A DNA stretch of 63,996 bases, counting the filler, from Catajapyx aquilonaris (taxonomy: Eukaryota), in assembly GCA_000934665.2 (NCBI GenBank). It is 3 parts of 3 records of this genome, joined end to end, with 100 filler letters (N's around TTAATTAATTAA, not from the genome) between each part and the next. Parts side by side here need not be neighbours in the genome. Positions count along the whole stretch, not along the records: positions 43,394 to 63,996 come from JYFJ02006225.1; 2 more parts are not named here. The stretch is one strand, 5' to 3'. Positions 1-63,996 of this stretch are shown here, piece after piece. Both the position numbers and the translations under genes were made by a program. Under the pieces are notes generated by a model, which did no database searches, was not told where the DNA came from, and saw only the letters and a list, made by a program, of their open reading frames with translations. Position 1 is the first letter of the stretch, and every line of letters starts with the position of its first letter.

Positions 1-3000
1 ATCACTTAAGGTGGTTAATGATTCAATGAATACCACTCAGGATTTCACTGCAGTCATACTGTAATAGTATTGGATTATTGGCAATGCAATAATAGTAAAA
101 TTTTAATAAGAAGATTGGAAATAAGATATCTGTGAAATTAGGCGCGCTGCTCATTCCTCGATTGCCTATAGATCTAAGCAGATTTTAAAAATGGCCCAAT
201 AGTTCCTGATAGTTCAGATTGGCTTCATAAACTGCACACTAGTGTACAATATTTTAAGTGGGTTTCGGATTGTTTCAGTTTTCATTAAAAATGCTCCTTG
301 AAGATGTAAGGTATATGGTTTTCACACGATTTATGAATCCAATAGAGTTAAATTGTGGGTGAATAGCGCTCTCCTGTAATCCTTCAAGCTTAGTTAATTT
401 TTTTGTGAAGGAAACATATGCTGCTACAATAATACGCACTGAATCCTCACAATTGCAAAATTCGTTATCACGCGATATCAAAGCACAAGTGCAAAAGCTG
501 TACTTAACTTAAGCAAAAAAAAAAAGCAGCTGGCTTGGAAAAAAAAGTGGCGTTTTGAATCCTAAATAGTTGATAATGTGAACCCGTGCCTTTGAACTCT
601 GAGCACAAAATGCAGATTGTTGATTATCCGGGCAGCATATACCCGGAGTAGTTCTTTCGCTTTTGTGGCTCCCGATTAAATAGAGAAGCTGGGCTCGCAG
701 AGAGTGGGGGGAAGGGAGGGCATTTTTTTTTTTTTTACTTATTTAGAAACAGATCACAGAGAGTATTTGTGCTCCCGCCCCACCAGAATCAGGGTTTCCA
801 TCCCGGCGCCCTTTCAGCGTCATAATTACGAGCAGGTTGTCCTCCGGAGGGGGTTTTACACGCCGCTAATCTAGTCGAAACAACAACAGCACAACAGCAG
901 CGGCAGCTAACTGTGAGCGTTGCAAGTTCATGTTTGTGTAATAAGGGACTCGGGCTCGCCCTCCACTAATAAATCACGCGGGAATTTCCATACAGGGAGC
1001 AATTTCCTCTCTCTCTCTCTCTCTCCCTCTCCAATTTTTTAAATTCTCTCTCCAACCCTCCCCCGATTTCCGACCGAGGCAAAGAGTATGTGTGGTGCAT
1101 GTCCAGTGTGTGTTGCCTGCTCTCGGAATGAGAGTCTTTGTCCCGAAGGAGCCCAATTGGTGCCCCCACCCCCCAACCTAATGACAGCAGATGTTTGAGT
1201 CCCAATGATAACTCACCCGCCAAACAGCTGCGGCCTGGCTCGCAAATGAAGTCGTTATGGAGTCGTATATTATGTGGTTTTATAGTCTGTCTGGCCTCGT
1301 CGTGTCAGGGAACGGACAGGTCACGTCACTCCAAGCTGGAAACCATGTGCCAAATCCTCTGACCTTGTTTTTCGTTCAGTCGGGAAGAAGGGACTAGTTC
1401 TAAAAACCCTATAGATGATTTTTAAAAATGAGCGCAACCGAGTTAGAGCAAATTGTTTCCAACATTACGTTTGAAGGGGTAACAATATGGCCGGCTTTTG
1501 CGACGTTGCCAAGGCTCTGGAACGAACCTGTGGCAACATTGTTGTCAGAACAATGGACTTGCGCGAGTGTGGGTGCGCACTCGTTTAAAAAAATCAGCTG
1601 TAGTACTGAATATTTTGATAAAAAATTTAGATTAGTTCAAGTCAAGACCTTCTGGCAGCAATTTAGCAAGTTTTTCCGAACACTTTCAGAGCACTTTCTG
1701 GCAAAAATTGTCAAAGTTAAGGAAACTATAGTTGGTGGATAATTTTGGGGCCTTTAATCACACTATCTGTCAAAAGAAAAAAAAGGGGTTCGGAGCCGAT
1801 ATTCAATAACCTCAAAAAGTCACGGTTCGTGGCGGCCCAATTTGCACATTTCAATCCCGGGCCTTTAATTTCATAATGTTCTCTCTGACATATCCGGTGG
1901 CCATGTCACCTCCCGAAGATGCCAGAACACAACCTGGGAAGAGTCTGACATTTAAAAATAAAGTGCAAGGGGGTGGAGAAGAAGTCGACCTCCCTGATCT
2001 CTCAACTCCACCCTTTTTTTTGTGTGTCGTTGGAAATAATTAGGTGTTGATATCAAGGCATGTTTGTTCCTGATCAGCGACGTTGCCATGACGATCAAGG
2101 AGGAGTTCAAGATGGTGGCCGTCACCGACACCTCCCACCCCTCCAATTTCCTCGGGGGTTGTTAAGAAAGTGGGGACCATAGCCTGCCAACCCCAAACTC
2201 CCACATCACCCGAGCTTCCCATCCCCCAGTTTTTTTTACGCCCTCACTAAGACACCTCTTCTGCCAAGGAGCAGGAGAGAAGAAGACGAAGAAGGAGAAA
2301 AAAAAACTTATAAGTGAGGATGGTTCCTTCGTTAGCCGATCCCAACAACGGTGCTATTATTTCGAGGATGCTACGGGGGGAAAAAAGAGAGTAGAGGAAG
2401 CCTTTTTTCCCTCAGTTTCTTTTTTGGTGGAGCCCCGCCAACCTTCCGCCATTTGATTGGTCGCAGGTCGTTGCAACCCGAGATTCTTTTCCTTCCTTCG
2501 TTTTCCGCCGTAATGACGAAACACCGGAGGCTGAGATGTCATCTTTATAGGCCCCGCCGCGGGCCTTCGCTACCATTCCTTTTTCAGCATGCGAAAATAT
2601 ATAGGGAGACAGAAAAAAGGGAACAAAAATCGTGAACCGTGGTAAAAGAGAAGAAATTGTTTGCCGGAGAGTTGCCGAATATTCACGCCGTTTAGACTTT
2701 AGAGGAACAAAAACTGGGATGGACTGGCCATCAATTAGAAAATGTTCACTCGAAAGGAGTGGGCTCTATATATCAAAGATGGGAAATTGAGCAGTAAACC
2801 AACTCAATGTCACAGAAAGAGTGTTACCAGAAATGCAGTAATAAATTTTGAGCACGCTAAAAGTTTATTGCTTCTGCCTGTTATATATCGAAGGGTCGTT
2901 CGATTTGCATGGCATACATCGTTCATAATATAGGAACGTGGTTAATATTAGTATTACTGAACAAATCGAGTCGCTGTAAATGACTGTGGCTCTCAAATAA

Positions 3001-6000
3001 TGTTGTGAAATATCCAGCAACATTTTTTTTGCGACTGTAAATAAGTAACCAGGCCAAGAGTGGCTGTGCGTGGATATGTGGAAAGTATTTTCTCTCTGCT
3101 GTGTGTGTGTATTTATTTTCCTGCTGCTGGAACGAAGCGATCGCTAAAAATTCTGCCGGGTTTGAATCCTTGTCAGCCGTCACCCCTGATAAACGGCATT
3201 GGCGATGGCTCCGACCATCAAGCCCCCCCTGTAAAAATGCGCAAACACTTTCAAAACTTCATGACCGTAGTCATGGAAACGCAAATGCAGGTTGTCATGT
3301 CGCGTCATTTTGTACGACAGTCCTCTGGTCATTCTGGAAGCGACGGGGCATGGACATCTGCTCATTACATATTTTTTTTAAAAACCCACCTCCTAATCGA
3401 GTGAGTTGGGTTGAAGGTTATTGGGAGGGAATGTTTCTTTTAACGAGTTGTTTGTCCGGATGTATTAATTTATTGAGGTTGGGATAATTTGCTGAAGTTT
3501 CGTTTGATTTGCGTTCTGCTAGAGTGTCTAGTTGAACATTAATAAGTAATATTTCTCCCCCTCTGGAGAGAGGGTGGGTTACACAGTTATTTTTCTGTGG
3601 TAAGGAGCGTGTTAGGGGGGAAGACATGAAAGTGAGGGGAGGGTGTCAGGTGGGCTAGGCCTCATCAACAAGTTTGGGAAGTGCAGCTTGGGACGGGATC
3701 GATCATATATCCTGTCATGGCTCTCGTGGGCTTGCAGTTTGTCGTTCTAGCCTTCCATCATCCCCCCCCCCCTCTCTGAACCAAGCTCCTCCTATACCCC
3801 CCTGAAAACCTAACCACCCCAGCTGCCATATTGATCCCTCGTCATCAGTTCATCACACGGCGCGGAACCCATCAATTAGGGCAACGGTTAATTCCATAAA
3901 AAGGAAGGGCCGAGCTAGGGGAGAGAATTGTAGGGGGAATGAAAATGAGCACGTGTGGAGATGAATACACCAAAATCTTAACCTTGGCCAGGTGAACATA
4001 TGCAAGGAGTAAGTGTAGAGACTTATCAGACAAAAAATGACCCCCAGCAGGATGACTTTTCGATATGTATAGCTGGTGTTAACAAGCAGTCTCACCATAC
4101 ACATTTTGTAGTGTGTGTTGACTACACATTCAGACGCTGTGTAATCCAGGGCTCAAATGAGAGAAATGAGAGAAGGGGGAGTGGCATATCAGACAGAGAG
4201 AGAGAGAGAGAGAGGCGGGTGCCAAAAAAAAGAGGGCAATGAGTAGGAGTCAGGGAACTGTGAAACGCTTCGCAACTCCACAGCTTGGAAATAGAATCCA
4301 ATTAACCCCCTGGAAATCCACTCAACCCTATTTGGGCAGGCTTTTGTGCCTGGAGCTTTTATGCTGCTCGCTGGTATAGGTCATGCCTCCCCCAACTCTC
4401 CCCCAAACCCCCATCACCCCCTCTCAGGGTCCGGCCGAAAAACCTCCAAACTTGCATGTGCGGGCATCCCCTCTCTCTCTTTTATAACGAGGTCACCCCA
4501 GGGCTGGTGCCAAAAATTGCCAAAATTTTGACACAAGCAGGGGTTTGGAAAAATCCGCGACATTTTCACTCTCTAGCTTTTTTTAAAAAAAAAGGTCATC
4601 TCTTCAGATTGGCAGGCGAGCAATAAGCCTGTTTTCGATGTAAGATTAACATCGCCTGATGAAGTTATGAAGGAGAAGGCATTTGTCGACTTGGAAATTA
4701 CCAACTTTGTCGACGGGCAATAATGGGGTTAGCTGAGGGGAAATGCTCGCCTGAATTGCTGTTAAAGCGAACCGGAAAGCGATATTGGGAAGAGGAGGGG
4801 GGGATTGCAAAATCGGATCTGATGCCATTGTTTCGGGGAGCTCAAAGTTTATCCCGATTATTTTTTGGGCACATCCCTCGCAGTTTTCAAATATTCAGAG
4901 GTCCTTTTTACGTTGTTTTTTTTCTCTCTCTCCGCAGTTTGAGTCTCCCCATGTGACGTGGCTTTTCGGCTAAACATTACTTACAAACCGCACATAGACT
5001 GCTTTATATCCTCCCGTGACGACTCCCTCTATCATCACAAAACATGCGAGGCTCACGTTAAACTTGCCTCACTCCCTTGGCTGGAAGAAGAGGGAGAAAA
5101 AAAAGACGGTAGAAATAGTGGGGGGTGGGGAGGGTCCATTACGCCAAAATTACCCAGCGTGAAAACAGGCTCGGCCTGAAGGATCTGGCATTAGGAATAA
5201 TTCATGCGAAACAGAGGAATGTAGGCCTGTTTTGGCTTTCCCTCGGGGGTAATCAAAAGCTGGCCGTCATAACTGTTCAACGCTTGGAGGGTACGGAGAG
5301 GGAAGGTACTATACATTTTGGGATGTATTGGGAACGTGTGAAGTTCATCCTCCGGCATATTTTCTTCAAATGCACCCTTTCATCGTCTTCATTTAAGCCC
5401 TTAAAATATTATATATAATAAAAAAGAGGATGGGGGAGTTAATTGGCGTTAAAAATAGTGGGTGGCTGTAATTTAATGAAGGAAAACTCCCTTCCTACAT
5501 ATGAGGCTAGAATTGGGGGAATAAATTAGTTCCGCCTTAAGACGTTATGCAAATAAATATGCAAAGGAGGTGCTTTGCATTCGAGACGGGTTGTGCTCCG
5601 AAGCAACCGGCAACGGGTATGGGAGGCAGGAGGGGGAGGGGGAGGCGTTTTCCCAATAATATTCGCGGAAATTAATTCTTCAACATTTATCTGCAGATGT
5701 TATCATCACCGGAATTACAACCGTTGAGATGCAATCTTCCCTAGTTCCCCCCTTTTTTCAGGCCCGGATTTTCCCCCCCTAAATTTTGGGGCAGCAAAGA
5801 ACCACCATAAACGAAAAGAGGGGAATGACGGGAAATATCCGGGCGCAAAATGAAACTCAATTGGGGAATGATAGCCCCGGAAAAAAAGCGTTTTGATGTG
5901 TGAGTCCCCCTTCGACATCATCCGGATTGATGGCCCATTCTCTCTCCCCACTTTTCAACACACGCTCCCCCCAAAAAAGCAGAGAGGAGGGGCTGTGTGC

Positions 6001-7702
6001 AAATTAGGAGGAAGGAAGTACGTAGTGGTGCATCCTCCTCTTCTCACTACTCTTGATCGATGGGCTTCGGAATTATTTAGCGCCAAACAGGCCGTTAGTG
6101 GCCATGGTTGGGCTTCAAATTATCGCGACGCATACATCAAGTCCTAGCCTCCCCCCCAAATGCTGCAAGTTGATGACTCATCTAGTGCTAATCCTACTCT
6201 GCTGCAACTCGACACGACTCCATATCCCGCCCCACCAAAATGAACTAGTTTATATTTTTATTTAAAAAAAAAAACAGGCAAGATTTGGTGCTGGGTTCAA
6301 TTACATCGCGGCTGCCATCTAATTACTAGTGGCGATCACTAGGCAGCAGCCACCATTTGTGCCCACAATACATCTCCTGGTAGCACCCGGAGTTTAATCT
6401 TGGGTTATAATAAGGAGACGTGCAGAGCTGACTCCATACGTTAAACGCCTAATTTAGTCCCCTCATAAAGGACCAGCCCCCACCGATATATAGACCACCT
6501 TTCTCCATAGCATGGCAAGGAGGACCGGCTATGAAGAGGGAGCCATTGGCTCTTCCTCTCATCTCTCCAAAAGCCCTCTCTCTCTCCCCATCCAGCCCCA
6601 TCCAACTTACTTATTAAGCATACCAAACAGCAGTTCTTGGTGGGGGAGTTGAGGATCTTGCATATGATGGTCCCCCATAATCAACCCAATGCATTCAATA
6701 TCCCCAGAATTTGCAGGGAAGTTGAGGCGGTCATTTTGAACTGTTGGGTACAGGCTGGGGCAACTAGTTGAGAACATACTTTACATGGGAAGGGTCAGCG
6801 GCATTGATCTGATCACGCCTCGGAGCCTGAAACACGAGAACAATTTGCCTGTCCCTTATTTTCTGCCAGATTTGCTCCGAGGCCGTCTCCGGAGAGGGGA
6901 TAATATTTTGTCTTGTTTGACTCCGGCTTTTATGACGTCACGGACTTCCCCGTTTTTCCCCGGGTAATGGCGAGGCCAAGCTCTAATAAGGTCCCGAAAG
7001 TCCGGAGGCCATTTCAACAGGGGACTTGTCGCAGTGATGAATTCAACGTCTCCTGCTGCCCTTACTCGTCCTTTTTTTCCTGCCTTGTAATTGGTCATCC
7101 TCAGCATGGGTCTCGCTTCTGCCAGGGGAGATGCGCCGGATATCTCTTTTTTTTATCCGGACCTCCCTCGAAGACTTGCTAGAAACAATGTTGACGCCAT
7201 TAGACGATGCCACTTTGAGGAGTCTGACAGGACGCGGGAGGTATATGGATGCGGGTATTGGCTTCATTTTGTGTTCGTTAAGCAACTGGACTTCCAGCTA
7301 TGATTCCATCAGCCATGTACTGTATTAATGCAAACTGTGTGTCACAGCTTGGGAGCAATTTATTTCTCGTCGAGCGCATAAAACCAATTCGACATGCACC
7401 TCCACCTGCTTGTAAACACGCATCGATCCTCGAATAATCTGGCAGGTATGTAGCCCCCCGATGCCGAGTTCATTAGGACATAACCATCACGTGGTGGACT
7501 TGATTATGACGTTCGTTGCAGGGGTATATTTTTTATGGTTGTCGTGCACAGGAGCCATTTTTTGGGGGTACTAATTTGATTTGGGAGTGGTCAATTACGA
7601 AACGGTCGAGATATGTATCGGTCACTAGTCCCAAAGGTATAGGTTCTAAAACGCGGACACTGATCGCTTAAAAATTCATAACGAAAATAGTTACTAACAT
7701 TT

Positions 7703-8070
7703 AAGCTACTTGACTTTTCACCTACCAAACTTCCATATTCGCCCCTCCCCCCACCAAAACGTCAGTTATTACTCTCTCCAATTCTCAAAATGTTCAAACG
7801 CTTCCAAAATTGATTTCAGAGTTTTCCTTCCAGCAGCAAATTCTTGGCAAGTGAAGCAAGCGTTTGTCGGCTATATTTTGATCTGGTTNAAGCTACTTGA
7901 CTTTTCACCAACCAAACTTCCAGATTCGCCCCCCACCAAAACGTCAGTTATTACTCTCTCCAATTCTCAAAATGTTCAAACGCTTCCAAAATTGATTTCA
8001 GAGTTTTCCTTCCAGCAGCAAATTCTTGGCAAGTGAAGCAAGCGTTTGTCGGCTATATTTTGATCTGGTT
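7703..8070. repeat. Direct duplication (~185 bp x2) joined by a single N; likely assembly overlap of alleles
   Basis: 7703-7888 and 7890-8070 are near-identical, with one N at 7889 exactly at the junction. Confidence 0.85.
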
Positions 8071-10897
8071 TTAGGAGTATAGGTGTTCAATTATGAAACG
8101 GTATATGAATGGTACAGAGAAGGAAGAGATTGAGGTGAAGGGTTGAAGGTGGGTGGGTGGGTGGGCAAATTTCCCCTCGGGTCGTCGACCGCTCTTCGTT
8201 CCTTCTCATCGGCTTCATATCGAAGGAAGCAATAAGGCTGGGGCCCTTCCTGCTGCCTTCCAAAAACCTTTCTAATGGTCTCCCGAGCCTTTTCTGGGTG
8301 GGTCCAGATGAGAAACTCAGACTCCTCCTTTCCCCCCCTCCCCCCCTTCCTAAGGAAAACTAACAGCTCCTGTCCAGAGTAAGCAGGCTTCACATCCATT
8401 GCATCTGAATCAAGATGTGACAGGCGGAATTGCTACCAGTCTTTGGCTTTATCCCCTAGCAGTACACAAGTTCCCATCAGCACAATTCGTTTCATTCTCT
8501 TGTGCGCTGACTTTACCTCCGACTGCGAGCCCAAAGTTAGGCAAACCCGTTAGTCCGTCAAGTGTCCAAGACAGCTGCCTTCAAAGCAGTTATTACCGTT
8601 CCACTATTAAACCCCAAATGGAATTAAGGCAAGGACCGACTTCTCTGTCTCCCTGCCAGGACCGCTTTCATCTTACGGACTGAAAGGTGGAAAAGTCAAC
8701 CTTGTTAGGGAAAGCAAAAGGGCCAGCCAAACCCCGGATTTCATAGGCCTACGCAGATGTCAGGAGAAATGGGCCCTGATTAGACGGATTACCTGCCGTG
8801 CACCTACATTTCCCGATTCCTCTTACTTTTCCCTATGCAAATATGCAATCTCGGTTGAAAATTGAATATCGGTAGCACCCAGGCAGATTCGAACTGGTCG
8901 AAAACTTAGCAATAATCACACGTTGGATATATCCAAAATTCCTGTGCTCAATTAATCGGTAACATTTTTTTTTTGCGACAAGTTCCATCACCGAAATGGA
9001 CCACAACAACTGTAAATATATCTTTTGAAATCGTCCCAGAATTGTGGGCAACATTCCAACTTTTTCTTCAATTCCCCCCAACAGCAAGCAAGCACTTTTC
9101 ATCCCCCAATCTCGTAGCTTGCCCTCGAAAAAAAAAATGCATCATGGGACTCCGTACCCACCACTCTGCAACGAAAAAGGGAAGGTTCCAGAGAAAAGGG
9201 AAGGAAGAAGAAAAAAAAAAATCTGCAGCGCGACTTGCAGGTGTATTTGCGTGATTAGGAAAGGCTTTCCCCGAGTGTTTTCCCGCTGGAAGATATGGCG
9301 GGGAAGGGAATCCCACAAGCTTAAGGTTCGTGCTCCAGCGACCGGTCCCACAGATTGCAAACCTTCCTTCCATCTCCTTTCTTTCACTCTACTTTTTTTT
9401 TTGGAGGGGGGGCGGGTTTCCCTCAGCTGTGCAAATAATATTCTGCGACCGCGCTCTTTCCACCACTGACACAAATCTAACTCGAGGGAAAAAAAATTGG
9501 ATCGCACTTTTCGTGACTTGCACTTACTGAGTGAGATTATAGCCGTTGTCTATAAGTTTGGGAAGTATTCAGCGAACTTTTCGATGAACAATGTGCAACA
9601 ATGTCCGCCATAGGATACGTGACTTATATCGTAAGTTATACGAGCAGTTAGAAGCTTCGCATGTTGCATTAAGAATTGTCTGACGACATGTCACGGCCTG
9701 GTCATTAGTTGCCTTGTGATTATAATGTCCGCGTGACGTTTACTGCGATTTTGACTTACTGTTGGCCCCGGAGGACTAACGAATGCGGTTTGTTCGTTCC
9801 CAGACATTTTTATTGCCAGCTATTAATTGAATTATTGCCGGGGAAAAACCATCGTGTGCGCCAAGCAAGGTACAGTGTAGATAATATTTAGTGAAAAAAG
9901 ACTTATTTTTCGACAATCACCGAGCACCTTTTTGTCGAACTGACGGATATGTTTTACAGCGCTCGTAAAACAAGCCTGGAAAAAAAATAATTGTGTCGAT
10001 TCCCCGTATAATTTACAGCCAGGAGTGCTCCGACGAGATACTGCAAGCACCGGGTATCCAACACTCGGCAAACACGTGCGCAAAACACACTCTAAACTGG
10101 TTTAAAAACAAGAGTCGCTCGTATCGTTTACCTGAATGTTGTTGCGAGTATATACTGTTAAAAATATCGCTCTGGCTGGCTGTTAGATCGATCAAGATTG
10201 GCTGCACTGCGTCGTTAAATTTTAATCTGTCGGCTGGCCACATGCCGAGGACAGCCTTTCATCGGGTTAAATGCTGGCTGGCTCTTTAAGGATTTAAATC
10301 TATCACTGACTGGCTTTGTTCTGCGGCCCAATTGAAACCGCGGATGTGATGTAGGCAGAGAGAGCTAGATAGGAAGAAGCACTGCTTAATGATTTATTTC
10401 AGAAATATTATGCTTACACTGGTTCAACCCATTTCAATAATGATTAACTGCTTATCGCGAGGCTCAAGATTTTAGCAGTTGGCCAATTTCAAAGAAACTG
10501 GGCGTAATTTTAGTAGTACCGCCCTGTGCTGAAATATATATCTAATAGTTAAAAATGAGGCCACCTTTTTCTGTCCATTTTGCTAATTGGAATGTGCAGG
10601 ACCTGCCTTCAGGGCGGGGGCGACATCACGAGGTTCTCTCTTTTTTTTTGATATGTGGTTTTCGCCTTCGCATGATGTCAAAAATGTGGAAGCGAAACTA
10701 CGCCCATTGTTGAACGCGACTTATTTGTGCAGCCTCGTCTTTTTTGCACACGGTTTTGAGAGGTGCGATAATGTTCAGTGACAATATATTGGTGTAATGT
10801 TCCAGGGTGAGAATACTTTGTGGGGGAAGTGCTTCAGTTAGAGATAATATTCACTGATCACTGATCTTTGCTCCTGAAGGGCCGTTATCTACACGAA

Positions 10898-10969
10898 GGG
10901 GGTGTAGCTCAGAGGTAGAGTGTCCGCTTCGCATGCGGAAAGTCCCGGGTTCGAACCCCGGTACCTCCA
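10898..10969 (+). tRNA. trnA-CGC: tRNA-Ala, anticodon CGC
   Basis: 72-nt cloverleaf. Acceptor stem GGGGGTG/TACCTCC has the G3:U70 Ala identity pair; anticodon arm is TCCGC-TT-CGC-AT-GCGGA; T arm is CCGGG-TTCGAAC-CCCGG; discriminator base is A. Confidence 0.95.
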
Positions 10970-10970
10970 C

Positions 10971-10977
10971 TTTTTTT
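10971..10977 (+). terminator. RNA polymerase III oligo-T terminator
   Basis: T7 run starting 2 nt after the tRNA 3' end. Confidence 0.8.
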
Positions 10978-13900
10978 ATTTACTTTTCCGAAATTTTGAT
11001 AATTAATGGTCTGAAGTGTTGTATATCATTTAAGTCTGTTTAGGAGACGAATAAAATTTTTTAAGTGAGCGTACGNGGTATTAATGGAGGCTGTTCATGC
11101 GATTCATTTCGATTTATACAACCTGTTACCCTTTAGGGTACCTGTGCCTCTCATACACTCTTTTTGTTAACTAGCTGATTTTCTGCACATTATGCTGGAA
11201 AAGCAAGTCAAGCCGCAAAGACTTGCAAAGAGCATCCAAAACGAGGTAGCACCAGTCTGGCGCTAATCGGATTTGCGAAACAAGTGAATACTCGTGATTT
11301 GTGCACTTTCACTCTCTCTTTTTTTGCAGCCATATTGTTCGTGTTGGTGGGAGGAGGTGGTGGGGGGAGGGAGTATTTTTTAAAAAATGGCTATTTCCGT
11401 GAATGGTGGGTTACCATCTGTGATGCCAGTACTTAGTCAGGACATGAACAGCGTTTCAATAAGAGGATTTTTGGAAGTCGCGAATCAATATGATACTGCA
11501 GGCAGGTAATTAAAAGGACCTCAGCTTAACGTTTGAGGGGAGGGTGGGGGAGGGTGGTAGTTGGGAGGAGAGAGGGAGAAAAAAGAGACGGTACTAATTA
11601 AGAAATTCCTGGGGGGTGGGGTTGGGTGGGAATTGGATTGCCAGATGCAGAAAAGAGGAGGAAAAGGGGGTGGGTGCAGCCCTTGCTGTGTAATCTGCTC
11701 ACGTCTTGAATTTTCCAATGGGGGAGAAAAAAAGAAGATTGCTAGAGAGAGATACATTGTAGAGATACGCTTCCGAGAAGTGTAATTAGCGGAAGCTGCT
11801 GAGCTGCTGGTCATTAACACGAACCTAAAATGATCAATGAGTATTTTATGTTACGGAAAGAGGGGAAGGGCGAGGAGATTTTTTAATCAAGTGCAATTTC
11901 CTGCAAGGAAATTAATCAGCAACGTATTTTGTCCCGGGCATGGAGAGTAAGAAAAAAAAAGGAGCAACAAGGAAATTTTTTAATGATCCTTCCTGTTTGC
12001 GAAGTTTGGACCTAATCGGAGACAACAACAATGCTTAGGATCCGGACTCTGCCTGCACAACACTATTAATTCTGGAGGAGGGCAGCAAGGTTAATCTGAT
12101 ACCGACTCTTCTGCATGTGCAAGTCGTATATATACGGCGATATTATTTTTCTTCATGGTTATATTTTGAATGGGTGTAAACCTGTCACATGAAATTGCTG
12201 CTTTGTGCTAAGTACCTGCCCTTTTCTTTCATACAGGCAGCAAATAGAGGTAGTAATATTAAATTTATAAAGTGAAATGAGATTCGTACCTTCATGTCCT
12301 TAGCAGAAATGTCTGAGCGCAGACATTTTGTGGTGGCCCAATCTGGAACGAGAAGAACCAGAGGTTAATAGTTGCAGTGGCCAACAATATGCTTCTATTC
12401 AGTTTAATGTAGTGAAATCTGCCTGTAGATGAATCGATCCGTTCGAGGAATATTTCGCATTGGACAGGTTTCAGTTATGTACTCAGAAATGCATAGAAAA
12501 TTTTTTCCTCTCCGGAACAGAACCGGAATTTCTACGAGTTCCGGGACCGTCGCAGATAGGTTTCACTGCATTAATTTAACAGGTATGACATTCAAAACCC
12601 TTTCTCAAAACTGCTCTCTCATGTGGGCTGACTCATTATTGCATAACACAGTCCATTCAATTAAGTACAGTCTGTAAAAATTAGCTGGATGGAATTGTGT
12701 AGATAAAATTTCCGTGGCCTGTGCGAGCACATGAGTGTAGCACTACTATAATAATAATAATCAGAGGCATAACAAACGCCATGCACCGATGTAACCGACA
12801 TCAGGTGGTAACGATTCCAACCTGGTCGACTGTTGACAATGGCAGTTGCGACATGTTACCTCTCTCCCCATCACCCCCAAGAGAAGGCGTATAGACTGCA
12901 AAGGGTCGTTATTTGTACGAGCTTCAACTATTTCCTGTGTTGCGCAAGGCGAGTGTTGACTCTTACCAAGTGGAATAACACGGCCATGTTTGTCTTGCGC
13001 CAACTCAGATGTAGCTGAAGGGCGCAATGAGAAGTAGGGAAGAAGAGAGTATATGAGGAAGGGGTGAGGCCAGAGGCGGCTGAAGGAACCAGTTATACTA
13101 CCACCAGGTATTAAGTGGCCGACTCTAATGAAACCTCGTCCTTCCCCCGGATATAAGGAGGCCTCGGAGATCTTTTAAAATACAGAAAAATATATATACC
13201 GGAGTTAAAAACGAGAGTGTCGGTTTGCGCCAGTCATTGTCTAAATGGAGCGGAGGAAATAAGAGAGAGAGAGGTGGGGGGGGGGGTTTCGGGGATCAAT
13301 TGCATTCACGAGAGATTACACCCTCAAAGCTCCAGGCTGATATGGCAAAGTGAAAAATTACACAAAAGCATGATCGTCTGGGGAAAAGGCGGCGTTATCA
13401 TAATAGGGGTACCCACCCGAACGTTCATTAGAGTAATTGAGCATGAGCTAAGACTTTCTACTTAATGAAATTAAAATATCGAGATCGATGGTGCGCCGCC
13501 GCCTGGTGATGAGGCGTGTTTTGAGAGGGTATAGGAAAAAGGGGGCCAGGTTATCACAATCTCTGAAAGTTCTGTATGATTGTTGTTCTTGGACAAACTA
13601 CAGTGCAACACGGCTTGATGCCAACAATCAGGCGGGGTATAGTTGATGCTCATTCCTGTCTACGAACACATCAGGATCTACGAGTGGGAATGAGCATGCG
13701 CGACAAGTTTGTCCATATACGTGCTTAACCAGGAGAGGAATGTTGGTATAGCTGTCTGATGGTTCAGGTAACGAGCGTGCAGTGAGAGAGACCTGATGTC
13801 AGCGCACCGCAGTGCACGTGGCGATGACAACGTGACAGGCTGCAATAGTCCGCGCGACCCCAACACTTGCTGCGTCTGACAGCCAAAATGGCTCCATGTT

Positions 13901-16900
13901 GAAGTGCAGCTACAAAATGGGCCCTCACTCCCAGCTTTTTTCGGACTCTCTGCTCAACCCCACATCTCTCCTCCTCTGTTCCTGCCATCACCCCCAATTT
14001 TTTTTGCCCTCGGAACAAGCCCAGGCCGAAATGCACAAAAATATAATTAGCGCCACTGGTACTTCTGTTTTAGGGAAAAGTGAGCAAATGAAATTTCATG
14101 ATTGAAGCGCGCAGAGCCACTCCTAACCTAAAGGGTTCCTTTTCGCTCAACACATATAATTTCCTATTGGATCACACTCACAGAAGTGTGGCATAAAAGT
14201 GCCGATTGCAATATATAAAATAATGATCAGATGCAATAAAATCTTACATCATATTATGAAAGGGAGCAATAATGGCCAGTTCAATACGGTATTCATAATG
14301 TTTATTTATTATTATTTATGGTAGAAGCGCACCGCGCTCACTGTCAGTATACCGTACTTGTAATGCAAATCAAGCCAGATTGCGCTTGTGTATTTAAGGA
14401 TTTGGAATCTTGTGGGAAACAATGGAGCTCGAGGACTTTTTAAATGTCCACACAACTTACGTATTAAAATCTGATCACACTTTTTTGTGGGGGGTGGGGG
14501 GGAGAGAATATCGCGATGAAAACTAACCGATCGAAACATTTTAGAAATTCCATTTCCTGGAATTGGTGGTTTCCATAACGCCACCCAAAATACCCTGCAG
14601 ACACAGCCGGAAATATGAATGCAATGGGGGTTACATTGTAAACAAAGCGCCGGAAGAACTCTGAAAAAATCATTACCTTTTCTCACCGCGCACTGGAAGC
14701 ATATGCGGGCAGGGCAAATATTCCCGCTGTAAAATATGTAATTAACCAACAAACCACCGAAAAGAAACAACACAACCATAAAAAGGCAGAGATTTAAAGA
14801 ATTTTATATTAAACATCTTGTTTACTTATTCATCCCAGTGATGTGCATTTATGAATAAGGAATGATTTCGGCCTGTAATGGAGTTAGCTGTGTATCATAG
14901 TCACTGCCTCTCCCTTCAAACTGCCCCATCCCATCCGGACGGTGCCAGCTGTTAAACTGTACTAAATCCAGCGCATGGAGAAACAAAAGTACTACTTTCA
15001 TGAAACAACTGACTCCGGGGGAAGCTGGAGACCACGAAGGATTGTGGGAGGGCTCCATCATATATATACACACCCTCTCACCCCTACCAATCTCCCCCTC
15101 AACACACTATAGTCTTCAACCCAACCCAACTCTCCCGAATGTGCTCCTAATGGAATGAGAAGGCCTCGTTTTTGCACTCTCCCGCATTAAATCAAAAGCC
15201 TTGCAACGCCTTTCGGAGCCTCTCCATAAATTATGGTTGTTAAGCTCACCAGGATCTGCGCCGTCTTTATGATAACACCCTGAAAACAACGTGTGGTCTC
15301 AATGTTTTGTGCCAGTTTTTTTTTGCAAGGGGGGCCATAGTCCTTTTGGGTTCATCAAATAAGTGTTTAGGCGACATTGGTCGTTGTGCTGAACATGTCA
15401 ACATTAAAAAAAACGAACATCAGCGTGAACCTAGCGGAAAGAGAAGCGGCCAGTTAATTCCATCGGTTTTATAGAGCTCGGATGGAGAGATATGGAATTT
15501 TCGCAATGAGAAACATGTTTGACAAGGTCGTAAAATGCGGATATTACTCGGTCGGCACCGCATTTTTCGGGTGATATGTGGTATTGATATTAGTTTATTA
15601 AAATAGCAGAGGTAGTTATGAGTGTTTCGAGAGTTGAATTGTAATTATGACTGACCCGCCCACTTTTTTCTCCCTCCCTCCCCCCCGCCTGCCTGCCGGG
15701 CTGGGAACTAGTTGGAATTTAATTTTCTGCGGGGAAATTCCTCGCAATCGGCGACGGTGTGTGTGCGTGCCGATAAAATATTTGTGATGCCCCGGAAAAA
15801 CGGCTAAGGGCAAACCTTTTGGAAAAATAATGTACCATTCCTGCCCCGCCCCTGCTCTCCCAAACATTTCCCCGACGACGACTCTAGCCATTAATTTATT
15901 TCGGGCACTGCCGGAGGCAGATTACGGCCTGGATCCCAGACAACTGACATGGTGCGTGAAGCTTTCAAATTCAAGTTTACGGTCCTACCTCACGGCGCAT
16001 GTAACCAATCACTTCCAGGGACCCGACTCTCTTTTTTTTATAACGACAAGACAAATGCAATAACTTTTATGCCTCTCTCATATCCCTCTTGACAAGATGG
16101 GTAATTTTTTTTAAGGTGGGAGCTTTGGAGAAAAAATTGCCCCGCTTCTTGATAGAGTGATAGTCAATCAAAGGGGTGTTAAAAAGGAGGGGATGTCTCC
16201 AGCGGCGTAGCACAGAGTGTGTAACATAAAGGCGCAATTGCTTGATTTACAATCCAATGAATGGCTGGAAGGGAATATTTGGTTCCAAGGGCCCTGTGCA
16301 TAATTCCATACGGCGCAGACAGTTGTAATATGGATTAGTCTCCCGTTTCCAAATTGGAAACGGGAGGCACAAATCTCATCTTGGATGGAGGCTTACTGGC
16401 TGGAGGGTTTGTGCAAATTTCTGGCAGCCCCACCGCCGACGGCCCAGGATTTTCGCAAGGGTATGTGGAAGAGAAAGTTTCCGCGACGGTCTAGTTTGAG
16501 AGAGAGAGAGAGAGAAAAAGACCACGTCTGGACTCCCTCGGGGTTGTACGGGGTTCTTCCGGACAGGCGGTCCGGAACTTAATCACAAGAGAGGTTTTGT
16601 TTGTATTGAGATTTGCGGGGGTGAGCAGGCTGAAAATAGGGTCTGTTCATGCCCGATCGCCTCGCGACAATTGACCTTTGTTGCATACAGTTTCTAACCC
16701 CTCCAACCAATAATCCGGTTCAAAGTCAGGATTTGCGACTTTTAATGCGCGCAGTGGATGCCTGGACACGCTAGAGTCGCCATTTGGAATTTAATATCGC
16801 GCTAATTTTTTTTTTGTGTGTGTGGGGGGGGGGGGGTGCCCATATGAAATTCAGAGTTTGGACNGGCATGTAAGAGTGCGACTTTTCCGAGTATATCTAG

Positions 16901-17414
16901 CTGGACAGGTCTGCTAAGCCAAGTGCATGGACCTACCGCAAGTAGATTGCAATTACCTTCTCCAGACAGGCTCCGACAAAAAAAAGGGCGTCCATCCCCC
17001 CTTCCCCTTTTCCCTATTTTCCCCCCTCCCTCCAACTCTCTCCACTCTCTGAAAAAAAAGGGGAGATGGCATTTCCTTTTATCTGCCATTTTTAGCGTGG
17101 GGCCCCTGAGATTTTAGCCGTAACTGAATTTTACCAGCCGGTTCGCACAACATAGGGTCTTGTTAGGCGGGATTAAAGCCCCGTTTTATTCTCGGTCATT
17201 GGGAGGCTACGGCAGCAGGGGGGGATGTTGTCGCCACGAAGGAAAAAAGAACCAGCAGGCTGGGTGATGGCAGGCCACGTCAACAACCCAGAAAAAAAAG
17301 TCAAACGCCATTTCGCACCGTTGTCTGCTGTACTCCGAATTATGCAGAATTTTAGCCAACTTTGTCGCTTATGACAGTTATTAAAATTGAATTTGCTGGG
17401 ATGCTTAATGGTGC

Positions 17415-17469
<55 letters not shown>
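17415..17469. repeat. (ATT)n microsatellite
   Basis: About 18 uninterrupted ATT/TAT units. Confidence 0.95.
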
Positions 17470-20164
17470 TCCAGGTGATGAAGTCGTCTGTGCAGCCTAG
17501 TGTTCAGTGGAGATGAGGTGAGAATGAAATGGAAAGAGAAGGGATTTCCCTCTCTCCCCATCCCCTCCTCCTCCGCCTCCTCCCTCCTCCTTGCTGAAAG
17601 GCTTGATGATGTAAAGGACTATACGTCCCCCTTAAGAGTCTTTTTCCCTTACGAAGCATCTCCGGTTTTAAAAATGTATTCAGCGGCAAGGAATTTAGTG
17701 CCTCTTCCTCGGGCCGTGACGTTAGTTTCTTTAGGGATGAGGTATGGTAGTTGTGGAGAGTTGATGATGAAGTGTAGAGGAGTCCTCTGGGAGGAATCCG
17801 CTGAAAGAAGCGCCAAGGAAAGGAAGAGAAAGGCTGTCGTGAGAAATGCGCAGAATGGATGGGGGAGAAGGAGGGGCAAGAAAGAAAAGCCGGGGGGTGG
17901 AGGGGAAGGATGGATAAGAAGAAAAAAAGGTGTGGGAGGAGTGGGGAGGAAAGAATGGCTGCCTTTGCACCTATCCTCCTTTTTTTTCCTTCTTCTCACA
18001 CACGCCTGCCCCAGACGCCATCTTATTGTCCAACTTCTTTTTGTGTGCCATGAATTTTTAGCCAGGGTACTGTCCTCGCCATGAAACTCACAAGCCAAGT
18101 GATGAATGCGTGACAGGACCCTACAGGCCCTCCCAATAATTCGGACCGAAATCTGCGCACACTATTTGAATAAGAGACTTTCTGACTCACCCTGTTGTCA
18201 TAACGCATTTTTTTAAAAAAAATCCTGCGTTTTCTGGCGAATAATGACATAATCCGCGAGAATATTCTGCGAAGCGTAGCTGCGAAAATGGGGCAGGCTT
18301 TCAAGCCTTGAAAGGGATTTTGGGGAGAATCTTTTGCTTTTGCCCTGCCTCTCTCTGCTCGGGTTCGGATTAACACGAGGGCGCGTGACATGCGGGCGGC
18401 CATTTCCATTTCTCAGAAGTATAAATCTGCTTCTCTCTGACGCCAAAACATCAAGGAGATAAATCCTTTTGATGGCCAGGCCTGGGCAACTAATGACCGG
18501 CGGTTTATTTGCCTATTTGAGGCCATTAACGGTTAGGAATCGCTTCTCTCATGGATGAGGTTGCAGCTCCTCATTTTTCCACCCAGTTTTACCTGGCATA
18601 CTGCAGCTGGTTTACTTTTTATGTGAAAAAAAGAGAGGCTGAAAAATGTGGGCCGTTTGCGGTGAGGCGAAATGTGTCCTGAGTGAGAGCGATTATTGAG
18701 CTTTTTGTGTGGCAGAAAAGGAAGTGAGGAAGAGATCGGCGTAAGCGGCTGAGGCTTTTGTGGCCTGAAAATCGCCCGCATAAAAATCGGGGAAACGAGC
18801 CCCATCCGGGTCCCAAAAACCGGGCCCAAAACCTTCCCCCTCATACACATCCAGTGCACGTAGCAAGCACCGAGTGTTCTTGGGGATATAAAAGAAAAGA
18901 TAGCCGGAACCTTGATTTCCTTCAGGGACTTGGATCCACGTGCCAGTTGCAGCCACTCAAAATTAGGCAAAAATTATTTTGGGTTATCCTGACTATTCAG
19001 AGCAACCCTTCAGGCTCCCTTGATCGCTGGGTTGCCCGACTCCCAGGATCAGCAAGTGACGCTTCCCTGTGCCAGTGAATGGACCAAAATGCCCTGTACT
19101 AGGAGGCTGAGCGGATAACAAAGAAGGGTAGTTTTTGAGGTCGGAAGGTGGCGGAAATCCCCAGGAGTCTGGGAAGTAGTGGAGGTACAGGAGCAGGCGC
19201 GAAGTCGGATGAAAAATAGAAAGAAAGGGGGTTGGTCGAATGGGGTAATAATCAGTTTTCTGAGCGGCGGGGAGGCCATTAAGAGGCAAGCAGCTGAGGC
19301 GGCTGGAAATTGATACGGCGGTTTCAAATGATTGCAGCCGGCTCCCTGGGTTTTCCTATTGGGCCCATGCCGGGCCGGGGGTCTTTATTAGCCGAATTCT
19401 ATATTCCGCCATGTACGTGACACAATTCGTTTTCATTAACGTCATGCGGCGGGTAATGAAGGAGCTTCGGATGACGGCGGGAGGCCCCTTTTCTGCCAAA
19501 AGCTGGTCCAGATGCAGCTTCCCCTCCACCCCCAAATTGAGCCTGCAACCGCGGCCCAGGACCTCATTCCAGTCACAACAATGCCAGCGTGGGCCGATGG
19601 GGATTCCCACCGCAAAACAGCAGCAATTCCCCCCCCCTGCCGCCACCTGCCTCACTTCAGCTTATAAGGCGCCATCTTGGAGACATCAGGAGTTCAAGAT
19701 GGCCGCCCCGACATGGTCGAGTTCGTTGCCGAAACATACGGGCGGCTGAAGAGCTAGGTCATAATAATAACTGCGCAGCTTTTTACCAAATAGATCTAGT
19801 AACGTAAAAGGTAACACACAGAGAGAGATCTGAGCAAATATTAGCAATCTCTCCGGGGCGTGAAAGGGGGGTCGACAGGAAGAAGCCAACCGCGCACTCC
19901 AATATTATTACTGTTCTGGTGAGTTTTGGAGGTGGATGGGGGGGCGGGGGAGGGAAAAGCCCAGCACTTTGATTAGGCGAGGATTTGGAACTGGTTAGCT
20001 GAAATTGGCCCGGGGGAGATTTCCTCGTCGTGCATTAATTCCTTCGTCCTCCGAGTAATCAGATGCTCTTATTACATTGTCAACATGTGGCTGCAGCTCG
20101 ATGGCTTTCTTACCTCCCACACCCTCCAACTCTCATTACTCCAGCTCGTTACATTACCCAGCAG

Positions 20165-20910
20165 TGTTATGCCATACTTGCCGGGTCGATATTAGCAATC
20201 GTTTGGAATTACAGGGTAGACATACTCTATGGGTAAGGTCAGTGATTTTTGACAAATCAGTACTGATGGCACGAATTTACAGCAATTAGATGGTACAAAG
20301 CCTGGCCTTTTCCGGGTGTTAGCAACTAGAATTGAGGGTTGATTTTTTGGGGGGAGGTCTGGTGTTGTGGAGGCGGAGGGAATGGCGGTCTTTGGATGGG
20401 GAAGAGCAGGCTCAATATCAGAGGGCGGCAAAGGCGACACGCCGTCCGGTCAATATGAGGTTCGTGATAATCATGAAAATTGTGGGAGGTGGAGGGAAGT
20501 GAGGGCACGGGAATGGTGGAAAACAAAGAGGCTGCTNTGTTATGCCATACTTGCCGGGTCGATATTAGCAATCGTTTGGAATTACAGGGTAGACATACTC
20601 TATGGGTAAGGTGAGTGATTTTTGACAAATCAGTACTGATGGCACGAATTTACAGCAATTAGATGGTACAAAGCCTGGCCTTTTCCGGGTGTTAGCAACT
20701 AGAATTGAGGGTTGATTTTTTGGGGGGGAGGTCTGGTGTTGTGGAGGCGGAGGGAATGGCGGTCTTTGGATGGGGAAGAGCAGGCTCAATATCAGAGGGC
20801 GGCAAAGGCGACACGCCGTCCGGTCAATATGAGGTTCGTGATAATCATGAAAATTGTGGGAGGTGGAGGGAAGTGAGGGCACGGGAATGGTGGAAAACAA
20901 AGAGGCTGCT
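20165..20910. repeat. Direct duplication (~372 bp x2) joined by a single N; likely assembly artefact
   Basis: 20165-20536 and 20538-20910 are near-identical, with one N at 20537. Confidence 0.85.
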
Positions 20911-21631
20911 CCCCCCCCCCCCCCCACAGACCGTCTTTTGGAGTCCCCCCCTCTCCCCATGACTATACCCTGGCACACATACCCCCACTGCCTTCATTTC
21001 CACGACCACAAATCATCGGGACTCCGCTGCCTGACAAAATGGCCGCATGATTTGCGGGCTGGAGAGGCCATTAGGAGCGGAAGAAGGGAAGGGGAGTTGG
21101 CCACTCAAAACGACCAAACTCATAAGGTCCCCCCACCTCCACCTCCCTCTCTCCGAAAGCTGGTCCTAAAAATGAAAAGGGGACCGGGTCGAATTGTCAA
21201 GGGAGTCTGCAAAATTCATGCGTCGTTTACAAAAATATGCGTCCAAGTCGTATGGTGACGACTGCCTTTTTATTTGGGAGTCCCTCCAGTGAGATAGGGT
21301 TGGGGTTTTTTTCGATTTCCAAAAGGCGTCGACTTGGTGGAGGAGCCGAGACATCTGAGGCCATTCGAGCTGTTTGAAAATGAGAATGAAGCACCCAGAA
21401 ATAATATGATTGTTAAATGCTGCTATTCAGAATATTTCATTACAAAATAAAGTGTTGTGGCCATTGTCTTGCTTGGGCAAAAACGAGGTTTTTAGCAGTT
21501 CCTTTGAAAGTGCTGAAGCTATTTGCCGGGTAATGTGTGTGACCATTTTATTTTGGACATGTCTGTACATGGTCCCATTATTTTGTGCTCACATGTACTT
21601 ACATCCCGACTGGTCAAGTGACGTCACCTGT

Positions 21632-21731
21632 NNNNNNNNNNNNNNNNNNNNNNNNNNNNNNNNNNNNNNNNNNNNTTAATTAATTAANNNNNNNNNNNNN
21701 NNNNNNNNNNNNNNNNNNNNNNNNNNNNNNN
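21632..21731. other. Artificial contig-joining linker
   Basis: N44-TTAATTAATTAA-N44 is exactly 100 bp, and the 12-mer places stop codons in all six frames. Confidence 0.95.
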
Positions 21732-23467
21732 AACGGGAACTGATATCTTAAAACGGAATATGCCAAAAAAATCCAAAAAATATGGGCGAATTTATTATGT
21801 AGTTTCCAAAATGAAGGCTAGTTCCCCATACTCTCATGTGGCTATTTTGTTGGCGTTAAGCTGCTTATTTTAGCAGTTACTTGAGGGGTTATGAAAGGAT
21901 TAGCTGCAAGATGAAAGATGGCTTTTGCCTGCTTATAATATATATCCCCCATATGAGCAGACCAGAGCAGACTAGATTGAATATCATCGTGAATTCCAGG
22001 CTGACGAAGACTCTCTAAGTACGCTACCGTCACCATAAGGCTAGGATGGGAGTTGAGGGGGGCTGGCCTAAAGTCATACATTCGCATAGACTTGAATATA
22101 CCACTTGTGCACACAGGTTTCACTTGTACGTTTCCATGGGGAAGAGGGCTGCTTCCCCAAATATGCTTGTGGGCTCCACTTGTTCTCACAAGCAAGCAGT
22201 ACTTATGTACATTCCTTTCCATCCCCATGTGCAAGTGCAGTTCAATCCACAAGAGCACAGGCATGGTGTGCTTTAATTGAACGATGCAAGAGTAGTAGGG
22301 CAACAATTAGCGTGGGTGACAAGGGAAGCGAAATGTGTGGCTTGGCAGACAGTGGGGGGGTCCCCGTGCAACCATAGACTGTGACGGGTAAACAGATGTG
22401 CTAGCTTGTATGATCTGTGACCTGGAGCAGGTCGTAACTGCAGTCACTAGGTTCCAACAGTTGCACTCGGTGAGAATTAATAAGAGACCTACCCTCACGC
22501 AATAATGGCATTACATCGTAATCATTTGTCTCTTCCCGGCCCACAAGTCCACATGAGCTTAGACCTTAATAGTAAATGCCTCGTACTGCTTTTTGACAAA
22601 AGTGTTGAGCAATCCTCCATTTCATTAATGTCGTGATCAGAGATCATGCACGTGGAAATATCTTGATTCATCTCCCATTGACATGGAAATTAAGATGCGA
22701 ATCCTGCACATTTGGCTAACCACCTGCAGCCCTTAGAAATTTGCAATTTATTGTAACTTCAAGTATTTTAAGCCTTGCTGATCATTTGAGTGTCACTTTT
22801 TGCTAAAATTTTTGATTCCATATTTTATTTACACCACTTTGCATCATTTGCTAGAAAAATATTTTAATGGGGCAAGTAGGATTTCATTATTATTATTAGC
22901 ACTGTTTCCAATAGTATAATTTACATTCAAAAAGTTAGTGTGATTAATAATTATTATGATTTGATTGCTCCGGAAGTGAAACATGATAAGTGATGGATGA
23001 TTGATGAACAACAAGAGTGTCATGTGCATTTCACCATGTCAGTGTCTTTAATGGAGGTTGTGGCCCCAGAGGTTGAGTGCTGAATTGATAATATTTCCAC
23101 TGCTACCATTCCAATCACATGTAGCGGCAAGCCCTTCATTGTGATCACGTGTTGGTTCATATTGGCCCATTTGTTCATTGCTTCTGGATAATTTTTTGAC
23201 CTTGGTGTTGGTCACAAGCACTTTTGTGACCATTTTTTCCTTTCGTGGTAAGTGTTGCTGCTATTATGCAGTGCATTCCAAATGAGGCATCTGGTGATTG
23301 GAAACTTGGCTTACTGCAAACAGTTAACTGTTAACTATTATAGCAGCTAGTTTCAGATGGAGATATTAGCTGCTAATTCTCTGAATTGCTGCATAATTTT
23401 TTTAACTTTTGGCTTGTCCACGCTGAGAGACTGAAACCCTGAGATTAGATGATAAGTGGTCAGACTA

Positions 23468-23800
23468 CAGTTCTGGACATAATAGCCGTCGCTGAATGTT
23501 TTTTTCCGGCGGAGGCGGCGGCGGAGTTACCTGGCAACCCCGTCCGGCGGGCCAATTCAAACATCAGCTCATGAAGAGCGCTTCCATTGTTGCCACTGTT
23601 TACAAATCGAGTGAGTGAGTGCGCAGGCGGAAGAGACCCGTCGCTGGGTCGTCCGCGTCACTCGTTCGATTTGTAAACAGTGGCAACAATAGAAGCAGTC
23701 TCCATGGGCTGATGTTTGAATTGGCCCGCCGGACAGGGTTGCCAGGTAACGCCGCCGCCGGAAAAAAAACATTCAGCGACGGCTATTATGTCCAGCACTG
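23468..23800. mobile_element. Tc1/mariner-type MITE (foldback), TA target duplication
   Basis: TA|CAGTTCTGGACATAATAGCCGTCGCTGAATG...CATTCAGCGACGGCTATTATGTCCAGCACTG|TA. Inverted similarity extends roughly 140 bp inward. Confidence 0.85.
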
Positions 23801-25341
23801 TACTAATATTATGCCCATTCCTTCAACTCATTATTGCAGTCAAGGTGTATAGAGGGCCGGTGGCTCCTCTCCAGGCTTGTTTGTGCAGCCCGTCAGCAAG
23901 GCAAAAGCGGGTTCAAATTTTCTCCGCCAGAGCGCACTTGCGTCGACCTTAGGTCCAGGCTGAGGCCCAGGCGTAGATAAATATGTTCACTTCTCTACTT
24001 TCAGTCTATGGTTCTAGGCCTGGTCAAGCGTCTGTGGTCTCAAAGATTCGAAAATAGAAGAGAGCCTATTCACTTTTTTTGGGGTGGTCGCCCTAATGTC
24101 GATTGTCGCGCGCTCTGTCGGCAGATTTCTAAGCTGATTTCCCCTTCGAGAGGGGCCTCACGAATAAGCAGCTATTTCGGCCCAAGTGGAGGCACCGGAA
24201 TAGCCACCGGAATAGTTAGACCGCAGCCCAGTTGCGTATCTGGAGGGTGCATAGTTCCAATTAAATGAAAATTATACAGCCATAGGTAAAGGAACTGTAA
24301 CCCAGATCATTGCAGATAGGTTACCATTAAAGTAATTGTGCAAAAAGTAACTGTCCAAAAAGCAGTTGGACAAGAATTATTAATTCAATCAGAGACATCT
24401 TTTGAGCCTTCAGTTTCACCATTATTACTTACAACATTATTCGGGGCGGCCCTTCAAGTATTTTGGATCGCGCTATATAACTAAGGCACTATTGCAGAAA
24501 AGAAACAGTACTGAGATGGACAAAGAGTTTGGCTGATAACCTGTGTACTTGTTTGAAGTTGCAGCCCCATGTTATTTTAAGCCAGTATGCTGCAATTTTT
24601 TACGTTGCTAAATAAGGGGATCTAGGGTACAAGAGGAAATGAAGTCGACAAATTTTGAGCCCATTTCATGTCCACTCCGACTTTTTTTTCTACTTTATTG
24701 CATGGACAGGCAATATAACATCGCACAATATTGCACATAGACTTGTGCTGTTTCAACCAGACATTATCAGCTCACATGTTGAGGGAAAAAGTGCCACATG
24801 CATTGTGATGAGAATATTTGTAAAAAGCGAGTTGATTGGGTAATTGCATGACACCGAATCTTAATGTTGTCCTCTTTGTCTTTGACAGGTTGTGCAGATC
24901 CATGCTGCCAAACCCCAGCCGGTGCAACGAGTGTGACAGCGAGCAGAGCGACTGATACCTGGATTTGGCTGAACGCACTTGAAGCTTATTGCCCGAATGT
25001 TACAAAACTGGATGCTACAGGGTGGTTCTACAAGTGACATTTGTATGTGGAGACTTCAAGTGGCAACCTTTGGCCAAGCTGTCTTCTAGAGTTTCACCTG
25101 AATGTACCTACCCATTGGTGCAGCCAACCTGCCGTGTTCCTGTGCCATTCTCTTAGAACTACAAGCAGTTTTCTGTGCCAAAGTACTGTCCACATTCAGC
25201 AACTTCGATCACCAAGCAAGTTATGAGCCATTCCAGTGCTGGTGTGTCAGGCTAAGTGCTTGCTAAGTGCACCTGACAATGAAGAAGACAGATCCTGGGA
25301 CCTGATAACACTTCAAAGAACCAATGGATTTGGTCTTCAAG

Positions 25342-25859
25342 CTTTGCCAAGGGTCCAGACAGCTGAGGACTGAGTGGAAGGACTTGGAGGAGCAACATGG
25401 ATACGGAGGCCTCTGGGACAATATGGGTGGGGTGGGCTTCAATCCCCCAACCATCAAGAGATCCCTTGCGGGGTGCTGGCGGGGACGACGTGAGGGTTGC
25501 AGTTGGGAAGAAGACCCAGGGGCCTAATCCACGCCTTCTAATCGTTCAGGAGTAGATGCGACAGACGGAGTTAGACCATCACCAGAAAATCTGCATCTAA
25601 TCTTTGCCAAGGGTCCAGACAGCTGAGGACTGAGTGGAAGGACTTGGAGATGCAACATGGATACGGAGGCCTCTGGGACAATATGGGCGGGATGGGCTGC
25701 AATCCCCTAACCATCAAGAGATCCCTTGCGGGGTGCTGGCGGGGACGACGTGAGGATGGGAGTTGGGAAGAAGACCCAGGGGCCTCATCCATGCCTTCTA
25801 CTCGTTCAGGACTAGATGCGACAGACGGAGTTAGACCATGACCATAAAATCTGCATCTA
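25342..25859. repeat. Tandem duplication, 260-bp unit x2, diverged
   Basis: Units start at 25342 and 25602 (CTTTGCCAAGGGTCCAGACAGC...). They differ by scattered substitutions and have no N at the junction. Confidence 0.9.
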
Positions 25860-27733
25860 CGTCAACTGCCCCGCAGCATCTTAATGGACCATCCACCAGT
25901 CATCAAAGAGTCATTCCATGTCAAATCATCCCACTTGATTCTGCCTTGACCCCTCACATTTTCATGAAACTTGGTGTACCAAGTGGCCTTACCTAGTTAT
26001 GAATGAAAACCACAAAGATTTTTTTTGACTGCAATTCAAAAGTAATGAAATATTCAAATTTTTATGAAAAATTTCTGCATCTTGAAGTAGTTAAGGACTA
26101 TTTGCTCAGGAACTAGACGGGATAGAAACCTGTGCAATGTCTCATTTTAAAAGTCCCGTGATACTTTTTTCCCCTGTATGTTGGCTATGGTGGCTGTGAA
26201 CTCAAGGCCATTGTTTTTTTGTTGAATCCATGAACATTTTAGTGACATTATGCAACCTTCTTTTCACCTTCTGGTAAAGTGAAACCCAACCAGTTGGCCT
26301 ATAGGGAACAATAGGGAACAATAGGTGCAAAGTATATCAGTAGAAGGAACCCAGAGCACATCAGGTGGTGAAGGGGTAAGAAGAAGGTTCTGATGGGTGC
26401 AGAAACGTCACTTTCTAGAAATTTTGCAAAGTTGTGAAAATCACAACTCATGTCCCTCTCTACCTTGTGTCATGAGTTCCCTTGGGTTGATGACCTTGTC
26501 TCTCATATCTTCCATGGTGGCCAGTATCGGAGCATGTGTGTCACACTGCTGGTGTGGAGGCAGGGAAAATGAGTCTGCAACCAGTGTTAACAACAACAAC
26601 TTTGGTAGACAAATGTGGCCATTTCTGTACTTTAAGCTCCGGCTCCATGTGATGCCACAGTGTGCGCGGTTGCATTTTATCAGTGAAAAATTCTGCACCT
26701 TTGAAATATTGCTTTCAAATGGAATATCTATGAAGGTGGACCCTACAGGCTGTGAAACCTTAATTATTCTTAATGAATCTATGCATGCCAGAAGCCATTT
26801 TCATGTCATGGGTGGCATAAATGATTGCTCAGAATTTCGCCGTTTCCCCAATTGCTGGCACGATTCAGGGCAATCTGGTGTAGGATGGTATGTTGTTTCA
26901 AGGCTTGCTGCATAACTTATGGAGTGCAGGAGAGGCAATGAAGGAAGTTGTTGGCCAGCCACTTTCTGCACGAGGTGCCCAATTATCTGGGAAATGGCCC
27001 CTCCTGTTGCCCCAGACAACCTCCCTAGTAATCACTCCTTTAATGAGGATTGTGAAGCCCCGAATGGTGTTCTGGAAGTAGACTTACTTTACGTGACAAT
27101 TGTCCTGGTCCTTCCCCAGAGCTTGATTAAGATATCTGCCCATACATTTTGCTAGTCACGCCTTTTCTGGGGAGGTAGAGAGTGTAAGCCCAGAGCTCCT
27201 TAGTTTTGTTATCTGCTCTGCTCAATATTGATTGCATAATAGATATACTCGCAGAGTCATAAATGATTTTATTATAATAATTGACACTTGATGATAATTC
27301 ATATGAGAACCCTCACTGGTGAGAAGCTATATTCATGTCGTGTGTGAGATGATTTTTTTCGCAATTGGCTCTTGATAATTCGCACAGTCGAGGAGCTATT
27401 TTAATGTCGTGTGCCATTCGTGAAATCTTTATGTACTAGTAAAATAGCAGGCACTGTAGTTATATCCGAGATTCTTGACATCTGTTTTTGCAATTGGAAA
27501 TTCCAACTACAAGGGGAGGGTGAAGTATGACATTTTCGGAAAGTACTTTCCTTCTGGAATGGAGTGCATGTTGACCAAGGGTACGTTATAGTAGACCTGC
27601 CAGGTCTGCCTTTCCTCCAGCACCTTCACCTCCAGAATCTGGTTGAGCAGAGGTATCCATGCGGCATTTTTCCTGGTTGATGTGTCCCTGTAGCAGTTCC
27701 AGAATGCCTTTACAGCCTCTGGTGTACCCCTAA

Positions 27734-29738
27734 GGGGTCGTGCAAATACCCCGTGACCGATTTTAGGGCAGATTTTGACCCCCCTCCCCCAGTGACCTAC
27801 CGTGGTATCCATTGGAACTCCCCCCCCCTTTTCATGTTTTTTTTTCCAATGAGTCATTCCATGCGAAATGGGCCAGGGTGGTTGCTCGACCCTCTAGGTA
27901 ATTTTGTATATTTTCACCACAGGTAGCCTTGATATTGACTTGCTCAAAACTATTTTTGTTAATTTTTTATCTGCCACCATGTTGGATTTATATTCATTTT
28001 TCTTCACCGCGGCGAGCAAAAACGAGCACTTGCAACGGTTCTGAAAAATGCTCCTGTTTGGTATCTATTCAAGATAGGATGTTCTGGTTTTCACTTCCTG
28101 AAAGTAGAGGTCCTGGCCTTTCAGAATATGTACATACATGTAGGATAAAACCTTGGTAACTGGAACTTGAATGGTCTTACATCTTGCCGCCGAAAAGATA
28201 AATTTTGCCATTTTCAAATGCCTGTAAATTCAAAAGGGCTTGAAACAACTGGATTGATTTGTTTTTTTTTCAAGAACTCTGACTGGGATGGGATCCACCT
28301 GTGGTAAAATAAATTCGGGGTTGCAAGCCCTTCTGGCCGATTTGTAGGTCCGAAATTGGAGAAATTTCGAAATTTGCGTACTTCAAGGTCAAATATCTCA
28401 AAAGGTGGTATTTTTTTTAAAATTAAGTTTTGGCCAGGGATATTCCTACTGGTCCTTAGTAAAAAACCGCAAACAGAACGTTGGTCTTTCCACTTTTCTG
28501 CCGGCCAGCCGTGAAGCGCCCGATTCCCGTAGCCACTAAGGGCGAAAGTCGCGTGCAGGTCTGCATCGATCCATGCTGGGTTAAGGGGGAAGCGTGCACG
28601 CGACTTTCGTCCTTAGTGGTTACGGGAATCGGCCGGCAGAAAAGTGGAAAGACCAAGAGGTTCTGGTTGCGGTTTTTTTCTATTCTTCCTCCCTGGCCCG
28701 CCAACTCCACCTGCGCTGAAAATGAATAGTGGGGAATCGCTACGATCACAATGTTAATTTCCCTCCCGACTTCATAACTCGAGATCGGGTTAATCGATTT
28801 CAAATCGGAAACAAATCGGACCACTAAGGGCGAAAGTCGCGTGCACGCTTCCCCCCTAACCCAGCATGGATGGATGCAGGACCTGCACGCGACTTTCGCC
28901 CTTCGTGGCTACGGGAATCGGGCGGGGGACCTTGAAGTACGCAAATTTCGAAATTTCGGACCTAAAAATCGGCCAGAAGGGCTTGCAACCCTGAATTTAT
29001 TTTACCACAGGTGGTGGATCCCATCCCAGTCAGAGTTCTTGGGGGAAAAAAATCCATCCAGTTGTTTCAAGCCCTTTTGAGTTTACAGGCATTTGAAAAT
29101 GGCAAAATTTATCTTTTCGGCGGCAAGATGTAAGACCATTCAAGTTCCAGTTACCAAGGTTTTATCCTACATGTATGTACATATTCTGAAAGGCCAGGAT
29201 CTCTACTTTCAGGAAGTGAAAACCAGAACATCCTATCTTGAATAGATACCAAACAAGAGCCTTTTTCAGAACCGTTGCAAATGCTCATTTTTGCTCGCCG
29301 CGGTGAAGAAAAATGAGTATACATCATGGTGGCAGATAAAAAATTAACAAAAATAGTTTTGAGCAAGTCAATATCAAGGCTACCTGTGGTGAAAATATAA
29401 AAAATAACTAGAGGGTCGAGCAACCACCGTGGCCCATTTCGCATGGAATGACTCCAATGTTAGTGTTATCAGAAAAAACGTGATCGAGAATATCCTCGAC
29501 TAAACTGTTTAAGCACGTAAAAAACATGTCTCCCCATGTTTTCGGGGTCGCTGATTTCGAATGTTAGGTTATTTTGAACCCTTGTGCCTCTGTAAAAGCT
29601 CCCAAATGTGCCCATTGACCGTGTTCAGAGATACCACGTGAACTGTCGCCGACCCCCCCTCCCCCCGTGACCAACCGTGGTATATCAGTAAACCCCCCCC
29701 CTCGCCCCAAAACGACCACGTGGTATTTGCACGACCCC
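27734..29738. mobile_element. PIF/Harbinger-type MITE (~400 bp once the nested element is removed), TAA TSD
   Basis: TAA|GGGGTCGTGCAAATACC...GGTATTTGCACGACCCC|TAA, with the TSD at 27731-27733 and 29739-29741. Confidence 0.85.
27851..29454. mobile_element. Non-autonomous long-TIR DNA transposon, Sola2-like
   Basis: TIRs of ~530-540 bp (27851-28390 and 28928-29454), GAG...CTC termini and a 4-bp TSD CAAT (27847-27850 and 29455-29458). GRG termini, long TIRs and a 4-bp TSD are described properties of Sola2. No transposase is present. Confidence 0.75.
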
Positions 29739-30127
29739 TAATTGGGCGGAACACCCTCCTCCATGTTCCTCCTCCATGAAGGAAGGTGGTCTGCAATGGA
29801 AGTCGAAAGTGAATGCTCCTCATTTGGCTGGCAGGTGAAGACGACATGCTCACCGCACAGTCGGGCGGATTGCGAAAAGGCCTGTCAAACATGAAGACTG
29901 TGCTACTTGAGTGATGAAAGTAAGCATTTTGAAGCGATTCAGATTCACTTGGAATTTAATCCCATACTTTTGGGAAGGCTTAATCATCATTTGCATATGC
30001 CAACTTCTGGGTGGGAATTTCTTGAACTTGTCAGGAAGTGTGATCCTTAAAACCTGTGAGTGGCCACTTTCACATTATCCCTTAACCACCAACGTGAATC
30101 TGCCATACATTGGCTACGACGTGGGGT

Positions 30128-30198
30128 AATTAAAAAAATTAAAACCGCGTGGGGTCCGTAAATTTTACGGACCCCACGCGGTTTTAATTTTTTTAATT
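30128..30198. repeat. Perfect palindrome, 35-bp arms with a 1-nt centre
   Basis: AATTAAAAAAATTAAAACCGCGTGGGGTCCGTAAA-T-TTTACGGACCCCACGCGGTTTTAATTTTTTTAATT. Confidence 0.95.
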
Positions 30199-30540
30199 TG
30201 ACTTAATAGCACTAAAGCCATTCTTCCCCACTAAATTCGGCCTGTATTCTCATCTGTCTGTGTAAAAATCGATCTCCTGTGACCATTAGCTGAGTCATAA
30301 GGGACTTGAGACTCCGTTATCGCAGTTTCGTAGCCTTCCAGCTCAATGCCGGAAGTAATAGCTTATAACGTAAAACATTCCCAGCTGCAGGTGCCCCAGT
30401 TGGAAAGCAAGATTTTAGTTCCGGGTAATATTTATTGCTGGATAACAACATTCACACCATGATTCACACTTTATAAAATACAATTTGCTGTGATGCGCTG
30501 TGGTGTGTCCTCTAAAAAATTATGTACATTGGCTACGACG

Positions 30541-33341
30541 CACAGTAGTTCGGATGCGAAATCTGGTCGGACAAAATTATTTTTTTCCCTTTATTGCAGA
30601 AATGTGATTAGGAATTATTGGACATAGCCGTTACTGGAAATAGCCGGCACAGGGAAGAGTAGAGACATATTCATCGGAGGAAAACAAAGGTATACGTCAG
30701 GAAAAAGTCAGTTTCTGTCAAGAAGTGACAAATAAAATTTATACAACAGGTTCCTAAAGAGACAACATTACATACCTTGGCAATACATCTTCAACAATGT
30801 ACAGACACATCATCATCGTCATGATCATCGTCACTCTGCTCTGGGTCTCTGAGAAGACGGAGTACTTCTGGTGGCAGTGTGCTACTTTTACGTTGGCGTT
30901 TCACTCGAAAACTGCTAATGAATGGGTCCGAAGACAGAAGGAGCATGTGAAGAACGTCTTCCATAGTTTTTTCCCGACTGAATTTACGAGTATGGTATTC
31001 CCTGTAACTTTTGTAGTCCTTGTTGCGGTGCTCTTGGGCCTCCTCAGACAACATGCCAATTGGAAGCACAGCATCTTTAATTAATTGTCCTCCATGTACG
31101 AGCAGCTTATGCACACTCTGTGGCATGTAGTACCAGTTGTCCTGTCGTATGTATAAGTCAGCAGTTTCAGAGCAATATTTTTCAAATTCTGCTATGTCAA
31201 TACTGTATCCGCTAGCAAGTGTTCTTAAAATGATGCCCAAACGTTTGATGAGGATTTCATCAACACCGGTTATATCTGAAGCCAAGGTAGGATTGCAGAA
31301 AAACTTACGAGCCGTATTGCCATCATTGCTCGTACCGAATCCTGGTTTCGGGATGTCGACCAGAAGTCCCATTTCATCCCGGAAACGATCTTGAATGACC
31401 TTTTTTCGGACCTCAACCCGCTCTTTGCCAGGCTTTCGAATTTGCCAAGATTGTATTTCTAGCCTGTACGCGATGTGCAAGATGCACTCAAAGCACTTAA
31501 TCCATGCATGCAGGCTCGATATCCCCAGCTTCAATGCGTCATCGTTCGGTTCTTTTCCACGGACAAGGTGTAAATTGTTCATCTGCTTAGGGGTCGCGCC
31601 ACACATGTGACAGTTCTGCGGCGCCTGATTCATAAGAATACTGTAAATTTTTCCGTCGATCATGCTGAGAACTAGCTCTTTTACATGTATTTCGCGCCCT
31701 TCCACTTGTACAACAGTAGGAGACAATTCCAATATTTGTTGTTTGATGTTGTCGATTTCGACCTTGGTCACTTCTGGACTCTTTCTTTAAAATGAGCTTT
31801 ATTGGCCGACAAGTTTGTGTGGACGAAGGGCGAGGATTATGCCACAAAACAATTGTGTGCTCGTCACTAGCAGTGGTGATTTGCAGTGGCACTAATGACA
31901 CAGCAAATATGTATGCATCGTCACAATGCTCATTTCGTGCCCCATCCGAAAATAGCTGCTTGTATGGGCTCTGTCCAGAGGCGCCATCGCAACCCCATTT
32001 GAAGACCACCTTCAAAATTGGTACGGTGTCCACGTCTGCAGTCAGTTGTTTCAGCACCTCTGATTGGGCTAATATCAGACGTTGTATAGTGTGGTCCAGC
32101 AAGGACTGAAGATTAATCTCCGCAGAAAACTCAGTAATAGTTATGCGATCTGGATAACATTGTTGTTTTGCAGCCAGAAGGATGTGATAGTTTGGGTATA
32201 TGTTGGCATTATGGGTTTTATTGATTAGTCGCATGGAAATGTACTGGTCTTTCGTTAGTCCCTTGTCTACAAAAAAGGCCAAGGCTTGTTCAGGTGTCAT
32301 TTTAATGGGTAGCATCTGGCCTTGGGATGCGAATGCTTTTTAATTTTTGTGGCCCTTTGTGGCGAGTAGGTTGTCACTTGCTTCACTATTTGTGCTGCAT
32401 CGCGCCTACCTGTTGCTTGTAAAGTCATTTGAGCAGCGAGGACGATCTCTTCGGAACTGTTTGTTTCTAGCAAATTTTTAACTTTCCTCTTCTTTGATCT
32501 GGCACTGCTGTCAATGAACTCCTTGCATGGTCGGCCAACGGAGGACCTACATTCGGGAACGGGAACCACATTTTCAAATGTCAGACGTCCATCCAGCCAA
32601 TCAGTTTTTAGACATGAACCAATCCAGTATGGAGTGAGATGTATGCCACCTCTGTTTCAGCTTACTGCAGAAATCGTTGCATTTGGTTTCGACTTGTTCA
32701 TGAACATCACTCCACGATTCTGAATCCCACTTATTGCATAAGTACTTGAACACACAGGGCGCCCTTTTCGACATCTGTGGTTCCTGTCGCCAAACATTGA
32801 AGAGCTCCGTGCGGGTTACTCCGTCCGCCAAGCCTAAAACAATTATTATTATTCAATGTTGACTCTACCAACCATGAACCAACCATGAATCTACTCTATG
32901 ATGATCCACCTACGCGGTGCGTATCAGTATTACGCAGCTATTCACGGCGGTCGGTTTTGCCAAGCCTCGAAAGGTAAATAAATTTTCGTAATACACTCCT
33001 TTTTTGTGCCTTCATTACGATATGTAAACAAGCAAGTAAACGTAACAAATTCAAAGTAATAAATATGGCTAAAATATATACACACCAGTAGCTGCATTCG
33101 CCATAATCGGCGACTTTTTTGGATCAAGCACACACGTGTTTACAGCTCTCTGGTTCAGTACTGACTGGAGGGCGTTGACGCACAAAAAAATCGGCTGATC
33201 CCACGGGCTTATTTTTAGAAACTGATCGTGCTTGGGATCTGGGCATGTCCTTAGCAGTTGATTGACACACTTTTTTCATTTTTCGGAATTTCGAAATTCC
33301 ATACATTTTGTCAAACCAGATTTTGAATCCGAACCACTGTG
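30541..33341 (-). mobile_element. Full-length Transib DNA transposon (2801 bp)
   Basis: 37-bp imperfect TIRs beginning CACAGT(A/G), 32/37 identical. The 5-bp GC-rich TSD CGACG lies at 30536-30540 and 33342-33346. The element encloses a Transib transposase. Confidence 0.95.
30791..32831 (-). pseudogene. Transib transposase (RAG1-core homologue), split by about 3 frameshifts
   Basis: Four consecutive ORF pieces carry GRPCKEF..SARSKKR, KWGCDGASGQSPYKQ (first Asp), SMIDGK (second Asp), CHMCGATPK, SSLHAWIKCFE, SNDGNTARKFF, YYMPQSVHKLLVHG and LSEEAQE (Glu). Frame breaks fall near 32600, 32310 and 31770. Confidence 0.93.
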
Positions 33342-36300
33342 CGACGTGGGGTATATCTGGACCCCACAGGGACGCTTTGCAGCATAAAAGTACTGGTAAC
33401 TCGGCCAAAAAAATCTACTGATGTCAGAATTTTTCATTGGATTGAAGAAAGTATGTCTGAGGAATATAGGCCAGCCATTTTTCATTTCATATAGAAATTT
33501 ATTAATCGTGATGTTATTAACTACTGTCGAAACCCTCCGCGTAATTGAGTTATTACCTGAATTAGCTGGGAGAATCAGGAAGTTGTGGCTTACGCAGGTA
33601 AAATGTTGGAATAAGTGTCGAGACAACAAGGAAGTTTCAAGTTCTAATTATTATTCAGCACTTGTTACATTAGTATGCAACGTGAATTACAATACACTTG
33701 TTACCAAGCTTGGCAACTGAATTTACACCTTAGTGTGCGGTTGTCGTGCCTTTCTTACTCTTCTGATTTTTTTTCCATGGCGGGCAGCTCCCCGTCTGAG
33801 CAGAAGGTGGTCACGGCCGCTGTTGAATATGGTCGTCACTCGGTGTCTGGAATGTTTGCCCGTCTACCGGTGGTCCTCCTTCGCTGCTGGTGTTGGATGG
33901 TCATCAACGACGTAGTTGTGGTAGTCTCGACGTGGCTGCAGACATGTGCCGAACGGGCTCGCTCGCACCAACGCTGGTTTAAGTTTTAGGCGCTTACTGA
34001 CTGTCGCGCACTTGAGAGGGGGGGGGGGTTTGATTACTCTCGAGGTGACAGAAGTTAAAGTTACACGTTGGTGACCACACCAAGTATTGCACAGTACTTT
34101 GCAAGAATTCACACTCCCCTTTAGTCCAACATTGGAGCTTAGATTCGTCACATCTTACTTCTAAACTAGGACCCACCCGACTGTCTTGCATTCTCCGTCC
34201 TTTTTTGGCTCCTCCGCAAAATCAGCCAGCCAAAATAATCTCATTGGATACCCGTTAAATGATTACGTTACTCCTCACTGGCCATCACTGCCGATGCTTC
34301 AAGTAAGATGTCAAAACAATATTGATTGGCTGCCTGAAGAAATGACGTAGTGTACTAAACAGCTAACGTTAACAATAACCCTTCTGGTGGGCAATGCTCA
34401 CTCCTTACATCCCATTCCATCTTACCATGTCGCAGGAATGTAGGAGGGAGGCAAGCAATGTGGTATCGGATGCGCGTGGCAGAGACTGTATGATCAACAA
34501 AAGGCGCTTAAAAAGGAGCTGGCTTTCAAGTGAAACCAGCCTGTTCAAGGCTATTTAGTCGCCATGTTAAGTTACTCGACATTAAAACATGACTATTTGG
34601 GGGGGGGAGGTTCACATCCACCACCCACCACCATACGAAAAGCTAAGTTGCAAGGCAATTTAACTTTTCGCCAAGTGAAAACCGAAGATCGCTACGTTAT
34701 GAGCATCACTAACGTAAGCACAACCCACCAAAAGTTTGTACAAAAATTCACACGTTGAAGCAAGGAACATCCTGAGGTTGTATCCGGTTTCTGCCCGGGG
34801 ACACCAATCTCTAGCTTGCACGCCGAACGGGCTGCCCACTGTCCAGGGACAGTGAAGCCCTGATGAAAAATGGAGCAGGCTCTGCTTCCACTTCTTTCTT
34901 TTTCGCGACCGTTCGAGGTCGTGTGACGTCACTCACTGCACATGTGCTCGTATAGCTGATCACTGAGTAAATGTTCTCTCCTCATTCTCTCGAGGAGCGA
35001 ACGTTGGCACTGCACTTTTCTTCTTGCACTATTTCGTGAATAACCCAGACTTGTCCAAAATTACTGTGAGGATCCCAAAACCTATACTAAAATATGTTGA
35101 GGAACATAACGACTGTACTACACTACACTCGAAAAATTTTCGAGTGGTTTTCCGCTCTATTTGAGTGGTTTTTCACTCTTTCTCCCACTTGATATACAAC
35201 CCTGTCTTTTTGAGTGAAACCCGCTCCTTCTAAGGAGTGAAAATTTTTCACTCAAATAGTGGTAAATTCCACTCCTTACCACTGAAATCGCCAGTGTATT
35301 TGAGTGAAACCACTACTCTTTCAGAGCATTCCATATTCACTCAAAGTGAGTTATTCCAATGAGTGACCTCCTCCCCCTCCCCAGGCAACCCCTTCTCCTG
35401 ACATACTTCAAATAGTGGACTATATATATAGGGGTTTTGTTCCATTTGGTCATTCAATTTTTTTTAGATCCTCACACAACCATGCGGCTGATCTTCTCAT
35501 GAAGTACTTCATGAGTGGGGCGAATTTTCCTTGCGTGAATGCCATAGTAAAAAGTGTCAATATACTCAGAAGTTCTGCAAGTTCACAGCATATGTCACAT
35601 CAAATATGTAGTGGCATTTGACCAACAGGTCAAATGACCTGAGGAATTCTTTTCCCGCTTCCATGAGATGGCGGTCCAGGACAAGAATAAACTTTTCATG
35701 CCTTTTCTTTGCACCCACTCCAATTATGTAAGGCTGAACCACGCCGTCGGATTTGTTGTTAGCCACAGCTTGGATGTCCTCACCAATCTGCACAAAATAA
35801 AACAGAATACGTATAAATTATACCATGTAATTCAGAACACCATTACAACAAATAATACACATGATGTTCCATCAGCTTCCTTGCACTATTCGTATAATTA
35901 CATGAAGAACAATTTTCCACACTGAACTGCTCCTTTCTGTACCCTTACCATCAACCAGTGACTTATTTGGTGTCGTCAAAAGTAGCAGTTTGATAAAATG
36001 CCCTGTACACACATAGGTGCATGTGTAGCATGAATGAATAGGTCAGAAAGCAAATTGGTCAATTTAATATTTATCAAGAACTGACAAATCATTCAGGCAG
36101 AGATATTTATGCAATTTACTTCAATGTGTTTATGAAAGTTGCTGATGAATAGGGTAGTGACAAAATGATGATTCACCAAATTCCCCTTACTGGTAGCGGT
36201 ATATTTAGTCACAATGGGCTCAAAAACTCCAATATGCCCACATAAGCCTGAATATTATAGGATTAATTTTACAAAGATATATCTCCATTTTGACAGCTTC

Positions 36301-37812
36301 AAAGTAATCTGGGATCGGTCAAAATCGATTTTTGGGGAATATATATTTTTAATTTTGTCTCTTCATCTTTATATGGACAGTTGCAATAATATGTACCCTC
36401 AAATTAACTGTAGCTATACATTAAAATCCTACAATATTTCTTACCTGCACAAATTTAACAAGTGAGTTCCGCTTGCAAGCATCAGTAAGTGAATTCTTTT
36501 TTGTTCCCTTTGCTCTCACAGATGGCACAATTGTGGTCATCAGAAGTATGGCTTGCATACACTCTGCAATGATAAGTGCTAATGAATAAAATTGCATGTA
36601 CTGTAAAATTGAACCTATTACCATCTTCAATGTCATTCAACTCGTGCTGCATGTCCGGTTCGTGGTGTTTGGCAAATGCCACAATTTTGGGTGCATCCTT
36701 CACAAATGATGTCATGAAATTCTTGTTGGACACTTTCAGCATCTCAAACTCAAGGTCGTGCTGGGAAAATATTGTAATTCAGAATATATATGGTGTCAAA
36801 GATACAAACATATTCGATTCACTGGAATTTACCAGACGGTCCTCATAATCAAGAAGTCGGGGGTAGATCCTCAGAATTTCTGTAATGGTCATTTTTTTCT
36901 TTCCCATATCACTTCTCACCACGTGTGTTTCACGCATGTACTGGATAATTTGTTCCCTGTTAGCTGCTGTTGGTGCAGCATATTTCATCCAGTTCATCTG
37001 ATAAAAATGGCAATAATGCGTATGTGCAATTTGTCAAGGTCACTTATTTCCCCCATCCAATATGTGTATAATACCTATGGGCAATAAATCTATACTACTA
37101 TTACTACTACTACTACTACCACCACCAGCACCACCCCAACGACGAATTTGTCAAAGTTTCATGCAATTAACCTGATCAATACATGCAGGATCAGATGAAA
37201 AGTATTGCTGTGTTACCATTTCTTCATAATCCGTTGATGGCTCTTCATCAGTTCCAGGATCATCACCTTTATCCTGAACACGACGTCTTTTCATCCCTTT
37301 ATTTTTCTTTTTGGTTGGGGTGAGTGACGTTCTCATAGTCTTTAGACGAAACTCGATGAAACCCTGGCCGGTTTTCAGATCAAATGAGGGTTCCTGATGT
37401 GTATTGAAATATGTATAAAACAACTCATTTTATGCACACAACTGTTCTTTTATGACAGCTGTACTGTTACATGTCCCTTCAATCCTTCCCTTTTAACCTG
37501 CAGCTTGGGAAAAGCAGACACAATTGCAATGGCCAATGCGTCTTTTTCCAATGTTGTAGGATAGCTAAAAGAGAAAGACAGAGAGAATAAATATATATGC
37601 ATGTATTATGTGTATAGGAATATTTTCACATCTGATACTGGCTGCCGACTTTCTCGACCAAATGGCCACAGGCAATTCGCACCAACAGCCTCTGATCCTT
37701 TGCGTCCACACAGTATGGTCTGGGTCATTGAGCAATGCTTCCAACTTTAGGCCCTGTGGATGTTGTTTGACAACGGATGCAATGTCAAAATCCTGAAAAG
37801 TAATTCTATTTA

Positions 37813-38039
37813 AAGTCCTTTTACTGAAAGAATGAACACACGTCACAGTTGCCCGCCCCAACCCCACTGCAACTCCTTGTCCATAACTCCTGTCCACCAG
37901 AGGATCATTTATATGTATAGAGCAGGTGCCACCATAAAAATTAAGTTACCGAGACAATGGACTATGTCAAACCAAGTCCATGCATAAAAAATAGTGACGT
38001 CAACTGTGACGTGTGTTCATTCTTTCAGTAAAAGGACTT
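37813..38039. mobile_element. Small MITE-like insertion with 39-bp perfect TIRs and TA flanks, in an intron of the SAM gene
   Basis: 37811-37851 is the exact reverse complement of 38001-38041 (41 bp including the flanking TA). Confidence 0.65.
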
Positions 38040-38638
38040 TAGTCAAGGGAATGTGCTGTAGAAATTGTCTATACAGGAATCCCTTAGTTATGTTACCGTC
38101 GACTTCAGATGTTTTCTGTTCGAGGAACCTCTAGGTTTAATTTCAACTTCTGGAAGCAATGTGATGGATGGGTTCCCTGGAAGTTGATGGTTGCTGGCTG
38201 TATTGAACCATTTCAGGTTTGGATGTCACTACAGGCACATCTTCATGAGTGATAGGTACCGCGAAAGTTATCTCGGAGTCGTTTCTGTCCAGGTTCTGTT
38301 AAAAATTAATAGCGTTAGGCAAGTTTGTACTTCATGGTTGCATGATGCAGTTATTTCTGATTATTATGAAGAGAGTGTGTTTATACCTGCTGTCCGTCGG
38401 ATTTAGCTTCCTCAATGAGGCATTCTATGATTTTCTTGCGGCCCATTTTAAGGCCCAAATCTTTGAGGTCCTCTGATGTGAGCTTCAGAAATCCTTTTCC
38501 ATTCACTTCTTCAACTGAAACGAAGAACAATCACACACAGAATTAATATTTTATAATTTTACCGACCTCTTCTATTGTGTGGTGTCTATAGACATTCTGC
38601 TTAAGAAGGAAAACACTGCACAATAGCTTGAGCTCATA

Positions 38639-39074
38639 CAAGGTGCGGATGAATATTTTCCTTCGGAACGTCTAGGATAGGCTGAACTCCTGTCCACCAG
38701 AGGATCATTTATATGTATAGAGCAGGTGCCACCATAAAGATTAAGTTACCGAGACAATGGACTATGTCAAACATAAGGTATATAATATCATGAAATGTCC
38801 CGGTATGTGTTCCACCAGCCAGCCTTATACCTTTTCTAATTTATTTTAAGTATTACAATTTAAATTTATGATACGATCAGGTTCTGGCCAGGTTAATGGA
38901 AGTGTATACAACATATATATAGAAGATGGTTAAATGCATTTTTTATGTAATGCTCAATATCTCGGTAACTGATTTTTTAAGACTCTATGCTGGCACCTCT
39001 ATACATAACGTGATCCTCTGGTGCCCCGACTGTCACCCTATAGACGTTCCAGGAAATTTTCCATTCCCACTCGG
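38639..39074. mobile_element. Old Tc1/mariner-type MITE with degenerate long TIRs
   Basis: TA|CAAGGTG...GGAACGTCTA...CACCAGAGGATCA...AGTTACCGAGA is mirrored at the right end, which finishes CACTCGG|TA. Confidence 0.55.
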
Positions 39075-39129
39075 TATTTGTAGATTGATATGGTAATCTG
39101 ATCGATTTTATATACTAAACAACTTACCA

Positions 39130-41560
39130 TTACATTATTAAGTGTCTGAGGCTAATGTAATATTGCTCATTTTCATAATCCAGCCAGGCGTCAACAGGAT
39201 GGTAGTCAGCAAGACTTTCTGGGTAAATGACAGACACTAATGTCTTAGGATTGGTTGGAATAATGTGATAGGAATTCAAATATGCATTGAGAGACAAGGT
39301 TTCCCATGAGTGCACCACAAAACACAGCTTGGTTTGATCCTGAATTATTATTTCTTCAAGTTTCGAAAACTGGGGCATTCCAGAGGGATGCTTGGTACCT
39401 CCCATGGTGAAAATAAAACTTCCAATCCTGTACTCTGCACCCATTATAGTAGCCTGCCTGGTAACAAATACTTTGTGGACATGGGGTTTGTCGGAGGACA
39501 AACCCCATGTCCACAAAGTGCTGGCAGGCTGCAGAAGTGCGTAATGGAATGACATTTCCAGAAGTACAGATCATATCTTTTCCAGAATATGTGTCCTTAT
39601 TGCTCCTCCAGTGTGCACATTGAAATAACTGATGACGCCAAGCAAAAGTTTTCGCCACATTTTTAAAATTACAAGTGATGTTGCCCACAGTCTTGAAAAA
39701 TTTGTGCTTAGCTTCATATCTCATGCACCAATACCTTTTCATGGGCCCAAATTTGTTCATGAAATCGGGATAGTGCATGAGGTGATGATGCTTATTGATG
39801 AGATTCGTGTCTGGAAAAAGTTCCCTCATCAGCACGTGATGTTCCAAAATTAATGCATGCAGATATGCCATGAGGCCAGAGGAAATAGTTGGAGCCAAAA
39901 TAATTTCACATATTTGCAACAACAGTGACAGTAAATGTACATGCTCACAATCAGGCACTTGATCGACTATTAAAAATGGCAATGAACGCAACAGAAGCCA
40001 ACACTGCATTGATGTCTGCTTTAAGGAATGATCTGACGATGCTTTTCGAATCATGGCAGTTGAGAAATTTGGTGAAGACTTGTTTTTCCTTTCCACGAAA
40101 CCGTACACAAATGACTTATTGCGATTGTTCAGGAAAAGTGTAGTGAAATATTTTTGCATGACTATGAATTCATGTAACAGAAGTTTTATTTCCATCGCAA
40201 CGATTCCCTCGAATAAGTCATGCATGTCACATGAAAGAACATGAGCTCGTTCAAAGCAGAATCATGTACTACCCCATATTTGGAGATCCTGGTAGGATTG
40301 ATTGAAATTTCTGCAAGTTGTTTCTCATGATTTGATCGACACCTTTGCTCAATACTTTCCAAGCGGAATACAGTTTGAATGTCATTCCTACATATCATGC
40401 AAGCACGGCACAGCATGTTCGCAGCAGGGCTTAAAAAGCCACCTAACAAATGGGCAGTCATTGTATCTGCCGAGACAGATCCAAGTGTCCCCCTAAAATG
40501 TAACGGTTCAGACTCATCATTGGCGTCACTTATGATGATTCCATCACTTTCTAGTGTCTTTAAATCATTCACCAGGGGAGCCAGAATGGCATTAACTCCA
40601 TATTTTTAAACATCTACATAACATAAGGTCACAAGGTGAATGTTTACGAGGGAGGCACTCAAATGCGGAGGAAGATTTTGTAGTTCCATGTACATTGCGC
40701 CCAGTTTGTGAATTGAAGTCTTGGACCCCAAAGGATTCACAACTTCAATATCATCATAGTACAACGGAATCGCTAACGCATTTTCACAAACAGTAAAGAG
40801 GCCATGCTGGTCATGGCTGGTGCCATCTTTGTATGATCGCATAAGCCATCACTTCTTTTCCCCTCAAGAACTGCTTTTCTAGCAGCTGAATTAGACAGTA
40901 TTAATTTCAGTACTTCAAGGAAAGTGTCATTAACTAGAGATGGCAAATGTATGCCCGAATTTACATCTAGCGTCTGTTGAACCCGCTGCCCCAGTACGAT
41001 CTTTCGTGGCTTAATCATAGCCATGTGTTCTGTAAAATAGTTATTTTGTTGCCATATAGTTTGTAAGTTGTTAAAGGGATTATCAACTTCTATGGCTGCT
41101 AATACATCTTGTTTGAAATCTTGGACACTCATAGAACTTCCTGAAGCAACATCTATTGCAGTAGCAACTCTGTCTTTAATAACACTCTGCATGCTTTGCA
41201 ACAGTAAGGAACATGAGGCAACGAAGCAATTCATGGAAGTATGTGTTAGTGACGCCTTTGCTTTCAGATCCAAAATTATTCTGGCCGCTGTATCTGTTAA
41301 ATCTACGGGTGGGTTTGATTCAACCAATGCCCCCGCGGAATCACTTGGACAATCAAAAGTGTCACCATCATCTGAACTGAATCTGAAGTCAGCGGCTGAA
41401 TTTTCAGCACCCGTTGTGACATTTCCACATGATACATTATCTGTTTCTTCAAGGAGCTCCTTGTGTGCTCTTCGTATGTGTCGAGTGAGAGTGAACATCC
41501 ATTTAAATGTCACCCTACATCCTTGCTGACCACAAATAAATGGTCTTTGAGAAAAACTTC
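39130..41560 (-). pseudogene. EnSpm/CACTA-type transposase with N-terminal C2H2 finger, multiple frameshifts
   Basis: Five ORF pieces carry CGQQGCRVTFKWMFTLTRHIRRAH, LYYDDIEVVNPLGSK..HKLGAMY..LQNLP, SADTMTAHLLGGF..CRAC, MHDLFEG and KHHHLMHYP..FGPMKRYWCMRYEAKHKFFK. Confidence 0.85.
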
Positions 41561-43077
41561 GTACGGCATGGATGTCTTAGGTGGGTTACTAATGCCGAGA
41601 CTTTTCCGGGCAAGCTTCTGTTACACACAAAACAAGTTAATGCCATAATTATAATATGGAGAGAAGTAATCAAACACTCATGGAGGTGGGGGGAAATCAG
41701 GGGATGACGTTCATTTAGGAAAAGGTACGGTTACATATAGATCTTGCTGTCAAATGTTTAGTGGTATGGAATATCTTGAAAAGAGAGAAAAAGCAAAACT
41801 GATATAACAGGTCATAACTTACACTAAGTTTTTAATTGTTATATGACTATACATGCACTATAACTAAAGGTAATTTGATTCCTGGGGAGGTCCTGGGGAG
41901 GCAGGGTGTTGGTAGAGGGGGAAAGCTAAGTCTCAATTTTTCACTGCCCCAGGGTCCGATATTAGTGACTCAATTTCGGCAGGATTCTCCTCAATTTATC
42001 CTCGATGGCATGGGGGTTATGACGACTAAATTATTGCAATGCATATAAGGTGCAGAAAAAGTGGTCTATATTGAAAAGGTTCGGCAGTAGAACCTGGTAA
42101 GCGACAACGAAAAGTTGGTCAGAATTATGTTAACCTTTTAAGCTTCATTGTTAGTTTGTTTGTCCCTTATAGAAATCCAGGGGAAGGCCCTTACACCGCC
42201 TTAAATTAGCATATCGGGGGTTACTTTTTCCAAGGAATCTAACGCCGCATGTTTCAGCTTCCGAAAATGTACCTAACTCCCACAACACGCATATTCTGCC
42301 TCAACAATTAGCTGACATCAATTCCAATTTGCATTCCCATGGAAATGCCTCTCTTTTTTTAGCTATTTACCTCCCTGCATCGTACCGCAGGGGGGGAACC
42401 TTTATTTCGTCTTGATGGAACCTTTTTGACGTAGCGCCCGGGCCCACGGGCAGGGTGACTGGGAGGGGATGTGCAAGGTGCAAGTGCAATTCTCAAACGG
42501 TATATTTTGTGAACTCCCCCGGGGTCTGAGGAGATTCCACCCGAAACGAAGCCAGAGACGACCCAACTCTGCACAGGATGAAGGAGGGAACTCCGGGCTG
42601 GGATCGAACCCGACGTTTCCGCAGCGTCACTTTGTCTCCCCTAGGAAATGCCCTTATGCCACAATACCTTGCAAATTAAACCATCTCCGTAAATTCAGCG
42701 CATCCACCAATTTACGCTAATTGGCCACCTCACGTGACTTCGTATCTTATGGTAATTCCGGGGTTTTGTGGGATTTGAAAGTAGACTTCCAGACAAAGTA
42801 AATGCAATTAAATAATACAGTGCTTGCAAAATATTACTCCGCGTTGAAAACAAAATTTCCCATCATACATCATTCTGTATGTATACATTTCTAAAGTTAT
42901 TCAGAGCAAACATATGGAACGAGGTGGGGGTGTGAAGTGGGGTTGGGGGGTCAAGGGGTCAAACATGCAGGGTCTTCCTATTACACATCCAATCAGAATA
43001 TCCGTGTCGACTGTACGCTATAAGACAAGCAGGTAATCTCTCAGATATGTACCCCTATCTTTACCAGACCCCAACAT

Positions 43078-43105
43078 ACCCGGGCAACGCCGGGTAACCT
43101 GCTAG
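43078..43105 (+). mobile_element. Helitron 3' end; 5' end not defined
   Basis: GC hairpin ACCCGGGCAACGCCGGGT, followed after a 6-nt spacer by CTAG|T. Confidence 0.7.
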
Positions 43106-43215
43106 TAATTATAATAAATTCTGTTGCTGTGCTTATTCAAATGTGACATTTTAATAATATTGTGTACACTTTTTTTTACGTTACCCCGTGCTAGGGCCAT
43201 AGGCCCTGGTGGTGT

Positions 43216-43293
43216 GGTTAGGTTAGGTTAGGTTAGGTTTAGTTTAGTGGTTGGTTAGGTTAGGTTAGGTTTAGTTTAGTGGTTGGTTAGGTT
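43216..43293 (+). repeat. Degenerate (TTAGG)n tract running into the contig end
   Basis: TTAGG units mixed with TTTAG and TTGG variants, in a higher-order repeat of ~33-38 bp. Confidence 0.85.
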
Positions 43294-43393
43294 NNNNNNN
43301 NNNNNNNNNNNNNNNNNNNNNNNNNNNNNNNNNNNNNTTAATTAATTAANNNNNNNNNNNNNNNNNNNNNNNNNNNNNNNNNNNNNNNNNNNN
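43294..43393. other. Artificial contig-joining linker
   Basis: N44-TTAATTAATTAA-N44, identical to the linker at 21632. Confidence 0.95.
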
Positions 43394-43967
43394 CAGGTTT
43401 TGGCGTATCGTGTTGTTGTTTACTTACTACGACGCGATACGCCATAACCTGGCAACAACTGCGCGCCATCTATCAACAAAACAGTCCGCTCCACTTGTGC
43501 CTCTCGCGTGACGCGTCTGAGCGCACCCGTTCCTCGTCTATGAACCCCCTCTAGATGGCGTTTCCGGACACGGTTTCCTATGTCAAAAATGTTTGTCTTG
43601 GTCCCCTCTATCACCCCTAGAAGTTTGTCGGTTGAATTCATTTACACCCTGTATGTCCATTGGGTTTTGTCCACTTCCAATAACCTAGTAAAATATCCCA
43701 AAAGGCCTCACATTCAGCCGTTTTCAAATTCTAGTGATTTGTCCCTCCCCAGGGTATCGCGCAATATGTCTGAAACATGATAATCCTGTTCAACTTTCAA
43801 ATAATAGTCAGAAGAAGCAATAATGGCCTCGAAGAAAGGCTTGGCGTCCACCACGATCTCACGACTTTGTACGGCGGAGTGGACAAGGCTTGGCTCCCAG
43901 ACACTATCTCACAGGGTTTTTCGGCGGAAGACTTGGCGCGTTTTTTACGAGTGCGTGTTTGAGGGGA

Positions 43968-44122
43968 TTCAGTATACTCGACTACATACCAGATTTAGGT
44001 ATCCCATCAGGCATTCTGAAAACTCGCACTGTAAAAGGTGGCAAAACAACACGTTTAATACCTAACCACAGACATAATTAAGAAACAATTTAAAATTAAT
44101 CAAACCTCTCCTGTTAATCCAT
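43968..44122 (-). pseudogene. Fragment of an OBP-like gene (exon 3 plus flanking intron)
   Basis: Exon 44028-43990 encodes CEFSECLMGYLNL with intact AG/GT. The flanks closely match 45307-45464. The upstream donor is mutated and the other exons are absent. Confidence 0.75.
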
Positions 44123-44893
44123 TATGATGTGTAGCATGAATTTTTAATGTTACCAAATTTGAATAATTTTTTTGTTAATTAGGATGACCACATTATTTAC
44201 TTTACGCGTCTTGCACCAAAAGTATTGTTATCAGATTGTTACATTTGGCAAATATCAAAAAACTGTTCTCCAAATTTTGCGGAAATCTCAAGTAAATATG
44301 ACCTTGATCATTTAAGTGCTATTCAAAAGAAATCGTAAGGGAAAATCATTAATCAATATCAATATCAAAATTATGGCAATATTTTGAGTATGACCATCTC
44401 ATGGAGCATAAAATATTAAAATTGCCTTTCTAATGCACATATAAAACATAAGATGCGACCTGATCTTCTCCCAGTTATGGTCCTCAACTGTTGAAGGCCA
44501 CCATTGGCTTATTCTATCCTTGAACCCTTTTTGCACGACTACATTGCACTTTGTGTGACATAAGCGTAATGGCATACATGAGTACAGCTGTGGTATTTTC
44601 CAGCAATATTCGAGATGGTCTAGTAACATTTCGGCCCACTTGATTTGAAGTAACCCCTAGTCAACTGTTCCAAACTTTGAAACGATAATTTTTTTTTTCA
44701 TTTTCACTTTATTTATTTTACCCCATTGGCAGAATCGGTGTTCCATTAGGGGGGGGGGTGGAATACCACCATTGGATGGGGCCAAGGATAGCATAGGGAA
44801 GGAAGGAAGCGGCTGTGGCCTATTTCAATGACAGTGACTAAAGAAAATTACATATCACGAACGTAGATGCCACATCATTATCCTTTGCAGTCC

Positions 44894-45672
44894 TCAGGAA
44901 TATTCGCTGCATTCCTGTAAGAGAAGATTGCATAATTATAGCCATTGCATGTTCATACTGGAATCACCCTTCTGATGATGTACCTCGTGATATTTCACCG
45001 TTGCACAAACTAGTGGTTGCACTAATATCTCGCAGCCGTCTCCTGATTCACCACCTGCTTTGATTTTAATCACTAGTTATTTTGTAAATGGTCTCATTAC
45101 ATGCAGTACAACAAGCAGATTGTGTAATACCCACTCACCACTTTCCTTGCAGTCATTAACGAGTCCAGCAAAATATTCTTTACTTTCCTCATATCCTTCG
45201 CCAAAGAGGAAGTCCGCCACCGCTTTAGGTTTTAAGGTCTCTTCCTCGTCAGTCTAGTGACAATAAACCAGAAGTTAGTCTCATACGTGATGTCAATTGC
45301 ACATTATTCAGTATACTGGATTCAACTGTACATACCAGGTTCAGGTATTCCATCAGGCATTGCGAAAACTCGCACTGTAAAAGTGGGCAGAACAACGCGT
45401 TATCTAACCACAGACATAATTAAGAAACAATTTAAAATTAATCAAACCTCTCCTGTTACTCCATCAGCTTCATTACAATGCTTTGTTGCTTCATTGAAAT
45501 TTTCCGCATTCTGACCAGACGGGGAATCTTCAGGGCGACGGCAATGGGCGGGCTAAATACACATTGGCATTAGTAATCAAGTTTATGTTAAAATATTTTC
45601 AAAAAATAATTTTCATACCTCGTCTTGGGCTGCTGCGAGGGCTGAGAGGAGAAGAATGGCTGCGAAGATCAT
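44894..45672 (-). CDS. Secreted Cys-rich odorant-binding-protein-like protein (copy B), 6 coding exons, 130 aa
   Basis: Exons are 45672-45619, 45552-45460, 45374-45336, 45253-45139, 45054-44984 and 44914-44894. All introns are GT-AG and 66-85 bp. Product: MIFAAILLLSALAAAQDEPAHCRRPEDSPSGQNAENFNEATKHCNEADGCEFSQCLMEYLNLTDEEETLKPKAVADFLFGEGYEESKEYFAGLVNDCKESGGESGDGCEILVQPLVCATVKYHEECSEYS. It has a signal peptide and C-X41-C-X10-C-X8-C spacing. The gene model is strong; the family call is by pattern only. Confidence 0.8.
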
Positions 45673-45891
45673 TGTTGCTTGGTTGTTCCAAACGGTGTGA
45701 AAGCTATACCTGCATTTTCCTGTAGTTAAATAACATTGATTATCTTTCGGTTTATGATTGCAACCCTTTCCTGTGAACTTGTGAAGTGACAGATTTGTCC
45801 AAATCGCTTCCTGTGGCCTGCTTCTGTTGATATCAGTTAATATTATTCACTGTACTGATTAATGAGAATTCTCTGTAGGCATATAATAATA

Positions 45892-46264
45892 CAAGTTGCG
45901 GCACCCGGCGCGGCGTTGCCCGGGAAGAACTGAATGAAGGGAAAACACCTGCCAGTAGCCCCGTCAAAATTTTCACGCACAGAGAGCTGCCATGACAGTT
46001 TTCCCAGCCGTTTTGGACTTGGCAAAAAGTGGACTTTTGCACGTGCCACCTTGTCCATCTGCTCCTGATTAAGCCGCCGGAGAACAATAGCTCCTCTCCG
46101 GCGCTCCCTCCTCCCACCTGCTCACAATCTACTCTAATCCCACCTCAGCTGCAACCCCTCCCGTCCTTCCCACCCGGACCGCAGATGGCAGGCAAATGAC
46201 GGTTGGCAGGCGGACAGACAGACAGAAAGACAGACAGACTCACAAACGGCTTTATTTATATAGA
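45892..46264 (-). mobile_element. Non-autonomous Helitron (373 bp)
   Basis: The minus strand reads A|TCTATATAAATAAAG, then (GTCT)n, then hairpin CCCGGGCAACGCCGCGCCGGGT, ending CTTG|T. It is inserted in an AT dinucleotide with no TSD. Confidence 0.75.
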
Positions 46265-46367
46265 TTAATATATTTAACTTTTATTTTATTTTTAGGCCAT
46301 GCAGTTATATGATGACTAATACAGAAAACCTAATTCGACAAGTGAGACAGATTCGCATCAGGATCTA

Positions 46368-48110
46368 TCAGGTGGATGGAACATGTTGAAAGACACACCA
46401 TTTTACTTCAAGTACAAAGGAAATGAAAGCAAATCCGGTACCGAAGAGAAGCAATTGAAAAGGAGCATTCAACTGTCCCAACTGGAATGACTGCCAGCTG
46501 CCATTGTCATCAAACGGCATCTTGAAATATATGAGGTTGCCCAGGTAGATCCTTATTGACAGAATGACTCGTGACATATGATCCAACAACCCAGAGTCAG
46601 CTGTTATGATCATAGCTCTGTTTACTGACTCATAAATGACCGAGTGTCGATTAACAATCACTCCTGCTATCAAACCAGGGAGGTCACTCTCCACAATGTG
46701 CAGGTCATACGGTAGGGGAAATACGCCTAGAGCCAAAATAGCATTCCAGTAACCAGCGTGGACTAAACAGGCAAATTTTTCTTTCATATCTATGGGCAAG
46801 CACTGTTTGAAAGCTTCATTAAAGGTGGGGTATATCTTAACTTCAGAGGCAATTTGTTTGTTAATTTCATTATCACCACTAATTATAGAAGAGAAGTATG
46901 TGTCTGGTATCATCAGAGATCCACATTCGAACTTCATATCTATTAAATCCTGGAGTGACTCCACGTTTTTTATGGGTTGGGTCACCAAATTTTGTAACAT
47001 ATATGATGAAAAGTAGATGGAGATGATAAGGCAGACATGATAGTAAATACAAAGAATAATCTGGACAGAAAGAGTTATCTTCTTCATGCCCGAACTTTGT
47101 CCCAGAAGTGGGGGCACAACATGGACAATAAATATTTCTATCCAGCTAACACGTTTTTGCTTAGTAAAGGATGCTCCAAAAATGACGGTTGTAATCATCG
47201 TAAGTGCAATAATTAAAATAAATGATGCGACCCAAGTAAATGGAGTGAGCAACAATACCCATGCGGTGTGAGCATTGTTTTTCTTCGTCACAATAAGAAT
47301 CTTGCTAATTTCATGAGGTTGAGCAAATCCGTAGCTCGTTTGACTTATAAGGTAAGAAAAGTGGTTTAAATAGTACTTATCTCCAACAGTAGGATACGTT
47401 TTTTCGTAATAATTTAAATAACTTATCAGAATCTTGTTAAAATATGGGTGAGTGTTGTAGATGCTAATATTTCGTCCATTGCAGTTGACAGTGTGTATCT
47501 CGCGAAAAAGTTTGACTACGGATGTTGCATTGTGTTTGATCGTCACAGAATAATCTCCATTGTTGCAGAAGTAGCAGGGAATGATTGATGTGAAGTAGAT
47601 ATTGCCATTTTGACGTCTCAACTGATCAATTCCAACTCGGTTTGGAACCAGCGCCATTTCTTCTGCAATAATTTCCTGAGTCAATCCCATTGTGAAGTGA
47701 TAGATATTGAAATTGTTCAAACCTCGGCTGTACATCGGCGGTTCGTTAATCAGTTCAAGATATAACAACTTTTGGTGTAATGATATTCCGCCGTTAATGA
47801 CCGTTAAAAAGCACTGGCCTGACATCTGTGTCGCTTCCGTATCATTTTGTATGATAGATGATATGACCAGTGGTGTCTTGACCATTCTTGTCAGATGAGA
47901 GAGTCCATTGTTCAACACTGGTCCATCGTGCAGGATGACTACTGAGCAGTTGACCAACCTTACGTCTGCTTCTTGCATCTTGGATACAACTTCAGCAAAC
48001 AAGATGTCTTCAGAGTCTTTATGCGACACCAGGGTGATGTTAGCACATGCAAATTCAGTTGACATCACCACTAAAAACAACGTTATCCTTAAAGGTACCG
48101 ATGCCATCAT
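46368..48110 (-). CDS. Divergent ionotropic receptor (variant iGluR) IR-1, intronless, 580 aa
   Basis: Signal peptide; LLTPFTW before M1; LLGQS pore loop; ISIYFSSYMLQNL (SYTANL-equivalent); VESLQDL; NRAMIITADSGLL; FQLGQLNAPFQLLLFG..FISFVLE last TM. Confidence 0.88.
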   Translation of the reverse strand: MMASVPLRITLFLVVMSTEFACANITLVSHKDSEDILFAEVVSKMQEADVRLVNCSVVILHDGPVLNNGLSHLTRMVKTPLVISSIIQNDTEATQMSGQCFLTVINGGISLHQKLLYLELINEPPMYSRGLNNFNIYHFTMGLTQEIIAEEMALVPNRVGIDQLRRQNGNIYFTSIIPCYFCNNGDYSVTIKHNATSVVKLFREIHTVNCNGRNISIYNTHPYFNKILISYLNYYEKTYPTVGDKYYLNHFSYLISQTSYGFAQPHEISKILIVTKKNNAHTAWVLLLTPFTWVASFILIIALTMITTVIFGASFTKQKRVSWIEIFIVHVVPPLLGQSSGMKKITLSVQIILCIYYHVCLIISIYFSSYMLQNLVTQPIKNVESLQDLIDMKFECGSLMIPDTYFSSIISGDNEINKQIASEVKIYPTFNEAFKQCLPIDMKEKFACLVHAGYWNAILALGVFPLPYDLHIVESDLPGLIAGVIVNRHSVIYESVNRAMIITADSGLLDHMSRVILSIRIYLGNLIYFKMPFDDNGSWQSFQLGQLNAPFQLLLFGTGFAFISFVLEVKWCVFQHVPST

Positions 48111-48415
48111 GATGTTTTTTTGCCAACTAACTGGTCACAAGTCCTCTGTGGAACTGCAAATCTTTTTTATGGAAAGAACTCCATCATCGATCTGTGTAAT
48201 GCCAATAGTTTCAAGAGTAGGGGCCTATAGCACTTAGAGTAATTCACTTTGCTCCGTTGCTGACCTGCTTAACAATTCCTGTGAGAGTCCTAGCAAATAA
48301 ACCCGTGTCAATCTTTTCAAAGTAATTTTCTATAGTGGTCCATTCATTTTATTGTCGCACTATTTACCTTTCCACCTTCCTTTGTACAGTACAATATAGG
48401 GACTGAATAGTTCTG

Positions 48416-48578
48416 GAGGCGTATACTCATCCCGGTCACTCGCAATCGACAAAGTCGATTGACGTCAAAATGACGTCGGCAATTCTCCTCGCCCTGACCT
48501 GGTCATCATTGGCGACGTCATTTTGATGTCAATCGACTTTGTCGATTGCGATGAGTGACCTGGATGAGTATACGCCTC
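48416..48578. mobile_element. Harbinger-type MITE (163 bp), CTG TSD
   Basis: CTG|GAGGCGTATACTCATCC...GGATGAGTATACGCCTC|CTG, with inverted arms of ~60 bp. Confidence 0.75.
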
Positions 48579-48734
48579 CTGGTCTGTACTGTGAATTAGT
48601 TGCACGTGAATAATTTCATACATTAGTTTATTATTTAAACAGTTAATTATTTTGAATTAAAGGAACTGCTCCAGTTACTTGGACGCGAGGAATGCTGAAT
48701 ATGCTTTTAAATACACACGATGTATTACACTTTG

Positions 48735-49559
48735 CTAATTGCTTACGGTAACAACTTCTATGTACAGTACTTCAAATGCAAAACATATACTGGCAAAACC
48801 AGCACCGACAAGAAGCAACTGCAAAGGCGCCTTCATGTGATCCAATTGGAACTTCCGAGGATTGTTCTCACTTTGGTCAAACACACTCATTTTACCAGAC
48901 ATGAACAGTTGAAGCTTTTGCATATGGGAATTAATCGCAAGCCTTCTTCGGAACATGAGGTCAAACAATAGGTATTTCAGGAAAAAGTTTGTCGATAGAT
49001 GTTACGTTGCTGATGGTTGTAACAGAATAGTTTCCTTCGTTGCAAAAGTAGCATGGAAATGATAGTCGGAAATAGGTCTTGCCATGTTCACGTCTCAGTT
49101 GATCTATTCCAATTCGGTTTGGGACTGACTCCAACTCTTGCTCGATTTTTGTCGGTGTCAATCCTCCATCAATGTGATACACAATGAAGTTCGTTAATCT
49201 TTCAGTCTCTAATGTCTCGTTAATCATCAACTCAAATCTGCCAGCATTAAGCATTGGCCTGACTGCAACAATGGTAAATTTTGCCATCCTATACCATCTT
49301 GCTTGTTTGACCGTATGACTGTAGGAGTTTTTATCATTTTTGGAAGATCTGACAGTCCATTGTTCAATACTGGTTCGTCGTGCAAGATGACCACTGAGCA
49401 GTTGACCAACCTTGCGTCTGCGTCCTGCATCTTGGATACAACTTCAGCAAACAAGTTGTCTTCCGAGTCTTCATGGAACACCATGCTGATGTTTGCATAG
49501 GCAAAGTCAGCCAATATCACCACTAAATACACGGATATACAGGAAGGTACCGATGCCAT
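48735..49559 (-). pseudogene. IR-2 pseudogene (frameshift plus large internal deletion)
   Basis: The N-terminus MASVPSCISVYLVV is paralogous to IR-1. A frameshift lies near 49285. The sequence runs to PCYFC..KLFPEIPIV and then jumps to the last TM (FQLDHMKAPLQLLL). Confidence 0.85.
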
Positions 49560-50025
49560 CTTGATGCTCCTGATGTAAAATGTATGTGTGTTGTCAGTTT
49601 CTGTGCGTCTAACTGGCCAAAGGTCCTTCAAGGAACTGTAAAGCTTTTTATCTTATAAAATAACCATATTGATCAGTAATGTCAATTCCTGGAAGAGTAT
49701 GAAGCAATATATTAGAGTAACTTACTTGTAGCAATCCATTTGATTGCTGCACTATTTACCTTTACACGCCTTTACGCTTCATGACATGCGTACACACCCA
49801 CCCAAACCCACAAAATAGCTATTTCATATTAACCAGAGTCAGTAGCGAAATGAAATGAATGGTTTGGTATGTAATCATTTCGTAATGTAAGGTTGGGTGG
49901 TATGAATTAAATTAATTGAAAATATTTAAATTTGATTTACTCGTATATTCATGAAACATGTTGGATTTTTCTACAATTTGTGTTGATACAGCTGGAACTA
50001 CATGTGAAAATCCGTCTTGAAATTA

Positions 50026-50734
50026 TTACGCAGCACTGCATTCCTGTAAGCAGTAACATGAAAATAGTTTTAATGAAAAATAATATGATTACCCTACTTA
50101 ATTGAAATAGCATTTACCTGTCTCAAAGTCATCCCTGTACACACAATTTGTCTGGAGGCCTTACATTCTAATGGTGCTCCTCCTGCAATGGGTAATTATT
50201 AGTTACTATTCTAACTCCAAATAACAGTTATAACTGACCGGTTTCCGTGCAGTTATCAATGATATTCATCATGAACTGCTTAGTGTCAGTGTGTCCTTTG
50301 GAATAAATGAAGTTAACGAAATCTAATGATTTTATATTTCCGTCCATATCGAGCTGAAATGAACATAAGTAATTATTAATTAGTACAGTATGCTATTTTT
50401 TTGTACTGTTAATTACCATGCCAAGTTTCATGAACTGACACGTTTCCATCTCGCACTGTGAAGACACAATAGGATATTAGCACACTTTGCACATCTAACT
50501 GCGACATAAATCTTACCGCATTATCAGCATGTAGACATGTCAAAATCGCATCAAGCAAGTCGCATTCAGAGGTCTGCGGTATTGAATCAGGGTAGAGGCA
50601 ATGAGCCGGCTAAATTGTAGAAAAGAAATGGTCCACTCTGTACTAATCTTCATCAAATTTTAATGGAATCTACTTACTTCATGTTGGCCAACTGCTAAAG
50701 TTGACATGAGGATCAGTAGAGCAAAAGCGATCAT
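50026..50734 (-). CDS. Secreted Cys-rich odorant-binding-protein-like protein (copy A), 6 coding exons, 128 aa
   Basis: Exons are 50734-50678, 50609-50517, 50455-50417, 50353-50239, 50182-50118 and 50043-50026. Intron phases (0,0,0,1,0) and the 93/39/115-bp exon lengths match copy B. Product: MIAFALLILMSTLAVGQHEPAHCLYPDSIPQTSECDLLDAILTCLHADNACEMETCQFMKLGMLDMDGNIKSLDFVNFIYSKGHTDTKQFMMNIIDNCTETGGAPLECKASRQIVCTGMTLRQECSAA. Confidence 0.8.
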
Positions 50735-50780
50735 TGTTGCTAGTTGTCACACAGGAGAGATATGACTCAAAGAACATGGC

Positions 50781-53005
50781 TTATAGGCTTATCTGAAACC
50801 ACTTCCTCTTCTTGTGGGATTTAATCAGATTAGAGCAGCTGACGTTTGCTAAAGTACTTATTATATGCACCACTTCCCATACGAAACAGGTGATAGCCAA
50901 TCCGGAACCGGCAAGCATCAACTGAAATGGAGCCTTCAACTGATTCAGTTGGAAACGTTGTGGCCCGGGGTCCGGGGTCCAACCATATCCATTGTGAAGT
51001 AGTTGGAAAGAATCATGCAGAAGTAAAGGTACACGAACACTAGTAGTTTGACAGGAGGGGTCATCTTCTTCAGTCCCGGACCTTGTCCCAGGAGAGGAGG
51101 AAAGGTGTCCAGGAGGAGTGTTGTCATCCACTGGGACAATTTAAACCCGGTGCATCTTCTGTCAGAGGCCAACAATATAACAGTGGTGACCATCCCAACA
51201 GTAATCAGCAGGAGAAATGTGACTGTCCACTCAAATGGTATCAGATGCAATGCCCATGCAGTGTGAATTGCACTTCTTTTCGTTATGATCAGCATCTTTC
51301 TAATTTTGTACGGTTGCATGTAAGCTAACTTCTGCATTGGATAAAATTTTATCAACTGCTGATGGCAAAATGAATATTTCTTTCCAATATCTGACTCTGT
51401 GGTTTGGTAATTTAAATATTTTTGGAGCATATTGTTATAATGCCGTAGATAATGATGATTAAGTCAACCAAAGTTAACTTAGCCTCAGGGCGTACTACTA
51501 CGACTTATAGTGAATAGGCAACCTGCAATGGTTCCTATTCCGTACCGTCAGATCAATCTAATCGGTAAAAGAGCTCAGCAGGGAGTAACGAGACATCAAT
51601 ACAGGTTTGCATCAAACACAGGTATTTATTGGACAGACATGATCAACAACTACAGTCGGGTTCTTGAGACGACATCTCACCTAGTCGCACTCCGTCTGCT
51701 TCTGGTAGACATCCTGGCGTCTGCTCGTTGTTGACCGTCCTTCTCGGCGTATAGGCGTCAGGTCAGGGCTCCAGGTCTTCAGTGGTCACTCCTCGTCTAC
51801 CTCGATGGTCCACCGAACGACTCCCCTCCCTAAACGTTCACGTTACTTGGACACTACCAAGTTACTAACTCCCCAAATCCGAATGCCAATTGAATGCCCC
51901 TTCTCTAGTAACCCATCCCCTATTTATGGAACTCAGGCTGGAAGTTAAAGGGCGTGGGAATCCTGAGAGCACCGCCCTCCAGGATTCACATGACTTTAAG
52001 ACAGTCATGTACAGGAAACGTGATCTAGGAATAAGGATGTTTCTTAGCATTTCGGGTTCATAGGGTCCGCTGACTACTCAGAGGAAAACTAACAAGATGA
52101 GGTCATCCTGAATAGTTGGGCAACTGTGTGGTCAGCCTAAAAGGTCATGAATCCACACTGTGTTAGAAAGAATGACTCGCCCAGGATGTGGAGCACTCAT
52201 GCTACCACAAACCCCCTTAAATAGAGTTCAGGTCAGAGCCCTTTCAGCACAACGTTAAGATAACGTATAATTGCCGAAAATGAACTAGGTTTTAGCCCTA
52301 AATGTAACAATATTACTAATCGGTGTGACACAGTTGCAAATGTGAATTTTCCTCCCATTTAAGTTGACAGTCCTGAAATCAGGAAACACTTCTCTGAAGA
52401 ATGTGACGTTGTTTCTGATGCATGGTCACTGAATAGTTTCCATTGTCGCAAAAGTAACAAGGCGAGATCAGTCGAAAGCGAATTTTGCCATTTATGTGTT
52501 CAAACTGGTCGATTCCAACTCGGTTTGTCATTGACTCAAATTCCAACTCGATCGTTTCTTTGGTCATCCCATCTTTCATGTGATGAATATTAAAATTTCT
52601 CATTCCCCGAGGATACTTTAGTCCCTCATAAAACAAGTCGTAATTTAAATTTTGACTTGTGTTTGAATGAGAGTAATGAACAGTCACGAAGCACTGTCCC
52701 GCCCTCTGCATCACCAGTGGATGGTTGTTCCCTCCCCCAATCCGATGCACGCTGGAAGCAATGACAAGAGACGTGTTGACACTTGTTGTCAGTGGTGACA
52801 GTCCAGTTGGCAGCACTGGTTCGTCGTGGAGGATGGCGACGGAGCAGTTGGCCAGCCTGCCATCCGCCTCTTGAATCTTGGTCACTGTTTCGGCGAACAA
52901 TCTTTCTTCCGAGTCCTCATCACTGGGCAGGAGAGTGACCTTTGTGTGGACAACACCAGTGATAAAGATGAGTACAAACGTGGAACTTGCGTATGAGACC
53001 AACAT
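50781..53005 (-). pseudogene. IR-3 pseudogene (solo-LTR insertion, frameshift, ~0.5-kb deletion)
   Basis: The 5' part is nearly identical to IR-4. It is interrupted at 51433-52309, and MDMVG is joined out of frame to GPQRFQLNQLKAPF near 50980. Confidence 0.9.
51433..52309 (-). mobile_element. Solo LTR (877 bp), probably Gypsy-type
   Basis: ATAT|TGTTA...TAACA|ATAT gives a 4-bp TSD. On the minus strand a TATA-like ATAAATA (51927-51921) precedes AATAAA (51630-51625). Removing the insert restores colinearity with the IR paralogues. Confidence 0.85.
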
Positions 53006-53708
53006 CGTTGAACTGTAGTTTAATCTGTACCTTCCTCTGGAAGATCAGACGCGAAAATGGTCAAGAAATGAAACAACGCTGGGTTGAGTGGTGGCTTTCA
53101 CTACGATGACACACTTGTCAACAAATCGATTCTTTCAACACAAGGTCTCCTTTGAAATCCCATGTCTTTCCCACTGACAGCTAAACATATGCTTTCATCT
53201 ATCGCTGATCCATTCAAAACACAATTGTGGTATACAAACCGCAAGACTATTTTTTTCAAACAGCGGAATTTTCAGTTTTTCATCAGTGTCAGAATTATGG
53301 CTAACAATGTCTCTCAACACAATTTAACTATTGGGCCAGCAGACCACTCGGGTAGTTTTAGATAGTCCATCAATTTTTACTGTATACAGTGCTCTTCAGA
53401 GTTGAGACGCGGCAATAAAGGCTGCTGGTGCATTGTGAAAGGTAATGAATAGTTAAAACTTCTTACATTAACATTTTAATGTTTAATGGTCTTTCACATT
53501 GTACAACAATATTCGCATACTTCCCAGCAGACCCATCACGTTCAAAGCCAACATAACAATTTAAGTAATGGTAACCTTTGAAGTTTGAATGTCTTTTATC
53601 GCAGTGTGCAGGTGTGAAAGAATCAATATGCAAAAAGCTCGTGTAGGGAAAAAGATGTTTGCCCAATTGTGACTACGTATTAAAGATTATATGAAAATGC
53701 CCTTGACC

Positions 53709-55481
53709 TCATAACGTTGCACTGTACAACACTTCACATATATAACAAAACACAGATAATACGGCACCAGCAAATAGCAACGTAAAAGGAGTCCTCAACT
53801 GGTTCAGTTGGAAGGATTTTGGTCCATTCTCATCAATCGGACTCACAACCCCTGACTTGAACCACATCATCTGATGTATGTAAGAAACAACTTCCAAATC
53901 CATGCGAAGCATACCACTAAACAGACCCATGTCAACCAATATCAGTACTGCTCTATTTAGAGATTCGTAGATGACTGAGTATTTCCTCATCTCTAGGCCG
54001 ACCATCACGTATGGGAGGTCACTCTCTGACATGTAAAGCTGGTCACGGTGAAGGTCCCTGTCAATGTCAAGGTAATACTTCCAGTATCCGTCTTCTATCA
54101 AACAGGCGTACTTCTGGGTCAGGGCGATGGCTATGCACTGTTTAAGTGACATCAAAAAGAGTGTGCCCCATCGTATTTCCACCTTCGAGGCAATAGTTCT
54201 GTGAATATTGTTGCTAGTAGAATTTCTGATTGAGTCAAAGTATCCTTGTGCAGACAGAGATCCCCACTTGTATTTCATGTCAATCAAGTCCTTCAAAGTG
54301 TCCACATTCCTTGTACGTGTAGTCACAAAGATTCCCACCATATCTGATGTGAAGTAATTGGAAAGAAGCATGCAGAAGTAAAGGTACACGAACACTAGTA
54401 GTTTGACGGGAGGGGTCATCTCCTTCAGTCCCGGACCTTGTCCCAGGAGAGGAGGAAGGGTGTCCAGGAGGAGTGTTTTCATCCACTGGGACAATTTCAC
54501 CCCTGTGCATCTTCTGTCAGAGGACAACAATATAACAGTGGTGACCACCACAACAGAAATCAGCAAGAGAAGTGTGACTGTCCACTCAAATGGCATCAGA
54601 TGCAATGACCATGCGGTGCTAATTTCATTTCTTTTAGTTGTTATTAGAATCTTTCTGATTTCGTAAGGATGGGTGTAAGCTAATCCATGCTGCATTGGAT
54701 AAAATCTTATCAACTGCTGTTGGCAAAATGCATATTTCACTTTAACGTGTGATTCTATAGTTTGGTAATTTAAATATTTCTGAAACGCATCATTTATGGC
54801 TGTGAAGCAGTTGCATATGTGAATTTTTCTTCCTTTGAGATTTACAGGAATCCCCAATTCAGGAAACACTTTCTTGACCGATGGTAAGTTGTGTCTGATG
54901 GTCACTGAATAGTTTCCATTGTAGCAAAAATAACAGGGCGAGATCAGTCGAAAGCGAGTTTTGCCATTTATGCGTTCAAACTGGTCGATCCCAACTCGAT
55001 TTATCATGGACTCCGATTCCCAATCGATCATATCTTTGGTCATCCCGTCTTTCATGTGATAAACATTAAAATTGCGCAGTCCCCGAGGATACTTTAGTGC
55101 CTCATAAAACAAGTCGTAATTCAAATTTTGAGGTGTGTTTGAATCCAAGTAATGAGCAGTCACGAAGCACTGTCCCGCCCTCTGCAGCACCAGTGGATTG
55201 TTGTTCCCTCCCCCAATCCGATACATGCTGGAAGCAATGACAAGAGACGTGTTGACACTAGTTGTCAGTGGTGACAGTCCAGTTGGCAGCACTGGTTCGT
55301 CGTGGAGGATGGCGACGGAGCAGTTGGCCAGCCTGCCATCCGCCTCTCGAATCTTGGTCACTGTTTCGGCGAACAATCTTTCTTCCGAGTCCTCATCACT
55401 GGGCAGGAGAGTGACCTTTGTGTGGACAACACTAGTGATAAAGATGAGTACAAACGTGGAACTTGCGTATGAGACCAACAT
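53709..55481 (-). CDS. Divergent ionotropic receptor IR-4, intronless, 590 aa
   Basis: Signal peptide, PCYFC, LMPFEW, LLGQG, LSNYFTSDM, VDTLKDL, YACL, NRAVLILVDMGLF, FQLNQLRTPF..ICE. Confidence 0.88.
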   Translation of the reverse strand: MLVSYASSTFVLIFITSVVHTKVTLLPSDEDSEERLFAETVTKIREADGRLANCSVAILHDEPVLPTGLSPLTTSVNTSLVIASSMYRIGGGNNNPLVLQRAGQCFVTAHYLDSNTPQNLNYDLFYEALKYPRGLRNFNVYHMKDGMTKDMIDWESESMINRVGIDQFERINGKTRFRLISPCYFCYNGNYSVTIRHNLPSVKKVFPELGIPVNLKGRKIHICNCFTAINDAFQKYLNYQTIESHVKVKYAFCQQQLIRFYPMQHGLAYTHPYEIRKILITTKRNEISTAWSLHLMPFEWTVTLLLLISVVVVTTVILLSSDRRCTGVKLSQWMKTLLLDTLPPLLGQGPGLKEMTPPVKLLVFVYLYFCMLLSNYFTSDMVGIFVTTRTRNVDTLKDLIDMKYKWGSLSAQGYFDSIRNSTSNNIHRTIASKVEIRWGTLFLMSLKQCIAIALTQKYACLIEDGYWKYYLDIDRDLHRDQLYMSESDLPYVMVGLEMRKYSVIYESLNRAVLILVDMGLFSGMLRMDLEVVSYIHQMMWFKSGVVSPIDENGPKSFQLNQLRTPFTLLFAGAVLSVFCYICEVLYSATL

Positions 55482-56580
55482 CGTTGCACTGTAGTTGAAT
55501 CTGTACCATCCTCTGGAAGATCAGACGCGTAAATGGTCAAGAAATGAAGGAACGCTGGGTTGAGTGGTGGCTTTCACTACCACGACACACTTGTCAACAA
55601 ATCGATTCTTTCCCGTTGACAGCTAAACATATGCTTTCAAGTATCGCTGATCCATTCAAAACACAATTGTGGAATACAAATCCGCAAGACTATTTTTTTC
55701 AAACAGCGGAATTTTCAATTTTTCGTCACTGTCAGAATTTTGGCTAACAATGTCTCTCAACACAATTTAACTATTGGGCCAGCAGACCACTCTGGTGGTT
55801 TTAGATAGTCCATCAATTTTTACTGTATACAGTGCTCTTCAGAGTTGAGACGCGGCAATAAAGGTTGCTGGTGCATTGTGAAAGGCAATGAATAGTTAAA
55901 ACTTCTTACATTAACATTTTAATGTTTAATGGTCTTTCACACTGTACAACAAAATTTGCATACTTCAATTCGATGAATTAATATTCGATGGCACATTACC
56001 GGCGATGTTTTCGTTATTTAATGTAGATATATACATTGGGCTTTTTATTTTAAAAGAGAAGGAAAAGTTTACACATGACATTTAACAATAATAATATATA
56101 TCATGCGGTAAATAAACACTGCCGGCATATAGTAAGTCATACCAAGTGAAATTACATAATATACAATAGATTGCCATTTTAGCGTCTATGAAAATTGTAC
56201 AATTATTAAGAGATTTAGCCAGCATACAGGTTAATGGCTTAAGTGATCTAGCTTACAACAGTTTTTTATATATAGGGAACTGGTAGATAAGATTAGATAA
56301 AATACAGGAAGCTTACACCGGATTGCAGGGATAATAATTCGACATTCTAAGCGGCGTACATAATGAGTTTCATATATACTAGGTGATGCCGTTCATCTGT
56401 TAAATATGTGAGGATCTATTTCACAATATATTTAATGACACCGACTAATACAAAAAAAAATCTTCTGTGCGAGTAAAGTTGTTTAAAATGGCCATAATTG
56501 AATACATAGTAATATATCGTATACTGTTCGCAATCACATGAATTGGAGCAACATACTTCTAATGTGAATTATTTTTCCAG

Positions 56581-58408
56581 CTATAATATTTTAAGGTTCC
56601 CTAATCTTAATAATTTTCCCTTACTATAACGACATGACTTTACTTGGTACAGCACTTCACAAACGAAAGAAGTGATAGCAATTCCAGCACCCGCAAAGAG
56701 CAATTGAAAAGGAGCCTTCAACCGACTAATTTGGAAGCTCTGCGGGTTTGTTTCATCAATGGGAGATGGAGCCACTGACTTAAACGACACCATCTGGTGT
56801 ACGTATACATACCTATGAAAGGCCATGTCGATAATTCCCTTAAGCAGTCCCATGTCAACCATTATCAACGTTCCTCTGTTCAGAGACTCGTACGTGACTG
56901 AGTATTTCATCATCACTAGGCCCACCAACTCCTATGGAAGGTCACTCTCCGAAATGTGAAGCTGGTCACGGTGCAGGTCACTGTCGATGTCAAGAAAATA
57001 CTTCCAGTATCCGTCTTCTATCAAACAGGCGTACTTCTGGGCGAGGGTGGTGGCTATGCATTTAATCAATGAAGGGTAAAAATCTTTAAAATCATATAGT
57101 TCTACATGTGACGCAATTTCTCTATGAATCAAGTTGGTACTAGTGTTACGTATTAAATCGTAGTAATACTGAGAAGAGACTGAACCCCATTTGTATTTCA
57201 TGTCCAGCAAGTCCTGCAAAGTGTCCACATTCTTGGCACGTTGGGAAGTCAAGTTTCCAACCATATCCATTGTGAAGTAGTTGGAAAGAAGCAGGCAGAA
57301 ATAAAGGTACACGAAAACTAGTAATTTGACGGGAAGGGTCATCTCCCTCAGTCCCGGACCTTGTCCCAGGAGAGGAGGAAAGGTGTCCAGGAGGAGTGTT
57401 TTCATCCACTGGGACAATTTCACCCCTGTGCATCTTCTGTCAGAGGACAACAATATAACAGTGGTGACCACCACAACAGAAATCAGGAAGAGAAGTGTGA
57501 CTGTCCACTCAAATGGCAACAGATGCAATGACCATGCGGTGTGAATTGCATTTCTCTTAGTTATGATTATAATCTTTATAATTTCGCAAGGGTAGGTGAA
57601 AGCTAGGCCACCCTGCATTGCAGACAATGTAATTAATGCCTGTCCATTAAATGAGTATTTTTCTCGTATATCTGACTTTATGGTTTGGTAATCTTAAATA
57701 TTGCTGAAGGATATGATTAATGGGTGTGAAATATCTCCGTATGTGAATCTTTCTTCCGTTAATGTTGACAGTGCCAACTACTGGAAATACCTTTTTCACG
57801 GAGGTGACGTTGTTCCTGATAGTGACGGAATAGTTTCCATTGTCGCAAAAGTAACAAGGCGAGATCAGACGAAAGATGGTCCCGTCATTTTCTCTCCCAA
57901 ACTGGTCGATCCCAACTCGGTTTATCACACACTCCGATTCCCACTCGATCATACCTTTGGTCATCCCGTCTTTCATGTGATAAACATTCAAATTGCGCAG
58001 TCCCCGAGGATACTTCAGTGCCTCATAAAACAAGTCGTAATTCAAATGTCGACTTGGGTTTGAATCCAAGTAATGCACAGTCACGAAGCACTGTCCCGCC
58101 CTCTGCATCACCAGTGGATAGTTGTTCCCTCCCCCAATCCGATGCATGCTGGAAGCAATGACAAGAGACGTGTTGACACTTGTTGTCAGTGGTGACAGTC
58201 CAGTTGGCAGCACTGGTTCGTCGTGGAGGATGGCGACGGAGCAGTTGGCCAGCCTGCCATCCGCCTCTTGAATCTTGGACACTGTTTCGGCGAATAATCT
58301 TTCTTCCGAGTACTCATCACTGGGCAGGAGACTGACCTTTGCTTGGGCAACACCAGCAGTGATGAAGATGAGTATAAACGTGGCACTTGCTGTGTATAAG
58401 AACACCAT
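56581..58408 (-). pseudogene. IR-5, full length but with a +1 frameshift and a premature stop
   Basis: Close paralogue of IR-7. It has an extra base at ~57693 and an in-frame TAG at 56934-56932 where IR-7 has TAT. Confidence 0.85.
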
Positions 58409-58759
58409 TGCGGTACTGTGGTTGATTATGAACTTTCTTCCTGAATATCGGGTGCGAATATGGTCGAGCAATAAGACATTTTTCCATTGCGTGACTTTCA
58501 ATACGTCGATATGCTTAACTGCATAACGACTATTTTTACACAACAGTTCCTTTCAATAATATCAAGTACCGGTACTTTTCTTATAACAGCTATAGAGACG
58601 ATTTCGACTGTGTCTGATCGATGCAAGACAAAATTGGGAAATACGAAGTCCGCAATGATGTTTCAAATAAAATTCCAGGAACTCCAATCTTGGCCACTGT
58701 CAAGCCAAACAATCGTTCTCCCATTGTCACTTTTCCAATGCTGTGGAAATAACGTTTTT

Positions 58760-60550
58760 TTAGTGCATAGCATGCCGTAATGATTTACTCAACAACACCT
58801 CACATACGAAACAAGTGATAGCAATTCCAGCACCGCCAAACAGCAACTGAAAAGGAGCCTTCAACTGATTCAGTTGGAAGCGTTGTGGTCCGTTTTCATC
58901 ATTCTGACGCTCAACACCTGACTTAATCCACCTCATCTGATTAACGTATGCAGCGGCATCAAAGCTCATGTGGAGCATACCTGTAATTAGTCCCATGTCA
59001 ACCAATAACAATGTGGCTCTGTTCAGAGATTCGTAGATTACTGAATACTGCCTCATAATCAGGCCTACCATCGCATATGGGAGGTCACTCTCGGAAATGT
59101 GCAGCTGGTCACGGTGCAGGTCACTGTCAATGTCAAGGTAGTACTTCCAGAATCCGTCTTCCATTAAACAAGCATACCTCTTGATAAATGTGGTGACTAT
59201 GCATTTTTTGATTGAAGAATAAGTCTCATTGCTCCGAAATATTTCAACATTCGATGCAATTTCCCTATGAATAATGTTGGTAGTATTATTATGTATTGCA
59301 TCGTAGTACCCACGAGGAAATGTCGATCCCCACTTGTATTTTAAATCAATCAAATCCTGCAAAGAGTCCACATTCCTTGTACGTGTCGTCGCAAAGTTTC
59401 CCACCATATCTGATGTGAAGTAATTGGAAAGAAGCATGCAGAAGGAAAGGTACACGAAAACTAGTAGTTTGACAGAAGGGGTCATCTCCTTCAGTTCCAG
59501 ACCTTGTCCCAGGAGAGGAGGAAAGGTGTCCAGAAGGAGTGTTTTCATCCACTGGGACAATTTCACCCCGGTGCATCTTCTGTCAGAGGACAACAATATA
59601 ACCGTGGTGACCATCACAACAACAATCAGCAAGAGAAGTGTGACTGTCCACTCAAATGGCATCAGATGCAATGACCATGCAGTGTGAATTGCATTTCTCT
59701 TAGTTACAATTAGAATCTTTCTAATTTTGTAAGGATGGGTGAAAGCTAAGTCAACGTCCATTCTAGGCATTTCTCGTATTATATGATGCTGGCAAAAGGT
59801 GTATATTTCTTTTATGGGTGATTTTATGGTTTGGTAATTTAAATATTGCTGTAGTATATTATTAATGGGATAGAAATCCTGGCAAATATGAAGTTTTCTT
59901 CCGTTGAAGTTGACAGTGCCCAGTTCAGGAAACACTTTTTTGAGGGATGTCACATTGTCTCTGATGGTGACAGAATAGTTTCCGTTGTCACAAAAGTAAC
60001 AAGGGGAGATGAGTCGAAAGTTTGTCTCGCCATTTATTCTCTCCAACTGGTCGATTCCAACTCTGTTTATCATACACTCCGATTCGATTTTTATAGGTTT
60101 TGTAGTCTCCCCGTCTTTGATGTGATAGAGGTTGAAATTGTGCAATGCTCGAGGATACTGCAGTTTCTCGACAAACAATTCATACTTCACCTTTTGATAT
60201 GTGTTTGAATCCGAGTAATGAACAGTCACGAAGCACTGTCCCGCCCTCTGCATCACCAGTGGATAGTTGTTCCCTCCTCCAATCCGATGCATGCTGGAAG
60301 CAATGACAAGAGACGTGTTGACACTTGTTGTCAGTGGTGACAGTCCAGTTGGCAGCACTGGTTCGTCGTGGAGGATGGCGACGGAGCAGTTGGCCAGCCT
60401 GCCATCCGCCTCTTGAATCTTGGACACTGTTTCGGCGAACAATCTTTCTTCCGAGTCCTCATCAAGGGGCAGGAGAGTGACCTTTGCCTGGGCAACACCA
60501 GCGATAAGGATGAGTACACACGCGGCACTTGCACAGGATAACGACGTCAT
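58760..60550 (-). CDS. Divergent ionotropic receptor IR-6, intronless, 596 aa
   Basis: Same motif order as IR-4, with an uninterrupted ORF. Confidence 0.88.
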   Translation of the reverse strand: MTSLSCASAACVLILIAGVAQAKVTLLPLDEDSEERLFAETVSKIQEADGRLANCSVAILHDEPVLPTGLSPLTTSVNTSLVIASSMHRIGGGNNYPLVMQRAGQCFVTVHYSDSNTYQKVKYELFVEKLQYPRALHNFNLYHIKDGETTKPIKIESECMINRVGIDQLERINGETNFRLISPCYFCDNGNYSVTIRDNVTSLKKVFPELGTVNFNGRKLHICQDFYPINNILQQYLNYQTIKSPIKEIYTFCQHHIIREMPRMDVDLAFTHPYKIRKILIVTKRNAIHTAWSLHLMPFEWTVTLLLLIVVVMVTTVILLSSDRRCTGVKLSQWMKTLLLDTFPPLLGQGLELKEMTPSVKLLVFVYLSFCMLLSNYFTSDMVGNFATTRTRNVDSLQDLIDLKYKWGSTFPRGYYDAIHNNTTNIIHREIASNVEIFRSNETYSSIKKCIVTTFIKRYACLMEDGFWKYYLDIDSDLHRDQLHISESDLPYAMVGLIMRQYSVIYESLNRATLLLVDMGLITGMLHMSFDAAAYVNQMRWIKSGVERQNDENGPQRFQLNQLKAPFQLLFGGAGIAITCFVCEVLLSKSLRHAMH

Positions 60551-61047
60551 TGTGATATATCACACAGAATGGTTTTCCGCCTGCCACACTACAAGACCTG
60601 TCTTCTGCAAATCGAGACGACGCTTTTACGCCGTTCCAGATATATATAGGATGAAGTCCGCAAACTAATTTGAGTAATGGTGCCTTGAATGATTTCATGC
60701 TCTAATTGTGTCGGTTATAGTTGTCAAAGGAAACAACATAGTGTGACAAGCTTTTGTAATATCATTCTTCTAAAAGGCTAAAACCTTCTTTCCAGCGGCA
60801 TAATTTTTGAGCAGAAAAGGAAAAGAACAAAAATTAAGAACAAAATCAAAAAGTTTGGAATTATTCCAAAGTATAAAATTTTGAACTTTTCACAAAATCC
60901 AGGCCAGGCACAAGATGGCAAACCGCGGTGGACTTATCGGAATTATTTGGGGATATTTATTCAAGCACAATTTGTATGGCGGCTTGCGTGGGTGGCAGCC
61001 GCCAGCAGATGGCAGCACATATCCAAGCGTAATATTTTAAGATAATC

Positions 61048-62850
61048 TCAATAATTTTTCTTACTATAACGAAATGACTTTACTTGGTACAGCAGTTCAC
61101 AAACGAAAGAAGTGATAGCAATTCCAGCACCTGCAAAGAGCAATTGAAAAGGAGCCTTCAACCGACTAATTTGGAAGCTCTTCGGGCCTGTTTCATCAAT
61201 GGGAGATGGAGCCACTGAATTAAACGCCACCATCTGGTGTACGTATACATATCTATGAAAGGCCATGTCGATAATTCCCTTAAGCAGCCCCATATCAACC
61301 ATTATCAACGTTGCTCTGTTCAGAGACTCGTACATGACTGAGTATTGTCTTATCACTAGGCCGACCAACGCATATGGAAGGTCACTCTCCGACATGTGCA
61401 GCTGGTCACCGGGCATGTCACTGTCGATGTCAAGAAAATACTTCCAGTATCCGTCTTCTATCAAACAGGCGTACTTCTGCGCAAGGGTGGTGGCTATGCA
61501 TTTTTTCAATGAAGCGTAAAAATGTTTAACATCAAATATTTCGATATGTGATGCAATTTCTCTATGAATCAAGCTGGTAGTAGTGTTACGTATTAAATCG
61601 TAGTAATACTGAGAAGAGACTGAGCCCCATTTGTATTTCATGTCCAGCAAGTCCTGCAAAGTGTCCACATTCTTGGCACGTTGGGATGTCAAGTTTCCAA
61701 CCATATCCATCGTGAAGTAATTGGAAAGCAGCAGGCAGAAGTAAAGGTACACGAACACTAGTAATTTGACAGGAGGGGTCATCTTCTTCAATCCTGGACC
61801 TTGTCCCAGGAGAGGAGGAAATGTGTCCAGGAGGAGTGTTTTCATCCACTGGGACAATTTCACCCCTGTGAATCTTCTGTCAGAGGACAACAATATAACA
61901 GTGGTGACCATCACAACAGTAATCAGCAAGAGAAGTGTGACTGTCCACTTAAATGGCATCAGATGCAATGACCATGCAGTGCTAATGACATTTCTCTTTG
62001 TTATGATTAGAATCTTTCTAATTTCGTAAGGATAGGTGAAACCTAGGCCAACCTGCATTGCATACAATGTAATTAATGCCTGTCCATTAAATGAGTATTT
62101 TTCTCGTATATCTGACTTTATGGTCTGGTAATTTAAATATTGCTGAATGACATCATTCATGGGTGTGAAACATCGGCGTATGTGAATTTTTCTTCCGTTG
62201 ATGTTGACAGTGCCAACTGCTGGAAATACCTTTTTCACGGAGGTGACGTTGTTCCGGATAGTGACGGAATAGTTTCCATTGTCGCAAAAGTAACAAGGCG
62301 AGATCAGTCGAAAGCTGGTCTCGCCATTTTCTCTCTCAAACTGGTCGATCCCAATTCGGTTTATCACACACTCCGATTCCCACTCGATCATATCTTTGGT
62401 CATCCCGTCTTTCATGTGATAAACATTAAAATTGCGCAGTCCCCGAGGATACTTTAGTCCCTCATAAAACAAGTCGTAATTCAAATTTCGACTTGTGTTT
62501 GTATCCGAGTAATGAACAGTCACGAAGCACTGTCCCGCCCTCTGCATCACCAGTGGATAGTTGTTCCCTCCCCCGATCCGATGCAAGCTGGAAGCAATGA
62601 CAAGAGACGTGTTGACACTTGTTGTCAGTGGTGACAGTCCAGTTGGCAGCACTGGTTCGTCGTGGAGGATGGCGACGGAGCAGTTGGCCAGCCTGCCATC
62701 CACCTCTTGAATCTTGGTCACTGTTTCGGCGAACAATCTTTCTTCCGAGTCCTCATCAAGGGGAAGGAGACTGACCTTTGCTTGGGCAACACCAGCAGTG
62801 ATGAAGATGAGTATAAACGTGGCACTTGTGTATGACATCATCAGCATCAT
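61048..62850 (-). CDS. Divergent ionotropic receptor IR-7, intronless, 600 aa
   Basis: Same motif order as IR-4 and IR-6, with an uninterrupted ORF. Confidence 0.88.
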   Translation of the reverse strand: MMLMMSYTSATFILIFITAGVAQAKVSLLPLDEDSEERLFAETVTKIQEVDGRLANCSVAILHDEPVLPTGLSPLTTSVNTSLVIASSLHRIGGGNNYPLVMQRAGQCFVTVHYSDTNTSRNLNYDLFYEGLKYPRGLRNFNVYHMKDGMTKDMIEWESECVINRIGIDQFERENGETSFRLISPCYFCDNGNYSVTIRNNVTSVKKVFPAVGTVNINGRKIHIRRCFTPMNDVIQQYLNYQTIKSDIREKYSFNGQALITLYAMQVGLGFTYPYEIRKILIITKRNVISTAWSLHLMPFKWTVTLLLLITVVMVTTVILLSSDRRFTGVKLSQWMKTLLLDTFPPLLGQGPGLKKMTPPVKLLVFVYLYFCLLLSNYFTMDMVGNLTSQRAKNVDTLQDLLDMKYKWGSVSSQYYYDLIRNTTTSLIHREIASHIEIFDVKHFYASLKKCIATTLAQKYACLIEDGYWKYFLDIDSDMPGDQLHMSESDLPYALVGLVIRQYSVMYESLNRATLIMVDMGLLKGIIDMAFHRYVYVHQMVAFNSVAPSPIDETGPKSFQISRLKAPFQLLFAGAGIAITSFVCELLYQVKSFRYSKKNY

Positions 62851-63824
62851 TGCACTTTGGCTGCTGCTTCACTTAACTATGGATATTCAGGCGCAAAGTT
62901 AATCAGGAAACATCAAAACTCCTGATTGCAAGGCTTGATCTATGTCGTGACACTCAATTACAGCAGGATTGTTGTGAATAACTCTTATTAATTCCAATGT
63001 GTCTTTGTTTCACCACCTAAACAGATGTCTTCAACTGTCGCTGATCTATTCAATGCTTATACTGACGAGTTACTTGCAGGCGAATAATGAAGTATTCATT
63101 AATTCATTGATGTGAGATTCTAAGCGGCTGTGCAGGCAATCGGCTTACTAAAGTCATACACATTGAGATATTCTATTCTCTAGGAGATAATTACACGGTT
63201 AGCAGTAGTTGTCATGTGTAGCTCTGTTGATTAAGAATTCAGCAGCGCCCACATTGGACAAAGGGGGGCGTCACACCACCTGAAATTCCAACGTTCCTCT
63301 GTTCAGAGACTTCTGAATGATTCAGTACTGTCATTGGTTAATTACAAGCATTTCATGTAACCACCTGCTGCACAGTGCACACAGAAATAGGGTCGATGAT
63401 TGTGCTGTGGAGTGTGGAGGCTCAGATGTGCCAGATATATTTTTACAGATGTAACTGTACTGTTCACAGTTGCAGTAAATTAGTGACGATAGAATTGAGC
63501 TATGGGTAACTATATTATCACTGCATAGCGACATTATTGATGTTAAAATCAATGTCTTTATTATATACCAGAAATTGATTATTGCTTTGTAGCACAGGTT
63601 ACTGAATATACTTGATCCATTTTTCATGTCTTTGTTACATTGATAAATGCATTGTATTTTAGCACCTTATTTTCAAACTTTTAGGCTGGCACACCTACTA
63701 AAGAAAAAATGTCAAAATGTCAGGAATTTATTACATTGTTGCAATGAAAGCAGTAAATTTTAATACACTACACTGGTAGAGACGAATAATCGGGATGAAC
63801 CACTTTCCTATCGTCGTCTGACAT

Positions 63825-63981
63825 TTAATATCCGCACTCCTGTAATGCAATAAAAATATAATGCAATGAACTGCATGATGGACGTCCGACATTTAGTGGA
63901 CACTTCATACCTGTCGAAAAGCCATAGATGCGCACGCAAGTTGTCTGGACACATTGCACTGATCCATTGTCCAGCCACCTC
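63825..63981 (-). CDS. OBP-like protein (copy C), last two exons; 5' part lies beyond the window
   Basis: Exon 63981-63911 (phase 1) encodes GGWTMDQCNVSRQLACASMAFRQ, and exon 63839-63825 encodes ECGY*. These match exons 5-6 of copies A and B in phase and Cys spacing. Confidence 0.75.
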
Positions 63982-63996
63982 CTGCATTAATATTTT

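Follow-up and report, generated by a model that had tools for sequence, protein, structure and literature searches.

The genome of Catajapyx aquilonaris (GCA_000934665.2) harbors a cluster of approximately 20 kb in which divergent ionotropic receptor (IR) genes alternate, on a single strand, with small genes coding for secreted, OBP-like proteins. The window analyzed here is a stretch of 63,996 nt made of three records joined with 100-N filler, and the cluster lies near its end, where positions 43,394-63,996 correspond to JYFJ02006225.1. A combination of tblastn and ORF reading reveals seven intronless IR-type genes of about 600 aa on the minus strand, four of them intact and three broken, among which lie two complete, six-exon small genes (OBP-A and OBP-B), a partial one (OBP-C) and a 156-bp part-copy of OBP-B. 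We favor, with a probability of about 0.6, the view that the chemosensory cluster evolved by birth and death of genes, and that its two unrelated families would sit side by side without functional coupling. The locus provides a clean and well-delimited example of two fast-evolving families of chemosensory type expanding and decaying within one array.

Organization of the cluster

The genes of the cluster, all on the minus strand, follow the order OBP-C, IR-7 to IR-3, OBP-A, IR-2psi and IR-1, and OBP-B, so that the two families alternate (O-I-O-I-O) when each run of recent IR copies is counted as one. The gene order and strand proposed in an earlier note on this DNA are thus borne out by tblastn, by splice models and by a profile HMM built from OBP-A and OBP-B (the A+B HMM). 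The spacers between neighboring OBP and IR genes are short (46-974 bp); the closest pair is IR-3psi followed by OBP-A, at 46 bp, and the gaps that lead from an OBP gene to the following IR gene span 451-974 bp. OBP-A is flanked by pseudogenes on both sides, with IR-3psi directly before it and IR-2psi directly after.

When the four intact IR ORFs are used as queries, the tblastn matches are confined to the minus strand of one region (46371 to 62868), where they make up seven copies, and the rest of the window yields none. IR-7, IR-6, IR-4 and IR-1 are unbroken ORFs, in each of which an initial Met is followed by a hydrophobic leader. The intronless IR-7 (61048..62850) codes for 600 aa and presents, besides the leader, hydrophobic segments at residues 303-321, 357-381 and 566-588. 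It shares 72% amino acid identity with IR-6 (58760..60550; 596 aa), and IR-4 (53709..55481; 590 aa) belongs to the same subfamily, while IR-1 (46368..48110; 580 aa) shows only about 41% amino acid identity with IR-3 to IR-7. The other three copies are pseudogenes. IR-5psi (56581..58432) retains 93.5% nucleotide identity with IR-7 and carries two lesions, a single inserted nucleotide near 57693 and a TAG that lies in frame near 56932. IR-3psi, delimited by its tblastn pieces (50781..53005), is interrupted by a stretch of about 870 bp (51437-52305) that is unique in the window, and has no counterpart of IR-7 residues ~395-558. IR-2psi (48735..49586) is a truncated sister of IR-1, of which only residues 6-110, 128-213 and 516-579 are matched by tblastn, in differing frames, and residues ~214-515 have no counterpart.

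The IR tree separates IR-1 and IR-2psi from IR-3 to IR-7 with a support of 100/100, in agreement with the two distinct subfamilies that had been proposed from the sequence. Among IR-7, IR-6 and IR-4, dN/dS is 0.41-0.43 at a dS of about 0.4, and dS between these three genes and IR-1 reaches 1.7-2.4.

Assignment of the large genes to the IR family

The assignment of the seven large genes to the ionotropic receptor family is well supported, on the basis of both profile searches and predicted fold. Each of the four intact IR proteins matches Lig_chan (PF00060) and no other Pfam family, with IR-7 yielding the best value (E 6.8e-05, 23.2 bits). A search of 1.84 billion proteins with a profile built from the four intact proteins gave 73 matches at E<=0.001 (best 5.3e-18), and 29 of the best 30 of these relatives match Lig_chan at E<=0.001, 25 of them reaching its curated cut-off. 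Ten profile relatives were looked up, and those with organism names come from a springtail (three), a bug and a barnacle. A profile search of the PDB with the IRs gave 19 matches at E<=1, of which 18 correspond to glutamate receptors (best E 0.0066), whereas no match emerged when 5.8 billion proteins were searched with the IRs by a word-based method.

The AF2 model of IR-7, obtained from a 36-row alignment, has a mean pLDDT of 67.8; the first ~210 residues are of low confidence, and residues ~270-600 are mostly in the 70-95 range. When this model was compared with the PDB using Foldseek, the matches listed were glutamate-receptor chains only (best E 6.4e-15), with modest TM-scores (0.25-0.48). 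Together with the hydrophobic segments, the model agrees with the iGluR fold, in which a bilobed ligand-binding domain is combined with a channel made of M1, a pore loop, M3 and M4. The best length-normalized matches correspond to ATD-deleted GluD chains (9nwq_A and 9jrg_A), with a TM-score by target of 0.47-0.48. This is congruent with the architecture observed here, in which proteins of 580-600 aa present a first membrane segment at residue ~303.

In many respects, these genes resemble the divergent IRs of arthropods, which belong to the iGluR superfamily: their products are ~600 aa long, begin with a leader peptide and lack a large amino-terminal domain, they show hydrophobic segments at the places expected for M1, M3 and M4, and they form a tandem array that includes pseudogenes and evolves under moderate constraint (dN/dS ~0.4). 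Divergent IRs are reportedly often intronless and arrayed. The genes described here are, however, very divergent; their Lig_chan scores (15.9-23.2 bits) fall short in all four intact proteins of the curated cut-off of 30.8 bits.

Small secreted genes within the IR array

The earlier note had also proposed that small genes lie hidden between the IRs, and these were indeed found. OBP-A (50023..50734, minus strand) is modeled as six exons (50734-50678, 50609-50517, 50455-50417, 50353-50239, 50182-50118 and 50043-50023) coding for 128 aa, with nine cysteines in the mature part, and OBP-B (44894..45672, minus strand) as six exons (45672-45619, 45552-45448, 45374-45336, 45253-45139, 45054-44984 and 44914-44894) coding for 134 aa, with eight. 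All ten introns of these splice models are GT-AG, their phases are 0,0,0,1,0 in both genes, and three exon lengths (39, 115 and 21 nt) are the same. The two proteins share 29% identity (blastp E 1e-15 to 9e-21), each carries a hydrophobic leader and eight of their cysteines align, but any DNA alignment between their introns has been lost. With leader cleavage sites placed by eye, mature OBP-A comprises ~112 aa (pI 4.58) and mature OBP-B ~119 aa (pI 4.17).

OBP-C (63825..63981, minus strand) is represented by its last two exons, namely exon 5 (63981-63911) and exon 6 with the stop codon (63839-63825), and its upstream exons fall beyond the end of the window at base 63996. An AG acceptor, a GT donor and a second AG acceptor can be read in it, three of its cysteines have aligned counterparts in OBP-A and OBP-B, and its exon 5 is matched by the A+B HMM (E 0.0013). 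The OBP-B fragment (43967..44122, minus strand) is a 156-bp DNA copy of 45306-45464 (85.3% identity over 163 aligned columns) that contains the last part of exon 2, intron 2, exon 3 and the first part of intron 3; the A+B HMM matches its exon-3 copy with an E of 0.049. No further copies emerged when the entire window, translated in all six frames, was searched with the same HMM.

These small secreted proteins with eight aligned cysteines are probably OBP-like carriers, a label applied solely because of the way their cysteines are spaced, their size and charge, and the presence of a signal peptide. The classic OBP motif has been given as C1-X15-39-C2-X3-C3-X21-44-C4-X7-12-C5-X8-C6 in the relevant section of PMC5958050. 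Four of the five spacings of OBP-B fall inside it (C1-C2 31, C3-C4 41, C4-C5 10 and C5-C6 8), the exception being a C2-C3 spacing of 4 instead of 3, and OBP-A complies in three of five, with a C2-C3 of 4 and a C5-C6 of 7. Like classic insect OBPs (PF01395, PBP_GOBP), the proteins are secreted and acidic, with a mature mass of ~12-13 kDa. They differ from these in their C2-C3 spacing and in an extra cysteine pair, to which OBP-A adds a ninth cysteine, and a match to PF01395 was not obtained in the scan, which covered single exons only. A second term of comparison is provided by the OBP-like proteins of chelicerates and myriapods (Vizueta et al. 2017, 2018; PMC5952958, PMC5381604), which are described in the relevant portions of those papers as small and secreted, were likewise named from remote similarity and cysteine pattern, and have undergone lineage-specific expansions (e.g. 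21 genes in a centipede). According to the pertinent passage of PMC5381604, they are reportedly missing the two cysteines that are also absent from Minus-C OBPs, whereas the proteins reported here have eight or nine, a comparison that is made by description only.

It is rather unlikely, though far from negligible, that the small genes belong to some other secreted, disulfide-rich family with a job unrelated to chemoreception. Such a reading would agree with the results of database searches: none of seven exon translations matches any Pfam family at E<=10 (a scan of low power on exons of 22-38 aa), no OBP is found among the 2 and 5 weak PDB matches (all with E>=0.65), and a protein-database search and an atlas search each ended without a match. 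It would also agree with the non-canonical C2-C3 spacing noted above and with a helical periodicity, gauged by the hydrophobic moment at 100 degrees, that does not significantly exceed that of shuffled sequences (z 0.8 and 1.3). Against it, exon-wise searches have very low power because the exons span 13-38 aa, the published classic motif accommodates four of the five spacings in OBP-B (including the 41-residue cysteine-free stretch) and three of the five in OBP-A, and the leader, mature length (112-119 aa) and pI (4.2-4.6) are all typical of OBPs.

Origin of the alternating order

A DNA self-comparison of positions 43000-63996 indicates that every duplication with surviving DNA similarity involves one family only, be it IR or OBP. 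The repeats that contain IR-3 to IR-7 stop 16-1170 bp past the IR coding sequences, the 156-bp OBP-B fragment is the sole OBP repeat at the DNA level, and no repeat unit holding both kinds of gene is seen among the DNA-level repeats of this region, in which an older two-gene duplication would lie beyond view. Nonetheless, two alternations in 20 kb on one strand are more orderly than would be expected if the two families had simply met once by chance, a point that weighs against our favored view and that calls for a duplication carrying both genes, as was the core inference of the earlier note. Since the families alternate and each of the two IR blocks is a subfamily of its own, a single old duplication that copied a segment with one gene of each kind would most simply, and most economically, account for the O-I-O-I-O order. 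This part of the proposal that an ancestral carrier-receptor unit was duplicated is hence retained, but its notion of a defined unit is not, as the phase is arbitrary (IR-then-OBP fits the order as well as OBP-then-IR) and the detectable repeats are all single-family. The OBP-C tail is nominally nearest to OBP-A, which would fit an OBP-then-IR phase, but with only ~26 shared residues and no outgroup the difference between the identities (A-C 11/25, B-C 10/26, A-B 8/26) is far too small to count.

Under the birth-and-death scenario that we favor, an IR gene would have come to adjoin a small gene, and the segment with both would then have been tandemly duplicated, giving rise to the alternating order. 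This duplication would be old: the IR subfamilies are saturated at synonymous sites, and OBP-A and OBP-B no longer resemble each other at the DNA level. Thereafter, the families would have duplicated and decayed separately, with IR-only copying generating IR-3 to IR-7, partial OBP-only copying leaving the fragment, and three IRs dying. So far, the mixed array is indistinguishable from a by-product of local gene duplication, and we take a neutral origin as the default.

Two other histories might produce a similar arrangement. The small genes may have entered the IR array, or the reverse, through separate events of ectopic recombination or linked to transposition, without any two-gene duplication ever taking place. 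That the OBP-A and OBP-B units and their flanks show no similarity at the DNA level is consistent with such arrivals, as are the start of OBP-A just 46 bp past a rearranged IR pseudogene and the transposase-like remnants that lie nearby in the window. Loss of DNA similarity is, however, expected anyway at 29% amino acid identity, and three same-orientation insertions into one 20-kb array are less parsimonious than a single adjacency that was then duplicated locally, so that we deem this history unlikely. Alternatively, a co-regulated or co-evolving pair of carrier and receptor might have been kept and duplicated as a unit since the carrier serves the neighboring receptor. Alternating families on one strand with short spacers, and two distinct IR subfamily blocks each flanked by its own small gene, are what such a cassette could be expected to leave, and in Drosophila some OBPs are active in sensilla containing IR neurons. 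On the other hand, no duplication with surviving DNA similarity carries both genes, five IR copies share a single OBP on each side, the IRs directly before and after OBP-A are both pseudogenes (as are three of the seven overall) and the phase of the unit is ambiguous. Moreover, OBPs are made in insects by support cells and receptors by neurons, and therefore a common promoter is not expected. Taken together, these observations make a functional cassette very unlikely, and the stronger proposition that the O-I-O-I-O order was left behind by a duplicating module, whose secreted carrier and divergent IR work and evolve as a pair, seems to us more improbable still.

Functional pairing at this locus is thus a matter of speculation. 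Were it true, the chromosomal neighborhood would constitute a map of binding protein to receptor in an early-branching, hexapod-like lineage. A functional neighborhood would likewise give rare access, from genome data, to the long-standing question of which chemoreceptors are served by which soluble binding proteins, and would bear on whether IR-based sensing makes use of dedicated carriers.

Relation to known mixed clusters

Among the results listed by a full-text literature search, none describes a mixed or shared OBP-IR cluster. A parallel comes from Drosophila, where OBP clusters have been described, in the relevant sections of the report, as lying in conserved arrangements with non-OBP genes enriched for the term 'integral to plasma membrane' (Librado and Rozas 2013, PMC3845639). 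Like the OBP-like genes reported here, these OBP genes thus lie among non-homologous genes, and the same sections invoke a common chromatin or transcriptional environment, not a partnership at the protein level. The Drosophila clusters are, nevertheless, large conserved mixed neighborhoods (8.3 genes on average, according to those sections), whereas here two expanding chemosensory families alternate, and the word 'ionotropic' is absent from the main text of PMC3845639. Finally, the locus serves as a reminder that secreted genes composed of tiny exons escape ORF scans.

Receptor genes of the cluster

A stop-to-stop scan of positions 43000-63996 revealed four uninterrupted open reading frames (ORFs) of 588-606 codons on the minus strand, with shorter related ORFs between them, and tblastn searches with the four long ORFs as queries returned seven copies of ionotropic receptor (IR)-type genes, which all lie on the minus strand within 46371-62868, and no further copies elsewhere in the window. 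The proteins encoded by the intact IR-7, IR-6 and IR-4 share 72-74% identity; the protein of the fourth intact gene, IR-1, has about 41% identity with these three. The other three copies are pseudogenes (psi) in different states of decay. IR-5psi retains 93.5% nucleotide identity with IR-7 and carries one inserted nucleotide near 57693 as well as a TAG in frame near 56932; IR-3psi contains an insert of approximately 870 bp (51437-52305), of which the window holds no second copy, and is missing the counterpart of IR-7 residues ~395-558; and IR-2psi has kept only what corresponds to IR-1 residues 6-213 and 516-579, in differing frames. In a maximum-likelihood tree built from the initial ~700 nt of the seven copies, IR-1 and IR-2psi separate from IR-3 to IR-7 with a support of 100/100 and, within the larger group, IR-7 pairs with IR-5psi and IR-4 with IR-3psi. 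The gene list, pseudogene calls and subfamilies put forward in the earlier note are upheld by the ORF scan, the tblastn searches and the tree.

Comparison of IR-7, IR-6 and IR-4 yields dN/dS values of 0.41-0.43 at a dS of about 0.4, and dS against IR-1 is saturated (1.7-2.4). Judging from the sequences, the intact copies are under constraint. A stretch of 125 nt near the 5' end of the receptor genes (49350-49474 and its counterparts in IR-3 to IR-7) remains 74-76% identical even from one subfamily to the other. The corresponding N-terminal residues, 22-118, are the sole region outside the channel half for which a database relative was found, namely a protein of 161 aa without any Pfam family (P0006, E 1.1e-10).

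Family assignment of the receptors

The only Pfam family detected in the four intact receptors is Lig_chan, which appears in all of them with 15.9-23.2 bits, below its cut-off of 30.8, so that direct Pfam support for an IR identity is weak, and among 5.8 billion proteins a word-based search with IR-7 uncovered no relatives at E<=0.001. A profile built from the four intact sequences gives good support for the same identity. Among its 19 matches in the PDB at E<=1, 18 are glutamate-receptor chains (best E 0.0066), and in a set of 1.84 billion representatives it retrieves 73 proteins at E<=0.001 (best E 5.3e-18). Lig_chan is present at E<=0.001 in 29 of the 30 best profile matches and reaches the cut-off in 25; the named relatives among ten looked up belong to the springtail Orchesella dallaii (three), the bug Rhodnius prolixus and the barnacle Amphibalanus amphitrite. 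A scan of metagenome contigs with the IR alignment produced 588 pattern matches, none of which was confirmed as a related locus.

The AF2 model of IR-7, computed from a 36-row alignment, has a mean pLDDT of 67.8, with values mostly of 70-95 in the channel and S2 half and low confidence over the first ~210 residues. In a Foldseek search of this model against the PDB, glutamate-receptor chains are alone among the matches listed (best E 6.4e-15), with modest TM-scores of 0.25-0.48 which, normalized by target length, are highest among those matches for ATD-deleted GluD chains. IR-7 presents a leader and three hydrophobic segments (303-321, 357-381 and 566-588) that match the M1, M3 and M4 layout, with no large amino-terminal domain. 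We assign these genes to the iGluR superfamily as divergent members of the IR type.

Structure and identity of the small interleaved genes

Between the receptors lie small genes for secreted, odorant-binding protein (OBP)-like products, which were modelled exon by exon from their coordinates on the minus strand. OBP-A (50734-50023, minus strand) and OBP-B (45672-44894, minus strand) are complete and consist of six exons each, with lengths of 57, 93, 39, 115, 65 and 21 nt in OBP-A (introns of 56-74 nt) and of 54, 105, 39, 115, 71 and 21 nt in OBP-B (introns of 66-84 nt). Intron phases are 0,0,0,1,0 in both, and all five introns of each gene are GT-AG. The predicted proteins, of 128 aa (mature about 112 aa, pI 4.6, nine cysteines) and 134 aa (mature about 119 aa, pI 4.2, eight cysteines), respectively, both start with a hydrophobic leader, share an EPAHC motif spanning the first splice junction and align eight cysteines at 29% overall identity (blastp E 1e-15 to 9e-21). 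Self-comparison recovered no surviving DNA alignment between their introns or flanks, and this likeness restricted to exons is the pattern expected of selection on coding exons. A 13-nt start-codon context is identical in the two genes (50722-50746 and 45660-45684), whose remaining DNA no longer aligns.

Of OBP-C only the last two exons are seen, the window edge lying 15 bases upstream of exon 5, which was located with a profile HMM built from OBP-A and OBP-B (E 0.0013). A further partial copy lies at 43967-44122 and duplicates, at 85% DNA identity, the end of OBP-B exon 2, intron 2 and exon 3. The same HMM detected no additional small-gene copies in the window; a candidate at ~33.9-34.2 kb (tblastn E about 0.1) is not collinear, obtains an HMM E of 18-21 and was discarded. 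We also considered a fusion in which the small exons would serve as 5' exons for the receptors downstream, and rejected it: in all three copies exon 6 terminates with a stop codon, and every receptor begins with a Met and leader of its own. From the reading-frame stop of IR-3psi to the OBP-A start codon there are only 46 bp (50735-50783), and the promoter or 5' UTR of OBP-A must consequently overlap the 3' end of the pseudogene. The 600 nt that follow the OBP-A stop codon contain neither AATAAA nor ATTAAA, in contrast to OBP-B, OBP-C, IR-7 and IR-1.

The OBP label of the small genes is drawn from general features and cysteine spacing, and it should be read as a putative one. Cysteine spacings in OBP-B are 21, 9, 4, 41, 10, 8 and 8, which, with the first cysteine as C1, can be written as C1-x31-C2-x4-C3-x41-C4-x10-C5-x8-C6 plus one extra pair. 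Compared with the classic OBP motif as given in PMC5958050 (C1-X15-39-C2-X3-C3-X21-44-C4-X7-12-C5-X8-C6), OBP-B places four of five spacings within range, the C2-C3 spacing being 4 instead of 3, and OBP-A three of five. Searches with individual exons, which are 13-38 aa long, yielded no profile support: none of seven single-exon translations matched a Pfam family, OBP-B exon 4 gave no usable match in the ESM atlas, a protein-database search with the exon-4 alignment extended by three codons returned nothing at E<=1, and exons 4 and 2 retrieved only glutaredoxin and conkunitzin noise from the PDB (E>=0.65). Helical periodicity, evaluated through the hydrophobic moment, was not significant in the small proteins. 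We estimate at roughly two in three the probability that they adopt an OBP-type fold.

Origin and meaning of the interleaved order

On the minus strand, the genes follow the order OBP-C, IR-7, IR-6, IR-5psi, IR-4, IR-3psi, OBP-A, IR-2psi, IR-1, OBP-B and the OBP fragment, separated by spacers of 974, 497, 336, 1099, 703, 46, 451, 624, 695 and 771 bp, respectively. The interleaving of the two families is genuine, with the gene order confirmed and the genes real-looking. Once the young receptor copies are collapsed, the array reduces to O-I-O-I-O. A single IR-OBP adjacency, followed by tandem duplication of a segment with both genes, would account for this arrangement with the fewest events, and the proposal in the earlier note of a carrier and a receptor duplicated as a unit is reasonable to that extent. 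This inference is limited by the repeats still visible as DNA. Each of these duplications copied a single family: in self-comparison, the receptor repeats end 16-1170 bp past the coding sequences, and on the OBP side the 156-bp fragment is the sole repeat. Nor does the order fix a phase for the unit, "IR then OBP" suiting it as well as "OBP then IR", and the tightest neighbours in the array are IR-3psi and OBP-A, 46 bp apart. Over the only stretch common to the three small genes, identities among these three alone are 11/25 for A-C, 10/26 for B-C and 8/26 for A-B, too close together to order the genes in a tree. In its recent history the locus has behaved as two birth-and-death families evolving independently of each other.

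The earlier note had further suggested that such pairs might be co-regulated or co-evolving. In insects, OBPs are a secretion of support cells and receptors a product of neurons, so a shared promoter would not be expected as the mechanism. The genes could conceivably share a chromatin neighbourhood, as Librado and Rozas proposed for Drosophila OBP clusters, whose surrounding genes show an enrichment in plasma-membrane proteins (PMC3845639). GALEON is presented as a tool for analysing two chemosensory families jointly (PMC11236287), and no shared or mixed OBP-IR cluster is described in the titles or abstract starts of the full-text matches. Both receptors flanking OBP-A are pseudogenes, so that the proposed pairs are not intact, and a functional cassette is weakened because all traceable duplications are single-family. 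No measurement here supports reading the interleaving as a functional carrier-receptor cassette; we regard a functional linkage as highly improbable and see in the locus a mixed chemosensory-type cluster that is tidy but ordinary.

Elsewhere in the window, long ORFs at 30791-32339 and 39130-41576, both on the minus strand, look like transposase remnants; one weak RAG1-like match (E 0.0062) and one weak Transposase_21 match (E 0.0024) were obtained for such ORFs, both below Pfam cut-offs. Identical-looking pairs of 44-N runs with 12 bases between them occupy 21632-21731 and 43294-43393, the positions of the filler between joined records, and four single N occur as well. From the OBP fragment to the second pair the distance is ~570 bp, and the lower edge of the cluster hence adjoins a gap or masked stretch.

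Follow-up and report, generated by a model that had tools for sequence, protein, structure and literature searches.

Gene models and neighbourhood in the window

The window, i.e., the whole stretch of 63,996 nucleotides (filler included) from Catajapyx aquilonaris that was analysed, holds two complete genes in minus-strand reading, gene A at 45672-44894 and gene B at 50734-50026. Each consists of six exons in an uninterrupted frame, separated by five GT-AG introns of 56 to 85 nt, and the intron phases 0, 0, 0, 1, 0 are common to both. The predicted proteins have 134 aa (gene A) and 128 aa (gene B), with 109 to 116 residues after exon 1, and share 31% identity (E = 4e-21), with eight cysteines aligned, which we name Ca (extra N-terminal), C1 to C6 (core), and Cb (extra C-terminal). 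The minus-strand models bear out the first-pass annotation of this DNA, which had described two complete, divergent genes with six exons, common phases, and eight aligned cysteines.

In gene A, exon 1 (45619-45672; this and all features below lie on the minus strand) provides the start codon and a hydrophobic segment of 18 codons that, judged by eye, resembles a signal peptide. Exon 2 (45448-45552) encodes Ca within a PAHC motif, the predicted helix 1 with C1, and a short loop, and exon 3 (45336-45374) encodes C2-X4-C3 and the predicted helix 3. An acidic hairpin with predicted helices 4 and 5 and C4 is encoded by exon 4 (45139-45253), C5-X8-C6 and the predicted helix 6 by exon 5 (44984-45054), and Cb and the stop codon by exon 6 (44894-44914). 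Gene B follows the same order: start codon and a signal-peptide-like segment of 19 codons in exon 1 (50678-50734), Ca, a ninth cysteine, C1, and a 6-residue loop in exon 2 (50517-50609), C2-X4-C3 in exon 3 (50417-50455), the hairpin with predicted helices 4 and 5 and C4 in exon 4 (50239-50353), C5-X7-C6 in exon 5 (50118-50182), and Cb and the stop codon in exon 6 (50026-50043). The ninth cysteine, between Ca and C1 and predicted to be unpaired, belongs to gene B, as does the segment LGMLDMDGNI.

Counted from Ca to Cb, the cysteines are spaced 21-9-4-41-10-8-8 in gene A and 20-6-4-41-9-7-8 in gene B. The spacing proposed earlier holds with the exception of the C1-C2 interval, which had been given as X5/6: the X5 in gene A would require the donor at 45460, which we rejected because it scores −3.6 in a family-trained matrix, compared with 6.3 for the donor at 45448 (the 5th percentile of 125 training donors is 3.1), and because the donors of paralogs match 45448. 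Indeed, a GTTTGA donor followed by an intron of 73 to 74 nt, as with 45448, is present in two of the three closest paralog loci of gene A (C2483). Judging from these splice signals, the C1-C2 loop of gene A most likely has 9 residues, not 5. The acceptor of exon 5 is ambiguous and may be 45054 (C4-C5 of X10) or 45042 (X6). The X4 between C2 and C3 is read directly since both cysteines lie in one exon, and with 61 and 73 nt in the two genes, intron 2 is too short to contain a hidden exon; the shortest intron modelled in the family has 50 nt.

Two further traces of the same family lie in the window. A fragment at 43967-44122 is 85% identical to 45306-45464 of gene A, which covers the end of exon 2, intron 2, and exon 3; a search for further exons of this fragment found none. 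A third copy is cut by the window end (63825-63981), with exon 5 at 63911-63981 and exon 6 at 63825-63839, and the right end of the window matches another contig (G000:C12059) at 98%, which carries a complete model with X4. Intronless receptor genes of the Lig_chan-like type form a tandem array in the same region, and genes A and B lie among them. A search of the genome for 7tm_6 gave two weak matches only, which is insufficient to call odorant receptors absent. The mitochondrial genes of this species run cox1, a short gap, cox2, atp8, atp6, an order that, together with the OBP-type genes, indicates an arthropod and probably a hexapod.

A tandem expansion with variable cysteine spacing

Searches of the species' own genome with exon 4 led to tandem clusters, and 493 kb of contig DNA was modelled together with the window. 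The exon-4 profile gave 71 matches at ≥5.5 bits, which were reduced to 62 loci; the nine rows dropped were six without an AG-GT exon 4, two C485 genes with fused exons, and one without a donor. The family thus comprises at least 62 loci on 17 contigs plus the window, 47 of them with complete models, and since four more loci were found in further stretches, 62 is a lower bound. Because the same exon and phase plan recurs at all 47 complete loci and purifying selection acts on the signal peptide and exon 4, chance is excluded and genes A and B are confirmed as real genes with predicted splice junctions. They are members of a large, fast-changing, lineage-specific tandem expansion.

C2 and C3 are separated by X4 in 45 of the 62 loci and by the canonical X3 in the other 17 (36 and 11 among the 47 complete models). 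Within the bounds of the modelling rule, which capped the part of exon 2 behind C1 at 15 residues, the C1-C2 interval is 6 to 14 residues in every complete model, and exactly 6 in 24. The C3-C4 interval is mostly 41 to 42 (42 in 32/47), C4-C5 is about 11, and C5-C6 ranges from 7 to 11, with X7 in 23 and X8 in 16 of the complete models; all 11 complete X3 members have X8 and hence a canonical core. Ca-C1 spans 16 to 25 and C4-C6 17 to 27 residues, and the C6-Cb interval of 8, read directly in genes A and B, was fixed by the modelling rule, which also bounded the other spacings. Exactly eight cysteines are present in the mature part of 43 of the 47 models. A hydrophobic first exon of 17 to 25 codons is found in all of them, as the rule required, and is read directly in genes A and B. 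The models are acidic without exception, with a pI < 5.5 in all 47 and a median net charge of −14, and four of five segments show an amphipathic period of 95 to 105 degrees. A member with a stop-free frame across C2 to C6 was found neither among 44 loci nor in seven further stretches. The unrooted family tree, which has long branches, requires at least two to three changes between X3 and X4 and shows neither that X4 arose once nor in which direction the change went.

Probable kinship with OBPs and comparison with known systems

The family's own exons do not point directly to odorant-binding proteins (OBPs). Single-exon scans against PF01395 (PBP_GOBP) gave no match among 43 and 33 exons, which are too short to expect one, and a search of the genome for PF01395 gave one match, compared with more than 60 family loci. 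Word-based homolog searches (one of them limited to proteins of 152 to 2000 aa) found no relatives, and PDB sequence searches found no OBP. The single match of the exon-4 profile among 50% representatives, a bacterial-type repeat protein of 3083 aa, was discarded as spurious. The link is made by the C485 genes of the same genome, of which three of five exons pass the PF01395 cut-off. A profile built from X4 members only scores the 11 X3 members at 42 to 77 bits, with a maximum of 16.9 in 1099 scored shuffles with fixed cysteines, and the same profile scores three C485 genes at 28 to 32 bits (iE 2e-7 to 1e-6); furthermore, comparison of the exon-4 profile with a C485 profile gave 94.6% (E = 7e-8). 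In a Foldseek search with the AlphaFold model of a C485 exon (pLDDT 79), the 29 matches listed down to rank 33 all have the OBP fold, with Varroa OBP1 first, at weak E values. The exon 4 of gene A is predicted to form two helices, and Foldseek with the 38-aa exon model gave nothing meaningful. In the ESM Atlas, this exon had an uninformative match (0.76) and a C485 exon matched a PBP_GOBP cluster (0.80), which is a lead only. Since the X4 profile matches PF01395-positive genes of the same genome, and given the fold ranking, kinship of the family with OBPs is supported, indirectly. The earlier proposal of an OBP-like protein is thereby sustained via transitive homology and the helical exon 4; scans and fold predictions covered single exons.

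As in classic insect OBPs (PF01395), there is a signal peptide, a phase-0 intron after the signal exon, six core cysteines with matching C3-C4 and C4-C5 spacing, and an arrangement in tandem arrays. However, classic OBPs have 15 to 68 residues between C1 and C2 (6 to 14 in the family) and C2-X3-C3 (X4 in 36/47), and they lack the X7 seen in 23/47 and the two extra terminal cysteines. C2-X3-C3 is stated to be universal in OBPs (PMC8067015, PMC2808328), and this "invariant" rule breaks across the whole expansion, so that motif searches and per-exon Pfam searches undercount the OBPs in this genome. The suspicion that standard patterns could miss the family is supported: none of the 47 complete models matches the classic or the Plus-C motif, and even the widest classic pattern finds no members other than the 11 with X3, and these solely by taking Ca as C1.

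The label Plus-C-like fits in part. Two extra cysteines, a C3-C4 interval of 39 to 47, and a cysteine eight residues after the last helix-6 cysteine are shared with dipteran and cockroach Plus-C OBPs, but the dipteran motif of Zhou, as quoted in PMC2808328 (C-X8-41-C-X3-C-X39-47-C-X17-29-C-X9-C-X8-C-X9-11-C), has 0/47 matches, C6a is missing, and the conserved proline that defines Plus-C OBPs together with two extra cysteines (PMC8067015) follows the last cysteine in one of 47 models. The cockroach Plus-C clade (71 genes), compared here by its description in PMC6175461, is likewise a large tandem expansion, and an expansion of 191 OBPs is given for a mayfly (PMC7250882).

The closest printed spacing is that of Spre-OBP11 of Spoladea recurvalis, C1-X8-C2-X4-C3-X43-C4-X12-C5-X7-C6-X8-C7-X6-C8 (PMC6401106), which has a signal peptide and almost exactly matches the family from C1 to Cb (6-14, 4, 41-42, about 11, 7, 8), a likeness of the printed pattern, not of sequence. 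Its eighth cysteine follows the seventh after 6 residues, unlike the N-terminal Ca, and the protein has 157 aa. Spre-OBP11 is called Plus-C by its authors and has conserved lepidopteran relatives, with 65 to 85% identity across most of the moths and butterflies listed in PMC6401106, in contrast to the expanded, fast-evolving family described here. X4 is also printed for 14 classic moth OBPs (PMC12110804), possibly as a counting convention.

Chelicerate OBP-like proteins provide a precedent for a missing helix 2. In VdesOBP1 (PDB 7NYJ/7NZA), helix 2 is absent, the other five helices leave a wide, open cavity, and the bridges are 21/141, 41/68, and 111/132; the spacings given by these bridges, 19, 42, 20, and 8, compare with 16 to 25, about 42, 17 to 27, and 8 in the family (PMC8222343). 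An N-to-C-terminal bridge and a missing helix 2 with an open cavity, features of VdesOBP1 and the TurtOBPs (PMC8269058), would be shared by the family. As described in PMC8222343 and PMC8269058, however, these proteins have six cysteines instead of eight, lack the classic C2-C5 pair that the family keeps, span 26 residues from C1 to C3 (11 to 19 in the family), and are encoded by few genes per species. Some of them group near Plus-C (PMC5952958).

A short C1-C2 interval (X10) with a C3-C4 of X46 also occurs in the small salivary OBPs of sand flies, the SP15 family (4JD9, 4OZD; PMC6123390), which rank high in the Foldseek search with the C485 model; they have no extra terminal pair and keep X3, and the family described here is strongly acidic. 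NPC2/ML proteins are β-sandwiches with a last cysteine interval of about 39 to 43 (PMC6123390), compared with a predicted helical exon 4 and last intervals of 7 to 11 and 8 in the family. Descriptions of this expansion were not found in the open literature, and the main text of PMC6938034 does not mention OBPs; papers on bristletail or firebrat OBPs may cover related sequences.

Hence, the odd spacing is genuine, but each of its features has precedents in print. The claim of a new subfamily based on X4, X7, and the short loop is weakened, because X4 and X7 are one-residue indels in a family that also holds X3 and X8 members, the spacing of a moth OBP is almost identical, and a short loop or missing helix 2 is known elsewhere. 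The family may also bear a likeness to the Obp73a lineage.

Selection among paralogs and possible roles

Selection was analysed in 21 recent X4 paralogs that include gene A but not gene B. The dN/dS determined with IQ-TREE was 0.60 for the signal exon and 0.70 for exon 4, compared with 1.6 for exon 2, 1.8 for exon 3, and 1.2 for exons 5 and 6; for comparison, three neighbouring receptor genes gave 0.50 to 0.53. Our own site-model code reproduced the M0 likelihood of IQ-TREE (−4456.2 versus −4456.4), and M2a was favoured over M1a with an LRT of 116.5 and about 30% of the sites at a dN/dS of 3.1; on 68 gap-free core codons the LRT was 56.6. In eight null simulations, in which each exon had its own tree, the LRT did not exceed 9.6. 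Branch lengths were scaled rather than re-optimised, and the simulations modelled conversion between exons only. A posterior above 0.95 was obtained at 24 of 108 sites, only 2 of them in exon 4, and several of the selected codons fall on hydrophobic residues in helices 3 and 6; purifying selection is seen for the cysteines, the signal peptide, and exon 4. Between close paralogs, introns are as conserved as exons. In 12 non-overlapping pairs, exons 2, 3, 5, and 6 pooled gave a dN of 0.223, a dS of 0.150, and an intron divergence of 0.181; the Fisher P for the excess of dN was 8e-5 with all synonymous sites as the reference and 0.002 with introns, with exon classes chosen after the exon-wise dN/dS results, and the per-pair versions on the 12 pairs were nonsignificant (P = 0.08 and 0.42). 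In sum, there is strong diversifying selection among the 21 recent paralogs and purifying selection on the scaffold.

We consider it probable that genes A and B encode small, very acidic, secreted carriers of the OBP superfamily, likely for hydrophobic ligands, that arose in the tandem expansion. By homology with classic OBPs, the core cysteines would pair C1-C3, C2-C5, and C4-C6, and Ca and Cb may form a further bridge that holds the N-terminal arm against the end of helix 6, by analogy with the C1-C6 bridge of mite OBPs. Because a C1-C2 linker of 6 to 14 residues leaves no room for helix 2, a lid helix, the fold would be reduced to five helices around a pocket that is more open. X4 and X7 may be one-residue shifts at the starts of helices, with which the bridges would remain possible. 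The family would then combine the mite scaffold with the C2-C5 pair of insects. Most likely, its members would be soluble proteins that carry or buffer hydrophobic ligands, probably larger or nonvolatile ones, in chemosensory lymph or in secretions of the cuticle. The paralogs would diverge quickly in the ligands they bind, next to an array of intronless ionotropic receptors that expands alongside them.

A rival reading keeps the OBP fold but assigns the family to a non-chemosensory setting such as seminal or spermatophore fluid, gland secretion, glue, haemolymph, or defence, where the proteins would bind other proteins or large partners and the surface would change in a molecular arms race. 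That about 30% of the mature sites have a dN/dS near 3, while the signal peptide is conserved and introns are conserved to the same degree as exons, would fit such a race, as would the high rank of a sand fly contact-pathway inhibitor and of the non-olfactory D7 in the fold search; furthermore, Spre-OBP11 is expressed mostly outside the antennae (PMC6401106), and a Plus-C OBP of a cockroach showed no binding to any of 87 chemicals (PMC6175461). Weighed against this are the hydrophobic nature of several selected sites in helices 3 and 6 and the fact that co-expansions of OBPs and receptors are known (PMC6175461). Furthermore, all 47 models are acidic, unlike polyanion-binding sand fly proteins. 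SP15 proteins have a basic surface. On balance, we regard the non-chemosensory reading as possible but rather unlikely. Selection of this strength across many paralogs makes the family a system in which to ask whether the OBP fold diversifies for ligands or for protein partners.

It is very unlikely that the family is not derived from OBPs at all and instead consists of helical, disulfide-rich secreted proteins of other descent, or of calcium binders of the EF-hand-like type, with a cysteine spacing that converged on that of OBPs. The missing direct match of its own exons to OBPs in Pfam, PDB sequences, or databases would fit that idea, as would the junction of exons 3 and 4, which resembles an EF-hand loop at positions 3, 5, 6, 8, and 12, and weak matches to EF-hand proteins. 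The OBP fold itself belongs to the EF-hand-like class. However, at loop position 1, 42 of 47 models carry a hydrophobic residue (L, V, M, or W) instead of the canonical Asp, and common descent is favoured both by the significant profile matches to Pfam-positive OBP genes and by the continuum with X3 members of the same exon plan. Least credible of all is an origin of X4 and the short loop in mis-spliced models or decaying copies, e.g., by a missed helix-2 exon: the models do rest on sequence, gene A has two splice sites with alternatives, and an overall dN/dS near 1 could mean relaxed constraint, but intron 2 leaves no space for such an exon, X4 lies within one exon, and purifying selection on cysteines, signal peptide, and exon 4 is not what decay leaves behind.

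The predicted body plan invites a further, speculative step. It has been proposed that chelicerate OBP-like proteins and insect OBPs go back to one precursor, which has not been found (PMC8269058), and it is conceivable, albeit improbable, that the family keeps the body plan of this precursor and radiated as a soluble repertoire. The precursor would have had five helices, an open pocket, and four bridges, i.e., the terminal bridge plus C2-C5 as the union of both patterns, and classic OBPs would have gained helix 2 later; the diversifying selection across the whole protein would then reflect a recognition repertoire paired with the intronless ionotropic receptors. In any case, a plan with eight cysteines and probably without helix 2 is intermediate between classic OBPs and the OBP-like proteins of mites and offers a testable handle on the origins of OBPs.

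Cysteines and acidic hairpin of the OBP-like genes

In gene B, one of two six-exon OBP-like genes on the minus strand, exon 2 (window 50517-50609) encodes a ninth, unpaired mature cysteine, through which the protein could form a covalent dimer; nine mature cysteines are found in 4 of the 47 complete models of the eight-cysteine family. At the exon 3/4 junction of genes A and B, an acidic hairpin is encoded at window 45240-45253 and 50340-50353, respectively, together with the end of exon 3. Compared with an EF-hand loop, positions 3, 5, 6, 8, and 12 agree but position 1 does not; the hairpin is a possible calcium site.

Apparently two-domain OBP genes are clustered elsewhere in the genome, at G000:C485:68500-79300 and on G000:C9691 (L001 and L070-L075). 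Exons 3-5 are fused in their first domain, which passes the cut-off of the OBP profile PF01395; a weak match to the family profile is seen in the second domain as well.

Receptor-like genes

Intronless, divergent ionotropic-receptor-like genes with weak Lig_chan matches form a tandem array on the minus strand (window 46368-62868). The array holds four long open frames (46368-48134, 53709-55520, 58760-60559, and 61048-62868), a frameshifted copy (~56620-58410) and broken copies at ~48765-49544 and ~50868-53000. On another contig, the membrane protein encoded by two long frames (L064, G000:C453:68145-71411) resembles a gustatory receptor and matches 7tm_6 weakly.

Transposon-like frames, duplications, and mitochondrial-type sequence

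Long overlapping frames on the minus strand at window 30791-32656 and 39130-41576 have the appearance of decayed DNA transposons. The former has a faint RAG1 match (E 0.15), which suggests a Transib-type element. Stretches of a few hundred bases are duplicated locally (20326-20993, 25252-25861, and 28214-29459), as recognized from repeated translations among the window ORFs.

The assembly also contains mitochondrial-type sequence (L066, G000:C5905, and L067, G000:C8523). In this pair of loci, one cox1 copy is frameshifted and is likely a nuclear insertion, and one cox1-cox2-atp8-atp6 stretch appears intact.
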